DNA from: Chloropicon primus
Taxonomy: Eukaryota
Assembly: GCA_023205875.1 (NCBI GenBank)
Contig: CP060759.1
Span: forward strand, 434,001 to 498,000
Direction of reading: 5' to 3'
DNA: 64,000 nt
Shown here: piece after piece, positions 1 through 64,000 of the stretch
How positions within the stretch are numbered: position 1 is the stretch's first letter
How the letters are laid out: each line of letters starts with the position of its first letter
Position numbers and translations under genes: made by a program
The notes under the pieces: generated by a model
What the model saw: the letters and a program-made list of their open reading frames with translations, nothing else
What the model was told of the DNA's origin: nothing
Database searches by the model: none

Positions 1-279
1 ACGAGCGGGCCCACCGTCCTCCTCTGGTTTGTTGCTGAGGTCATTACTCTTTGTTGCTGTTCACTTAGAATAGTTCAAGCAAGGGAGCAAGGAAAAAAAA
101 AAAAAAGGATTCGAAGACGTCCGAGAGTTTGGAGAAGAGTGTTACGATCGGGAAACGCGTTCTTTGATTTTATTCTGGGTCGCGCCTCCCCTCCCCCTCC
201 TCGCGCAAGGCCTCGCTCGATCTGTTTCTTCTTCTTCTGTCTGGTGGATTTCTCCCTTCCGCTGCATCATAACGGCCCG

Positions 280-563
280 AGGCAACGAGCCACCGCCTTG
301 TGATTGGAGCGAGTACACTTGTAAAGCAGCAGCTTTGGGAGGTCACCTTGATGTTCTGAAGTGGGCTCGAAGCCCGGATCCGCCTTGCCCTTGGAACGAG
401 GAGACTTGTGAATGGGCAGCTCAATATTGGTCACCTTGATGTTCTCAAGTGGCTTCCAAGCCAGGACCCGCCTTGCCCTTGGAACCGAAACAGTTGCATA
501 AGAGAGGCGAATTCCTTTCACCACCCACACGTCATCGATTGGATGGTCAAGGCTAATTCTTAA
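280..563 (+). pseudogene. 5'-truncated, frameshifted fragment of an algal/NCLDV-type ankyrin-like repeat gene
   Basis: Reads PPCDWSEYTCKAAALGGHLDVLKWARSPDPPCPWNEETCEWAAQY, then a +1 frameshift at ~428 (tattggtcac), then GHLDVLKWLPSQDPPCPWNRNSCIREA...HVIDWMVKANS* (TAA 561-563). No start codon found. Confidence 0.75.
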
Positions 564-956
564 CCAAGACAATGTCTCACGACGGCCTTGTCATCGACCT
601 TAGTTTTCCTTCCTGATTCCTCCTCCTCTGTCTGGTGGATTTCTTCCCCTTCCGCTGCATCAGATAATGGGCGATCACGAGTGCGAACTAAGGATAAGGT
701 CTCCAAAACGTCTGATGGTGTTTCTTTCTTCGTCTGCATCGCTCTTTCTTCCTTTTCCTCTCTTCCCGGCCGGCCCTTCCTCATCGAGTCCATCGAGTCG
801 TCCTGCATCGACGGCCTCTCAACCTCATCATCATCCTCATCCGTTTGTAATCCGTTGGCCAGACTCCGCTCCGCACGTGACGACGGCTTTTGACGACGGC
901 GGAGGAGAGACGAGAGAGAGAGAGAAGAGCGCGCGCGCGTGCGGGTGTAGAGGAAG

Positions 957-3065
957 ATGAAGGTTTTCTCGGTCCACTCGAGGTTTCCCGAGAAGGGTGT
1001 TAGGGCCACCACGACCGCCCCCGTCGTCGGTTTGCCTTTACCTTTACGACAACAACGACGGAGGAGGAAGTACGTGACCGGTGGACCGGCAACCCAGCAC
1101 GTCGTTCAGCACGTCGTCGTCCCTCGCGCGTCTTCGTCGTACTCGGCGTCGTCCTCGTCCAAGGGGAAGAAGGCCACCTCGTCGTCCTCGTCGTCCTCGT
1201 CGTCCTCGTCGCAGCAGCGGCAGCAGCAGCAGGGGTTGGAGCACAGCAGGCAGCAGAAGAGCATCAAGGGGTGCGACGTTCTGGTGGAGTCGCTGGTGAG
1301 GGAAGGGGTGGACGTGGTGTTCGCCTACCCAGGAGGAGCGAGCATGGAGATCCACCAGGCTCTGACGAGGCAGGAGGCCAACATCACGAACGTGCTTTGC
1401 CGCCACGAGCAGGGGGAGGTGTTCGCCGCGGAGGGCTACGCCAAGGTCACGGGGAAGGTGGGCGTTTGCATCGCCACGAGCGGACCGGGAGCGACGAACC
1501 TCGTCACCGGGATAGCTGACGCCATGCTGGACTCCGTGCCCATGGTCGCGATCACTGGCCAGGTCCCCAGGCGAATGATAGGGACGGACGCCTTCCAGGA
1601 GACTCCGACCGTGGAGATAACGAGGCCTATCACCAAGCACAACTACCTCGTGATGGACATCAAGGACATCCCGAGGGTGGTGAGCGAGGCCTTTTACCTC
1701 GCAAAGTCTGGGAGGCCGGGGCCGGTTCTCATCGACATCCCCAAGGACGTGCAGCAGCAGATGATGAGCGCACACGAGATCGACACCGCGTTCGAGCCCT
1801 CGAAGATGCTCGAGTACTACAGCAAGCGCCTGCCTGAGCCCCCGACGAACGGTCTCCTTCTCGACGTGGCCAGGGCGATCGCGAGCGCTGAGAGGCCCAT
1901 GCTGTACGTGGGTGGCGGGTGCGTCGACTCGGCGGACGAGCTCGCGAGGTTCGTGGAGCTCACGGGAATTCCGGTGGCGCAGACGCTGATGGGTCTCGGT
2001 AGCTTCAGCGAGATGCACCCCCTCGCGCTCCAGATGCTGGGAATGCACGGGACGATCTACGCGAACTACGCGATCGACAAGTGCGACCTGCTCCTCGCCT
2101 TCGGCGTGAGGTTCGATGACAGGGTCACGGGAAAGGTGAAGGACTTTGCGCCCAACGCCTCGATCGTCCACATCGACATCGACGCCGCGGAGATCGGGAA
2201 GAACAAGGCCGTGGACTACTCGGTGTGTGCGGACATGAAGCAGTCCCTCCAGGGCCTGAACCGTCTGTTCGAGGAAAAGCAGGTCGAGATGAACGCCGAG
2301 GTCCTGAAGAAGTGGACCGACGACGTCCTGGAGCAGAAGGAGAAGAAGGCCATGGAGTACCCCCAGTACGAGGACGCGATTGCTCCCCAGCAAGCCATCA
2401 AGGTCCTGGAAGAAGTCACCGAAGGCAACGCGGTCATCTCGACGGGCGTGGGGCAGCACCAGATGTGGGCCGCGCAATGGTACAGGTTCTCAAAGCCAAG
2501 AAGGTGGCTCACCTCTGGCGGGCTCGGGTCGATGGGATTTGGCCTCCCCGCGGCGCTCGGCGCGGCCGCGGCCTTCAAGGCCGCTGGAGAGAAGGTCACA
2601 GTGGTTGACATTGATGGCGACGGCAGCTTCCTCATGAACGTGCAGGAGCTGGCGGCGATCAAGGCAGAGGAGCTGGATGTCAAGGTGATGGTGATCAACA
2701 ACCAGCACTTGGGAATGGTCGTGCAGTGGGAGGATAGGTTCTACAAGGCAAACCGAGCCCACACGTACCTCGGCCTCAAGGACAAGGAGTGGCACAAGAG
2801 CGAGGACGAGCTGGACATCTATCCTGACTTTGTCAAGATGTCCGAGTCTTATGGAATTCCTGCGAAGAGGGTTGTTCACAAGAAGGACCTGAGGGCAGCG
2901 ATTGAGGAAATGGTGAATCACGACGGCCCGTATCTCCTGGACGTGATGGTGCCGCACATCGAGCATGTTCTGCCCATGATTCCTGGTGGAGGAGGTTTCA
3001 AGGACACGATAAACGACGGAGATGGAAGCATGTTCCATGAAGAGAGGAAGATGGACGGTCTGTAG
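957..3065 (+). CDS. ALS: Acetolactate synthase large subunit (AHAS), plastid-targeted, intronless
   Basis: [50 protein letters not shown], ThDP motif GDGSFLMN...[12 protein letters not shown]; Ser-rich transit peptide. Confidence 0.97.
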
Positions 3066-3158
3066 TCCCACCGTACTTGGTACTCTCTCAGCTAAAAAAT
3101 TTACAAATTACACAGACAGTTGTATTGATAATGCTAAAATAAAAGTGCTTCTCCGCTT

Positions 3159-4700
3159 TCACATCCCCCCGAGCAGTTGCTGCTTGAACATCTTGGCAAG
3201 TTCATGCCTGAGAGCAGCCCTCTGCTGGTCCTGGCTCTGCTCCTGCGTGATCGGAGGAAGCTCTTCCTTCTTTTTGTTGGCCTCTTTCGTTTCCCTTGCT
3301 TTAGGAAAGAGGTTCTCCTTTGAGGACAAAAGGAAGTCCGCGAGCTGCTTCTGGCGTTCGGCGTTGTTCTTGGCCACAAGCGCGGCTCGCTGCTTAATGA
3401 TGTAATCCTTCCTCTTCTCATCCAACTCAGAGACCTTCATGGAGGTGGACTCGACCTGCTTCTCCTTGATCAAAAGGTTCTCTTTCTTGGTCTGCAACAG
3501 GCCCTTCTGGGTCTCCGCGGCGGCGTAGGCGGCCTCCCTCACAGAATCAATGACGGAGGAGCTCGCGGTGCTCTTCGAGGAAGTCGATCCGGCGTCCGAC
3601 TTGTAACCGGCACCCTGGAACCTGGACGAGTGCAGCGGGCGGCTCTGGTCCGAGAGAGTCGAGCCGGGGGTGGTCCCCGTGCTCGGCGCAGCGGAGATGC
3701 TGTCCAAATTGAGGGGGGGCAAGGAAGAGGTCTTCTTTACCAGGGGAGCTGGCTTCTCCGCCACAACCTCTTCGGCCTGAACTGTGCTGGCCTGCTCCTG
3801 TTCAGCCCTTGGGGCCTCCGCGGACGCCTCAGGCTGCGAATCAGCATCCGAAGGTGGCTGTTCTTCCGCCTCTGCAGGGGAAGCTTCCACCACTTCCTTG
3901 GCCACCGCTTGCTGCGCCGCTTCTTCGGCAGCTGCTTCTTCATCAGCCTGCCGGGATGCTGCAACCTCCTTCTCCAGGGCAATCGACATGGCAAGGGCCT
4001 GCTCGAGCTCTGCCTTCTCTTGGTCAATCTTTGACTTCACCTTGAGAGACTCTTTCAAAGCCTTCTCGAAAGCTTCCTCTTGGCCCTCTTCGCCGTTCAC
4101 TCCACTGAAGTCAACGTTCTCCATGGCCTTTCTCGCGCTGTCCTCGAGCTCGAATTGCTGCTTGGACAGCTTCAACACCAGGAGGGTCTCCTCGTCCACG
4201 TTTCCGTTCTCCGCCAATATCTGTTCCTCCTCCTCCTTCTCCTTTCTCTTCTTCTCCTCCGCGGCTTTGGCGGCCTCTTGCTCCTTCTTCTCGATCAAGG
4301 ACTCGATCACCTGGTTCGTCAGCTCCACGTTTCTCTTGACCATCATCGCCTTGAACTGCAAAAAGTCCTCGACGCTTAGGATAGAGGTCAGCACGAAGGA
4401 AGAGATTTGGTTCTGGCTCAAGTCACTCGACAGAACCGACACAAGCTTCTCAGGCTTCACTCCCAAGTCCTCCAACAGCTCGCAAAGGAGCTTGTCCACC
4501 AAGTTCATGAAATCAATGTGAAGGGTGGTGTACTCGAACTTGTTCTCCTCCTCCAAGTCGAACACCAGACAGTGCTCGTCGATAAAGCTCATGAGTGGCA
4601 CCGAGTAGCACGGTCCCTTGAGAAAGCTGATAATCGCCTCTGAGAGCCACTCGTTGGTCACGTCCTCCCCCTTCTTCGACAGGGCTTTCTTCTCCACCAT
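3159..4700 (-). CDS. CFAP36: Cilia- and flagella-associated protein 36 (CCDC104/BARTL1), N-terminal BART domain
   Basis: WLSEAIISFLKGP..PLMSFIDEHCLVFDLEEENKFEYT..H..F...VDKLL...L..LG...EDFLQFKAMMVKRNVEL, followed by UIM-like LEQALAMS and coiled coils; ATG 4698-4700 (MVEKK). Confidence 0.85.
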   Translation of the reverse strand: MVEKKALSKKGEDVTNEWLSEAIISFLKGPCYSVPLMSFIDEHCLVFDLEEENKFEYTTLHIDFMNLVDKLLCELLEDLGVKPEKLVSVLSSDLSQNQISSFVLTSILSVEDFLQFKAMMVKRNVELTNQVIESLIEKKEQEAAKAAEEKKRKEKEEEEQILAENGNVDEETLLVLKLSKQQFELEDSARKAMENVDFSGVNGEEGQEEAFEKALKESLKVKSKIDQEKAELEQALAMSIALEKEVAASRQADEEAAAEEAAQQAVAKEVVEASPAEAEEQPPSDADSQPEASAEAPRAEQEQASTVQAEEVVAEKPAPLVKKTSSLPPLNLDSISAAPSTGTTPGSTLSDQSRPLHSSRFQGAGYKSDAGSTSSKSTASSSVIDSVREAAYAAAETQKGLLQTKKENLLIKEKQVESTSMKVSELDEKRKDYIIKQRAALVAKNNAERQKQLADFLLSSKENLFPKARETKEANKKKEELPPITQEQSQDQQRAALRHELAKMFKQQLLGGM

Positions 4701-5120
4701 CCTGTCCCCTTGCGTGTCCTCACAAGCAGCAGCAGCAACAAGAAACCTCACAACAACTTCACTTCCTCCACACAACACAACAATCTCACTCGCCTCCTCA
4801 GGAGCCTGAGCTTGGGGAAGATTCAACAAGAAAAGGAAACCAAAGGTTGATTGAAACGGAAAAGGAATGGAAAGTGAAAGTGAAGATGAAGATGAAGATG
4901 AGCGCACTCTGTGTCTTCGTTGCTCCAAGATGGAATCTTTCTTCACTCCGGCGTCGTCCTGGTCGTCCCGGTGGTCCTTGTCCTTTGGATCGCTGCGGAC
5001 GAGGAGGAGGAGGAGGATGCTTGGGGTGAGGGAGACGAATTGAATTCAAACAAGATGGAATTGGAGAGGGAGAGGAAAGGACCCTCAACGGAACGGAACG
5101 GAGACAAGGAGAAAAGTGAA

Positions 5121-5177
5121 AAATATAAATATAAATATAAATATAAATATAAATATAAATGAAAATATAAATAAAAA
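5121..5177. repeat. (TATAAA)n AT-rich microsatellite
   Basis: About 7 copies of aaatat in a GC-rich genome, between the Patched-like gene stop and the CFAP36 5' end. Confidence 0.9.
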
Positions 5178-5217
5178 AGTAGGAAGGAATACAGAGAAAC
5201 AAAAAAGTGGAAAAGCA

Positions 5218-8202
5218 TCAACCAAGGACGTTACCCGGATCAGGGTGCTGGTGCTTGCTCTTTCTGTGGGACAAGGAAAGCAGGGTGGGCAAGAGGAATA
5301 GGCTCACGAACATCCCGAATACCACGGTGCCCCCCTTGAAAAAGAAAACAGGGAAAAGAAAAGGAAGCGGGCGTCAGGAACTGCGCTGTCGCTGTCGCGC
5401 TCTCGGCTCTACTTGCGGACTTACCATGAGCTTGAAAAACATCTTGAAAATGAAGGTGGTACTCCCCGCGAGAGGCAGTATGCCCATGAAAGTTGAGATT
5501 CCTCCAGCAAGCACCGCCGGGCCGATCGTTTTCAGGGCGTACTCTACAGGATTCGTCCCCCTGCCGTCCGCGCTGTCGAGGCACGAGTGGGCGATGTGCA
5601 AGGAGTAGTCGATGCTCAGGCCGACAGCCATCACCAAGTTCACAACAGTGACCTTCGGAAAAGAAAGCGAGTGGGTCAGAACACTCGTCATACCAAGCAG
5701 CGGGATCGCGAGTTTGTTTGTTTGTTTGTTTGTTTGTGTGCATCTTTGTTCGCTTTTACTTACCGCGTTGAACCGCAACCCCAACAGGTACAGGAAACCG
5801 AAGAGGTAAAGGTCGACGAGAGTGATTGCTGTTACAATCACAATGATCGGCGTGAAATGGAATCCGATAATGGCAACGGACACAATGAAGACTCCTGCCA
5901 CGGCGAGCCCGAGGCTGAGCAGGCACTCCTTCAGCAAAACGGCATCCTGCTCCCAGAAGAGGTACTCTAGGCCGTAAAGGAAGATGTTCGCTCCCTCCAC
6001 GTCTTTCCAGTACATTTCTTGGCATTCCTTCTCCAACGTCCTGATCTCCCTGAGGGCCTTCTTCCTGATCCCATAGTCCTTCCCCGTGGGCGCATGTGAG
6101 TAGTGGAACCTCGATGAGATCACCTCGAGCTTGTCCGAGCACTCGCTCTTCGCGATCCTCAAGTCGTTGCTGAATTCCGAGTAAACTCCGCTGTTCAAAA
6201 AGTTTGACAAGGTTGGATAAAAGTGGTTTTCCTCGACGTACTTCTCGCCGCCAAGGTCAACAACAAGCGTCGAGTTCTTGTCTGCGAACCGAATCAGCTC
6301 CTCCAACCAAGTTTGTTGCGTGAACTTGATGTGCTTGGAGTTCGCCACAATGTACCTGTGCGAGTCCAAGAGCTTCTGCTGGTACATCGGCTTTGCGATG
6401 TCGATGCTCCTCTTCTTGCAGTCGTTGTCTCCGATGAAGTAGAGTGCCGTCTCCGGGCCGACTTGGTTCTCAAACGAGTTCTCCTCAAGCTCGAAGTATG
6501 TGTAGAGGTTGGAGCCGATGGTGGTCAGGTCCTTCAAGGGAAGACCTTGCTGTATGTTCATCACACCGTATATGGACACCGCAGCACAAGCGGCGGCACT
6601 CAGTATCACGGCGGCTCGAAACAAGAAGCCTTTCGTGACGAGTGGCCCAAGAAACTCGGAGAAGAACCACCCAAAAATGTCGAACACCGAGTAGATCTCC
6701 TCTCGCTGTTTCTTCGGGGACACCGCCGCCGCCTTGTCGGAGGATGTGCTGCATTCTTCGGCGCTGGCATTTTTCTCGGCACGTGCCCTCTGAGCCATGT
6801 ATCTCTTCACTTGACGGTACTCGAACAGCGTCATCACGGAGAGGAAGAACGTCACTTGCATGATGTAGTCGCACAGGATGCATATGCCGGCATAGATGCA
6901 GAACGATCTCAGAGCCGGAATCGCTGTGACAGAGCCCAACAAGAAAGCGATGATGTTGGTCAGACTGGTCGCGGTGACGGTCGGCCCCACGGACGTCATC
7001 GTTTCCTTGATCCTGTCGCAAGTGATCTCCTTGTACGTCTTCGTCCCCAGAGGCTCGTACTTTAACTTCTGAGTAGCCTTGTCCAGCCCGCACACCAGCA
7101 CAAAGGCGTCATCCACGCCGATTCCCACGAGGATGAATGGCAAAATGGCACAAAGCGTGTTGAATTCAACCCCAACGACCCCAACTGCTATGCCGTAGCC
7201 TCCCGCAATGGACAGGGCCACGTTCACAACCGCGATGCACCCCAAGAAGACCCTCGAGCTTTTCCAGTCCACAAAGTACCTGAAGAGCGCCGGGCGGGCT
7301 GGGTTGTACCTGAACTTGATCAGCATGAAGACGGAGGTCGAGATCATCAAAATGAAGCAGGTGACCATGAGGTGGAGATCGCCCAACACGGTCTGTTGGA
7401 TGGCCTGGTCAAGGGACAGCCTGTGAAAGACGTACGCCTTTGAGTACCGCGCCCTCTTGTTGAAGTCTTCCGTCATGCCTTCGACGGCAGCAAACCATTC
7501 TGCGACGTGAACAGGATCCACGCCGTCCGCGAGAGCGTACCCCAGCTTCAAGACCTTGCAGTCCACGTAGTCCCCCACCAAGCCACTGATGTCCATCCTC
7601 CTCTGGTGCGGGCTCCCACAGGACTTGACGTTCCTCAAGGCCAGGGTCGTGTCGGTATGGGCCCTAGTCACCACCGTGAAGAGCTCGCTCTTGATCTCTT
7701 GCTCGATGTTGTTCTGAAACAGAGTGATGTTCGCGTTGCCGAGGTCCAGGTACTTGCTTCCGCTGAAGTAGCACGTATCCGCCCAAGACATCTTCAGGCA
7801 AAGATCTTTGTACGACCTCGAAAGGCCGTCCTTGGCTTCCGTGGAGACCACGTCGTGCAGCCTTATGGACTCATCGAAAGCTTCGGAGTACAGTAGACTG
7901 TGGTGCTCACCGGTGGGCACGATGTTCAAGAAAACGAAGTTCTTGTGGGTGTCGAAGATCTGGGTCACGCTGCTTCGATCAAACATCGCTTTGGAGTCCT
8001 GGGGAACCCACAACTTGATCCCGTCCGAGATAATCTTTATGCGAACGAAACCTACAGCTGCCAAGCAGGTCAGCAACGTCATCAGCGCGATAACGAACAC
8101 CGGGCGCTTGGCTACCTGCAACCCGAAGAAGCCCATCCACCTCCCCAGCCTTCCGACTTGTCTCTCCCCCTCCCTCCCTTCCTCGTCCACTTTCATCTTC
8201 AT
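5218..8202 (-). CDS. Patched/NPC1-like sterol-sensing-domain membrane protein, 3 exons
   Basis: SSD motifs LPFILVGIGVDDAF, VGPTVTATSLTN..AF..G, MAVGLSIDYSLHI. Introns 5653-5763 (FNA|VTV) and 5335-5424 (KLM|GGTVVFGMFVSLFLLP) restore the last TM helix; stop TGA 5218-5220. Confidence 0.9.
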
Positions 8203-8845
8203 AAACGACGACGACGACGACGACGACGACAATGATGATGATAGTGATGATGATGTTGAAGTTGTTTGTTATGGTGTCCTCCTTGTCACAAGCTCTTGCT
8301 TCGTTCCTGTCTCAAGGCCAGTACATCATCTTGCCTCTTTGGCTTGTGTCTGACACGCAGTACCAAGGCCCTTCTCCTCCTCTTGGTCGTGGGACCAAGG
8401 TCTTGTCTTTGTCTCTTGGCTGTGGCACGGAGGAGGATGAGGAGGATGAGCAAGCAAAGCAAGATTTTTGCTCGTTCTCGTTCTCGTTCTTTCCCCTCTC
8501 TGGCCACAGGAAGGAAGGAAGGAAGGTTGTAGTGCAATCCTATCCAAAATGTGAGGATAAATTGAAGGGACAGGAGGGGACCAGCATCCTATCGGGGGGT
8601 GATGGACCACGGTCCGATTCAAGGGAGGGAAAGCTGTTTTCCGAAGACCAGGAGGCGATGATTCCGTCACGTTGGTGGCTTCCCATCCCACCCCTGGCCT
8701 CGGTCCATGATCGATCGTCTCACGTTTTGTTAGTGTTAAAAGAGGAAGAGAGTTCAGAGAGTGGGACGCACGAGACATGGCGTTCGACGAGTTTCGATGA
8801 GACCAGAGGTCTGCTATGCATTCAGACGGCAATAAAAGTGTTGGG

Positions 8846-10345
8846 TTAGGCCTTGGCTTCCTCCTCTTCCTCTATACGAAGTCGCACGGCCTTCCTCGCC
8901 GCGAAAACCCTGGTAATATGCTTCAGAACTTCCTTCTCTTTCGTCTCGTAGTTGCTCAGCTTCCTTCCAGTCAAAGACTCGATGCTGTGCAGCAGCTGTA
9001 TCGTGTACTGGGTGACAAAGGTCAGGGCCCTACCGCTTCGGCCAGCTCTTCCCGTCCTCCCCACCCGATGAATGTACTCCCTGGGCAAGAAAGGTAAGTC
9101 AAAATTGATGACGAGGTCCACGGTCGGGATGTCAAGTCCCCTGCTCGCGACGTCCGTGGCAACCAGAATGGGGCAGACGCCCGACTTGAACTTGTTCAGA
9201 CTGCTCATCCTCTTCTTTTGCTTCTGCTGAGAGTGCAAGGCCACGGCAAGGATGTCTAGCTCGTCCAGCAGATACGAGAGGACGTGGCAGCTTTCACACG
9301 ACTTGACGAATATCATCGCGGACCTGACTTTCATCTCCTCGAACTTCTGAAGGATATGGAAGAGGTACACTTCTTTCACCTTCTCTGGAACGAACAGGTA
9401 CTGATCGTTTATTTTTTCCACCGTTTTGAACGTGTCGTGCTGGGACCACTTGAAGCAGTCCTTCATCACCACCTCCTGCAGAACCTCGATGTTCTTCGAG
9501 ATTGTAGCAGAGAAAAGCAGAGTCTGCCGCTTGGACGGCAGGTACCCCCCGATGACTTTCAGGTCCTCCTCGAACGACGGGTCAAGAATCCTGTCCGCCT
9601 CGTCGATCACGAACATCCGGAGCCTCTTGAAGGCCTCCGCACAGCTCGAGTCGTGAATCAGGATGTCCTTGAGGCGGCCCGGAGTAGCGAAAACAAAGTG
9701 TGGCTTCCTCGCCAGCTCCCTGCACTGGTCCGTCACGCTCATGCCCCCAACGATGGCCACGCCCGATATCCCCATCACGTTCCCGCCCAGGCCCCGGAGC
9801 TGCTCCAGAGCCTGGTACGCGAGCTCCCTCGCAGGAACCAGAACCAAACAGAAGACTCCCACCCTATCCTTTGCCAGCATCTGGAGCGCCGGAAGCAAAA
9901 AGCAGGCAGTCTTTCCGCTTCCCGTCTCCGCGCAGGCGACAACATCCCTGCCGCCCAGGATCGGGGGAATACACGCCGACTGCACGGGCGTCGCCTTCTT
10001 CATTCCAAGCGAGTCGCACACCGAGCACACCCAAGCATTCAGACCAGTCGCTCGAAACCCGTCTCCCAAAGCCCCACCCCCGCCGCCTCCATCCCCGGGG
10101 ACCGATGCACCCGCTCCCTGGTCCTCCTTCCCGCCATCCCCGCTTCCACGGCTGCCCTTCTTCCTCTTCCCGCTGCTTTTCCTCCTCTGCCTCTCCCCTC
10201 CCTGGTCCTCCAGTGGCGTTTCCTCGGCCAAAGTCGTCTTCCTCTTCCTCTCCTTCCCTTGCTCCCTCCCCTTCTTCCTCTTCCTCGTCGACAAGGTCGA
10301 GAATATCGACACCCCGTCCTCCTCCTCCGAACCCTGCACGCTCAT
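8846..10345 (-). CDS. DDX49: DEAD-box RNA helicase, DBP8/DDX49/RH36 type
   Basis: AETGSGKT, ATPGRL, DEAD, FSAT, VASRGLDIPTVDLVINFD, YIHRVGRTGRAGR. Confidence 0.88.
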   Translation of the reverse strand: MSVQGSEEEDGVSIFSTLSTRKRKKGREQGKERKRKTTLAEETPLEDQGGERQRRKSSGKRKKGSRGSGDGGKEDQGAGASVPGDGGGGGGALGDGFRATGLNAWVCSVCDSLGMKKATPVQSACIPPILGGRDVVACAETGSGKTACFLLPALQMLAKDRVGVFCLVLVPARELAYQALEQLRGLGGNVMGISGVAIVGGMSVTDQCRELARKPHFVFATPGRLKDILIHDSSCAEAFKRLRMFVIDEADRILDPSFEEDLKVIGGYLPSKRQTLLFSATISKNIEVLQEVVMKDCFKWSQHDTFKTVEKINDQYLFVPEKVKEVYLFHILQKFEEMKVRSAMIFVKSCESCHVLSYLLDELDILAVALHSQQKQKKRMSSLNKFKSGVCPILVATDVASRGLDIPTVDLVINFDLPFLPREYIHRVGRTGRAGRSGRALTFVTQYTIQLLHSIESLTGRKLSNYETKEKEVLKHITRVFAARKAVRLRIEEEEEAKA

Positions 10346-10909
10346 GCCCTCACCCCCTCCCGCCTCACTCCCTCACACACTCCAACCCACCCTCACTCCT
10401 GGCCCTGGCCGCCCAATGCCTCTCAAACCCTCACCCCTCCGTCCACAGTGGACCAAAATCGTCGAACAAGGAACCAATCGAAAGAGCGTGAGATGACGCC
10501 TTCGCTAGCGTCTTCGCTTCTGGCCCTCCTCGCCCTCCTCGCCCTCCGCTTGGATCGCAAAGTCGTCCCTTCCAAAGTCTGCAGAGCGAGGCGAAGCTCC
10601 GGCTCCCGTAGGTTTGAGAGAGAGAGAGAGCAGAAGGGGGGAGGACGAGAGAGAGAGAGAGAGAAGGACGAGAGGACGAGAGGGTCGGGACGGGAGGGTG
10701 GGGAGAGCGTCTGCGTCGGACGAAGAATCTTCGTCTCTTCCTCTTTTGAAAGAGCGGTCGCTCGCTCGAAACGAACGGCGCAGTGGCGAGGACTCGAGCA
10801 ACGAGAGAGGGAGGGAGGGAGGCAGGAAGTAGGGGAAGGGGACGGTCGTCGTCGGTTGTGTCGAGGGAGGGAAGGTGCTGGGAGTGCGGAGGGGTAGAGG
10901 GACTTCGTA

Positions 10910-12238
10910 ATGGGTGGTACGTCGAGCAAGCTCGAGAAGAGTCTTGGGGGGCAGCTACCGGACGGGGAGAACTACTACGGTTTGGAAAACTTCGGGAACA
11001 CGTGCTATTGTAACTCGGTCCTCCAGGCGCTTTACTTTTGTCAGCCATTCAGGGAGAAGATATTGGAGAGGGCTCAGGTCATCGGATCGAATGACGGGGA
11101 CAACCTTTTGGATTGCCTGAGCAACCTCTTCTTGCAGATTCATACGCAGAAGAAGAAGACGGGTGTGATAGCACCGAAGAGGTTCGTGCAGAGGCTGAAG
11201 AAGGACAACGAGCTTTTCAGGAGTTACATGCATCAGGTGCGTATGGATCCGGGGGGGGAAGGGGGGAAGGGGCTCGTTGAACGGATCTCGTCTCCCATCG
11301 CTTGAAGACTGTGCCCTCTTCTCCTCTTCCGTTTGAGAAGTAGCAGCACTGACACACTTTCTGCTCCTCGCCTTGGCCACCTCAACAGGACGCTCAGGAG
11401 TTCTTCAACTACCTCTTGAACGAGATGTGCGACATATTGGAGAGGGAGAAGCGGGAAGCTTTGCCGAAGACAGCGGTTATTCCGCCGGAGCAGCTGAGGA
11501 CGTGGATTCACGACACGTTCCAGGGCAAACTCGTGAACGAGACGAGGTGCCTTTACTGCGAGAACGTGACTAGCAGGGACGAGACGTTCTTTGACCTCTC
11601 TCTCGACGTTGAGCAGAACTCAAGGTAGGATCAAAGCGAATCGACGTTGATTTTGAGTGCACTCTGTTCTTTCGTTCGACTGCTGACACAAACACAAACA
11701 CACTCTTCGTTTCCGTCGCTCTTCCCCTCCGAACAAACTTTGCAGCATATCGGCTTGCTTGAAGAACTTTAGCTCCACGGAGACCCTCGGAAAGGACGAC
11801 AAGTTCCTTTGCGACAATTGCAACGGCTTGCAGGAGGCGCAGAAGGGGATGAAAGTGAAATCTGTTCCGAAAATACTTGTCCTCCACCTCAAGAGGTTCA
11901 AGTACATCGAGCACTTGGGGCGGTACAGAAAGCTTTCGTACAGGGTGGTCTTCCCTTTCGAGCTCAAGCTTTCAAATACTGCGGAGACCACCCCGGACGT
12001 GGACATTCCTTACAACCTGTTCGCGGTTGTTGTCCACGTGGGTTCGGGGCCAAACCACGGGCACTACATCTGCGTCATCAAGTCCAACCAGAACTGGCTG
12101 ATATTCGACGACGAGAACGTGGACCTCATCGACGAGAGCGTTCTCCCCAACTTTTTTGGCTCTTCCAGGGAGTTCAGCGGCAACAGCGAGAACGGGTACA
12201 TCCTCTTGTACGAGCAGGAAAGCAAGGAGAGTCTGTGA
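10910..12238 (+). CDS. Ubiquitin-specific protease, UBP3/4 (USP12/46) type, 3 exons, N-myristoylation-type start
   Basis: [18 protein letters not shown]ys box, [21 protein letters not shown]is box; introns 11237-11388 and 11625-11745. Confidence 0.93.
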
Positions 12239-12489
12239 AAATATATTGTAGAATGATTGGGTAAAAAATTGAAGAGAATATAAACTATTGAAGCGGCCGC
12301 GTGGTCGCTTTGTGTAACGAATTGTTATAAGCGTTTTGTTGTTGGTTTTCGAACGGCTTCGGCTTCCCAGAGCGGAGTGCGTTGGGGGGGGGGGTAAAGA
12401 GGGCACGCGGAACAAGCATTCTCCCAGGGGGGAAACCCAAATTGTATTTTTTATATTTCGCTAAGAAGACAGACAAAACGTTGTTACTT

Positions 12490-13340
12490 TTAGAAGAGAG
12501 CAACGTTAGGCCTGGAAGCCTTGAAGGTTGACCTATACTTCTTCTCGGATGGCCTGACAACCTTGTGTGGAATAGGGAAGGAAAGGCCCTCCTTGTGGAA
12601 CTGGAGAACGATTGGCCTCTTGCACTCCTCGTCCTTCAAGACAGCAGTCTTAATAATCTGGATGCAGGAAGCTCTGATTCTATGGCGGGCAGCCAAGTCT
12701 TGGTACATCTGGTCGATGGCACCGTTCATGGTGACATCCCTGAACTCCTTGAACATGTTGTAGTAACCAGTCCTGGAGAGAACTCTAAGCCACACGCCGA
12801 AGTTCTTCACGACGGTTGGGTCCTTCTCAAAGATCTCGTTCACGGCGATGATCTGTCCGTTCGCCTTCTTCACTCTCTTCAAGCGCTTGATGAAGTACCA
12901 GAACTTGGACCTGGCGCAGACCTCGTCCACTGCCCACACCTTCATGCGGTACAGGGAAGGGCTAGGGTTGGCCTCGGTGGGCAAGTGACGCCCCACGATT
13001 TGGTATTGATGATACTGCGAGACAGAGACACACATAGAGAGAGACAGAGAAAGCAAAGCGGAGCGAAGAAGAGGGAAAGGAGAGTCAGTCGAAGCTTCCA
13101 ACAATCCCCGTCATAAACAAAAAACAAAACCAACACGCCAAGAACAACAACAACAACCACAAACCTCTCCCTCTCAGGTCTCTCTCCTGGTCCTCTCTCC
13201 TTTCGCGAAACAAAGAACGAAAAGAAAGCATCGCGACGGAGGGAGGGGGGTCGAGACACCGCGAGCGCTTCGTCCTCGTTGTCGTCGTCCCCGCCGTCGT
13301 CGTCGTCGTCCTCGCTCCTTACCTTGAAGTCCGTCGTCAT
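12490..13340 (-). CDS. RPL18A: 60S ribosomal protein L18a (eL20), 2 exons
   Basis: MTTDFK|YHQYQIVGRHLPT...ARSKFWYF...VKNFGVWLR...YNMFKEFRD; intron 13015-13322. Confidence 0.95.
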
Positions 13341-13660
13341 GGTGATCGATGAGTCTGCTCCTCCTCGCCCTCGCTCGTTTTTTTTCTTTTCCATTTCATT
13401 CCTCCTTCACAAACAAGACGGGAAATCTACAGCCGCCAAACCAAACCGGAGCCGCCACCCGAAGAGATCCGAAAAACGAAAAAATATGTCCAATGTTCGA
13501 AATCGGATCCCTTGGAAAAGTATCGCCGTATACCGAATCTATATAGTTTCGAGTGCAAAGGAGTCAGAGTAGTGGAGCCCGTGTTGTGGTCGGGGTGAGA
13601 AACGGGTGTAAAAAGAACGAAACCCGAGAGGGCGCGCGCTCAGAGGAGCGAGAGCAAGAG

Positions 13661-13696
13661 CGACGGTGACGGTGACGGTGACGGTGACGGTGACGG
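13661..13696. repeat. (GACGGT)n hexamer repeat immediately upstream of the LSM4 ATG
   Basis: gacggt repeated about 6 times. Confidence 0.85.
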
Positions 13697-13697
13697 A

Positions 13698-14357
13698 ATG
13701 CTACCCCTTTCACTTCTCAAAGCGGCCCAGGGCCACCCCATGGTAAGACAACACGCATGCACGAACAAACCCCAAGACACACACACACACATACACACAC
13801 ACCACGTGCGGTCTCTCGGTCTCTCGGTCTCTCGCCCGTCGAATGCCTAGGCATGAACAGTAAGAGAGAGTATTATCATGTTTTGTTTTTGTTGTCCTGG
13901 CTCGATTCTCGGTGGCTGATAATCTTTGCTCGTTCTCGTCTTGGGATTGGAATTGCGGTGACATGCTTCCCCTCGTGCGATGGTTTGCCCTCTGCCTTGT
14001 CGTGGTGGGTCGTGTGTGGTGTAGCTGATCGAGTTGAAGAACGGGGAGACGTATAATGGACATCTGGTGAACTGCGACACGTGGATGAACGTTCACTTGA
14101 GGGAGGTGATCTGCACTTCCAAGGACGGGGACAGGTTCTGGCGGATTCCGGAGTGTTACATCAGGGGAAACACCGTCAAGTACATGAGAGTCCAGGAGGA
14201 GGTGATGGAGAAAGCGGTGGAGGAGCAAAAGAAGTACAGGCGTTTTGGCCAAGGACGGGGAGGAAGAGGAGGGAGGGGAGGAAGGGGAAGGGGGAACGAG
14301 AGGGGAGGATACCGAGGAGGAAGGGGGGGGAACAGGGGGTACGGAAACAGGGGATGA
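13698..14357 (+). CDS. LSM4: Sm-like protein LSM4, 2 exons
   Basis: [37 protein letters not shown]...YIRGNTVKY plus RGG tail; intron 13743-14024. Confidence 0.95.
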
Positions 14358-14566
14358 AGGGGAAGGACTTGCGGGCGCGCGAGAGGAAAGCGGCGTGGCG
14401 CGGGAGAAGCGAGCAGCGCTCTCACGCGGAGCGACCGGGTGCGGCGGCGAGGGAAGCGCGTCCCACCGACATCGGACTCATCTTGTAACCCTGGTATAGT
14501 GTACAACGTGGTGTGATCCCATAATTATGATTGTTTTTCGCGTCGCCGCCGTCGTCTTTCGAGCGC

Positions 14567-14775
14567 TTATTCCTTGTCGGCCCCAAACACTATGTTGTGC
14601 AAGGCGAACAGGATGAACACCGCGCCTCCGAGGAAAGCCACTGTCTTTTGGGAGATCTTCATCGCGAGCAGCTGACCGCCAATCACCGCCCCGCCCGTGC
14701 ACATGGCGTGCCCCAGTATCCCTCCTAGCAGAAAGCAAGCAAACAAAGCAGGTTTCCGTTTGTTGTCAGGCGACG

Positions 14776-14848
<73 letters not shown>

Positions 14849-15593
14849 GGCAACGCACGTACCTATGGTCACTCCGAACGGATTCTTGTGGGTCGCCAGG
14901 GTTATCGTCGCGATTTGGCTCCTGTCCCCCCACTCGGCGAGGAAGGTGAGGATGAAAGCCTCCAGGAAGACTGGGTTCAGCGTGCCCTTGATCTTCCTCA
15001 GCAGCGGGGACTGTTGCGCAAAAGACGAAGGAAAAGCGTTTGGAACGGCGTCAGTTCTCTGTTTCACGCCGCCGACAAGCGGGGGCCTGGTTGGTCGTCC
15101 GATCGAAGCGGGGGCGAGAGGCGGCGCCCTGCCTTACCCTCATCAGCCACGGCGGGTCCACGGTCTTGTCGAGCTTGTGGTTGACCTCGGCTATCTCCTC
15201 CTGCATCTCCCCCGCCTTGCTCCTCGTTCCAATGTACAGTAGCCTGAGGCCAAAGAAAGTGTAAAGAATCGTCGCCGCGTTGTGGGTCGTCTTCTTGCTT
15301 ATGAGGTTCGGCACCACGTACCCCAGCGCCGCGCTTATCACCGTCATGATGGCCAAGGCCGACAGAGCCCCCGAGAACACCACCCTCTTCTTATTCCTCA
15401 TCGCGAGTATGGCCGCAATGATAAACGTCTCGTCGCCGATCTCCGACACCAGAATCATCGAAAGCGACCGGAAGAACCTAAAACAGCAGCAGCAGCGCAC
15501 AAGGAAGAGGAAGCCCAAGCCAAGCCAAGCAAGAGAGTCAGACAGAGAGAGACAGAGAACTCAAGAAGGAGGAAGAGAAGGAGGAGGAATTGA

Positions 15594-15646
<53 letters not shown>

Positions 15647-15734
15647 TCTTTGGAGCCACGACTTACGCTTCCATGAGGGTGGCTTCGGCGTGGACCGCCT
15701 CCCCCGTGTGTCCGTCCGCCAGGAACCTCACCAT
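14567..15734 (-). CDS. GDT1/UPF0016 (TMEM165) Ca2+/Mn2+ transporter, 4 exons
   Basis: Motifs SEIGDETF and AEWGDRSQ; introns 15478-15666, 15011-15137 and 14725-14862. Confidence 0.92.
14781..14842. repeat. (GA)n microsatellite in a GDT1 intron; similar tracts at ~15597-15643, 36078-36109, 48074-48135 (CT then GT) and 63881-63914
   Basis: About 31 GA units read directly. Confidence 0.95.
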
Positions 15735-16686
15735 CACAACCGCCCCACAACCCTCCTCGCACCACCAAGAAACCAAAACTGGCAAGCGACGCGTCAATGG
15801 AATCCTCTGGAGAAGAGGAAGGACGTTCCGCAGGGTTCTTGACCTCGTATCGCGGCGGTACTCACGTCTTCCCCGTCCAAAGCCCACGCCCACTCTGACG
15901 ATCGATCACGCTCCTGATCTCGTCGAGCGATCGGTGCAAGATCGATTTTGAACCTCCAGACTCGTTTCTTTCCAACACGTTACCTTTGGGTAGAATTCCT
16001 CACACTGGTGTAATGTCTCTTGGAGGAAGAGAGAAACAGAAGGGGGTGGGTCGCGATCGATCAGAACGGAGGACCACGGACGACGAGCGAGGGAGAGGAC
16101 GAGTGGGCGACGAAGGGGCGCACGGGGCGGTGAGGGGACGACCAAAGCTCTCGATAAAGGATTTGTGCTCGGCTTGGCTTGATCGGTCTCGGGTTTCGAT
16201 TTTTTTTTTTTTGGTTTCGCACCCTCTTTCCTTCTTCTTCTTTTCTTCGGACACGAGGCAGAGGAGAGGAAGTAACCGATAAAACCCTGAGGGGTAGGGG
16301 GGTTGCTTTTGCTTTTCCGGGTCCGGGGGAAGGAGAGAGAGAGCGTTACGGGTAACGCTCGAGAGGGGTGACTTTCGAAGCCGCGGCTTGGGTGGTTGGG
16401 GGGTCGGGCGAGCGCCGAGGTGAGTGGAAGCAAAAAAGGAAACTGCCGTCGAGTCTATCGTTCGTGGTTCCACGTTCTTTCTCTCTTCTTGGTGTTTCGT
16501 TCCTCTCCGGTGGTCCCTCTCTGGCTCTGGCTCTTGGGAGGAAACTCTAGTGTCGTCGCGTCGTTCGTGCGTCTGACTCGGTCGCTTCTCTAGGCGTTCT
16601 CTTGTGTTTGTGTGTGTGTGTGTTCGAGTCGATCGATCGTACGATCGACGACGACGACGACGACGACGCGCGCGAGAAGCAGAAAC

Positions 16687-19020
16687 ATGGACAGGGAGAT
16701 TATCGAGCTGCAGCCGGGTTGGGAAAAATGTCGGATGTACATAAACAAGCTCATCGCGTTCCTGGAGAAGGAGACGGAGTCTGCCTTCACCTCGGAGGAG
16801 TACATGAGCTTCTACACGATCGTGTACAACATGTGCACCCAGAAGAACCCTTATGACTTCAGCCAGGAGCTGTACCAGCGTTACAGGGACAGCTTCACGG
16901 GGTACATATCGGAGAGGGTTGCCCCCGCCCTGCAGGAGAAGAACGGCGAGGCGATGCTCCACGAGCTGACGATGAGGTGGGAGAACCACAAGCTCATGGT
17001 GAGGCTGCTAAGCAGGATCTTCAAGTACCTCGACCGTTACTACGTCAGCAGGTACAACCTGGACTACCTCAACGACGTGGGGCTCATGTGTTTCAGGGAC
17101 ATCGTGTACGAGTACATGAAGCCGACGATGAAGAACGCTGTCCTTTCCATGGTCCTCAAGGAGAGGGAGGGGGAGCAAATCGATAGGCAGCTCGTGAAGA
17201 CGGTGCTCGAGATCTTCGTTGAGATCGGGCTCGGAAACATGAAGAACTACGAGGAGGACTTTGAGAAGTACATCCTGGAAGAAACTTCGCTCCACTACAG
17301 GACGAAAGCCAGCGAGTGGATCGAGGACGACTCCTGCCCCGCGTACATGATCAAGGCGGAGAAGTGCCTCGAGCTCGAGAAGGACAGAGTGAACCAGCAG
17401 CAGCAGGTCGAGGGCGCTGGTGGTGCTTCTGCCAAAGACGCCGACGGCGCCAGCAAGCAGGTCAACTCGGGCTACTTCCACCACACGACGGAGAGCCGCT
17501 TGCTCGACTGCGTCGAGGACGAGCTCCTCGCCAAGTACGAGATGCAGCTTCTCGAGAAGGAGAACTCGGGGTGCGTAGCGCTTTTGAGGGAGGACAAGAA
17601 GGAAGACCTCGCGAGAATGTACAGGCTCTTCTCCCGCATCCCGAAAGGGAAGGAGCCCGTGGCCAAGATGCTCAGCAAGCACATCGAAAGCGAGGGAATG
17701 GCCATGGTTAAGGAGTGCAACGAGAGGGCGGAACAGGCGAAGGCCGAAGCCTTGACCAAATCCAAGAAGGAGAGGAGGAACCAAGAAAGCCAGGAGACCG
17801 TGTTCGTAAAGAGGCTGATCAAGCTTCACGACAAGTACTTGTTGTACGTCCAAGAGTGCTTTGACAACGACGCGCTTTTCCACAAAGCTCTGAAAGAAGC
17901 CTTTGAGAACTTCTGCCACAAGCAAGTGGCGAACTGCGCGTGCTCTGAGCTGCTTGCTAGCTTCTGCGACAACCTGCTGAAGAAAGGTTCCGGAGAGAAA
18001 TTATCTGGGGATGCTATCGAAGAAACCTTTGAGAAGATTTGCAAACTGCTTGCGTACATCTCGGACAAGGACATGTACGCCGAGTTTTACAGGAAGAAGT
18101 TGTCCAAGAGGCTTCTTTTCGACCGCTCCGCGAACGAAGATCACGAGAGGTCCATGCTGGCAAGGTTGAAGCAACAATGCGGGCCGCAGTTCACCTCGAA
18201 GATGGAGGGAATGTTGACAGACCTCCAAGTTGCGAAAGACAATCAAGGGAGGTTTGAGCAGCACTTGGAGAAGAATCCAGAGAAGAAGCCTCCTCTCGAT
18301 TTGTCTGTTTTAGTTCTCACGCAGGGCTTCTGGCCTAGCTACCCAGTGAACACGATGATCATTCCTGATGAGATGGAGAAGGGCATTGAGATCTTCAAAG
18401 AGTTTTACGACCTCAAGACCAAACACAGGAAGTTGACGTGGGTGTTTACTCTGGGAGTGTGCCATCTTTCCGGGCGGTTCGGCAGCCCAAGGGAGAAAAA
18501 GTACAACTTCCAAATGAATACTATGCAAGCTGCTGTCATGATGCTGTTCAACAGCGAGGAAAAGCTTAGTTTTGGTGAAGTGCGGGATAGGCTGAAGCTG
18601 GACGATGCGGACGTCATCAGACTTTTGCACTCCCTGAGTTGCGCCAAGTACAAGCTCTTGCTGAAGAATCCCCCGGGCAAGACGGTGAGCAAGACGGACA
18701 TCTTTGAGCTCAACACCAAGTTCCAGGACAAGATGGCCAGGATCAGAATTCCTCTGCCCCCTGTTGAACAAGAAAAGAAGAAGGTGGCGGAGATTGTCCA
18801 TGCGGATCGCAGGTACCAAATAGATGCAGCAATTGTGAGGATAATGAAGGCCAGAAAAGTTTTGAAGCACTCTGAGCTCATGACCGAGACCGTGACGCAG
18901 CTCAGCTCATCGTTCAAACCAGATGTGAAGACGATCAAGAAGAGAATCATGGACTTGATCGAGAGGGATTTCTTGGAGCGCGATAAGAACGATCCCCAGT
19001 TATTTAGGTATTTGGCTTGA
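16687..19020 (+). CDS. CUL1: Cullin-1
   Basis: YTIVYNMCTQK, DKDMYAEFYRKKLSKRLL, FTSKMEGM, neddylation motif IDAAIVRIMKARK; probable 5'UTR intron 16420-16593. Confidence 0.95.
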   Translation: MDREIIELQPGWEKCRMYINKLIAFLEKETESAFTSEEYMSFYTIVYNMCTQKNPYDFSQELYQRYRDSFTGYISERVAPALQEKNGEAMLHELTMRWENHKLMVRLLSRIFKYLDRYYVSRYNLDYLNDVGLMCFRDIVYEYMKPTMKNAVLSMVLKEREGEQIDRQLVKTVLEIFVEIGLGNMKNYEEDFEKYILEETSLHYRTKASEWIEDDSCPAYMIKAEKCLELEKDRVNQQQQVEGAGGASAKDADGASKQVNSGYFHHTTESRLLDCVEDELLAKYEMQLLEKENSGCVALLREDKKEDLARMYRLFSRIPKGKEPVAKMLSKHIESEGMAMVKECNERAEQAKAEALTKSKKERRNQESQETVFVKRLIKLHDKYLLYVQECFDNDALFHKALKEAFENFCHKQVANCACSELLASFCDNLLKKGSGEKLSGDAIEETFEKICKLLAYISDKDMYAEFYRKKLSKRLLFDRSANEDHERSMLARLKQQCGPQFTSKMEGMLTDLQVAKDNQGRFEQHLEKNPEKKPPLDLSVLVLTQGFWPSYPVNTMIIPDEMEKGIEIFKEFYDLKTKHRKLTWVFTLGVCHLSGRFGSPREKKYNFQMNTMQAAVMMLFNSEEKLSFGEVRDRLKLDDADVIRLLHSLSCAKYKLLLKNPPGKTVSKTDIFELNTKFQDKMARIRIPLPPVEQEKKKVAEIVHADRRYQIDAAIVRIMKARKVLKHSELMTETVTQLSSSFKPDVKTIKKRIMDLIERDFLERDKNDPQLFRYLA

Positions 19021-19096
19021 GGGATTCTTTCTTTTGTACATCTCTTGTAATACATCATTTGTAACACACACACACACCGTCAATCGCGGCGTGTGA

Positions 19097-21331
19097 TTAC
19101 TTCCTCGGATTTGGTGCTTTCACCACGAAGCTGTCCATGGTCTTCTGCGTGCCAGACTTGTCCGAGCCGGAAGATCTCTGCGTCCCAGGCTTCTCGTTAA
19201 GATTCATCTTGCTCTCCTTGCCGTCAAGGAGTGTCCCGATATTCCCAAGCTTGTTCTTCAGGGCCGCCCAAATAATGTCGTCTATAGACCCTTTCATGTG
19301 AAGGTAATGCACATTCACAGAGGAGGCCTGACCTATTCTGTGCGCCCTGTCCTCCGCTTGGACCAGGTTTCCCGGAACCCAATCAAGCTCTGCCATCACC
19401 ACCAGACTTGCTGCAGTCAGCGTCAGCCCCACTCCCGCGGCCTTTATGCTGAGAATGGCAGCTCGATAGACGTCATTCTCCTGAAATTTTTGTACAAGCT
19501 CTGCCCTACTGTTCGATGGCGTCGAACCGTCGATCCTGATGAACTTCACCCTCTTCTCCCTCAGGTGCGACTCGATTGAATCTAGGACACATTTGTGGTG
19601 GCCGAAAACCAAGAACTTCTGTTCCGCCTCCAGCAGGACGCTGAGGTAGTCGCAGATTGCCTTGCACTTTATTTCCCCGGATTTCAAGTACAGCTCGTTG
19701 ATTTTCTGGTTCTTCCCGAAATCTCCGGAGAAGAGAGCGCCGCTCCCGGTGCCATCTTTGAGCGCTGTCTCCAGCTCAAATAGTTTTTCGGTCATTCCCT
19801 TCAACTGCCGCTGCTCCGCGCTGGTGACTGGCAAAAGGATTTGCTGGCGACGCTTCGGAGGTAGCTGTGACAGCACATCCTTTTTGAGCCTCCGTATCAT
19901 GGTAGTGCTCGTTACAACCTGGTGCAGCTCCTTGAGGTTGCTGGCCCCCATGTACCTCGCCCCAGGATACTTTTGTGCGAACCATGCGCCGCCCGTGCAA
20001 TACCTGTCCCCGTACTCCTTGATGGACTTCACCGATTGAGGGTGTATCGCTCGAAGCTGCTGAAGGAGCTCGATGGGCCTCGATAGAGCAGGCGTTCCTG
20101 TCAGGAGCACAACGTGCTTTGCTTGCTGAAGCAATGGGAGGGATTCTTTTGACCTCTTTGCCTTGTAGTTCTTGATGTAGTGGGCCTCGTCACAGATGAT
20201 CATCTGGAAATTCCTCTCTTTCAAGTAGTGGAACATCTTGGGGATGAAGTCGTACGAGATGATGACGAACCGATTCTTCAAGCTTGTCGTGTCCTTCCCA
20301 GTGTTCACGATAGAGACTTCGTCTTCGGTCACCCTCAGCCACTCGTAAATGGCTTCCGCCCATTGAATCTTCAATGAAGATGGCGTGACGATCAACACGG
20401 GCTTTGCTTCCCTGAAGGCTTCAACGAGCGCAAGAGCCTGGACCGTCTTTCCCAGGCCCATCTCGTCCCCGATTAGCCCCCTCCCGTTCAATCGGATCAT
20501 GTACCGAACCCCTTCGGTCTGGAACCCCATCAGCTTGCCCCGAAGATGCTGGGGGATGCCCTCAAAAACCTCTTGAACTTGCTTGTCCGTGCGCCTCCTA
20601 CCGAGGGCAGAACGCATGAGGCGAAGCGCAAAGGGGTGGACTTCCTCCACTTTGCACTGCACTTGCGGCACGGAGTTCTTCAAGAAATCCACAATGTGGT
20701 CGTGCTTCAGCACGCAGAAAGACCACACTCTGTTCTCGTTGTCCCAGGTGCACCCTTCCTTCTTCCTCAACGTGGCATCCAGCGCACTCTGATCTCCGTT
20801 CACGAAGAAGATGCCGAACCTCTCCCCATTCCCAATCATCCTCAAGGAGAGGGACACTTGCCTCACCTGTTGGTGGTCTGCACGGTTCCACACCGTGCGG
20901 CTCCCGTCTCCAGGTTGCTGTGACAAGGAGGTGCTCGGCTGGGGGTTCCTATTGTAACAGTCCTGAATTTTCTGGCGATCGCTGGGGGTTATCATGGCAC
21001 GCTCCTGAAACTGGTTCCTCTGTTGAGCCGGTTCGAGCAAACCTGGTGCCCTGGCACCCATCGCACCGCTCGCCCTTCCCGAGTTGAAGTCATTCGAGCC
21101 AAAGTGGTTTTGGCGCGAGTGATCAGCAGCCTGAGGTTGATGGCTTGAGGCTGCCACTTTCGGCCTCTTCGCTTGGCTTTCTGCCGCTCGAAGGGCACGG
21201 TCTAGCGCAGCATACTCTGCATCAGGAATTCTCTCGGCCTGTGACACCGCCCGGTCTAACGCCGCGAAGAAATCGTCCGAGACAACCTCAACACGCTGCT
21301 GGTGGATTCCCTTGTGTCTGTCATTCCTCAT
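19097..21331 (-). CDS. SMARCAL1: SMARCAL1/HARP-like SNF2 annealing helicase
   Basis: HARP-like region (WDNENRVWSF), GDEMGLGKT, DEAH, LLTGTPALSRPIEL, RIDGST, QAEDRAHRIGQ; start codon uncertain. Confidence 0.85.
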   Translation of the reverse strand: MRNDRHKGIHQQRVEVVSDDFFAALDRAVSQAERIPDAEYAALDRALRAAESQAKRPKVAASSHQPQAADHSRQNHFGSNDFNSGRASGAMGARAPGLLEPAQQRNQFQERAMITPSDRQKIQDCYNRNPQPSTSLSQQPGDGSRTVWNRADHQQVRQVSLSLRMIGNGERFGIFFVNGDQSALDATLRKKEGCTWDNENRVWSFCVLKHDHIVDFLKNSVPQVQCKVEEVHPFALRLMRSALGRRRTDKQVQEVFEGIPQHLRGKLMGFQTEGVRYMIRLNGRGLIGDEMGLGKTVQALALVEAFREAKPVLIVTPSSLKIQWAEAIYEWLRVTEDEVSIVNTGKDTTSLKNRFVIISYDFIPKMFHYLKERNFQMIICDEAHYIKNYKAKRSKESLPLLQQAKHVVLLTGTPALSRPIELLQQLRAIHPQSVKSIKEYGDRYCTGGAWFAQKYPGARYMGASNLKELHQVVTSTTMIRRLKKDVLSQLPPKRRQQILLPVTSAEQRQLKGMTEKLFELETALKDGTGSGALFSGDFGKNQKINELYLKSGEIKCKAICDYLSVLLEAEQKFLVFGHHKCVLDSIESHLREKRVKFIRIDGSTPSNSRAELVQKFQENDVYRAAILSIKAAGVGLTLTAASLVVMAELDWVPGNLVQAEDRAHRIGQASSVNVHYLHMKGSIDDIIWAALKNKLGNIGTLLDGKESKMNLNEKPGTQRSSGSDKSGTQKTMDSFVVKAPNPRK

Positions 21332-21653
21332 GATGATGATGTTGATGATGAAGAAGACGGCGTGGTCGGCGTGCGTTCCCTCCTCCCGACCGGCGTCATT
21401 CGCACGACGAGGCGAGACACGACGGCGGCGCCCGAAGTCAAACCCTCTTCCCTGTTCTTGCCCCTCAATCCACACAACACCAACACCTCTCGCGCGACGC
21501 TCCACCTCTTCCTCTTCTCTTCCGATTGATGAGGAGGAGCAAGGAAGAGGAGAGGAGGAGAGGAGTGAGGTTGGATCGGGCTGGGTGCGATGCCCACGCT
21601 GGGGTTTGAAAGTGTACAATCTGGTTTACAATTCGCTCCATAATGCTGTGTGA

Positions 21654-24600
21654 TTAAGAGAGCTTCAGCATCGCTCCAGTTGCCAAGGGACTGAAGCTGC
21701 AGACGCTTTGCCACATAACGGCCTCTCCGATGGAGATGGCTGAGATCTCGTCTTCCAACTTTATGCTCTCGCTCGCGCGAAGGACTGTTTTGAAAAGACC
21801 CTTCTGCTTTCGCTCCACGGACGGAAGGGTGGAGCCCGTTGGAATCACGTGGTGATCAGGGGTTCCTGGGAGCGGTATGTAGGCAGAAGAGTCGTACTCG
21901 GCCACGCCCTGCAGCACTGCCTTCCGCAGATCTTCCGAAAGGTCCTTTGTATCTATGGCCTTGAGGCCCTTGCGTCCCAAGGACTTGAGGGTGCTCTCCT
22001 TGGATTGTGCCAAGTACGCCAGCACCTGCAGCTTGAAGGACACCTCGAACTCCTTTGGAATCGAGATGTGAGGCAGCTCGAGCAATTCTTCAGTAACGGT
22101 GAACGCGTGGGCGCACAAGCTGTCTTGGCTTTTCCACATGAACTTCAAAGCGGAGAAGGTGAACAGGAAGCACAGGAACTTCTTCTTCAGGTTCACTTCG
22201 ATTCGATCGCAATTGACGCAGTTCGCGTAAACCCAAATCGAATCGATATCCTCTTCCATGCTCCAGCAGGGCTTCCTCATCGTGTCTTCCACGTGTTTTG
22301 CGAACTTGGCCGCGCACTCGGAGTCCTTCTTCTCGCGCAGCAAGGCCAACATTTCCCCGGCGACACCACTGGGCTCGGGGCTTCCGTTCATGCTCGATTC
22401 GTTCTTCAGAGATACTCTCTTCCTCGCCTTGTGAATCTCTTCTTCGGCGGTGCCCTGGTAGCCAAAGACTTCGAACAGAGAGGAGCACAAGTCGTATTGC
22501 TGGAGAGCTTCCAGCTTCAAGATCTGCATCCTGAAGGCGCATATGGAGTAGGGGTCGTCCCTTTCCAGCAAGTAGTAGGACAAGATTGCTGCGAGCTCAA
22601 ACTCGCAACCCATCATCAACGCATTGATCGCGCCGTGGACATCGCTCACCGAGAGTCTGCAGCAGGCTGCCGCGATGGGGTCGCCGTCGATCCTGAACTT
22701 CTGAGCCCTGGTGGTCTGGATGTCGTACATGGCGTTCCTGAAGTTCGCGTGACTCGAGGGCTTCATGTTTTGAGAATGGCTTTGGGCCAATGGCCCCGGG
22801 CTTGCAGGTGGATTGGTCGTCAAGGCGCCGCCGGGAGGGCGCGTCAAAGGCGCCAAGGACTTCCGTCGAAGAGGCTGGAAGAGGACATCGCTGGATTCTG
22901 GACTGCTTCCGGGGGAGACATTCGCATCTCCTCCTTGATCCTCGCTCTCAAAGCCGTAACCTCCTTCAGAAGCAACAGAAGCAACCATGAAGGCCGAGTC
23001 GTTATCTTTGAGCCCTCGATACATGTTCACAAGCGCATCGATTTCTTGCCCCGCAATGAAGTAAGCCTCTGAGTCTTGCACCTTTGCAGTGGTATTCTGG
23101 AAAGCGTCCTCCTTGTTCTCGTGGTGCGTGCTTGCGCACATCTTGGCTTTCCTCTTCATGAGATCTTTCCAATACTCCTGGCCGATCATAGGAGCGACCG
23201 CCAGAGCCTTGTCCCACTCGTTCAGATCGCACATTATCTCGCAGTACCTCTTGACGTTGCCTGATCGCAAGTAAAGCTTAGCAGCTTCCCTTGTGTAAAC
23301 CTCCCTCTTGCCCTTTCCCATTCCAACCCCCATGAAGCGATTCTTCTTGAAAGTTTCCAGGTACTGGGCTTCCACCTGCAAGACCTTGTACGCAACTTTG
23401 CTGTGAACCATGTGGGAATTCTCATACTGCACGAGGATGTCCACGAATTGACTCGACTGGCCTTCGACGCACTTGACGAGGTTATTGAGGTGACTGTCAG
23501 CCACCTCGCTCACCGCCGCTTTCGTCTTGGACTGGGAGCGGCTGCACATGATTATCTTTGCCGCTTCGTACAAGTGATTCGCGCGGCTTGATGGCCACCA
23601 GTAGTTCAACAGCAAGTCCAAGCCAGCCAAGGCTGTGTCTTTTCCGAGCTTGGAGAACTTGCTCTCCAATACCTTCATGTCGAACTCCATGGAGAGCGTG
23701 CCCTCCTTCTCGTCTTCCTGCCCCTCGCTCCCCTTGTTCAGCAAAAATTTGACCCACAGGCTCAAGGGCAAGTGCTGCAAACTATCAAAAGAGCTGCCAA
23801 TCAAATTCCAAACTCTCACTGTCGTGTCTCTCGACGTAGTCGCGACAACAAACGGCCTCTGAGGGTGCATACTAATTCCATACACGTCAGAGTGGTGGCA
23901 GTTCATGACTTGGATACAAGTCATTGTGACGGTGTCCCAGAGCCTGACGGTTGCATCCCAGGAGGTGCTCAGGAGGAGCCACGGGGCATTCTTGTGCCAC
24001 AGCAGACCCCTGACACGCGATTTGTGGCCGCTGAGCACACCAGATGGCAACTTCCCGCCCGATGCCTCTCTCCCGCTACCGCTACTTTGGACAAGGTTCC
24101 AAACTCTCACCGTCCCATCGTCACTCGCTGTCGCGACGAAGTCCTTTATCTTGCAGTTCCACACCACACTGAACACCTTGGCCTTGTGACCTTTGAACTG
24201 GTTCACTTTCTTCACCTTAAAGCTGGTCGAGGAAACCAATTCATCAATGTGACTGGAGAAAGGGTGGGAGTTGTTCGGCTCCACGAAGGTCCACAGGTAA
24301 AACAGCATGTCGTCACTCGTCGTCGCGAGCCTGTAGCTGTTGAATGGATCCCACGCCACGCCATAGCAAGCAGAAGTGTGCTGAATAACTTGGAGAATCT
24401 CTCCATCCAGGGTCAGGATCACACACTTCTTGTCTTGCCCGGCGCTTGCCAGAAGCCTGCCGTCCGACAAGTTCCACTCCACGCAGTAGCAGGGCTCGCT
24501 GTGAGCCTCCACTTTGCAATTCAAAAGGCACTTGTCCGCATCAAAGATTGCGACCTCGCCGTTCCCAGTGCCGCAAGCAATGTGGCTTCCGTCCACGGAC

Positions 24601-25867
24601 CACGACACGGAATAGATGGTCGAGGTCAACTTGGGCAGAACAACAGCGCAGCTGGGTTCGGGCTGGTTCCCGATGTCCCATATCCTGATCGTTCGGTCGT
24701 AGGATGAGGTTGCCAGCATGTTCGGGTTGTTGACCTTGAACTGGCACGCGAAAACCGTCTCGGTGTGGCCGCACGCGGTGTGCCAAATCAAGCTCTCCTT
24801 CGTTGGCGAATACAAGGCAACCGCGCCGTTCTTGAACGTCATCATCACCCTCGCTTCCTTCGGGTACGAGTTCTGGCTGCTCACGAAGGTCGCCGTCTTG
24901 ATATCACTCGCTATGCCGACTTTCAAGGACTTCATGAACGTCGTTTGCGCCACGTTCCAGAGCTTGAGCACGTCTCCCCTCGCCGAGCACGTCAAAAAAC
25001 TCCCTGGGCAAGACTTTCCGATGAAGAACGCACTTTTCGTCGACCCTACGGGCTGCCTCGTGAACGCGCTCACCTCCCTGCCATTCGTGATGTCGTAAAG
25101 AAGCAAGGCCCCGTTCGCCAAAAGTATCAATATGAAGTCGCTCGAACAGGGGTCCCAATCCATGCTAACAACGGCAGAAGTCAAGTTCTGCTTGGACGTC
25201 TTCTTGCTCGCCGTGTCGTGCAAGAAGATGGTTGCCCCGTGCTTCTCGCCGCAGTCGTAGCCTATCGCGAGCAAGTTTGACTGGAAGGTGCTCTGCTGGA
25301 AGGAGATCAGTTTGCTTCCCTTCGGCAGCCTATCTCCCACAGGAAGCGGCTGGAAGGTCCCCTCCTTGACGAGGGCTACGTGGCACATCACAGAAGTTGT
25401 GCAGAATATCTTATTGGGGTCGTCCGCATCCCATGTCATCCTCTCCACCTTCTGCCCCTTGGTCTCCACGCTGAACAACCGGTTACCGCTCTCCATATTC
25501 CACACCCTTATGATACCGTCGCTGCTGAATACGGCAAGGTCCTGCAAGAAAGAAACCCAAAAGGGTCCCACACAAAAGTCAGTCATTCAGCAAAAGAAAA
25601 CCTTAGAGACTCGACACAAATCCCTCTCTAAGTCAATGAAGGCCTCCACCTCGGTGCACTGGTACCTACCTTGTCTGACCTCGGACACCCAGCAAGGCAT
25701 ATAATCGTGTTCTCCGGGTAGTTTATTATCCTTTCGAGCTGCATGTCCTCCGACCTGTACACGTAGACACTCAGGGTCGCGGCATAAGCGTAATACTTTC
25801 CTGTGGAGCAACATGGCTTCTCGCTCAGTTGGCTGGAACCCGAAGGTATCACAATCTGCTGCTTCAT
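21654..25867 (-). CDS. WDR17: WD repeat-containing protein 17-like, 2 exons
   Basis: N-terminal YAYAATLSVYVY, GHTETVFACQFK, many WD40 repeats, WDKALAVAP, C-terminal LEDEISAISIGEAVMWQSVCSFSPLATG; intron 25542-25669. Confidence 0.85.
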
Positions 25868-26544
25868 AGCGTCCCGCTAGTGAGGGCCAGGACGGAGAAG
25901 GACTCCCTGGGGCCAAAACTGAGGGTCTCGTACAACTCAGACTGCAGCGTGGTCACCCTGTGGACGCCGAGCTCGCTGCAAACGTACGCCTTGATCAAAA
26001 AGGGCAGAGGAATAGAGGAATCTATCCTATCTATCTCGAGGAACTCTATAATACTACCCTATCCTCGTCGTCCAAGTCCGCAAGCAAAACCTTTCGCTTT
26101 TCACACAAAGGTGGTATCTTTAGGCGTGCGAGTGCGCGCGTAATGCAAGATGGCAACCACCGGGACGTGAGCCGACACCGGAGAACACAACCCAAGGCCC
26201 TGTCCCTTTTGTCCCACCTCACCTCGAGGAACTTTGGTTTTGACCCTATTGAAACCAAAAAACGAAACACGAGCCCCCAAAAAATCAAAAATCAAATTTC
26301 AAACATAATCGCACATTTAACACTATACTTTGAAAAGTGCTTCGACCCAACCCAGCAGAGGAGCAAGGAGGTCGGCGATCGTGCGTCGAGGAGGGAGGGC
26401 GTCTGTTACCGGAGAGGTCTTTGCGTAACGTACGGGAGTTCCTTTTTTTTGTCTTGTCTCGCGTTTATCTTTCCAAAGACACCTCGCTTGCTCGATTTGG
26501 TCACCGGACGGGTCGGAAAGAGGGAGAAGTCTGGGACGGTGAGG

Positions 26545-28320
26545 ATGAGGATGAGGATGAGGAGCGGGAGGGGAGGGGCGAGGGAGGGGCGAGGGAGGTG
26601 GTTCGCGACGGAGAGAAACTCTGAGACGGTGGCGTGCTCGACACGTGGTGGCCTCGTCTCGTCTCTCGGGCGCGCGACGCCGGACGGAACAGAGGAGAGG
26701 AGGAGGAGGAAGCTTATCCGTAGCCGTGTGGTCGCCCTCGCCGTGACAGAGGGGAGCGAAGAGATGCAGTCGTCGTCTGCTCCGGCGGATGGTAACTTGA
26801 GAGCTGTGGCGACGGGTCTGCTGGGCCTCATCGATGGGGAGCAGGGAGGCGTCGCCGGTGTCGCTGAGGAGGAGGAGGAGGAGGGAGTCAGGGGCTTGTT
26901 CGAGGCGGACGAGGAGGAAGGGGGCAGCAAGAAGAAGCGGAAACTCCCGACGGTGGTCATCGTGGGGCGCCCAAACGTCGGAAAGTCTGCGCTCTTCAAC
27001 AGGCTGTCTGGGAGGCAGGCCGCCCTCGTTGCGGACATCCCGGGTGTGACCCGAGACCGGCTCTACACGGAAGTGACGTCGGAGGACAAGGACTTCGTCC
27101 TCGTGGACACGGGGGGCCTCTTCTCCGAGTCCGACTTCAAGAACGACCTCAACCCCGAAGTGCTTCGGGGCAAGATGACGAAGCAGGTTGGGGCGGCCCT
27201 GGAGGAGGCGCTGGCTCTGGTCTTCGTCGTGGACGGGCAGGAGGGGGTGACGCTGTCGGACATGGAGATCGCAAAGTGGCTCCGGTACAACCACTCGGAC
27301 AAGAGGATTATCTTGAGCGTGAACAAGTGCGAGAGCACCTCCATAGGGGACGCCCTTTCGACGGACTTCTGGAAGCTTGGGTTTGGCGAGCCCCACGCCG
27401 TTTCCGCAATATCGGCGACGGGCATCTTTGAGCTCATGGAGTCCATCCAAGGAGCGATCGAGGAGAACGAGCACAAGAAAAAGGCTTCCAAGACGGCGGC
27501 GAGCGAGGAGAAGGAGTACACGAAGATCGCATTCGTAGGGAGGCCCAACGTGGGCAAGAGCAGCATGGTGAACAACATCTTGAGGTCAAACCGAATGATT
27601 GTCAACGACGCCAGCGGGACGACGACAAACTCGGTGGACTCTTACATCACCATAGGGGAGAGTGACTACTGCTTCATAGACACGGCTGGGCTGAGGAAGC
27701 TGGCGAGCGTGCAGGGGACCAATGACGTGATTGAGAGGCTCTCCGTCAAGCAGTCTCTCCGGTCCATCAGGGAATCTGATGTGACTGTGTTGCTCCTTGA
27801 TGCTGCCATGGGCCCGACGAAGCAAGACTTTCGAATCGCGGAGGAGTGCCAGAAGCACGGCTGCGCGTGCGTGATCGCCATCAACAAGTGGGACATCTTC
27901 CCTGACAACTCCTACGAGGACCAGCTGGAATATAAGGAGTTTCTTTTGGAGAGCATGAGAAACATCTCTTGGGCGAAAGTGGTCTTCACGAGCGCGCTTG
28001 AAAACAGCAGCAGAAAGAAGGTGATACGAGCCGTGGAGAGCTGCCTCTCGGAGTACAACAAGAGGCTCCCCACGGCGCTGCTCAACTCGATCGTCCAGGA
28101 AGCTGTGGCTTGGAACTCCCCCCCTTGCAGCAGCACAAAGGCTGGTAAAATCTATTACTGCACGCAGGCCTCGGTGAGACCCCCGTCGTTCGTGTTCTTC
28201 GTGAACCACCCCGACCTGTTCGACGACCAGTACACCAAGTACATGGAGAACCAGCTGAGGAAGAACGCGGGGTACGAGGGCACGCCGCTCAGAATCTATT
28301 GGAGGGGAAAGGCAAACTAG
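26545..28320 (+). CDS. der: Organellar (probably plastid) double-GTPase Der/EngA
   Basis: Two GRPNVGKS G1 motifs, GVTRDR, DTGG/DTAG, NKCE/NKWD, KH-like C-terminus KIYYCTQASVRPPSF; start codon uncertain. Confidence 0.92.
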   Translation: MRMRMRSGRGGAREGRGRWFATERNSETVACSTRGGLVSSLGRATPDGTEERRRRKLIRSRVVALAVTEGSEEMQSSSAPADGNLRAVATGLLGLIDGEQGGVAGVAEEEEEEGVRGLFEADEEEGGSKKKRKLPTVVIVGRPNVGKSALFNRLSGRQAALVADIPGVTRDRLYTEVTSEDKDFVLVDTGGLFSESDFKNDLNPEVLRGKMTKQVGAALEEALALVFVVDGQEGVTLSDMEIAKWLRYNHSDKRIILSVNKCESTSIGDALSTDFWKLGFGEPHAVSAISATGIFELMESIQGAIEENEHKKKASKTAASEEKEYTKIAFVGRPNVGKSSMVNNILRSNRMIVNDASGTTTNSVDSYITIGESDYCFIDTAGLRKLASVQGTNDVIERLSVKQSLRSIRESDVTVLLLDAAMGPTKQDFRIAEECQKHGCACVIAINKWDIFPDNSYEDQLEYKEFLLESMRNISWAKVVFTSALENSSRKKVIRAVESCLSEYNKRLPTALLNSIVQEAVAWNSPPCSSTKAGKIYYCTQASVRPPSFVFFVNHPDLFDDQYTKYMENQLRKNAGYEGTPLRIYWRGKAN

Positions 28321-28402
28321 CACTGGCCTTGGCGACGCGTCTCCTTGCGGCCGCAAAAAAGGGAGAGAAAACAATTATAAACCAAACCGTTTACCGTTTT
28401 TA

Positions 28403-30025
28403 CTACTTGCTACCAAAACCCCTCGCAGGTGCAGATTTCTTGACACGCTTCCTAAGCACTTTTCCCTTGGATACCTTGCGCCCAACTGCGCCCTGAAGCT
28501 GCTGCGAGGGCAGGCCTTTGATGTTCTGGATCCCGTCCTCCCCGATAAGGCCCGCAAGATCCTCCTTGGCCGACATGATCTGGGAGAGGTTCTGCATTTG
28601 CTTCCTCACCCCCATGAACTGGTTTATCATGGATTGCACCGTGTCGATGTCGTTGTTCGACGCCTCAGCGATTCTCTTCTGTATCTCCGGCGACACCGCG
28701 ACCATATCCGGGTCTTCCCTCTCCTCTTCCGTCATCACTTCCACCATCTCCTTGATCTTGGTCATGCTCCTCTCGGCCTCCATCATCTGCCGGTCGGACA
28801 CCTTGTTCAAGCCCGGGATCATCCGCATGGTTTGACCGAGCGCTCCCATTCTGTTCATCATGTTCATCTGCTCCAAGAAATCGTTAAAGTCGAACTTGGC
28901 GCTCATGATCCTGTTCTGCAGCCTCTCGACCTCCTCCTCCTTGAAGGCATCCTCGGCCTTCTCCACCAAGGTGAGAACGTCTCCCATCCCGAGAATTCTC
29001 GACGCCATGCGGTCTGGATAAAATGGCTCGATGTCCCCCATCTTCTCGCCGTTGGACACGAACTTGATTGGCTTGCCAGTCACGGCCTTCATGGACAAGG
29101 CCGCCCCTCCTCTGCTGTCTCCGTCCGCCTTGGACAGGATCGCGCCAGTCAACCCTATCTCGTCGTCAAACGTCTTGACCAAGTTCGCGCTCTCCTGGCC
29201 GGTCATCGCGTCCACGACCAGTATGGCGTCCGTCGGGTCCACCTCGTCCTTGATGTTCTGCAGCTCCGCCATCATGTCAGAATCGATCTGGAGCCTCCCC
29301 GCGGTGTCCACGATCACGCTCGTGTGCCCGCCCTCCTTGGCGTACTCCACCCCTCTCTTGACGACGTCCACTGGGTTGTCGGACCCCTCGACCGCGAAGA
29401 CGGGAACCTCGATCCTCGCGCCGAGCTTCTTGAGCTGCTCCACGGCGGCCGGCCTGTACGTGTCCGCAGCGACCAGGCAAACCGACTTTCCTTCCTCCTT
29501 CAACAAGTTTGCGAGCTTCCCGCAAGTGGTCGTTTTGCCCACACCCTGGAGCCCCAGCATGAGGATGACTTGCCTCTCCCCCTCCTCCCCCGCCAGCTTC
29601 TCGTTCTCGTTCCCCATCAGGCTCACCAGCTCGTCCCTCACCACCTTCACCAGCTGCTGGTCAGGCTCCAAACCTCTCAAGACCCCTGCACCCGTGGCCT
29701 TCTTCTCCACGTTCTTGATGAACGACCGCGTCACGGTCAGCGAGACGTCCGCCTCCAGCAGAGCGCGACGTATGTCCTTCAGCGGCTCCTTCAGGTTCGA
29801 CGGCGTCAGCTCGTCCACCCCCTTCACCTTCCTCCAGGTATCGTCCAACCTCCTGGTCAGTTGGCCGAAACCCGCCCAAGCGATGTGGTTTCCCCTCCTC
29901 GCCCTTTCTCTGCCGGGTCTCAAAGAGTGAGGACCGCGTCGTGGAAACGCAATGGCCGTCCTCGCGACTGCCCTTCGGGTCAACGCCGCCCGCCGGTGCC
30001 CTCCCACCTTCCCCTGCGCCCTCAT
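28403..30025 (-). CDS. cpSRP54: Chloroplast signal recognition particle 54 kDa subunit
   Basis: IRRALLEADV, GLQGVGKTT, DTAGRLQ, DAMTGQ, DGDSRGGAALS, FYPDRMASRILGMGD, C-terminal RGFG. Confidence 0.95.
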   Translation of the reverse strand: MRAQGKVGGHRRAALTRRAVARTAIAFPRRGPHSLRPGRERARRGNHIAWAGFGQLTRRLDDTWRKVKGVDELTPSNLKEPLKDIRRALLEADVSLTVTRSFIKNVEKKATGAGVLRGLEPDQQLVKVVRDELVSLMGNENEKLAGEEGERQVILMLGLQGVGKTTTCGKLANLLKEEGKSVCLVAADTYRPAAVEQLKKLGARIEVPVFAVEGSDNPVDVVKRGVEYAKEGGHTSVIVDTAGRLQIDSDMMAELQNIKDEVDPTDAILVVDAMTGQESANLVKTFDDEIGLTGAILSKADGDSRGGAALSMKAVTGKPIKFVSNGEKMGDIEPFYPDRMASRILGMGDVLTLVEKAEDAFKEEEVERLQNRIMSAKFDFNDFLEQMNMMNRMGALGQTMRMIPGLNKVSDRQMMEAERSMTKIKEMVEVMTEEEREDPDMVAVSPEIQKRIAEASNNDIDTVQSMINQFMGVRKQMQNLSQIMSAKEDLAGLIGEDGIQNIKGLPSQQLQGAVGRKVSKGKVLRKRVKKSAPARGFGSK

Positions 30026-30311
30026 GTCTCTCGTCCTCTCGTCCTCTCTCTCTCTCTCCTGGAGCCTTATCCAGTTTGCTGCAGATCTTTGTCTTTGTCT
30101 TTTCCAGGAGAGAGAGAAAGAGGGAGAGAGAGAGAGGGAATGGGAATGGAATGGAGGGAGAGAGAGAGGGATCAGGAGGGGGAGCACTGTCTTGCATTCT
30201 CTGCCTTTGTCTCTCTTTCTGTCCGATCAAGGGATCCCTTGGACCGGCAAGTTTGCTGAAGGAAGGAAGGAGAAGGGGGGCTAGAGCCTCTCCGCAGTTT
30301 ATGTTTATTTG

Positions 30312-31248
30312 TTATGACTCGCCCAGCTTTCGGCATATGGCGATTCCGTCGCCGACGGGAAGGACGGTCAGCTCGATCCTGTCGTCCTCGCGCAGGTACT
30401 GGTTGAGCTCCCGGATCGCTATCGTGTTCTTATCGTTTCTCTCCGAGTCCACCACCCTCCCGTACCACAGGACGTTGTCCACCACCACCAGACCCCCTGG
30501 CCGGACGAGCTTGAGGCACTGCTCGTAGTAAGTCTTCTGCGCCCTCTTGTTGGCGTCGATGAAGGCGAAATCAAAGTCGCTCCTGCCTTGGTCCACGAGC
30601 CTTTGCACCTCCACAGCCGCATCTCCTTCGATCGCCTTGACCTTGTGGGCCACCCCAGCCTTCTCGCAGAATCCCTTCGCGACCTTGAGGATCTCTGGGT
30701 CCCTCTCGAACGCGTACAGGACGCCGTCCTCCGGCAGGGCTTGGGCTATCCCCACCGTACTGTACCCCGTGAACACCCCAATCTCAATGGCCCTGCCAAA
30801 GCAAACAGGAGAGGAGAGGAGAGGAGGATGGGGATCAGAACGCTTTGCTATTGCAATGCCGCGAACAAACGCTTGCTTACCTCTGTGCCCTTAACATCTT
30901 CAGCAAAAGCGCGAAGAGCCTCACCTGCTCAGGGGAGGACTTCATGTGCCCGGCCGGGAGTCCGGTCGTGTAGTCGCTTATCTCCCCCAGGATGGGCGAC
31001 TCGTCGTTCAGGTTGACCATGTAAGAGTAAAGGTCACTTGTCATCTCGGTGAACTTGTCGTTCCCGCTCCTCACCACCGAAGACAGCGGACGACGACGAC
31101 GTTGGTGTTGGTCCAGAACGCCGCGGCGACACCTGGCGCAGACCCGACGACGGAAAAGCGGAACACGACCCCTCCCCGCCATCCCCGCCATCTTCTCCAC
31201 CCTCATCGTCATCATCGTCATCTTCGTCCTCGTCATGGTCATCGTCAT
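30312..31248 (-). CDS. Class I SAM-dependent O-methyltransferase (CCoAOMT/COMT-domain type), 2 exons
   Basis: R|AIEIGVFTGYS, FDFAFIDANK, GGLVVVDNVLWYG, LPVGDGI; intron 30793-30880; start uncertain, with a transit-peptide-like N-terminus. Confidence 0.9.
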
Positions 31249-31436
31249 TCCCTTTCAGCAACGGCAACGAGGACGAGGACGAGGACAAGTCAGCCAACAA
31301 CACACGAACACGATGCCTTTCCTCTCGGTGAAGTTGAAGGTGGGATGGAGTGACGATGAACGATGATGACGACGAAGGGAAGCGGAGGGCTTCCTGTGTC
31401 CTGGTGTGTCCGAGTGCCGAGCCGAAGATGGATCTC

Positions 31437-31472
31437 CACCTTGGCACCTGCACCTTGGCACCTGCACCTTGG
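31437..31472. repeat. 14-bp tandem repeat (caccttggcacctg, ~2.6 copies)
   Basis: Read directly, upstream of the O-methyltransferase gene. Confidence 0.8.
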
Positions 31473-32064
31473 TAATGTGCCACTTCGGTGACACGGAGTT
31501 GGAGTTGAGTTAGAGTTGGTGAGTGGTGTCTTTGGCTTTGGCTTTGTCTTTGGCTATGGTCTTGTCCTTTCCTCTAGCGTTTGTATAGAGCAAAAAAATA
31601 GAATCGACGACAAGACCACTTCACTTGTCTCTTGTCTCTTCATCCTATCCTAGGCTTGGTTCCCTGTCTCGATTGATCTGGAGGGGGATTACTTTATATA
31701 CTTTCCTGGTAAGTAACCTCCAGCGGAGGGCAGCAAGCTTGCTCGAAGGGTTGAGCTTCGTCACTCTCTGCGGAGTCCAAGCCTGCCACTCTCTCAAGCT
31801 GGGCGCCGCCCATGCAGGTGGACAGGAGGACCAGCACCTGACGAGGAGGAGGACCACTGAGAGGGGCGTGACGTTGCGGAGAGCAAGGGGACGGAGCGGA
31901 GCGGAAGCCTTGGCCTTGGATTGACTCGGGAGGCATCTTGCTCATCGGGTTGGTTGCAAAGCCACGGGGGCTTTGGGCTTTGGGCTTGGAAGAAAGCTTT
32001 GTCGACACGGGAGGAGGGGGGGGGTTGGTTTGGTTTTGGACATTGTCCCTTGGAAAGCGTGGTC

Positions 32065-32795
32065 ATGGGATGCTTCAAGAGGAAGAAGAGTAAGTCGACA
32101 CCCACAATCTCTTTGACGTTTCGTGGACCCATCTTGCTGACTGTGCGTGTTGACTCGAAACGGCAACGGCAGGGCCTCTGTACACCAGGGACGACTTGGA
32201 CAGGGCGGTGAGTCAGATTGACACGAGCACGACGATCATCGTGAAGCTTGACCCTTCGAGGAACGAGACGTTCGCGCAGTACCTGGAGGCCCTCGAGGAG
32301 GAGGAGGAGGAGGAGGAGGAGAGGAGGAGGAGCGTCTGTGAGGAGAGGAGAGGGTCCAAGGACATCGAGGCAACCCTTGCGGAGTCCAGCCAGAGCGGGG
32401 CTCTGAATCATGAAGCTCTGTACGACAAGATTCAGAGTGACAAGATATCAGAGCTTTCGCAGAAGAAGAGAAGGTTGTCGACGGAGAGCAACTTCTCCGT
32501 CGAGTCTTTCCCGGACGACGAGGAGACGACGAAGAAGAAAACGACCAAGAGGAAGACTGTTGTGCGCTTCCTGTCCTTCCTCGATATGAGGAGCTCCACG
32601 ATGCGGGCGTCGATGGCATCGTGGCGGAGCTCGATCGCGAGTAGAAGGAAAAGCGACTCCAACCTGTTTTCAGGAAGCTTCATCGACAGGGGGGGGCACG
32701 GGCAAAGGTCAATACGAAAGCCTATGCGAGAGAGCCTGAAGATCTTCAAGTTCTGGAAGGCGAAGAAGAATCAGAAGGTGTCGCCGGAAACGTGA
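32065..32795 (+). CDS. Hypothetical protein with an MGC + polybasic N-terminus, 2 exons
   Basis: Exon 1 32065-32089, intron 32090-32172 (gtaagt..ctgac..cag); splicing gives MGCFKRKKRPLYTRDDLDR in frame with ORF 32196-32795. Confidence 0.7.
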
Positions 32796-33386
32796 TTGTG
32801 CTGCGGATCGTCTGCGCACGCAAGGCAGGAAAACTAGCCTAGCGCTTCCATTCCTTTGGGTTGGGAGAGGAAGCACCGCCGCGGACACTGTGCCCGGGCA
32901 ACAACGATAACGTGAGTGAGTGAGAGAGAGACAGAGTGTGAGAGAGAGAGACAGAGTTCAAATTGGGCGAGGACCCTCTTGACCACCACCCAGTGGCGCC
33001 TGTGATCCAGCTGGCTCAGCGCGGCATGAGGCTTGACCCCCACCGCCAGGAGCCCCGGCTTGATATCAAGATCCGTCGTTACTGTTACTACTGTATGATA
33101 ATCTTATTAATCTTATGATATAGTACAATGATGATGAAAAGAACTTCACCAACCTTGGAAAAGAGGACCGTGACTGGCAGGGGAACCTTCATTCCCCTCA
33201 TCATCGCAGTCAAAGGAAGACCACTCCTCGACCTCGTTGTCCCTTCTCCTCTCTCCCGATGTCCGCGAGCATCTCCGCATGATGATGATTCAAAACGAAA
33301 AACGATGGTTCGCCTTGCTTGAGGGAGGCATCATCATCACAAAAGAGAGGAACCAAGAGGAGGAAAGATTGACCCTTTGCGGCGCG

Positions 33387-35351
33387 ATGGGTTGTGCCCA
33401 GTCCTCGCCTTCCCCTCCAGGTATGTCTCTCCGCAAGTGCCACCTTTCCCTTCCCTCTCTCTTCCTTTGATTCCTTCTCAAGACCCCTTTACCAGAGGTT
33501 GTCCAACGAGGGAGTGAAGCCACTGCTTGCCTTGTGTTGGGATGCGTGCCTTGCGTTGGTCAAGGAGAGGACTGACGGGTTTCTTTGTCTGCGTTCTTGG
33601 CATCGATTGTCGCTGTGTTGTCCCTTGCAGCAGAGGCTGCCGCTCGGAAAGGCGCAGGTGGTGAACCTGCTGCGAAAGGGAGTGACCAAACAAGGGACAC
33701 TGCCGTGAGGACGGTAACTGAAACGGCAGGGAAAGAGACCGAAGTGGAGGCCCTGAAGTTCGAGCCTGCCGTGGTGGAGGCATCCGATGGGCTCGATGAC
33801 CAGCTGGAGAGCGAGATGCACAGGCTGGTGCACGCCAAGGAGGAGGGACCTCCTGCGAAGCCTCAGAGGCACGGCGAGAGCAGTGCTCGAGAGCAGGAAA
33901 GGCAGGCTGGCCCTAAAGGGTCGTCCACCCAGCTGAGGGAGAGGACGAACATCATTCAGAACGATGAGATGAATGGAGAGGGTGGCAGGCAACCCAAGTA
34001 TGCGACCTTCTCGGACGACAAGGAGAACATATCTCAGGGGAGAGAACCAAGCGCTGTCGCGAGGCGCTCAAGCATCTTGCAGCTCATCGAAGACACGAGG
34101 TTCGAGGATGACTCTGACTTCGATGAGGACAATTCTGACGCCGAGTTTGACGACGAGGGCAATCGGGGTCGGTCGAACTTTGGGAATGGGGACGTGGTGC
34201 CTGTCGTGAGCAACTACAACGGGAGAAACGGGAACTTTGGCATGAATAAGCTGAACGCTCTGGACCAGGACTACCAGACGCCTGCTATGGATTCATTGTA
34301 CAAGATGAAGGACAGCCAGGACAGCCTTGCGCAGGGAAGCATGGAAGACCCCGGGCAGCTCGAGGAAGAGGAAGAGTTTGATCTGACGGGTGACCACCTC
34401 GAGCTCACGGACGCGGACGATCCTTTCTTGCGAGACAGTGGGAACGGAATCTCTATTCCTGAGCCGCCCGATGACACCACGGGCCGTGTTTCGAACTTGA
34501 ACATCACTATGGACACTGTGGAGTCCCAGAACGAGACGAACGAGGGGGTTTACGCTTTGGAGACGGGATCCTCCATGATGATGGAGGGGGCGTACACGTC
34601 GTCGGGGGAGCAGGAGGGCCACACCATAGGGACTATGGAAATGGGTGACACGCTTGGGGGCGGATACGGAAGCAGCTTCCAGGACAGGCACAACCTCAAC
34701 GACGATTCCATGGTGAGTCACCAGGATGAGGACGATGAGGACGATGAAAACGACGTGGAGGTTCAGATGGACGGGACATTTGATACGATGGGGACAAGAC
34801 GGACGGAGGACGAGGACGAAGGAGACGACGATGATGAAGAAGGCGAAGATGACGACGAAGACGACGAAGATGCCTTTGACCAGTTTGATGTGCACAACAA
34901 CAACCTTCGCAGGGGAGGGCCCGGGGAGAGCCAAGGCCCCGTTCCCATCGACACGTATGACCTCACCGAAGAGGACAAGGTTTGGAGGAGCCTCACAAAC
35001 CAGTACGCGTCGATCAACAGCGACGTTACCGTGTCGACCAATGATATTTCGGACTCCCACCACACCTTGATCTCCCAGGACGCCACCACGCTGGAGACGC
35101 ACCACACGCTCTCCCAGGACAGCGGGCCCCAAACGCTTGACAGCTTCCACGACCAGAGCAACCTGTCTCGCAAGGTGGGTGGGTGGGAAGGCGACTTCGC
35201 GATGACGGGCACGCTTATGATGGGCAACGAGAACTTGGACACCTTGCCCGAGACGGCAGAGTACAAGGAGGCTTCCCTGGACCCAAGCCTTGGCATGGAG
35301 GCCGCAGTGAACGCAGGAGACCTTGTGCTGGAGGACGAATTCGACATCTGA
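33387..35351 (+). CDS. Hypothetical acidic, probably disordered protein with an MGCAQS N-terminus, 2 exons
   Basis: Exon 1 33387-33420, intron 33421-33630 (gtatgt..ctgac..cag); in frame with the long ORF; coding-like codon usage. Confidence 0.8.
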
Positions 35352-35431
35352 AGGCGAACATGTTTTCTAATGACACAAAATAATACAAAAAGTCTTTCCT
35401 TTTTTCTTTTCCTTTGGGTCGCACAATGCGA

Positions 35432-36067
35432 TCACATACCGAGCTGAGAAATGAAGTCGTTGTAGCTGCTTTCGAGGTCGAACAGCAGCTGCCTCACTTC
35501 TTCCTCGGTCAGCCTTTGCGACGCTGGCATGCTATGCAAGAGGGAAAGCCAGTGCTTCAGCTTGACCTTCCCACTGAACTCCGGCGGAAGCTTGGACACT
35601 TTATGCAGTGACTGCATGATATCGCTCAGCAGGGGGTACACCTCATCTGTCGCAGTCATATCCAGCTTGAGGGCATCCATGGCCCCGATGTAGTACTGCA
35701 CCGTCGAGGCCACGTTCACCTCACTGGACCCCGAGCCCGAGCTCGTTCCCGAGCTAACCTTCCCGTGCTCAATCGTCGCGGGCATCCCGGAGGACACCAG
35801 CCTGTTTAGGGCGGCGGGGCACTCCATGTTGTGCTCCCGCGCAAACTGAGCGACGTCCGGCACCTGCCCCTTCAGCGTCGTGCACAACGTCCTGAATTGG
35901 GCCAACAGCTTGGTGCAGGAAGACTCGTAGTCCTTGGCGCTGATCGCGTCCCTCACGTAAGCCCTCTCCAGCTTCTCCGTCGTCTTCAGTATCGCGAACA
36001 GGTCCGCACTGTAGTCGATCATCTCCCTCTCCCTCTTGCTCGTGTAAAGCTTCACCTCCGGCGCCAT
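35432..36067 (-). CDS. VPS28: ESCRT-I subunit VPS28
   Basis: EVKLYTSKRERE, ADLFAILKTTEKLERAYVRD, MECPAALNRL, VRQLLFDLESSY. Confidence 0.95.
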   Translation of the reverse strand: MAPEVKLYTSKREREMIDYSADLFAILKTTEKLERAYVRDAISAKDYESSCTKLLAQFRTLCTTLKGQVPDVAQFAREHNMECPAALNRLVSSGMPATIEHGKVSSGTSSGSGSSEVNVASTVQYYIGAMDALKLDMTATDEVYPLLSDIMQSLHKVSKLPPEFSGKVKLKHWLSLLHSMPASQRLTEEEVRQLLFDLESSYNDFISQLGM

Positions 36068-36072
36068 CCTCT

Positions 36073-36111
<39 letters not shown>

Positions 36112-36742
36112 AGGCGCGCCGATGACTCGTCACGGCGTTGTTCCTCGCGAGCGACCGGTCAAACGAAAGACCGCGACCTCCTCCTTCCCCTGCGCCGTCC
36201 CCGTCGCCTCCCTCCTCCTCCCTTCGCCCCTCTTCCTCCGCCAAGCGCGTCCGATCGATCGTGGCGCCCTCCTCGTGCCTTCTGGCGCGCCTGATCAATC
36301 ATAGGGTTGGGGGAGACGAAGCGCGCGAGGCTCGATCGATCGACAGGCGAGAGCGAGAGGAGGGCGAGGCGATCAGGTTGTGAGGAGGGAGAGGAAAGGG
36401 AGCAGAGGTAACGATAGTGTGTCTCGAGATCTTTCCATTGTGCCCTCCATTGCCCAATTTGGCCACCGATTGACGGCAGGACAGGGGGGAGACGCTTGGC
36501 CGGGAAAGGCCGAACGAAGGGGGAGAGGAGCGCTCGCTTTGAGGAGGAGGAGGGTCGCAGGACGAGAAAGAGGGAGAGGCGGCGCTACGAAGGTGGTAGC
36601 TTGCCTTGCGATCTTTCGACTGGTACCTTGCTTGCCCAGTTTGGATACTTTTTCGGGTCACGGCACGCGCGTTGGGTTTTGTTCTTCGTCGACGGTTACT
36701 TTGTGTCTCGAGGCAGGACGGAAGGGGAAGGGAAAGGGCGAG

Positions 36743-37901
36743 ATGGTTGAGTTGCTGCCCACGTTGGAGGTGTGCGATGCGCCCAAGGGGGAATCCGTCC
36801 CGGTTGCATTCATGCTGGCGGGTTTCCCGGACGACCACTCGTGCTACGCAAAGTTGGCGGAGGGTATGAAGAAGACGCACAGGGTTGTCATCGCCTGCCT
36901 GCCCTTGTACGATCAGGAGAGCGTCAAGGAGGGCCAGCCCGACTTTTACAGCTGGGAGGAGATCCTCTTCAGGCTCGAGGCCACGGTTTTCGGGTGCACA
37001 GCGGAGGGGGAGAAGATCACGCTCATCATTCACGACTTTGGTTGCCCCTTCGGGTACCACTTTGCGAATCTGCACCCGGACAAGGTGGAGAAGCTCGTCG
37101 GTTTGGACATCGGGTGCACGAACAGGCTGGTCCTGGCGGGCGAGGGCTCCAGGCACAGGTACAGGCACGTGAAATTTCCTGCGATGTCTCCGCCCGAGCC
37201 CCCTGAGAAGTGGAACAAGCTCAACCAGGCCTTCTACCAGCTCTACTTTTGCATGGCGTTCCTCGTGGGCCAGAAAGTGAACTACAAGGCCGGGGACGTT
37301 CTGCTCCACGCCTTCTTCAAGTGGGCGGCGTGGGTTGGATTCATACAGAGCAAAGACCAGCCCGAGAGCAAACACGCGAGGGCGCTGCAGGACGTGCACT
37401 GCTGGATGTGCTATCCATACTGGGCGTGCTGGAGCAGAATTCTGTTCCAGAAGAAATCTCACATGTTCACCCACACTTACGAGTCCCAGTACACGAACCC
37501 AAAAGGTAAGTCGCCAGCCTCCCCGGCCCCGATGCATCGTTCGGTTGTCTCGCTCTCGCGCGCAACAAGGAGCTGACGGCGCGAGCATTTCTCTCCCTCT
37601 CTCTCTCTCTCTGCCCTGCCAAAAACCAGTCGTGGGCCACACGGGCCTCATCCCACTCTCTCTGCCAATGCCCCCGTGCGAGACTTTGTTCCTGTATGGC
37701 ACGAGGAAGCGAGTTCACTTTCACTCGAAGACTTTCTTGAAGTACCTGAAAGACACGCCAGGGTGCGCTGGCATGGGAGTCGATGGCGGCCACTGGTTCT
37801 TCCTGGACAAGCCAGACTTCGTCTTGAAGATCGTAAAAGACTTTCTCAATGGCGTCGTCTACAATTGGTCTGACCCCGTCACCACCACCCCCAAGCTCTG
37901 A
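36743..37901 (+). CDS. Alpha/beta hydrolase, epoxide-hydrolase-like, 2 exons
   Basis: AGFPD oxyanion loop, HDFG Asp nucleophile, GGHWFF catalytic His; intron 37506-37629. Confidence 0.8.
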
Positions 37902-38019
37902 TTCATTCACACACACACACACAACGCCTTTTTGTAATCGTACAACACACTCCCACTCCCCTTGGTGACTCACTCTCTGACACCAACCTCCAAACCACAA
38001 AAGAGGACGAGGCGAGGCG

Positions 38020-39049
38020 ATGGGGGGAAGGAGGAAGGCCTACCACGCGGGAAGCTGGTACTCGGACGAGGCGGAGGTCCTGCAGCAGCAGCTCACCCGA
38101 TACTTGCACGAAGCGAGGCCTGGAACCCTCGCCAAAGTCGCTCCAGACTCCAAGGTGCGTCGAGACTCAAAGCAGGAGTCCCACCTCAACATCAGCAGCA
38201 GCAGCGTCTCAATCATCATCATCATCATCATCATCGTCACAGGGATGTGTCCCGTTTCTGACTCGATTATTTTCGTTTCGATAGCTGAAGGGGATCATTG
38301 GGCCTCATGCGGGTTACTCGTACAGCGGCAAGACGGCGGCGTACGGCTACGTCGACATCGACCCAAGTGAGGTGACGAAGATATTCCTTCTGGGTCCATC
38401 CCACCACGTGTACCTTCGAGGTTGCGCCCTGACAGGAGCGGACACGTACGAGACGCCGGTCGGGGACATCAAGGTGGACGTGGAGACGTGCGATGCGCTG
38501 ATGAGGACGGGAAAGTTCGAGAGGATGAGCCTCAGCGTGGACGAGGAGGAGCACTCCCTCGAGATGCACTTGCCATACATAGCTCACGTGATGAAGGGAC
38601 GGGACTTTTCTCTGGTTCCCATAATGGTCGGTGCCATAGACTCAGAGTCCGAGAAGGTGTACGGGGAGCTGCTGAGCGAGTATTTCGACAAGCCAGGGCA
38701 CCTCTTCATCGTAAGCAGCGACTTTTGCCACTGGGGGAGGAGGTTCCGGTTCACGTACTTCGATAACAAGGACGGAGAAATCTGGCAGTCCATAGAGAAG
38801 CTGGACAAGGCGGGCATGAGCTTGATCGAGAAGAAGAGCCCTGCCGAATTCAGGGACTACTTGAACCAGTACGAGAACACCATCTGCGGCCGGCACCCCA
38901 TATCCGTGTTTTTGCAGACAGTCAAGTACTCCACGTCTTGCAAGAACAATGAGATCAAGTTCGTGCACTACGCGCAGTCGTCCAAGTGCATGATGATGTC
39001 GGACAGCAGCGTGAGCTACGCCTCGGCGATTTGCTATGGCACGGGCTGA
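38020..39049 (+). CDS. MEMO1: Protein MEMO1, 2 exons
   Basis: HAGSWY, GPHAGYSYSG, LGPSHH, EEHSLEMHLPY, SSDFCHWG, NTICGRHPI, DSSVSYAS; intron 38155-38284. Confidence 0.95.
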
Positions 39050-39163
39050 ACTGAGGGCGACTGGGGTGAGGGGGGCCAATCACGCACGACTGGGTTCATT
39101 CACTCATTCATTCTATTGATAAAAAAGGGGGAGTAACAGAATGTGATGTCTTCTTCATTCATT

Positions 39164-40921
39164 TTAGGCATTGACGCTCACGTTCTCGACGGCCTTCTGG
39201 AGAACTCTCATCCTCTCCTCAAAGGAGACCAGGGCCCCCGAGTTGATGCACGACTCTGCCTTCTTCACCAGGTAAACTTGGTCCCCCACGTCTGGGCCTT
39301 GCATGGCTCCCGTCATGCAAATCCTGACCGGCAAAAACAGGTTCTTCCCCTTCTTGTCAAGGTCCTTGCCCACCTTCTTGATGAAGCCCTTGAAGCTCTC
39401 GGGCTCGGTCTCCACGAGCTCCTTCAGCTCTCCCGAGACAAAGTAGCTGTCCACGATGTACTTGGCCACGTCATAGAAGCCGCCCTCGATGCACTTCTTG
39501 GCCTTCCCGTCCGCCAAAGTGGCCTCGAGCGGAAAACCCAAAAGGGTCTCAAACTCCTCTACGCTCTGGTTCAGGGTGACGAGGGCCTCCTGGAATATCT
39601 CCACCGTCTTCGCCATGATCACCCGGGCCTCCTCGGTGTCCGGACCCGCCAGAACGCCCTTCTCCACCCACAGGTCCGTCAGCCTCCTCTCGAGGTCACT
39701 CGCGTCGAGCTGCCTGATGTACTGAGAGTTCATCCAGTTCAGCTTCTGCTTGTCGAAGACGGCGGCGCTCTTCGTGATCCTCCCTAGGGAGAACTTCTCG
39801 ATCAGCTCGTCCTTGGTGAACATCTCTTGCTCCGTTCCGTCGTTCCACCCCAAAAGGGCGAGGTAATTCATGAGAGCCTCGGAGAGGTACCCCTCCTCCT
39901 TGAATTCCCCGACCGAGGTCGCGCCGTGCCTCTTGCTGAGCTTGCTCCTGTCGGGCGCGAGAATCAACGAGCAGTGGGCGAACTTGGGAGGCTTGAGCCC
40001 TAGCGCGTTGTAGATGAGGACCTGCCTCAGGGTGTTGGGCAGGTGCTCCTCCGCCCTCACCACCTCGGTGATGTCCATATCCGCGTCGTCCACCGCCACG
40101 CAAAAGTTGTACACCGGGGACCCGTCCGACCTCATGATGATGAAGTCCCCGAGCGTGTTGGTGTTCCAAGTGACCTCGCCCCGGATGGCGTCCTGGATCG
40201 TCACGAGCTCGTCCTGGGGAACCCTGAAGCGCACCGCGTACGTCTCCCCCTTGGCCAGCATCTCGTCCACCTCCTCCCTGGAGGCGCTGGCCCACTTTCC
40301 AGAGTAAATCGGAGGCTTCCCCTCCTCCGCGGCCTTCTCCTTCATCGCCGTGATCTCCTCGTCGGTGCAGAAGCACTTGTACGCCAGCCCCCCATCCAGG
40401 AGCTCCTGGGCGCGCTGCCTGTACAGGTCGCCCCTCTCGCTCTGCCTCAGCGGACCCTCGTCCCAGTCCAGGCCCAGCCACTTCAGGTCCCTCAGCACGG
40501 CCTCCTCGCTCTCCTTGGTGCTCCTCGCCTTGTCCGTGTCCTCCACGCGCAGGACGAAGGCGGAGCCCCCCGCCGCTTGCCTCTTCTGCTGGGCGTACAA
40601 GTAGTTGTACAGCGCCGTCCTCGCTCCACCGACGTGCAAGTTCCCCGTCGGTGAGGGAGCGAACCTCACGCGAACTTGCTCGCCGTCCGCGCTCGACGAG
40701 TAGCACCTCACGCCCCGCCGTCCCACCGCCGCGCTCCTCCCCGCGGCCTCTGCCAGGCTCCCCGCGGGAGGAACCACGCCGTGGCCCCTTCCTCCCGTGC
40801 GGAGGCCAGACAACTCGCACCCGAACAGACTGCGAATCCTCGCGCCAGAATCCCGGCCCAGAGCCCTAAGCGTCCTCCCCCTCGACGCCGGAGCCTTTAT
40901 CCCCGTCATGCAAACCCTCAT
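39164..40921 (-). CDS. gltX: Organellar glutamyl-tRNA synthetase
   Basis: VRVRFAPSPTGNLHVGG, RVEDTD, RAEEHLPNT, KLSKR. Confidence 0.95.
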   Translation of the reverse strand: MRVCMTGIKAPASRGRTLRALGRDSGARIRSLFGCELSGLRTGGRGHGVVPPAGSLAEAAGRSAAVGRRGVRCYSSSADGEQVRVRFAPSPTGNLHVGGARTALYNYLYAQQKRQAAGGSAFVLRVEDTDKARSTKESEEAVLRDLKWLGLDWDEGPLRQSERGDLYRQRAQELLDGGLAYKCFCTDEEITAMKEKAAEEGKPPIYSGKWASASREEVDEMLAKGETYAVRFRVPQDELVTIQDAIRGEVTWNTNTLGDFIIMRSDGSPVYNFCVAVDDADMDITEVVRAEEHLPNTLRQVLIYNALGLKPPKFAHCSLILAPDRSKLSKRHGATSVGEFKEEGYLSEALMNYLALLGWNDGTEQEMFTKDELIEKFSLGRITKSAAVFDKQKLNWMNSQYIRQLDASDLERRLTDLWVEKGVLAGPDTEEARVIMAKTVEIFQEALVTLNQSVEEFETLLGFPLEATLADGKAKKCIEGGFYDVAKYIVDSYFVSGELKELVETEPESFKGFIKKVGKDLDKKGKNLFLPVRICMTGAMQGPDVGDQVYLVKKAESCINSGALVSFEERMRVLQKAVENVSVNA

Positions 40922-41994
40922 GACGCGCGACGACGCCAACCCCAACCTCCCTCTCGCCCCTCTCCGATCCTATGCACTCCGCCGGAAGCTCCCCTCAAGT
41001 GAGACGGAGCTTCGACTGAGCCGCCCTTTGAGGCCGTGCCCTTCCCCTTCCGTCGTCACGACGACGCGTTCCAGCTTCCGAGTCTGTGCCACACCACGAA
41101 GAAAACATCAAAACGTTTCAGCTTCCAAAAGTCTCAAAACGACGTCATTCCCTTCAAGAAGCGGCTCCTTCGAAAGATCACGGAACGAAGCTTCGAGATC
41201 TAACCCTCGATCTCGCCCCTTCTCTCGCCCTCGCCGCTCCCCTCGTCCCACAAAACTCACCTCCCCTGACCCTCCTCCCGCGGCACCAATCCCCTCGTCA
41301 CTCGCTCAATCCTCCGCCGTTCCTTACAAGTTCGGGATCAAACGAAAGAGGAAGACCTCCTCTATCGATATCTGACCAAGAACCTCCGCCTAAAACCCCT
41401 CCGTCTCCGTCCTCTCGGCCTCTCTGCGCGCCACTCGGTGGCTCCCCTTCTCTTGTCAGCTCTTCCCTCACTCGTCGAAGAGAGAGAGAGCCTTTTTGGA
41501 TAAGGTTTTGGATCAGCCGTCGACTTCAGGTGGAAGAGGTGAGTTTTCGAGGGCAAGGACGGAGCGCAAGAGCTTGATTTGGGTGAGAGAGGCCGCGTCA
41601 CGGGAAGCTTCTTCTCTTTATCTTTCCGTAGACCCCTCGGTCGAGCGTTACGACTCCCGGACGAAGATGTTGTGCGACGAGGTTGTGTGATTCTGGCTGC
41701 CTCGTCGACGGAGGGAGCCAGGGTTCGAGGGGTGTGGACCACGGGAACGTGTCGCCAAGGGTGGAGACCGTCGTTCGATGTCGCACTCGTCTCTTGTGCT
41801 TTCGAAGGGGCACGCACTCGAAGGGGTGACGGCCTGGTGAGTCCGCTTGGGACGAGACTGAAACGAATTCCGTTTGTTTGTGTGTTTGGTTTGCTGCTGC
41901 AGACTTTTGGCAACGACGAGGACGAGGACGAGGACGACGGAGAGAAGGAGGGAGGGAGAGGCAGGGAGGGAGAGGTGATCGTGTGATTGTCGTG

Positions 41995-43398
41995 ATGAGC
42001 GGAGAGGGTGTCGTGATGCGCAGGGTGGGGAGCTTCGGAGGGAGGAGGAACTTGGGAAGGGTGAGGGCGACGACGAGGATGGGGGCGGGGTTTCCTGGGA
42101 TGGATGGGGGCGGGGACCGAAGGAAGCTGATCATACCGTCCCAGGGCGTTGGCATGGACAGGCCAAGCAAGGGCGCGGGGCCGGGAATCGTGGGGTTCGT
42201 CCAGGAGGGGGAGGGGGCCGAGAGCCGGAACAAGTTCCAGCTGCCCAAGAACTTCATGGACAGGGCGCCCGGGCAGGAGCAGGAGCAGGAGGGCGACGAC
42301 CTCACAATCGACGACATGCTGACGATCTTGACGGAGAGGACGGACGTGTGGCACTCTCTCGCGATTTACGTCACCAGGCTCAAGACGGAGGGCATCGGGA
42401 GCGAGATCATTGACGACGTCGCTGGCATCAACGCTCTGGAGCAGAACCTCTGGGTCGTCGGCAGCAACGTGTACAAGACCCTCGAGGACAGGAAGGTCAG
42501 CGAGGACCTCCTGTCGTACTACTCCCAGTTCGGCGCGGAGAAACTCCTTTACCCGCTGCGCGTGATGACGGCGGAGGACAGGCAGACCTGCGCCGAGTAC
42601 ATCTCCGCGGAGGGCCTGGACGAGAAGCAGTGCGAGACCCTGGTGAGGGCTATGAGGGAGCACGCCAGGAGGACCTACGACAGCGACAGGCTGATGTTCG
42701 ACTACAACCCCGGGGACTGCTTGGCGTACAAGTACTACAGGGACGCCCTGGAGGAGACGAGGAACCCGGAGAGGAAGCGCCAGATCGTCGAGCAGGGCCT
42801 GCAGAGGGCAACGAGCGAGCGGGGTCGGGAGGCCCTCGAGGAGCTCCTCGTGGAGAAGGAGGACGACGAGTCGAAGGGAAGGATTCCCGTCGTGGAGCTT
42901 GACGACGAGGAGTTCGACACTTGCCTGCTCTCGATCGCCGGCGAGCTGCAAGGGATCGGCGTGGCGGACCTCAAGGCGGCGTCCGCCACCAACAGGAAGG
43001 GCCCGTTCGGAATCGTCACGGTCGGGAAGTCGGACGAGGAGTGGATAAGTCTCCCCATGTTCCAGCCCTTTGTTGCGGGCTTTGACATGATCGCCATAAC
43101 GGTGGACAACATGATGGACCTCGAGAGCTACGGCGCGAAGACGGGTGGCCCCGGAGTGCTGGTTGTGGACAGGAGGGTAGACCGGGCAAATATTGACACG
43201 GAGGGCCTGTATGCGATTACTTTTGACGACAATGAGATCAGCTTCGTGTCGGGCACCGAACTCCTCAGCCAGGTAGACATCGTAGGCGAGGACAAGCTGA
43301 AGGTTTTGGCCAAGGCGCTTATGGCGGTGAAGCCTCCGGGCAAACAATCGGAGTGGGGGGACGCGACCGCTGTGATCAACCAGTCCCCGGAGCTTTGA
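41995..43398 (+). CDS. RAF1: Rubisco accumulation factor 1, plastid
   Basis: GINALEQNLWVVGSNVYKTL, LLYPLR, PGDCLAYKYYR, IPVVEL, LVVDR, MAVKPP; start approximate. Confidence 0.85.
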   Translation: MSGEGVVMRRVGSFGGRRNLGRVRATTRMGAGFPGMDGGGDRRKLIIPSQGVGMDRPSKGAGPGIVGFVQEGEGAESRNKFQLPKNFMDRAPGQEQEQEGDDLTIDDMLTILTERTDVWHSLAIYVTRLKTEGIGSEIIDDVAGINALEQNLWVVGSNVYKTLEDRKVSEDLLSYYSQFGAEKLLYPLRVMTAEDRQTCAEYISAEGLDEKQCETLVRAMREHARRTYDSDRLMFDYNPGDCLAYKYYRDALEETRNPERKRQIVEQGLQRATSERGREALEELLVEKEDDESKGRIPVVELDDEEFDTCLLSIAGELQGIGVADLKAASATNRKGPFGIVTVGKSDEEWISLPMFQPFVAGFDMIAITVDNMMDLESYGAKTGGPGVLVVDRRVDRANIDTEGLYAITFDDNEISFVSGTELLSQVDIVGEDKLKVLAKALMAVKPPGKQSEWGDATAVINQSPEL

Positions 43399-43558
43399 GC
43401 GAGCGACCCGGGAGCTTTTGCACCGAGGCCCGGCAAAGCTGCAAAATAGAACAAGAAGAAAACGCGCGCGCGCGCGCGGGTTGTAGTTCCGTTCTGCTTT
43501 TGTAATCAATTTCTTTCGTTAAGTGATCCGCGTGCATTACGAGAAAAACGGCTTGCGT

Positions 43559-44536
43559 TTAGGCACAGTTCAGCATCAGCCAATTCACGGCGTCCTCCAA
43601 AACAAAATTCGTCTCCTTCAAGGCGTCCATCGCGTACTTCTTCGTGAAACCCATGGCTAAAATTTGCTGGAGAACTTCGGGGTCCGCGCTCTCCCCCGGA
43701 TGCACGCTCTTGTCGTGCCTCTTGGTCTTTCCTCCTGCCTTCTTGCTCATCTTGTTTTCACCCCGCGAGACCCCAACTTCGATGGACTTGCGACCCTTGC
43801 CCTTTCCTTTGCCGCCTCTGCTGACCGGAGTCGTGTTCTCCTTCCCCTCCCCCTTGATCCGCGTCGGCGCAGCGGCCCCGTCGCTCTTGCCGCCGACACC
43901 CTCACCCTTCAGCCCAGAACTCACGCCGTCCCCCGCTTCCCCCGTGACCTCTTTGCCCTTGTTCTTCTCCCAGACCCCGTGCAGGGCCTTGAGGTTCACC
44001 CGAAGCTTCTTCAGCACCCCCACCAGCGCCTTCTTGTCGAGGGACTTGGTCTCGATGGGATCCTCCAACGAAAGGTGCTCCTCAATCAGAGACTTGTCCT
44101 TCTCAAGCTTGAACTGATCGAGAGCATCCTTGTACGACTGCCTCACCTCCTCCGACAGGCCGTACTTTGCCTTGGCCTCCGCTTGCCACTTGGCACGGAG
44201 AGTTTTAGTCGGGTTGGGACCGGAGTTGATCAACAGGCCGCCCTTCCTCTCTCCATCCTTCTTGTCGTTATCCTCCCGGATCTTATCCAGGTCAACGCAC
44301 AGACCGGTATAAGCCGCCAGACTCTGTTGCCCGATCAACCGCTGCGTTTGGCCGTTCAGCTGCTGGATCAGTTTCCCCGAAAGGTAACCGGATTCCAGGA
44401 TCTGCACCCACCGTCCCACGCCGTAATACATGAGACAATACTTTAGGATGACAACCTCCTCTTTGGTGAAGCCAGGAGACGGTGCGAAGTTCCACAACGA
44501 AACCGCATCGCCGATCTTTGGTCCGCGCTTGCTCAT
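43559..44536 (-). CDS. Homologue of p1 (AMTP1), the HTH subunit of the MTA1c/AMT1 DNA N6-adenine methyltransferase complex, with a C-terminal UBA domain
   Basis: SLWNFAPSPGFTKEEVVILKYCLMYYGVGRWVQILESGYLSGKLIQQLNGQTQRLIGQQSL..GL.VDL..RK..INSGPNPTK..YGLS follows the recalled Tetrahymena p1 N-terminus; C-terminal LQQILAMGF..KYAMDALKETN..LEDAVNWL is a UBA signature. Confidence 0.82.
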   Translation of the reverse strand: MSKRGPKIGDAVSLWNFAPSPGFTKEEVVILKYCLMYYGVGRWVQILESGYLSGKLIQQLNGQTQRLIGQQSLAAYTGLCVDLDKIREDNDKKDGERKGGLLINSGPNPTKTLRAKWQAEAKAKYGLSEEVRQSYKDALDQFKLEKDKSLIEEHLSLEDPIETKSLDKKALVGVLKKLRVNLKALHGVWEKNKGKEVTGEAGDGVSSGLKGEGVGGKSDGAAAPTRIKGEGKENTTPVSRGGKGKGKGRKSIEVGVSRGENKMSKKAGGKTKRHDKSVHPGESADPEVLQQILAMGFTKKYAMDALKETNFVLEDAVNWLMLNCA

Positions 44537-44876
44537 GTCTCAAGGTCAAGCACTCTTCTACTCCTCGCCCCTCCGCGCCAGGCGCTTCGCTTCGTTTCGT
44601 TTCGTTTTGGGTTTTTTTTTCGCTTGGCGGGAAATCCTTCCAAAAAAAAGTCTGCAGGAGTTAGTGGAGTGGAGTGGATGCGGCATCGGGAAACAGGACG
44701 AGGGGTGGATGGGGCAATGGGAAGCAGGTTCCAGCTTCAGCTTAACCTTCAAAGCAAATCGTGATGTCCCTGACTGGGCCTCTGCCTGAGCGAAGGGCTT
44801 CAAAAAGACCAGATTGGTGGTCGCGTGGGTGGAAAGAAACATGCTAGTGGTACAATACATAGTTGGGTGGTTGAGG

Positions 44877-47046
44877 TCACGACAGGAGGCCCTTGAAGAT
44901 GGAGTCGAGCTTGTCAGACGATGTGGCATTAGGATCCAGGGAAGCGGTGGTGGACTTCTTTTCCGAGGCCCTCGACGATGAGGACGACGTCGTCGTTCCC
45001 CTCTTGGCCATCCTTTCCTGCGCCTGCTTCCACCTCGCATCCGTGTCGAGCTCCCTGTCGTCGTCGTAGCTCCGTGGCCGCCCGTGGCCGCCCTTCGTGG
45101 TGTCCCCCTTGCCGCTGTGGTGAGACCCTGCGCCCACAGAGCCAAAGTCCAGGAGGTGTGTGTCGTTGCCGTACACGACGCCCTGACCCCGGGTCAAGAA
45201 ATCACTCTCGTCGTTGTCGTTGTCGTCGTCGTCGTCCTCAAAGTTCAAGCTCGAGGAGAACGTGACCCACCTGAAGGCCTTGATCACCGTGCCCCACAAG
45301 TTGAAGGCCACCGCGAAGTAGAAGAAGCAGCCCATGATCGGGTAGTACACGTTGAAGTCCCGGCCGAAGAAGGGGACCTGGCCCATCGGGGCCAAGGCCG
45401 AGTCCGTCAGCGCCGTGTGCTTCAGCTTGGTCAGGGTGATGAAGTTGTAACAGAGCGGCGCCGTGAAGCGAGCCAGCATGGAAGCATTCAGAAGCAAGCT
45501 GTAGCTGTCCGTGTACTCTGGCACCAGATAGTAGTAACTGAAGATCTTCATCTTGAACAGCGAGTGGTAGGTGCAAGAGCAGAAGTACAGCAAGAAGACG
45601 AGGACCGAAACGTAGGTCCCCACGATGTTCTCGTTGCACACCCTGACCAGCAAGGACACCATCGAGAGGTCGTCCGCGTAAGGGAACCGCAAGGACAGGG
45701 TCCCTTCCGCCAAGATGATGCACCAGGACATGAGCGAGCACAAGATCGCGAGGGCTTTCAGGCCCATCTCCCTGGCTAGAAGCTGCGAGTGGGCACCGCT
45801 CTGTTGAAGTTGAGACAACCTCTCCCGCGTCATTTGAACGGACGTCACGAGCTTGGTGTACTGGTACTTGCTCCTGTGGTACACGATCACCGCCCGCTGG
45901 CACCTCTTGCGAAGAGACACCATCCCCTCGTGGTCCAACTCGTAATCAAGGTCGAGGTCCCCTATCTCCACGTCCTGGACGGCGGACAGAGGTATGACGC
46001 TCGTGATCTCCTCATTGATTTGGTCCACGTACTTCCTCAAGGAATCCCTCTTGGAGATCAGCTTGGACATGTTCATCGCCAAGGCCGCGGCTATCTTGAG
46101 CTCGCTCACGGCCTCCTCGACCTTCTTGTGCAACTTGCCGACCTTCCTCGTGGCGTACAAGGACCAGCTATCGAGGTCGCTGAAGCGCCAGATGCTTCGA
46201 GGAACGTCCACGAGGCCGTAAGCCAGGAGCAAGACCACGACGAGCAAGCCAAAGACGTTACCCGCAGCACTGATGACACCGGGAATGCCTTCCCAAGTCA
46301 GCTTCCCGGAGAAAATGAGGAGCAGTATCCCCAGCACCGTCACGACGGTCGACAACACGTAGACCAAGACGTTCTCCTTGATGCTCGCCGTCATTCTAGC
46401 CGTCACCGTGAAGTCAGCCGAGCTCACAAAGGACGCGATGATTGGGTTGAACACCCAAGTGAAGAGGAAGCACATCCTGAGCACAAGCAAGAGGAGCAAG
46501 GAACGCAAACAGAGTGATAGAGAGTAAGCAGCTGGGTGACAAGACTTTTGGAGTCCACAACAGCAACAGTGGACAAACCGACAGAGAGCCGCCTATCCTC
46601 AGACCCCTTCACTCACCAGTACGTGATGTTCCAAAGCAGCGACAGGGCGATGTGCTGCTGCTTCGGCTGCACCTCCCTGGCGCTCACTTGAACGTCCGTT
46701 GGCACGATAAGCACCATTCCCACACAAAATAGCCATGACGTCGCGACGATGATCTTCACGAACAAGGCACAGGTTGGTGCTGCATAGAAACGTATGCTGG
46801 GGAACCCAAGCAAGCAAAAGGAGGCAAACAAGGTTGGGACACAGCAACCAAGCAAGCAAAAGGTGTCAGCGAGAGGGGGTATAACCTTTGGGGAGGAAGG
46901 GCAAAAGGAAAAGGAAAGTCCAGTGGAAGTGAAGTGGCACTTGTTGAGAGACAGAGACAGAGACACAGAGAGAGAGAGAGAGTCACTTACCCGTATGCCG
47001 AGATGAGGAAAGATATGACAGCGATGGCGATGGTGTAAGCCAGCAT
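44877..47046 (-). CDS. LMBR1-domain membrane protein (LMBRD2-like), 3 exons
   Basis: GNVFGLL..LLAYGLVDVPRSIW, TDSYSLLLNAS..ARFTAPLCYNF, MGQVPFFG..FN.YYP; introns 46797-46990 and 46477-46616. Confidence 0.9.
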
Positions 47047-47617
47047 CTCGGCTTGTCCTCCCTCGATGAATCCACTCGATGGTACAGCAACTCAAAGAGC
47101 TTTTGTCACACGCGCATCCTGCAGCCGTTTGGCCTTCCTCTGTCTCGCCTCTCCCAACGTTTTGCGTTCCCAAAACCTTCTCTTTCCAATGCAAAGAGAA
47201 CGTCTCGCCTTGGATTAAGGAATTGACACTTTCGTACACTCACGGCACGACATTGCGGGTCCCTCTTGGCTCTGATTAAGGAAAAAGGGGGGGGAGGTTT
47301 TGAGATAAACGTTGAGTAACACTTCTTTCTAGCCTCCCCCCCACCTTGGTCTGTACTTAAGGAAATACGACGGGTACCCGTGTACACTCGTTTCCACTTC
47401 CCCCTCCTCTCGACAGGAGAAAGTCAACCCAGAGGATCACGAGCGGAGGAGGCATCATCCTCATCCTCCAGCGGCAGCGGCATTAGCTTCACCGCCACTA
47501 CACGGAGAGGAGGGAGAAGAGAGGCTTGAAGGTTTGGCGCTTGGCCTTGGCCTTGGCCTTTGCATTGCATATTTCATTTCATTTTGGTTTTTTGTGTGTC
47601 ACGGAGGAACGGAAGTC

Positions 47618-48071
47618 ATGGGCAAGAGTCCAGAGAAGCAAGGTGTGGGCCGAGTGGGTTGGCTGGATACACAAAAGTCGAACGTGATTAGGGAAACAAT
47701 AGAGAAGGAAGACAAGTAAGTGCATGACGAGGAGGATGTCCAAGGTTTTTTGCTTTGGGTTCTCTCGCGAGTTTTTCCTTCTTCTGACACGAGGTGGTGT
47801 GCCGTTTTTCAAGAATCCGACACAAGTTTATCAGGGCACACAGCCAACTCAATCCAGAGGACTTCCAAGAGACGGAGTCTGTTGCGACAACGACGTTGTC
47901 TTCGGTGTTCCCTCAGCCTGAGAAGCACTGGAGCACGGAGCTTTCCAAGTACCTCTGGCGTAACTGCAACCCTGGGTACATCCTCAAGACCCAAAATGTG
48001 CCAAGCACCACTAAGGAACACTTTTCTTACGACGAGGAAGAGGTAAGGAGGACGACACAAGCAAGTGACAG

Positions 48072-48138
<67 letters not shown>

Positions 48139-48319
48139 AGTCGTTACGGTTTTGTTCTTGGTGCTGCTGCTGACTCGTCGTTTGACGCTTTCGCAGGTTC
48201 AGTTCTACAAGGAGAACGGCTTGTTAGGGAAGGTGCACAATAGGAGGCGAGACGACTTCACAAAGTACTTGGAGTCTTCCGCAAGATATAAGCTTCTCAT
48301 GAAAAAAGGAGGGCGTTAA
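47618..48319 (+). CDS. Small hypothetical protein (~150 aa), 3 exons; loosely FAM183/axonemal-MIP-like
   Basis: Introns 47716-47813 and 48043-48196 join MGKSPEK..LDTQKSNVIRETIEKEDK|IRHKF..DEEE|VQFY..HNRRRDDFTKYLES in one frame. Confidence 0.7.
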
Positions 48320-48461
48320 TTCTTTTTTATGTTACTGCCATAATAAATTGTTCAAAGCCGACAGTGAATATGATTGCTACCAGGCCCAAAGAAAGGAGTC
48401 GTCCGCCTTGCGTGCCTGTGTGCTGCCCTTTATACAACTGAAGAAAGATTCCATGGCGAGC

Positions 48462-49638
48462 TCAGGTCATCGCTTTCAGCCTCTGAGCGAACGTCATGAT
48501 TGGCGTATCGTTCTGGTTCGTCGCTGCGTTCGAGATCAAGGCCTTCTTCAAGTGAGACAGCTTATCCTTGTTAGAAAAGGCAAAAGGATTCGACCCCTTC
48601 TTGATGCCTGGTCCGGGTGTCATGGGCATCTTCGAGGCTGACTTCACGGCGTCCTCCCAATCTTCGTCGACCTTAGTGGCGCAAAGAAGATCAACCTCAG
48701 GGAAACTATTACGTCTTTCCCTTTCGTGCACAGCTTGGTTCTCTGAAGGCAACCCGAATTCAGGCTCGTCGTTGTGATTGGCTCCATCCAGGTTCGTGGC
48801 CGCTCTATTCTCGTCGTGCAAACGCCAGCCGGTGAGACCGGCGTCAGACACACGTCGCTTCCTTGGGCCCACTCTCTTCGACCTCGCCCACTGGAAGGTA
48901 AGGTCCTTCATGATGCTTGACAGCCACTCGTTGTCAAGGTCTCCGGGAGGGTTGACATACATATGCTGGAAGATCAACATGGTGCGCCTCTCATACTTCT
49001 TCTTCTCGCCCTCAGCAAAAGTGGTTCTCAAGTTTCCAGTAAGCTCGGAAGGAAAAAGAATGTGAGTCACGCCCTGACCAGAAATAGAATCTTTCTTCTT
49101 GCCCTTCCTCTTGTTGTTCCTGTTGTCCTTAGCGCCCTCTCCTACGACAGGAAAACACTCTTCGTTACCAGGACCGCCGTCCTTCTTCGCCAACAACTCG
49201 TTCAAGACAGGCTGTCGAACGCGAAGGTCGTTGATGCCGTGAGCAAACCTGCACCTGTTTCCACGCAAGCAACCGTAAGACATGTAGTGGTAACAGAGTC
49301 TTGTCTTCACCAAACGTCCCGATTGAATCTTGTCCGAGTTCTCGGTGTCTTTCTCCTGCATATCGACAATGTATCTCAACGCAAGCTTCTCCAAGGCCTT
49401 GGTCAGGTCCCCATTTGTCTGACCTTGTTCAATCTGGACACACACCCGAGAAAGAGAAACGAAAGGTTTCGTTTTGTCAGCCTGGCGTGCTCCAACGAAG
49501 AGTCAAAGACAAGAAAAGCATACTCACCAGCTTGTTCGCCTGCTTGTACGCTTCCAGGAAGTGAATACTTCCTAGCTTCACAAGCATATCAGCTATCTGG
49601 TCTTGTGGAACTGATTCTTTGGCCGACATCGCGCACAT
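48462..49638 (-). CDS. CCCH zinc-finger protein, 2 coding exons
   Basis: KTRLCYHYMSYGCLRGNRCRFAHGINDLR; intron 49434-49527; start approximate. Confidence 0.8.
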
Positions 49639-50675
49639 ACTTCCACAGGTGGTCTCTTCTCTACTAAACTAAAATATAACTTCGACAGAAGTGCTATACA
49701 TAAGCCTCGGCTTTCGCTTTGATTGTCAAAGCTTCTTTCTTTTGATGAGGAAACAAACAAAACCAAGAAAGAGAAAAAAAAGGGATGACTTTGCTCTAGG
49801 GCAAACACCTTGGGGTCCCGCGAGAGGAGGTTCGTGTGCACAACCAACACAACCAAAACGGTTTTGTCAACGTGGCTGGAGTTGCGACTCTGTCCGTTTG
49901 TATGTACACGACAACCGGGCACGAGCTTCCTCCCTCGTTGGCTTCGACTCCAGCAAGGTCTATAAGTCACACCGTTCGTTTGCCTCCGCGCGAAAGCAGG
50001 ACCTAAACCAAACAAAACTCGAGGCAAAAAGACACGAAAGACCTAGCGCTGGAGGGATGTTTATTAGTTAGTTTTGTTATTCACTGGCCTTGTCTTGCCT
50101 TTGCTGTGTCTTGGTTATATAACATCAAGGTTTTGTTGGTATATAAGGAGAACCTACCTAAAGCTGAGGATTACCTTATGAACAAGCCACCACGATTCCT
50201 TCGGAGGAAACAAGCAGGAGGGACCCTTACCCTGGACTAAGAGGGGGATAGAAAGAGAAGCCTGGGCCATCCCATTACTTGTCCGATCAAAGTTTCTTAA
50301 AGATTCCCTCGGAGGTGATTCAGAAACCACCACATACCCACGTGGATGCTACAAAACGACGAACAATCATCCTTTCTAAACCTAAACCTTTCTACTGGGG
50401 TCGATGATGGATTGGATGCTTTGAGTGAGATACCAGTGACTCCTCCAACAACAGATAGAGATAGAAAACACACACCACACGTGAATACGTCGCTTCGCTT
50501 CATTCCCTGTCCTACTCCAGTGCTAAAACCCTGGAAAGCAAAGCCAAGCAGAGAGCATAGTCAAACTTGCTTCCACTGCCCGAAGGGGACTCGAGGACTC
50601 GAAGGATTACGTGAGGGTCTCCATTTTCTCTTTTTTTTTTTTGGAGGGCTGGAGATCACACCATACCTCGCAAAG

Positions 50676-52291
50676 ATGGTGACGACGCGAAGGCAGGCGG
50701 CCGCAGGGAGCGGCAATGGCGATGCACCGCGAGGGTCGAGGACCAAGAAGGACTCGTCAAAGAGCGACGTCGCGGGACGCCACCCTGACCACGTGGAGTA
50801 CGAGTTCTTCGGTCCCATCCTCGGCCCCATCGGCATCGTGGTTGGCCTCCCTGCTGTGATGTTTGGCTTGTACGGGTTCTGCGGGAAGCATGGGTGCGTC
50901 TCGCTCAAGCCTTTCGAGATCCCGGAGGTGAACATCGGGGACCGCGCGATCTCCTTCGAGGGCTTCCTCGTTTACTTGGGCTGGATCTTCGGCGTGGTAA
51001 GTTGGTTTTGAGATCGCAAGCCTCGAGTACTCTCGTGGCAAACCTCTGTGACGGGTGGGACACTGACTCGCCTCGATTGGAATGATTGGAATGATTAGGC
51101 CCTCCTTCACTTGGTCTTGCCCAGCTCCAGGAAGCTGGGCGTGAGCCTTGCGAACGGGAAGCGCCTGGAGTACCGGATGAACGGGCTGCTCGTGTACGCG
51201 ACCACCCTGCTTCTGGTCTACGCCCTCGTGGCGGACTGGGACTGGCCCCAAAAGATCGGTTTGAGGGCGTCCATGCTGGGATACGTGTACGACCACTACG
51301 TGGAGCTCATCTCGGCGTCTGTTGTATGCACCCTGCTGTTCAGCATTGCGTTGTACCTCGCGTCTTTCAGGTCGAAATCCGTTCTTTGTGCAAAAGGTAA
51401 GGGAACACCGCCGCGCTCTCGAGGCGGGGGTGGGGACGCAGCTGCTCCCTCGTTGGCGTGAGGAACTAACTTTACCGAAATGGCTTGAAATTCTCTCGAC
51501 TCTCGCTCGAACTCCGACAAGGCGGCGACACGGGAAGCAGAATCTACGACTTTTTCATCGGGCGCGAGCTCAATCCGAGAATAGGCAGCTTTGACCTCAA
51601 GGAGTTTTGCGAGCTGTACCCGGGTCTGATAGGTTGGGTGGTCATTGACTTGGCCATGGCGTACAAGCAGCACGAGATTCACGGCTCGGTTTCCAACTCC
51701 ATGGCCATGGTATGCCTCTTCCACGCGATTTACGTGGCCGACGCGCTCTACTACGAGAAGTCCATCTTGACGACAATGGACATCGTTCACGATGGTTTTG
51801 GCTTCATGCTCGCTTTCGGGGACCTTGCTTGGGTCCCGTTCACGTACACCGTGCAGGCCCGCTACCTGGTGGACCACCCAATCCACCTGTCCCGCGCCTT
51901 TTTGGCCGTTGTGCTGGCTTTGAAGATCGTCGGTTACCTGGCGTTCAGAGGAGCAAACGGCCAGAAGGATATGTTCCGGAGAGACCCGAACTCCCCAAAG
52001 GTCAAGCACATCAAGTACATCAAGACGAAGAGGGGGACGAGGCTCATGGTCTCCGGGTGGTGGGGAATCGCGAGGCACATCAACTACACGGCTGATTGGA
52101 TCATGGGCCTGTCGTGGTGCCTTCCCTGCGGTTTCGATCACGTCGTCCCCTACTTTTATGCGATTTACTTTGGAGTTCTCCTCATTCACAGGGACTTGAG
52201 GGACGGTGAGGCGTGCGAGAACAAGTATGGCAGCGACTGGGACAAGTACTGCAACGTGGTCAAGTACAGATTGATTCCCTTTGTCTACTAA
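50676..52291 (+). CDS. ERG24: Delta(14)-sterol reductase (ERG24/FACKEL), 3 exons
   Basis: YEFFGP, YRMNG, GRELNPRIG, TTMDIVHDGFGFMLAFGDLAWVPFTY, SGWWGIARHINY, KYGSDWDKYC; introns 50997-51098 and 51397-51521. Confidence 0.93.
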
Positions 52292-52681
52292 AGACAAACG
52301 CGGTCCGTGTAACCATATCTATCCTATCCTCCTTCCTTCCCCCACTCTCAATTTTACGATTGCGAAACCAACCAGGATTTCGCACAAAACACCAAGGTCC
52401 CTCCTCCAACAGAAACAGAAAGCGGATCGAGTGCCTTGGGTACCGAGCAAGCTTCGAGCTTCCTTCCGGTCCCCGCATGGTGTCCTGCCCAGACCAGGGA
52501 GCCCACCACTTGCTTCGGTCCTCGAGAGGGTCTAGAACAACCCACCCAGGGTCTCCTCCCAAGATGGTTTGCCGAGTGGTGAGAGGGATGGAGTAGGAAA
52601 GGGGAACGGTTGTCACAGTTTTTTCAAGTCCAGGAAGGGAACGCGGGTCACCTCCCTCCGAGGGAAGGAACAAAGGCAGCC

Positions 52682-53720
52682 ATGGACTACACGAGTAGTG
52701 CCCACATGAAGGAAAAGAAAGCGGAGAGGGAGGCAATGGCATTCATTGACCAGCTTGTGGTGGACGTCGGAGGGCTCAAGAGTCATATCAGGAGTCTCCA
52801 ACAAAAGTGCGAGGTGGGTTTACCGAGTGTGAGGTGGAGGAAAGAGCGGGTCCTAACCGCAAGAGCCCGCCGAGGTTTCGGTCCTTCTGCGCCACAGGCG
52901 CTTTGCTCTTCCCGTCCTCGAAAAGGTGGCCAGTTTTTCAGAGTTGTGGCCAATGAATCTGGTGTGACGGTCCGGAGCGAATCGGCAGCACAGGTCGTGC
53001 CACCACGGTTTGAGACACGCTTGCTGACAATCATCTTCGTGCTCTTCCTCACAGGAGGTGGACGCTATGCTGGTCCCTGCGGAATTCCCCAAGAGCAACA
53101 AGAAAGGTGAGCACCCCCTGGAGCAGCAAGGCAAGGTAGTGCTACCCCAAACCCCTCCCCACTGACGTTACGCTGCCTTTGTTTCGATCGTGCAGTGGAG
53201 AGAATCAGCGTGAACAGGCACAAGAGCGTGGAGCTCGTTCGGAAGGAGAGGGACCAAGAAAGAAAGCAAAAGTATTGGTCGAGCCCCACTTCCCTGATTC
53301 CGGTGAGCTTGCCGAGGCAGACGCCTGAGGAGCAAGAGCAGAGGGAGCTCAAGGAGAAGAAGGAGAAGACTTACATGGAGTATGCCAGCGTGAGCTTCAA
53401 GGTATGTGGCCACCGCATCGAACGAGGACGAGGGACACTGACGGCAACGACTTGTAATTTTTCCTGCTCTCTTCGGGAACTACTCGACCGCAAAGGCTTC
53501 GGAACGGACCGTCGAGCACTACCAGGACGGGGTGAAGAGCTTCAGGACCGGGAAAGTCAGGGACAAGTACCTGCACAAGCAGGACATGGAGAAGCTCAAG
53601 GAGCACCAAAAAGGCGTCACCAGCTCGCGCGCCGCGGCGAGGCAGCTCTCGAACGCCCTCAGCGGGTGGGTGGAGCAGCCCGAGGGCGAGGACATCGACG
53701 AAGATAAGCGGAAAGACTAG
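52682..53720 (+). CDS. Hypothetical protein, 4 exons
   Basis: Introns 52814-53054, 53107-53195 and 53402-53495 give one open frame to TAG 53718-53720. Confidence 0.7.
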
Positions 53721-53838
53721 GTCTAATAGTTATTTACAGCTTCCTATATATCATTGCCTCCGAAGAACAGCAAGCGGCAGCTCGTGCCACACTACCCAAT
53801 AAGAATGATAAAGTCCAGATGATGAAGAAGATGATGAT

Positions 53839-54317
53839 TTACTTCTTGCTCTTCTTGGACTGCATCTTGAGCACCTTCTTGACAATCTTCTGCTCCTCGA
53901 TCAAGAAAGCCCTGACGATTCTAGTCCTGACGTTGGCGCCGGAAAGGACGCCTCCGTATGGGCGGTGGACAGTGCGATCCTTCTTGTTCGTCTGGCTCTT
54001 GGATCCTGTGTCGTGATTCAGCACCAGCAAAACAAAACAAAACAAAACTCGGTTGTCAGACCAAAAAAAAGAAAAGCACGAGAGAGAGAGAGAGGTTGGA
54101 GGCGTCTCCGTCCGCGTCCGAAATGAAACTCACCCTTGGCTGGCCTGAGGACAGGAACGCCGTTCAATATCTGCTTGGACATAGGGTCCACGGCAGGGTT
54201 GCTCTTCTTCGCCACATAGTGAAACACGAGCTTTCCACCTGGAGTCTTCAACTTCTTGACCCTGTTGCTCTTCGTAGCATACGAGTGCCTCCTTCTGTAC
54301 GTCAAACGCTGAACCAT
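53839..54317 (-). CDS. RPL34: 60S ribosomal protein L34 (eL34), 2 exons
   Basis: [25 protein letters not shown]...[27 protein letters not shown]; intron 54006-54133. Confidence 0.96.
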
Positions 54318-54775
54318 CTTGCCCTCTCAATCACACACACACCTCGTGCCCTTGTAATGCGTCGCGCGATCAACTCCGCTTCTCTCTCTGAGGAACGCCG
54401 CTCTCTCGTTTTCGTTGCGTTTCGTTTCGTTTCGACGCTTCTCTGTCTCTGTACGGAGTAGATTTCCCTTCTTAACAAGGAACAAAAAAAAAGAGGCGGC
54501 GGCGGCTGGGTATCATCCAGTGTAAAGACTATAAAAGAGTGTACATGACGTGAACCAGCGGGAGCGAAAAAAGAAAACCAGCACGCGCAGCCGATCGATC
54601 GCTTGTGCGTTCTTGCTTTGGTGAAGGTTCTTTGCTTGTCACGGGTAATCATATCGTGTCCAGCTGCGGATTGAAGTTCTTTATTCTCTCCCCCACTACC
54701 TTTTTTTTTTTTCTGTTCTCTCGCCCTTCAGGAGCCACCGAGAACAACGACGACGACGACGACGACGACAACAAG

Positions 54776-55270
54776 ATGAGATTGGAGACGTGCTGGTTTT
54801 GCTCTTCGAACATTTACCCCGGGAGGGGCGTTGTGTTCGCGAGGAACGACGGCACCGTGTTCAGATTCTGCCGCTCCAAGTGCCACAACAACTTCAAGAT
54901 GAAGCGTAACCCGCGGAAGGTGAAGTGGACCAAGGCGTACAGGGCAGCCAAGGGGAAGGACCTGACGAACGACACGACGTTCGAGCTGGAGAGGAAGAGG
55001 AACAGACCGGAGAGGTACAACAGGGACGTGATGCAGAAGACTCTGAAGGCGATGGAGAGAATCACGGATATTCGAAACCAGCGCGAGTCGAGGTTCATCG
55101 CCAACCGCTTGAAGGAGAGGAAGAGGCAGGAGAGGAAGCTCGCGAGGAAGCAGCTCGACCAGGAGATCCACCTCGTCCAGTCCCCAGCCGCCGCGATTGC
55201 TTCCACCTCCAAGGAGAAGCTCAAGACGCCCGTCGAGAAGGTCAGGGGGAGGCAGAAGATGCAGGAGTAG
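54776..55270 (+). CDS. RLP24: Ribosome biogenesis protein RLP24
   Basis: [44 protein letters not shown]. Confidence 0.95.
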
Positions 55271-55417
55271 AACCTTGCAAAGGAGGTCTGTTGTTTATCG
55301 ATGGGCGCTCGCGCGCGTACTCGCTCTTTGCTCCTCAAGTGGGGGCACGCCCGGGGAGGCCGCCGAGCGCCACGGGTGGCCAAGTCCTGATGATCGGCTT
55401 GCACGTTTGCCTCAGTT

Positions 55418-56848
55418 TCAGCCGTGCGTGAATTTCCTGCCGCCAAAGACGTCGACAAAGCTCTGCGAAGCGCCCGCCGCATGATTTTGATGTTTCGGCT
55501 TGTGATTCTTCTGATCCTTCGAGCTCCCGGGAGCCTTTTGCCTTTCCTTCGCGGCGGAGGGGGGGGCTGTCCTTGGCTTTCTCCTCGCTTGGCGAGGCTT
55601 GTCTTGCTCGTGCGCGGGCAACAAGTTCCTGGCTGAGGAATGGAATCAGGGGTACGAAAATGTTTTGGGGCGGGGAGCAAGCCGACGACTGTAAGTAATA
55701 CGCACACTAGCGCACTTGTAATTCAATCACACACACACACACGTTCTCACTGATGCCTTTCGCGAGAGACTCACCCGTGACGAAAGTGGGTCCGGGATGG
55801 ATGGACTGGGCGCTGCTGTGGAATCGTGGAGCTTGGTGGTTGCTGCGACTCGAGCCAAGGGGAGCCTGAGCAAGAGCCCAGCTCAGTCAGTCATCGGAGA
55901 AAGCGACAACACGCGGAACAAGTGTTTGAGAGAGAGAGAGAGAGAGAGCAAGTGCTTACCACGTGATCGAACGCTTTCCTGAGCTTTGCGATCTCCTCCT
56001 GCTCGTGCATGTGCTCCATGACCAGGACGTCAATCCTGTACGAGACACAGAGAGAGAAACCAACACAGACGACGACGCGTGTGAGCAAAGGTGTCCATAG
56101 AAATGCCAGGCATTGAATGCCTGAAGGAAGGATGAGGGAAAGGGGCTCTTCACCTGTCTTGCAGAAGCTGCTTCTCGTGCTGATGGGCAAGGATGTCAGC
56201 GGCAACGATGCTCTCCTCGGCGCTCTCGCGCTGCTCACGCCTTCGCAGTGCCATCTGCTCGTCCACGTCATCCCTCTCCTCGCGCATTTTCACCATGGCT
56301 TCCCTCAGCCACGATATGTACTCCTCCAAGTTCTCCAGCTGCACTGCGAACTTTTGGGTCTCCTTCTCCAGGTTTGCCGCCTCCGCCGCGGCGCGGCTCT
56401 CCCGCTCTTCCAGCCTGGGAACATCCGAGTCGTGAGCTTTGCAAACTTTGTCTGCAGAGTCCATGCTCTGCTGAATCTCGCGCGAATCCAGTCCGGACTG
56501 GTATCTCTTGCTGTCCCGCATGAACGAATTCACTCTGGAGAACAAGTTCTTCCGCATGTCACGCACCTCCCCCCTCCTCGAGTCCAATCTGTCCTGGGCG
56601 ATCTGCTTCTGCCTCAAGACTATGCTCTGGCCTTGGTCGATCGAGAGAAACTTTCTCAGCTTGAGGGCCGCGACGTCGTCCACGTGACGGGCGATCGCCT
56701 CTTCCACCTCCGCACCCTCCGCCCTCGTCGCCTTGAGCCTTTTCTTCACGCTCTCGATGACTTTGGACTCCTGTCTGATGGAAGCGTCGATGCTTCGCAG
56801 CTGCTTCGCGAGCGAGTTCACCGCGTCCGTCAGCGCGTCGTCCAGCAT
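55418..56848 (-). CDS. Hypothetical coiled-coil protein, 4 exons
   Basis: Heptad-rich exon 1 (56154-56848); introns ~56036-56153, ~55866-55959 and ~55633-55775 keep frame to the stop at 55418. Confidence 0.7.
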
Positions 56849-56973
56849 CGTCGTGATCGTGGTTGGAGAGCGACAGAAGCAGCTCCACCGGCCTCAGGTC
56901 CCCCAGGGAGGCGAAGAAGTGATCGCAGATTCTGAACACGAGGCGGAACGCCGAGGAAAGAGAGCTTGTGCGA

Positions 56974-57368
56974 TCTTCACGTCCTCCTCCTCCTGCCTCC
57001 TCCTCGCGATGCGATCGATCGATCACCGGCAGCTGTCCTCTTCGATCAAAGTGATCGCAGACTTCCCACCCACGCACGAAAAGAGGAAAGAAAAAAAACC
57101 GAGAGAAGCACAGGGAGCAGAGACACTGGCAAGTCTTCGTCTTCACGTCCTCCTCCTCCTGCCTCCTCCTCGCGATGCGATCGATCGATCACCGGCAGCT
57201 GTCCTCTTCGATCAAAGTGATCGCAGACTTCCCACCCACGCACGAAAAGAGGAAAGAAAAAAAACCGAGAGAAGCACAGGGAGCAGAGACACTGGCAAGT
57301 CTTCGTCTTCACGTCCTCCTCCTCCTGCCTCCTCCTCGCGATGCGATCGATCGATCACCGGCAGCTGT
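56974..57368. repeat. Perfect 166-bp tandem duplication (~2.4 copies) in a divergent promoter
   Basis: cttcacgtcc recurs at 56975, 57141 and 57307; the units look identical by eye. Confidence 0.95.
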
Positions 57369-57488
57369 TCCCTCCCCGCTAAGGAACGTTATCCCGCCGA
57401 TCTCGATCGGATGATCGCCGATTTTGATTTTTGATTTTTTTTTGGTTTTAGGTGGCGGCTGAAGGAACGATCAGTCGGGGGGAGCACC

Positions 57489-58598
57489 ATGGCGCCCTTG
57501 TACAGCTTGTTCTGCGTGACGAAGCCGACGGCGCTTCCGGTGGAAGTGTTCCGCCTGATGCGGAGGGTGGGGACCAAGGTGTACACCGACGGCGGGGTCG
57601 TGACGCAGGTCGCGTCGTACGGGAACAACGAACTGGCGTATCCGGTCAAGAGGGCTGGAGAAACGTTTAACGAGGGAGAGATGTGGCAGATGGGTTTCCA
57701 CGCTTCTCCTGGGTTCGTGAAGGACTTGAGGAAGCTTCTTTCGGAGGACCACAGGGTGTTGAGGCAGCTTGTGACGAAGGAGCCGAGGTATCCGCCTCTT
57801 TATTATTTCAGCGCGCAAGCCATTGACGAGTTCGTGACGGCGCAGAAGACGCAGGAGGAGCTGGAGCACGAGGCGGACCTCCTGGAGCTGGAGAGGGAGA
57901 AGCTCAAGGAGGCGGAGAAGGCATCCACGCGTCTGAGGGGTTACTTTGACTCGAGGGCCGTGTTCGACGACACCGAGGCGCGGTCGAGAGAGACGGTGAG
58001 CGGGAGGCAGGGGAAGCCAGCCAAGCACGGGGGGAAACGGCGGGAGCAGTTTGAGCCCGAGGAGGTGAACTCCATGGCGGATTTGGAAGAGGAGGTGACC
58101 CTGGACCAGATCGTATCTGAGTTGAAGAGGTACGAAATGCTTCGCTCCGGGATCGAAGAGCTTCTTGAGGACACGACTCTGACCCAGGAGGAGAGGGAGG
58201 AGCTGACCGAGGAGAAGGAGAAGGCTGAGGTCGTCATCAGCCAGGCGTCCGAGAGGGTGGAGAGCTACCAGCGGGAGCTCGCAGTCCTTCAACGGGAGTG
58301 GGTGGAGGAACTGAACGAGTACGCCAAGAAAGCGGAGGAGATCGAGAGCATGCTCAAGAGCGAGGAGTACGGCGAGGAGGAGAAAGAAGCCCTCGCGCAG
58401 TTCAAGGAGGACTTGAAGAAGAGGGGGGCCAAGATCGAGGAGCAGTTTCACACGGTTGAGGCCTACTCCCAGTACTGCCTCGACGTCGCGAGGGGGGATC
58501 TAGACTTGGGGGACGTAAGAAAGCTAGAGAAGCTTGAGCTGGACTCGGACTCGGACTCGGACTCGGACTCGGACTCCTCCGAGCCTCGGGAGAACTAG
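57489..58598 (+). CDS. Mitochondrial ribosomal protein S6 (bS6m) with a ~270-aa acidic coiled-coil C-terminal extension
   Basis: PLYSLFCVTKP..RVGTKVYTDGGVVTQVASYG..ELAYPVKR..GEMWQM..L.ED.RVLR matches plant-type mitochondrial S6; ends in a (GACTCG)n-encoded DS repeat. Confidence 0.8.
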   Translation: MAPLYSLFCVTKPTALPVEVFRLMRRVGTKVYTDGGVVTQVASYGNNELAYPVKRAGETFNEGEMWQMGFHASPGFVKDLRKLLSEDHRVLRQLVTKEPRYPPLYYFSAQAIDEFVTAQKTQEELEHEADLLELEREKLKEAEKASTRLRGYFDSRAVFDDTEARSRETVSGRQGKPAKHGGKRREQFEPEEVNSMADLEEEVTLDQIVSELKRYEMLRSGIEELLEDTTLTQEEREELTEEKEKAEVVISQASERVESYQRELAVLQREWVEELNEYAKKAEEIESMLKSEEYGEEEKEALAQFKEDLKKRGAKIEEQFHTVEAYSQYCLDVARGDLDLGDVRKLEKLELDSDSDSDSDSDSSEPREN

Positions 58599-58665
58599 GG
58601 GTTCGAATGTACAACAGGTAAGCTTCGGCCAGTGACTTTTCTGACTTCTTTGTTGTTTCTGATAG

Positions 58666-58745
58666 GCATATGATGAAGAACCATTATTTTTATCAGTTAT
58701 CCCTATCTGAATAAGAATTTGAGGACCATTAGCTCTACCTGATGC
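58666..58745 (+). ncRNA. Box C/D snoRNA with two guides (snR38-like and U45-like)
   Basis: C box ATGATGA 58670. Guide CAGTTATCCCT is antisense to LSU AGGGAUAACUG, with D' CTGA 58707. Guide ATTAGCTCTA is antisense to SSU UAGAGCUAAU, with D CTGA 58739. Terminal stem gca/tgc. Confidence 0.88.
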
Positions 58746-58928
58746 TTGAAACAACGAGAAAAGAAAAGTCTTCGTAGGCAAGCAAGTGCGAGGAGAAGAA
58801 GCTCTGTTCCTGACTTGTGGTTTGCCTTTCGTCTTTCCAGTGATACTTTATTTTTGCGGACAAGCAAGTGTATTTTTGTAGCCAACAGGTGAGTTTGGAA
58901 TATGACAACAGCAACAACAAAGGTATTC

Positions 58929-59030
58929 GTCAAGGATGAGAAACAAAACATAAGGTCTTCTTTCCGCGTAAGAGGAGTTTGTAGATAGGACTCCGATGAC
59001 GTCTATATCGAAAATCAAAATCTCTGAGGC
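58929..59030 (+). ncRNA. Box C/D snoRNA with two LSU guides (one snR190/SNORD12-like)
   Basis: C-like AGGATGA 58933. Guide GGTCTTCTTTCC is antisense to LSU GGAAAGAAGACC, with D'-like AAGA 58970. Internal hairpin ggagt/actcc. Guide GAAAATCAAAATC is antisense to LSU GAUUUUGAUUUUC, with D CTGA 59024. Confidence 0.78.
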
Positions 59031-59107
59031 AACAACATACCAAGAATCGTGCGCGCGTTGTGTACCGCCGCGTGTGAAAAGAATATCAGGGGGGCTTGGC
59101 TGCATGC

Positions 59108-59211
59108 AAAATGTGATGAAGAACACTTTTATTCAACAAGCTCAACAGGACAGATGACGTCACACAAAAGATGTGCCGCATGTTGATTATCTCCGCTGTA
59201 CTGAGCATTTT
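59108..59211 (+). ncRNA. Box C/D snoRNA, LSU guide
   Basis: C box GTGATGA 59113. Guide CAAGCTCAACAGG is antisense to LSU CCUGUUGAGCUUG, with D' CAGA 59151. D CTGA 59201. Terminal stem aaaatg/catttt. Confidence 0.85.
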
Positions 59212-59405
59212 CATGAGCACGAGAGCCTTCGCCCGGACTTGAGTGTCAGAGAAGGACCCAAGCAACTCAACTCAACTCTTTTTTCTTCCTTTATTCGGCT
59301 TCAGGTGCAGATTTTGAGTGAACGAGCTCCACAGAACGACGACGACGGTGGCGTCCCTTTTTGGTGGAGGTAAGCCGAAAGAAGAATGAATTGACTCACG
59401 CATAT

Positions 59406-59518
59406 GCCGATGATGAAGAATTCAATGGGCGTTTCTCAAAACATTCGCAGACCCATCTAGAGCTTTCCCTGCGCAGGTTGAGAGCTGTTGCGGTATCATT
59501 TCCTTGGATGTCTGAGGC
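59406..59518 (+). ncRNA. U14: U14 snoRNA
   Basis: C box ATGATGA 59410; domain A CATTCGCAG 59442-59450; domain B TTCCTTGGATGT plus D CTGA 59512; terminal stem gcc/ggc. Confidence 0.93.
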
Positions 59519-59575
59519 GTAATGCATGTCAAGTGTGTGAGTTTGAAGTGAGGGACCGCCGAGGGTAGACGTGAA

Positions 59576-59653
59576 AAAACGCATTTGATTGAAACTCAAA
59601 ATCGGATTCCCACTGAAAATAGAGTGATGGATAAAAGAGTGATGATGCGTTTT
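59576..59653 (+). ncRNA. Probable box C/D snoRNA with degenerate C and D boxes
   Basis: Terminal stem aaaacgcat/atgcgtttt; C-like TTGATTGA 59585. Guide TCGGATTCCC is antisense to LSU GGGAAUCCGA, with D' CTGA 59613. C' GTGATGG; D-like ATGA 59642. Confidence 0.65.
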
Positions 59654-59821
59654 GCCTTTGGCTGGTCAGCAAAGGTTGAGATTCGGGGGACAGAAAGAAA
59701 GGCGTGTGTGTGTGTGCTGACCGTTGTATCATTCTTTCTAGCTTCGTTTCGCGTAAAGAGCCTAGCCTTGTGACGTTCCGAGGGGCGCCTTCCCGGGGTG
59801 AACCCTTGGTACGGATGGTTT

Positions 59822-59840
59822 TGTAAAGTTTATTTTGTAA
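59822..59840 (+). terminator. Two TGTAA chlorophyte poly(A) signals closing the S6/snoRNA-host transcript
   Basis: tgtaa at 59822 and 59836; none seen between the S6 stop and the first downstream splice donor. Confidence 0.6.
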
Positions 59841-59848
59841 GAATGTAT

Positions 59849-61549
59849 TTACATGGTCAGGTCATCTGGATTCTCGATGACTGCCTTGAGCGTTTGGCAG
59901 AACTCCGCCGCGTCAGCCCCGTAGATTATCCTGTGGTCGGTGGTGAGATTGATCGTCATCTGCTTCTCGACTCCGATTTTTCCGTCAGCAGTGGCCACGA
60001 CAGTGGGCTTGCTTCCACCCACAGCCATGATGGTTCCCGTACCAGAGGGCAGGATGGCATCGAATTTATCGACTCCGTACATGCCCAAGTTCGAAATGGT
60101 GAAGGTTCCGGTGCTGTACTCATCGGGTGCGAGCTGCTTGCCCCTCGCTCGGGTCACGAGGTCTCCCCAGTTCCTCGAGAGCTGGTAAATGTCGGTCTTA
60201 TCGGCGTTCTGCAGCACAGGGGTGATCAACCCTCCGTCAGGCATCGCCACTGCCACAGCGATGTTGATGTTCTCGTTGTAGATGATCCCATCTCCCGCTG
60301 GTGTGCATGCCGCGTACATGATTGGGTGCTTCGTCAGAGCAACTGCAACGGCCTTTGACAGGAGGGCGGTCATCGTCACGCCCTTGGGCTTCAGCTTCTT
60401 GTACAGGGCGTCAAACGCGTCCGTGGTTATCGTGTAAGCGACCCGGGAGACAGGAATCTCCAAGCTTGCGATCATGTTGGAAGAAACCGCGGCCTGCATG
60501 CCGGTGAAAGGGACGACCTCACCATCCCCAGAAGGAGCGGCGGCGGCAGGCGCGGCCTTCTTTGCGGGGGGAGAGGAAGCAGCCGCTGGGGCAGCAGGGG
60601 TGGCGGCAGGGGTGGAAGCTGGGGGGGCAGCCGGGGGGGCGCCTCCCGACTTGGCCAACTCCACGTCAGAGGCTGTGATCCTGCCGTTCGGGCCAGACCC
60701 TCCAAGGGTCGAGAGGTCCACGCCCAACTCCTTCGCAAGCTTCTTGGCGTACGGCGTGGCGATGACCCTCCCGTCGGCCCTCTTCACGGGCGCAGGCGCA
60801 GGGGCCGCAGGCGCAGGGGCCGCAGGCGCTGGGGCTGGGGCCGCTGGGGCTGGGGCCGCAGCCTCGGCCGGTGGGGCCGCAGGGGCCTCGGGCTCCGGCT
60901 CCGCCGCGGCAGCAGCAGGGGCTCCCCCACCTCCCGACTTCGACTTGGCCTCCTCCAGCTCGGCCTCTGTTTCCGCGATGTACGCTATCGGCTCTCCAAC
61001 CGCAGCGGTGGCTCCGTCGGGGACGACTATGCTTCCGATGTACCCGTCGTAAAACGTTTCGACATCCATATCAGCCTGGAGGAGGAAGACGACAGACAGA
61101 CAGACAGAGACAGAGAGAGAGAGAGACAGAGAGAGTCAGATCCGATGCAAATTGTCCGGAGGGCCACGATGCGACCGAGGGCATCACTTCGCACCCTCAT
61201 CATCCGAGTAGGATGATGTTGTGTCCCTCGACGTGGCGTTTCGTCACGACTGCTCAAATCTCTTTTTCGTCCCCGTCGACCCTTTTCTTTCGTTCGACCC
61301 CTTCGCGCCACTCACCTTGTCACTCTCGACGACCACGATGCTCTCCCCCTTGGTGATCTTCTCTCCCGAACCCTTGAGCCAGGACACGATCTTTCCCTCT
61401 GTCATGGTGCTACTGAGCGCCGGCATGAAGATCTCACGAACTTTCGCCCTCGTGACGAGCCTCTTGGCGGTCGACCTGCCGGACCTCTGGGCACCTCCGA
61501 CGCAGGTCGCCACCTTGGTCGTCCTCGTGACACTCGCGAACCCCTTCAT
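59849..61549 (-). CDS. Plastid pyruvate dehydrogenase E2 (dihydrolipoamide acetyltransferase), 2 exons
   Basis: EIFMPALSSTMTEGKIVSW, lipoyl site ESDK|ADMDVE, ATPYAKKLA, GTFTISNLGM, DHRIIYGAD; intron 61076-61315. Confidence 0.95.
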
Positions 61550-62210
61550 CGTGGACCACAACAACCTCTTGACCTCCGCTCTCTCTCTCTCTCTCTCTCT
61601 CTCGCAGCGCGCTCCACCGCTCGCTTGGGGCGCAACTTTTCCAAACTTACATTCTAACTACGCGAAGTGGGAAACCTGTTGGAATACAACTTCACATTTA
61701 AAATACCACTGGAAATCTTCGCACACCCAAACGAAACGCCTGAACCACTCAGTTCAGGTGAGTGTAATTATGTACTTTTGGAGTGTAAAGGTGTCAGATT
61801 GGTTTGGCGCCCGACGAAGCTGTCGGGGGGAGAGGACCGCCTTCGTCTTCAGTCCAGAACAAGGCGGAGGGAGGTCTACTGAGGTGACTCTCAAGGTAAG
61901 AGATGAATTCTTCGCGTCTTCCTCTTTCGAACGAGTGGTCGTTCGAAAGAAACGAAGCAGGGATGAGGATGACAGAGACTGATGGTTTTGATTTTGGAAT
62001 CGGAATGGGAATGGGATCCTCTTCTCTTCCTGTTGCTGCTGTTGTTCGTGATGATGACGACGATGGTGAGCAGAGGAAGGGACGCAGAAACAACGCGTCG
62101 TTCCTTTTCTCCTTCGCTTTCGATTCATCCAGGTGGTGGTGATTGTCGTCGTCGTCGTCGTCGTCGTCGTCGTTAGATTCTTCTTCGGTGCTTGGATGGA
62201 TGGATTGAAG

Positions 62211-63189
62211 ATGGAGCGAGAGAGAGTCGTGTTGGGGAAGCAGGCGATGACGAGGATGCACAGGGAGCTCAAGATGATGGCTACAGAGCCGCCTCCGGGT
62301 GTGAGCGCCTGGCCAAAGGACGAGAACAAGATTCATGAGGTGAGGAACTCCTCCCGGCCCAGCCCTATTTGTGTGTGTGTTGTTCGCTGACCATTCCCTT
62401 GGTTCTTTCGTCCTCGAACGCGACCAGCTCGAGGCGGTGATTCAGGGACCGCCGGACACGGTGTACGAGAACGGGTTCTTTCACCTCAACGTGACGATAC
62501 CGACGAGGTAAGAAGAGGGAGACAACAGTTGTTCGTTCTCACACCAACTTCTTTCTGCTGCTGCTGACCCTGTGCCACTCCCGCCTCTCTTGTTCTTAGG
62601 TACCCGTTCGAGCCGCCGAGCGTGCAGTTCTCGACGCCGATCTACCACCCGAACATCGATTCGAGCGGCAGAATCTGCTTGGATACGCTGAACATGCCGC
62701 CCAAAGGCGCCTGGAAGCCGTCCCTGAACATCTCCACCGTCCTGTCGACCATAAGACTTCTTTTGGAGCACCCCAACCCCGATGACGGCCTCATGACTGA
62801 CATCGTAAGTACCCTCTCCATCTCGAGAAGGAGAAGGAGAAGGAGAAGACGTCGTTAACCCATTCCCCACTCGCGCCGCTTCGGTGACTGACGCCGCTTC
62901 TCGGACCCGTCGTCGTCGTTCTTCATCTTTTGTGTGTGTGCGTGTGTGTGTGCAGACGCAAGAGTACAAGCACAACAGGGAGCTGTTCGACGCCAAGGCC
63001 AGGAAGAGCGTAGAGGCTCACGCGAAGAGAGGAAGCCGGGCGGAAGCCCGTGCCGGTGGCGCCGAGCCCGCGGCCTCGCAAGAGGAGAGAAGCGTGGAGG
63101 ACGACCACGAGCTCGCCACCGCCGGGAAGCGCAAGTCCAGGCTGGGCCTCGTCTCCAGCAGCAAGAGCAAGATTGCGAAGCAAGTGTAA
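62211..63189 (+). CDS. UBE2T: Ubiquitin-conjugating enzyme, UBE2T/UBC37 type, 4 exons
   Basis: [47 protein letters not shown]; introns 62340-62427, 62508-62599 and 62805-62955. Confidence 0.9.
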
Positions 63190-63264
63190 AACAAAGCTGT
63201 ACTAGAGAAGGGTGTTTCTTTTATTGTTGGCTGCTTCCTCCTCCACCCCCCCCCCTTCCTGGAC

Positions 63265-63863
63265 TCAAAGTGACTTGAGAGCTTCCTGGATGTCGGCGTA
63301 AACCTTATCCTTGGCCTGGTCGCCGTTGATTCTGACCAAAACATCGCTGTAGGAATCCAAGATCGCGGCAACGTTGCTGTTGTGAGTCTCGAGCCTCGGC
63401 ACAACCTTCTCCTCGGTGTCGTCGCTCCTCTGGATCAGCCTCTCCGCGACCTCCTCGCTCTCCGGTGGAGCGTACTTGAGGTGGTAGATCTTTCCCGTCT
63501 CCGGGTCGAGCCTCCTGCCCACAACCCTGTCCACCAGGATAGAATCCGGCACCTCGAGGAGGAGGAACACTTCCGGCCTGATGTTCGCCTCCTCCAGGGC
63601 ATCGGCCTGGTCCTTGCTTCGAGGGTAACCGTCCAGGAGCCACCCAGCCAAAGCGTCCGGCTGGTTCAGCCTGTCTTTGACCATGGTCACAACGATCTCG
63701 TTGGGAACGAGCTTTCCGGCATCCATGAACTCCTTCGCCTTCAGCCCGTTCGCAGTCCCGCTGCCCACCTCCGCGCGAAGGAGGTCGCCCGCGCTAATGT
63801 GCGTCAAGTTGTAGTTTCCCGAAAGCATCTCGCATTGCGTCCCCTTTCCAGAAGCAGGAGCGC
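63265..63863 (-). CDS. Adenylate kinase (plastid type), last exon; the 5' part lies beyond the window
   Basis: (G)APASGKGTQC, HISAGDLLR, GWLLDGYPR, RRLDPETGKIYH, QRSDD; splice acceptor at 63864-63865. Confidence 0.93.
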
Positions 63864-63877
63864 CTTTCGAGCGAGCG

Positions 63878-63917
<40 letters not shown>

Positions 63918-64000
63918 TCCATCGTCGAGTCAGCGAGCGAATCGGAATCCCAATGACGCGCTCGCAAACAGAAAGACTTCGTGTGACGGGGCGTTGAAAA

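Follow-up and report, generated by a model that had tools for sequence, protein, structure and literature searches.

In a 64,000-nucleotide stretch of a Chloropicon primus contig (hereafter, the window), a directly doubled GATC, GATCGATC, recurs in the DNA 5′ of genes far more often than expected. We tentatively read this motif, usually in the form CGATCGATCG, as a cis-regulatory site that would be recognised by a GATC-binding GATA zinc-finger factor, and give this reading a probability of roughly 45%. All counts come from this one window, and the motif was picked after the fact.

Distribution of the doubled GATC motif

A preliminary description of the window listed ten places at which GATCGATC occurs, and every coordinate proved correct. 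There are 13 overlapping matches at these 10 places, where 1.37 matches are expected and the maximum in 100 shuffles of the window was 5. Three of the places (57013, 57179 and 57345) do carry the motif but are not separate sites, being 100% identical copies. As all three belong to one 166-bp tandem repeat, there are 8 independent sites rather than 10. The motif is real, yet smaller than first reported, so that its earlier description is partly confirmed.

The 8 sites are spread over 5 of the 21 5′-flanking regions: of the 12 divergent intergenic regions 4 have sites, and of the 9 tandem ones 1 does. They had been described as lying mostly in divergent gene pairs, which holds for four regions but not for the site at 8709, and often about 140-190 bp from an ATG, which holds for half of them (144, 166, 183 and 186 bp) but not for the rest (56, 267, 321 and 507 bp); clustering at these distances is not significant among the 8 sites (p 0.12-0.15). 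No copy lies in coding sequence (CDS) within our hand-made gene models, as had been noticed by eye, although this absence alone says little because the expectation there is merely about 1 (0.97). In its fuller form the motif is one phase of (CGAT)n, mostly CGATCGATC(G). All 8 independent (CGAT)n runs of at least 9 bp are in 5′ regions, none is longer than 3 units, and every doublet contains TCGATC and GATCGA.

Sites and their genes

In the tandem region, a 9-bp (GATC)n run (8709..8717) lies 507 bp upstream of the ATG of an NPC1/Patched-like gene (8202, minus strand). It is just beyond the 3′ end of a DEAD-box gene and outside the RNA contigs of that gene, which end at 8768 and 8811.

Between GDT1 and CUL1, a cluster at 15899..15946 includes one doublet (15899-15907) and, as previously claimed for 15900-15943, five GATCs (at 15900, 15904, 15916, 15929 and 15940). 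This doublet is within the GDT1 leader as transcribed, at a distance of 166 bp from the ATG (15734, minus strand). A spliced GDT1 contig from RNA run X6 spans 15665-15924, and the shorter contigs of runs X4 and X5 stop at about 15872 and 15895. The CUL1 leader probably includes a further doublet (16054..16062) in its first exon. We infer this placement from the X4 contig, whose 486 letters before 16592 would reach about 15932 if colinear; the X5 contig, with 255, falls short. In exon 2 of the same leader, TCGATCGATCG and an additional CGATCG (16629..16648) lie 56 bp before the ATG (16687, plus strand); both X4 and X5 have spliced CUL1 contigs that include them (16592-20000, joint from 16417). 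The site at 16631 is possibly some 700 bp from the transcript start.

Two sites, CGATCGATCG (36252..36261) and the perfect 12-bp palindrome TCGATCGATCGA (36332..36343), separate the divergent VPS28 gene (ATG 36067, minus strand) and an ORF (ATG 36743, plus strand) that is presumably alpha/beta-hydrolase-like, a label taken from the preliminary description; this ORF has no Pfam match in the frames scanned. A second CGATCGATCG (54592..54601) is located between the divergent RPL34 gene (ATG 54317, minus strand) and an RLP24-like L24e gene (ATG 54776, plus strand). The only TATAAA in any divergent region of the window, in TATAAAAG (54530..54537, plus strand), would, at the usual TATA-to-start spacing, place the RLP24 start about 30 bp upstream of this motif. 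Contigs of two runs begin at 54701, which we rejected as the RLP24 start because a T12 run begins at this base.

The last site is in a perfect 166-bp tandem repeat of 2.4 copies (56974..57368), between a coiled-coil ORF (ATG 56848, minus strand) and an S6-domain gene (ATG 57489, plus strand). Each copy bears CGATCGATCGATC (57012-57024, 57178-57190 and 57344-57356), counted as one site. An assembly artefact is not favoured as the origin of the triple, as the read graph of DNA run X1, which may be the source sample, holds a 63-bp unit and a loop as separate contigs at depths of 411 and 193, with flanks at 115-126, consistent with a real repeat.

Overall, two sites are within spliced contigs, in leaders, and one more probably is, though such contigs cannot show starts. 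None of the RNA contigs listed reaches 8709, 54593 or the tandem repeat, which is not a sign that these lack transcription.

Enrichment in 5′ regions

The 8 runs in 5′ regions compare with shuffle means of 0.26, 0.40, 0.58 and 2.02 (k=2 to 5), and none of 500 shuffles at each k reaches 8. Among 8362 8-mers in these regions, GATCGATC ranks first (8 vs. 0.54 under a third-order Markov model, p=1.1e-7; about 9e-4 after correction), and the 8-mers below it are plain microsatellites, (GAT)n, (GAC)n and (GA)n. The shorter words are also concentrated 5′ of genes relative to other non-coding DNA: CGATC is first of 497 5-mers (64 vs. 6; block permutation of density, p=0.037) and GATC third of 136 4-mers (68 vs. 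12, a ratio of 3.5), with GATC 1.25-fold over CDS. Outside doublets, GATC still favours 5′ regions over other non-coding DNA (51 vs. 13, p=0.002), while for CGATC the density there (2.7 per kb) does not exceed that in CDS (2.6 per kb, p=0.40). The contrast in single GATCs owes as much to low counts in introns and convergent regions as to high counts in 5′ regions. When doublets are judged against non-coding DNA alone, their 5′ placement is weak (p=0.022 when the 8 sites are counted, 0.09 when the 5 regions are). AGATCT is not enriched. None of six sites folded as DNA forms an unusual hairpin (z -1.3 to +1.6), and no site has an Rfam match. For a genome-wide profile of GATCGATC around transcription start sites (TSSs), the controls would be GTACGTAC, AGCTAGCT, CATCCATC and intron DNA.

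A candidate GATA-factor site

We suggest that a putative Chloropicon GATA factor would bind the doubled GATC and, from a site close to the transcript start or just within it, increase transcription. A slip of 4 bp would convert one CGATCG site into two overlapping sites, and doubling could be a cheap way to raise the dose without creating an ATG on either strand. Such sites would be expected to turn over fast, and therefore not to be kept in place between species. The motif had been proposed to be an undescribed palindromic promoter element. A palindromic element near gene starts fits the data, but its kind is not undescribed, since GATC-core elements bound by GATA factors near the TSS are published in plants, as is GATC binding in a chlorophyte.

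The closest known system is the plant downstream GATC motif, YVGATCBR, copies of which are reported to act additively downstream of the TSS, within 500 bp (PMC11525189, Voichek et al. 2024). The Chloropicon motif resembles it in its GATC core, in having several copies per gene, in the presence of some sites in leaders and probably in its location near the transcript start. Five of the 8 sites contain the 8-bp consensus and 3 miss it; YVGATCBR has a density of 0.86-0.93 per kb 5′ of genes, 0.67 per kb within introns and 0.14 per kb within CDS, with 0 in convergent regions. However, in Chloropicon two GATC cores follow each other head to tail, flanked by C/G, the host is a chlorophyte, and function and TSS position are putative. 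The text of PMC11525189 makes no mention of chlorophytes (0 matches for ‘algae’) and describes the GATC effect as fading outside vascular plants.

Several other systems share the core. C2C2-GATA factors are reported to bind GATC in Arabidopsis and Marchantia (PMC12142463), as does a GATA factor of Scenedesmus obliquus (PMC12638912). Fungal WC-2, likewise a C2C2-GATA factor, has GATC sites too, and those in WC-2 promoters can be paired (PMC12638772), similar in their pairing, but 20-30 bp apart or somewhat closer, whereas the Chloropicon units abut. The volvocine promoter word AGCGATCG contains CGATCG and is reported to have raised the output of synthetic Chlamydomonas promoters (PMC11264317). 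Like the doublets it is green-algal, and it is active in 2-3 copies, but its tests placed it upstream of the TSS at a 20-bp spacing. Words listed for intron-mediated enhancement (CGATT, TTNGATYTG, TCGATC and AGATCG; PMC3141229, PMC8157754) share CGAT or TCGATC and occur in 5′ UTRs too; in contrast, there are 0 doublets in coding-region introns of the window and none in the CUL1 leader intron. 

Several observations count against recognition by a GATA factor. Besides the weak 5′ placement relative to non-coding DNA and the reported fading of the plant effect, 16 of the 21 5′ regions have no doublet, and doublets are missing from an orthologous region. The latter is in L001, a relative's locus and the one locus obtained from 37 candidate stretches in a metagenome scan with CUL1. 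L001 keeps the GDT1/CUL1 gene pair with 0 doublets, compared with 3 here, and the intergenic DNA no longer aligns. In favour of the GATA reading, L001 has 3 copies of CGATCG within 1621 bp of 5′ DNA and a single copy within 8961 bp of CDS, but these numbers are small. Of two further scans, that of prokaryotes with RLP24 yielded a single locus (L002), which is weak and unrelated, and that of viruses with VPS28 yielded none. Each of 15 chlorophytes has 5-15 GATA genes, Chloropicon not being among the species counted (PMC11608367). In 12 of the 20 supplement files of PMC6731263, a set that is not a full annotation, a search for the word ‘GATA’ gave no match. Our literature search, which covered few subscription journals, found no published account of GATCGATC in Chloropicon.

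Alternative explanations

A less probable explanation, but the strongest of the alternatives, is that (CGAT)n is a neutral microsatellite arising by 4-bp slips in repeat-rich non-coding DNA, with no protein reader, and tolerated in leaders because it has no ATG on either strand. The non-coding DNA is indeed rich in short repeats (49 entries in a repeat listing), microsatellites rank directly behind GATCGATC, three motif copies stem from one duplication, and the L001 region has no doublets. The strong avoidance of CATG 5′ of genes (ratio of 0.16 to CDS) shows that ATG avoidance does shape these words. However, GATC runs are doubled in 8 of 59 cases, compared with 172 of 10885 (1.6%) when all primitive 4-mers of these regions are pooled, and GATC doubling thus exceeds the background slippage rate about 9 times. 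Other palindromic words, including those free of ATG, are never doubled (GTAC 0/23, AGCT 0/36, TGCA 0/27, ACGT 0/30, CATG 0/8). Neutral slippage would also not explain why runs never exceed 3 units or why single GATCs are more frequent in 5′ than in other non-coding DNA. Introns and convergent regions are equally slip-prone (1.6% and 1.1%), and their GATC runs are doubled in 0 of 12 cases, a count too small to decide.

As its other option, the preliminary description had named a sequence footprint of N6-methyladenine (6mA) clusters. On this view, GATC would be kept as a preferred SATS target of the AMT1/MTA1c complex, which would set symmetric 6mA densely in the first linkers beyond the TSS. 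We consider this improbable. The window does encode a genuine p1 subunit of this adenine methyltransferase complex (43559..44536, minus strand; PDB 7f4l_E p1, E=8.5e-29), which is intact and has a C-terminal UBA (UBA_7). Its location is no evidence, however, since p1 acts in trans, its homologues are widespread in chlorophytes, and its own 5′ region has no GATC. SATS is reported to be the most methylated context in AMT1 species, with 6mA peaking just after the TSS (PMC12695648), and chlorophytes including Auxenochlorella show AMT1-type 6mA (PMC12633428). In addition, GATC is the only SATS word without ATG on either strand, and some sites are within leaders.

On the other hand, the composition expected of such a footprint is not seen. 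ApT is not enriched (31.6 per kb in divergent regions vs. 36.3 in CDS; observed/expected 0.61 in divergent regions, 0.80 in CDS and 0.45 in introns). Of the SATS words, GATC alone is enriched in 5′ over other non-coding DNA, with ratios of 1.06 for CATC/GATG and 0.41 for CATG, and adjacent SATS-SATS pairs in 5′ regions comprise 9 GATCGATC and 3 for the other nine types combined. The AMT1/MTA1c mark is itself not GATC-specific and is reported rarely to shape ApT composition (PMC12695648). Nor do the sites show linker periodicity: GATC pairs at 160-200 bp number 11, with 14.7 expected once tandem copies are removed, and there is no excess at 120-200 bp, although the sample is small and the mark could be periodic without leaving a sign of it in the sequence. 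Autocorrelation peaks of GATC at 166 and 331 vanish once the extra 332 bp of the repeat are dropped, and are due to it; CG has no periodicity. The doubled sites may still be methylated.

It is also unlikely that the reader is another sequence-specific protein, be it a GARP/Myb-type factor, an unknown one or, where starts lie back to back, the core initiation machinery. The densest cluster (15900-15943) straddles the ends of the longest GDT1 (15924) and CUL1 (about 15932) contigs, a TATA box precedes the 54593 site by about 60 bp, and three sites lack the plant consensus; but ends of RNA contigs are not starts, distances to the ATG are scattered, and a core promoter element would not be missing from 16 of 21 regions.

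Finally, GATC words might be both GATA sites and the best AMT1 substrates, with 6mA gating an activator just after the TSS. The downstream GATC enhancer of vascular plants would then be older, shared with chlorophytes and once overlapping the 6mA zone, and would have outlived the methyltransferase, which is not known to be retained in land plants. We regard this joint scenario as quite unlikely.

Significance

If enrichment fails genome-wide, the motif is a minor microsatellite bias of no consequence. If the doubled GATC is functional, the plant GATC element would be older than land plants and reach a streamlined marine chlorophyte, although related intron signals were reported as absent or unrecognisable in two other algae, Chlamydomonas and Volvox (PMC3141229). 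The motif would also offer a short handle for promoter building. Because this lineage keeps a subunit of the 6mA complex, it would also allow one to ask if adenine methylation and GATA factors share bases.

Gene models and sequence classes

The window is gene-dense eukaryotic DNA with a GC content of 56%; its plastid-targeted genes include Raf1 and SRP54, and its RLP24-like and VPS28 proteins fall into 90%-identity clusters with proteins of Chloropicon laureae and C. roscoffensis, which assigns the window to a Chloropicon alga. All statistics are based on this 64 kb alone. Gene models, 34 in all, were drawn up manually using ORFs, Pfam hits and splice signals; ten introns or leader introns are confirmed by spliced joints in RNA contigs, and the remaining introns are our reading. 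The models give 43.5 kb of coding sequence (CDS), 12.5 kb of 5′-flanking DNA (divergent and tandem intergenic, 21 regions) and a third class of 7.7 kb, comprising introns and convergent intergenic DNA. The ORF at 36743 is called a hydrolase here solely after the preliminary description.

A C/D snoRNA, R38 (Rfam RF00213, 46.1 bits), lies at 58662–58749 on the forward strand, within a GT-AG intron (~58617–58840) that is spliced in three runs; the surrounding DNA, on the 3′ side of the S6-domain gene, is non-coding. This stretch, which also has a splice joint from 58891 to ~59305 and additional C/D-like boxes found by eye, suggests a snoRNA host transcript. Positions 250–600 hold a degenerate multi-copy repeat of a dispersed or subtelomeric family, whose contigs reach very high depth in both DNA and RNA runs (7676 for the DNA run X1), and a very AT-rich array, (AAATAT)9.5, lies at 5121–5177 upstream of the CFAP36/BART-like gene.

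Doubled GATC in 5′ regions

The word GATCGATC, a doublet holding GATC twice head to tail, has 13 matches in the window where 1.37 are expected, at precisely the ten places listed in the preliminary description. Those at 57013, 57179 and 57345 are identical copies within one 166-bp tandem repeat, which leaves eight independent runs of 9–13 bp, every one a phase of (CGAT)n, in five of the 21 5′ regions. CDS holds one 8-bp run in another phase, TCGATCGA, at 56637, and 7-bp runs of (CGAT)n are frequent there. Positions 57037–57368 were excluded from later counts (5′ statistics, class comparisons, slippage and spacing) and retained only in the per-region table, GATC autocorrelation and run list.

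The repeat is a perfect tandem duplication (2.4 copies, 56974–57368) that fills the divergent region between two genes; it is a recent event and perhaps variable between alleles. In the assembly of X1, perhaps the source sample although 7 differences from the window occur in 6.5 kb, the 63-bp unit and the loop each form a contig of their own with elevated depth, as a genuine tandem repeat would. Loose contig ends occur at 56978–57024 in runs X1, X3, X4 and X5, and suggest that a second locus and an RNA contig also carry ~47 bp of the unit, including the triple GATC.

When 5′ regions were shuffled keeping 2-, 3-, 4- or 5-letter words, the mean number of runs was 0.26 to 2.02 against the eight observed, which none of 500 shuffles reached at any word length, and GATCGATC ranks first among 8362 8-mers under a third-order model. 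As the motif was picked from this same window, its p-values need stated corrections. That doublets are placed in 5′ rather than just non-coding DNA is a weaker claim than overall enrichment (p = 0.022 by site, 0.09 by region). Among 497 5-mers compared between 5′ and other non-coding DNA, CGATC ranks first (64 versus 6), and GATC outside doublets occurs 51 versus 13 times; these counts are clumped, being concentrated in three regions (permutation across 65 blocks, CGATC, p = 0.037), and CGATC density outside doublets is not above the CDS level. A favoured distance to the ATG, proposed earlier, had no significance when tested. The 5′ sequence bias is real and modest. The 8-mer ATCCTATC ranks third of 8362 in 5′ regions (5 observed, 0.14 expected). 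By inspection, GATC-rich DNA lies upstream of RPL18a, LSM4, GDT1, SRP54, VPS28, GluRS and RPL34, mostly without (CAT)n runs, which lie upstream of ALS, CFAP36-like, NPC1-like, SNF2 and O-methyltransferase-like genes, mostly without GATC.

Transcripts and a related locus

Spliced contigs place the site at 15900 within the GDT1 leader (reached in one of three RNA runs) and that at 16631 within exon 2 of the CUL1 leader (two of three); 16055 is probably in exon 1 of the latter. For both GDT1 and CUL1 the longest contig terminates at a cluster of five GATCs (~15924 and ~15932, respectively), although RNA contig ends are not transcript starts. The site at 54593, ~60 bp after TATAAAAG, is outside every RNA piece among those listed, and RNA contigs give no coverage of 8709 or the tandem repeat.

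A metagenome locus of a relative, L001, keeps the divergent GDT1/CUL1 pair and encodes a CUL1 with 81% identity to that of the window. The GDT1/CUL1 intergenic DNA cannot be aligned between L001 and the window, and L001 has no doublet in 11 kb, so that doublets appear not to be held in place between the two. Since the window density predicts roughly one doublet for that amount of 5′ DNA, this absence does not refute a genome-wide bias. L001 intergenic DNA has four single GATCs, and CGATCG occurs three times in 1621 bp of 5′ DNA versus once in 8961 bp of CDS. GDT1, CUL1, a WD40 gene and an SNF2 gene lie together in L001 (3512–4460 and 8364–10708), but, compared with the window, the WD40/SNF2 pair is inverted and rearranged.

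Possible origins of the doublets

Because non-coding DNA abounds in short repeats, we added a slippage null, the doubling rate of all primitive 4-mer runs. Neutral slippage could have produced the doublets, but GATC is doubled in 8 of 59 runs, compared with 172 of 10885 (1.6%) for all primitive 4-mers, and no run of GTAC, AGCT, TGCA, ACGT or CATG in the same regions is doubled; we consider this origin possible, on the unlikely side.

Selection for 6mA targets, related to the footprint that was one of two readings offered earlier, is distinctly unlikely. The p1 gene on which it drew is borne out: the intact ORF at 43559–44536 (reverse strand) matches p1 of the ciliate MTA1c methyltransferase complex (E = 8.5e-29), and homologues are found throughout chlorophytes. 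The alga therefore probably methylates ApT downstream of its starts, as other chlorophytes do (PMC12695648, PMC12633428). Like many green-algal homologues, the ORF carries a UBA domain at its C terminus. A footprint should leave an excess of ApT or of SATS, the preferred 6mA context. However, ApT per kb is 31.6 in divergent regions, 36.3 in CDS and 24.7 in introns, the SATS words CATC/GATG are flat across 5′ and other non-coding DNA of the window, CATG is avoided in 5′ regions, and no nucleosome spacing was seen between GATC pairs in the window. Among ten kinds of adjacent SATS pairs in 5′ regions, GATCGATC has nine matches and the other nine together three. The survey PMC12695648 reports that 6mA seldom reflects ApT composition, and the 12 supplementary files searched do not name Chloropicon. 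The doubled sites may well be methylated themselves, but methylation is unlikely to be the reason for their presence.

A signal that is specific to GATC, has C/G flanks and occurs close to starts, in part within leaders, points to a sequence-specific reader; that this is a non-GATA protein is quite unlikely. All plant C2C2-GATA factors are reported to bind GATC (PMC12142463), as are two from the chlorophyte Scenedesmus (PMC12638912), and chlorophytes have 5–15 GATA genes each (PMC11608367). In vascular plants GATC motifs up to 500 bp after the TSS are described as lifting transcription by about half per copy via GATA factors (PMC11525189), and a synthetic Chlamydomonas promoter had a higher output with AGCGATCG (PMC11264317). 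From this we infer, with a probability of about 0.45, that the sites are GATA-type sites, doubled by 4-bp slips and rapidly turned over. The doubled GATC would work most like the plant element and may belong with it. A GATA-type factor would read the doubled sites, a 4-bp slip would double a site with one site gained and no ATG, and the doubled sites would turn over quickly.
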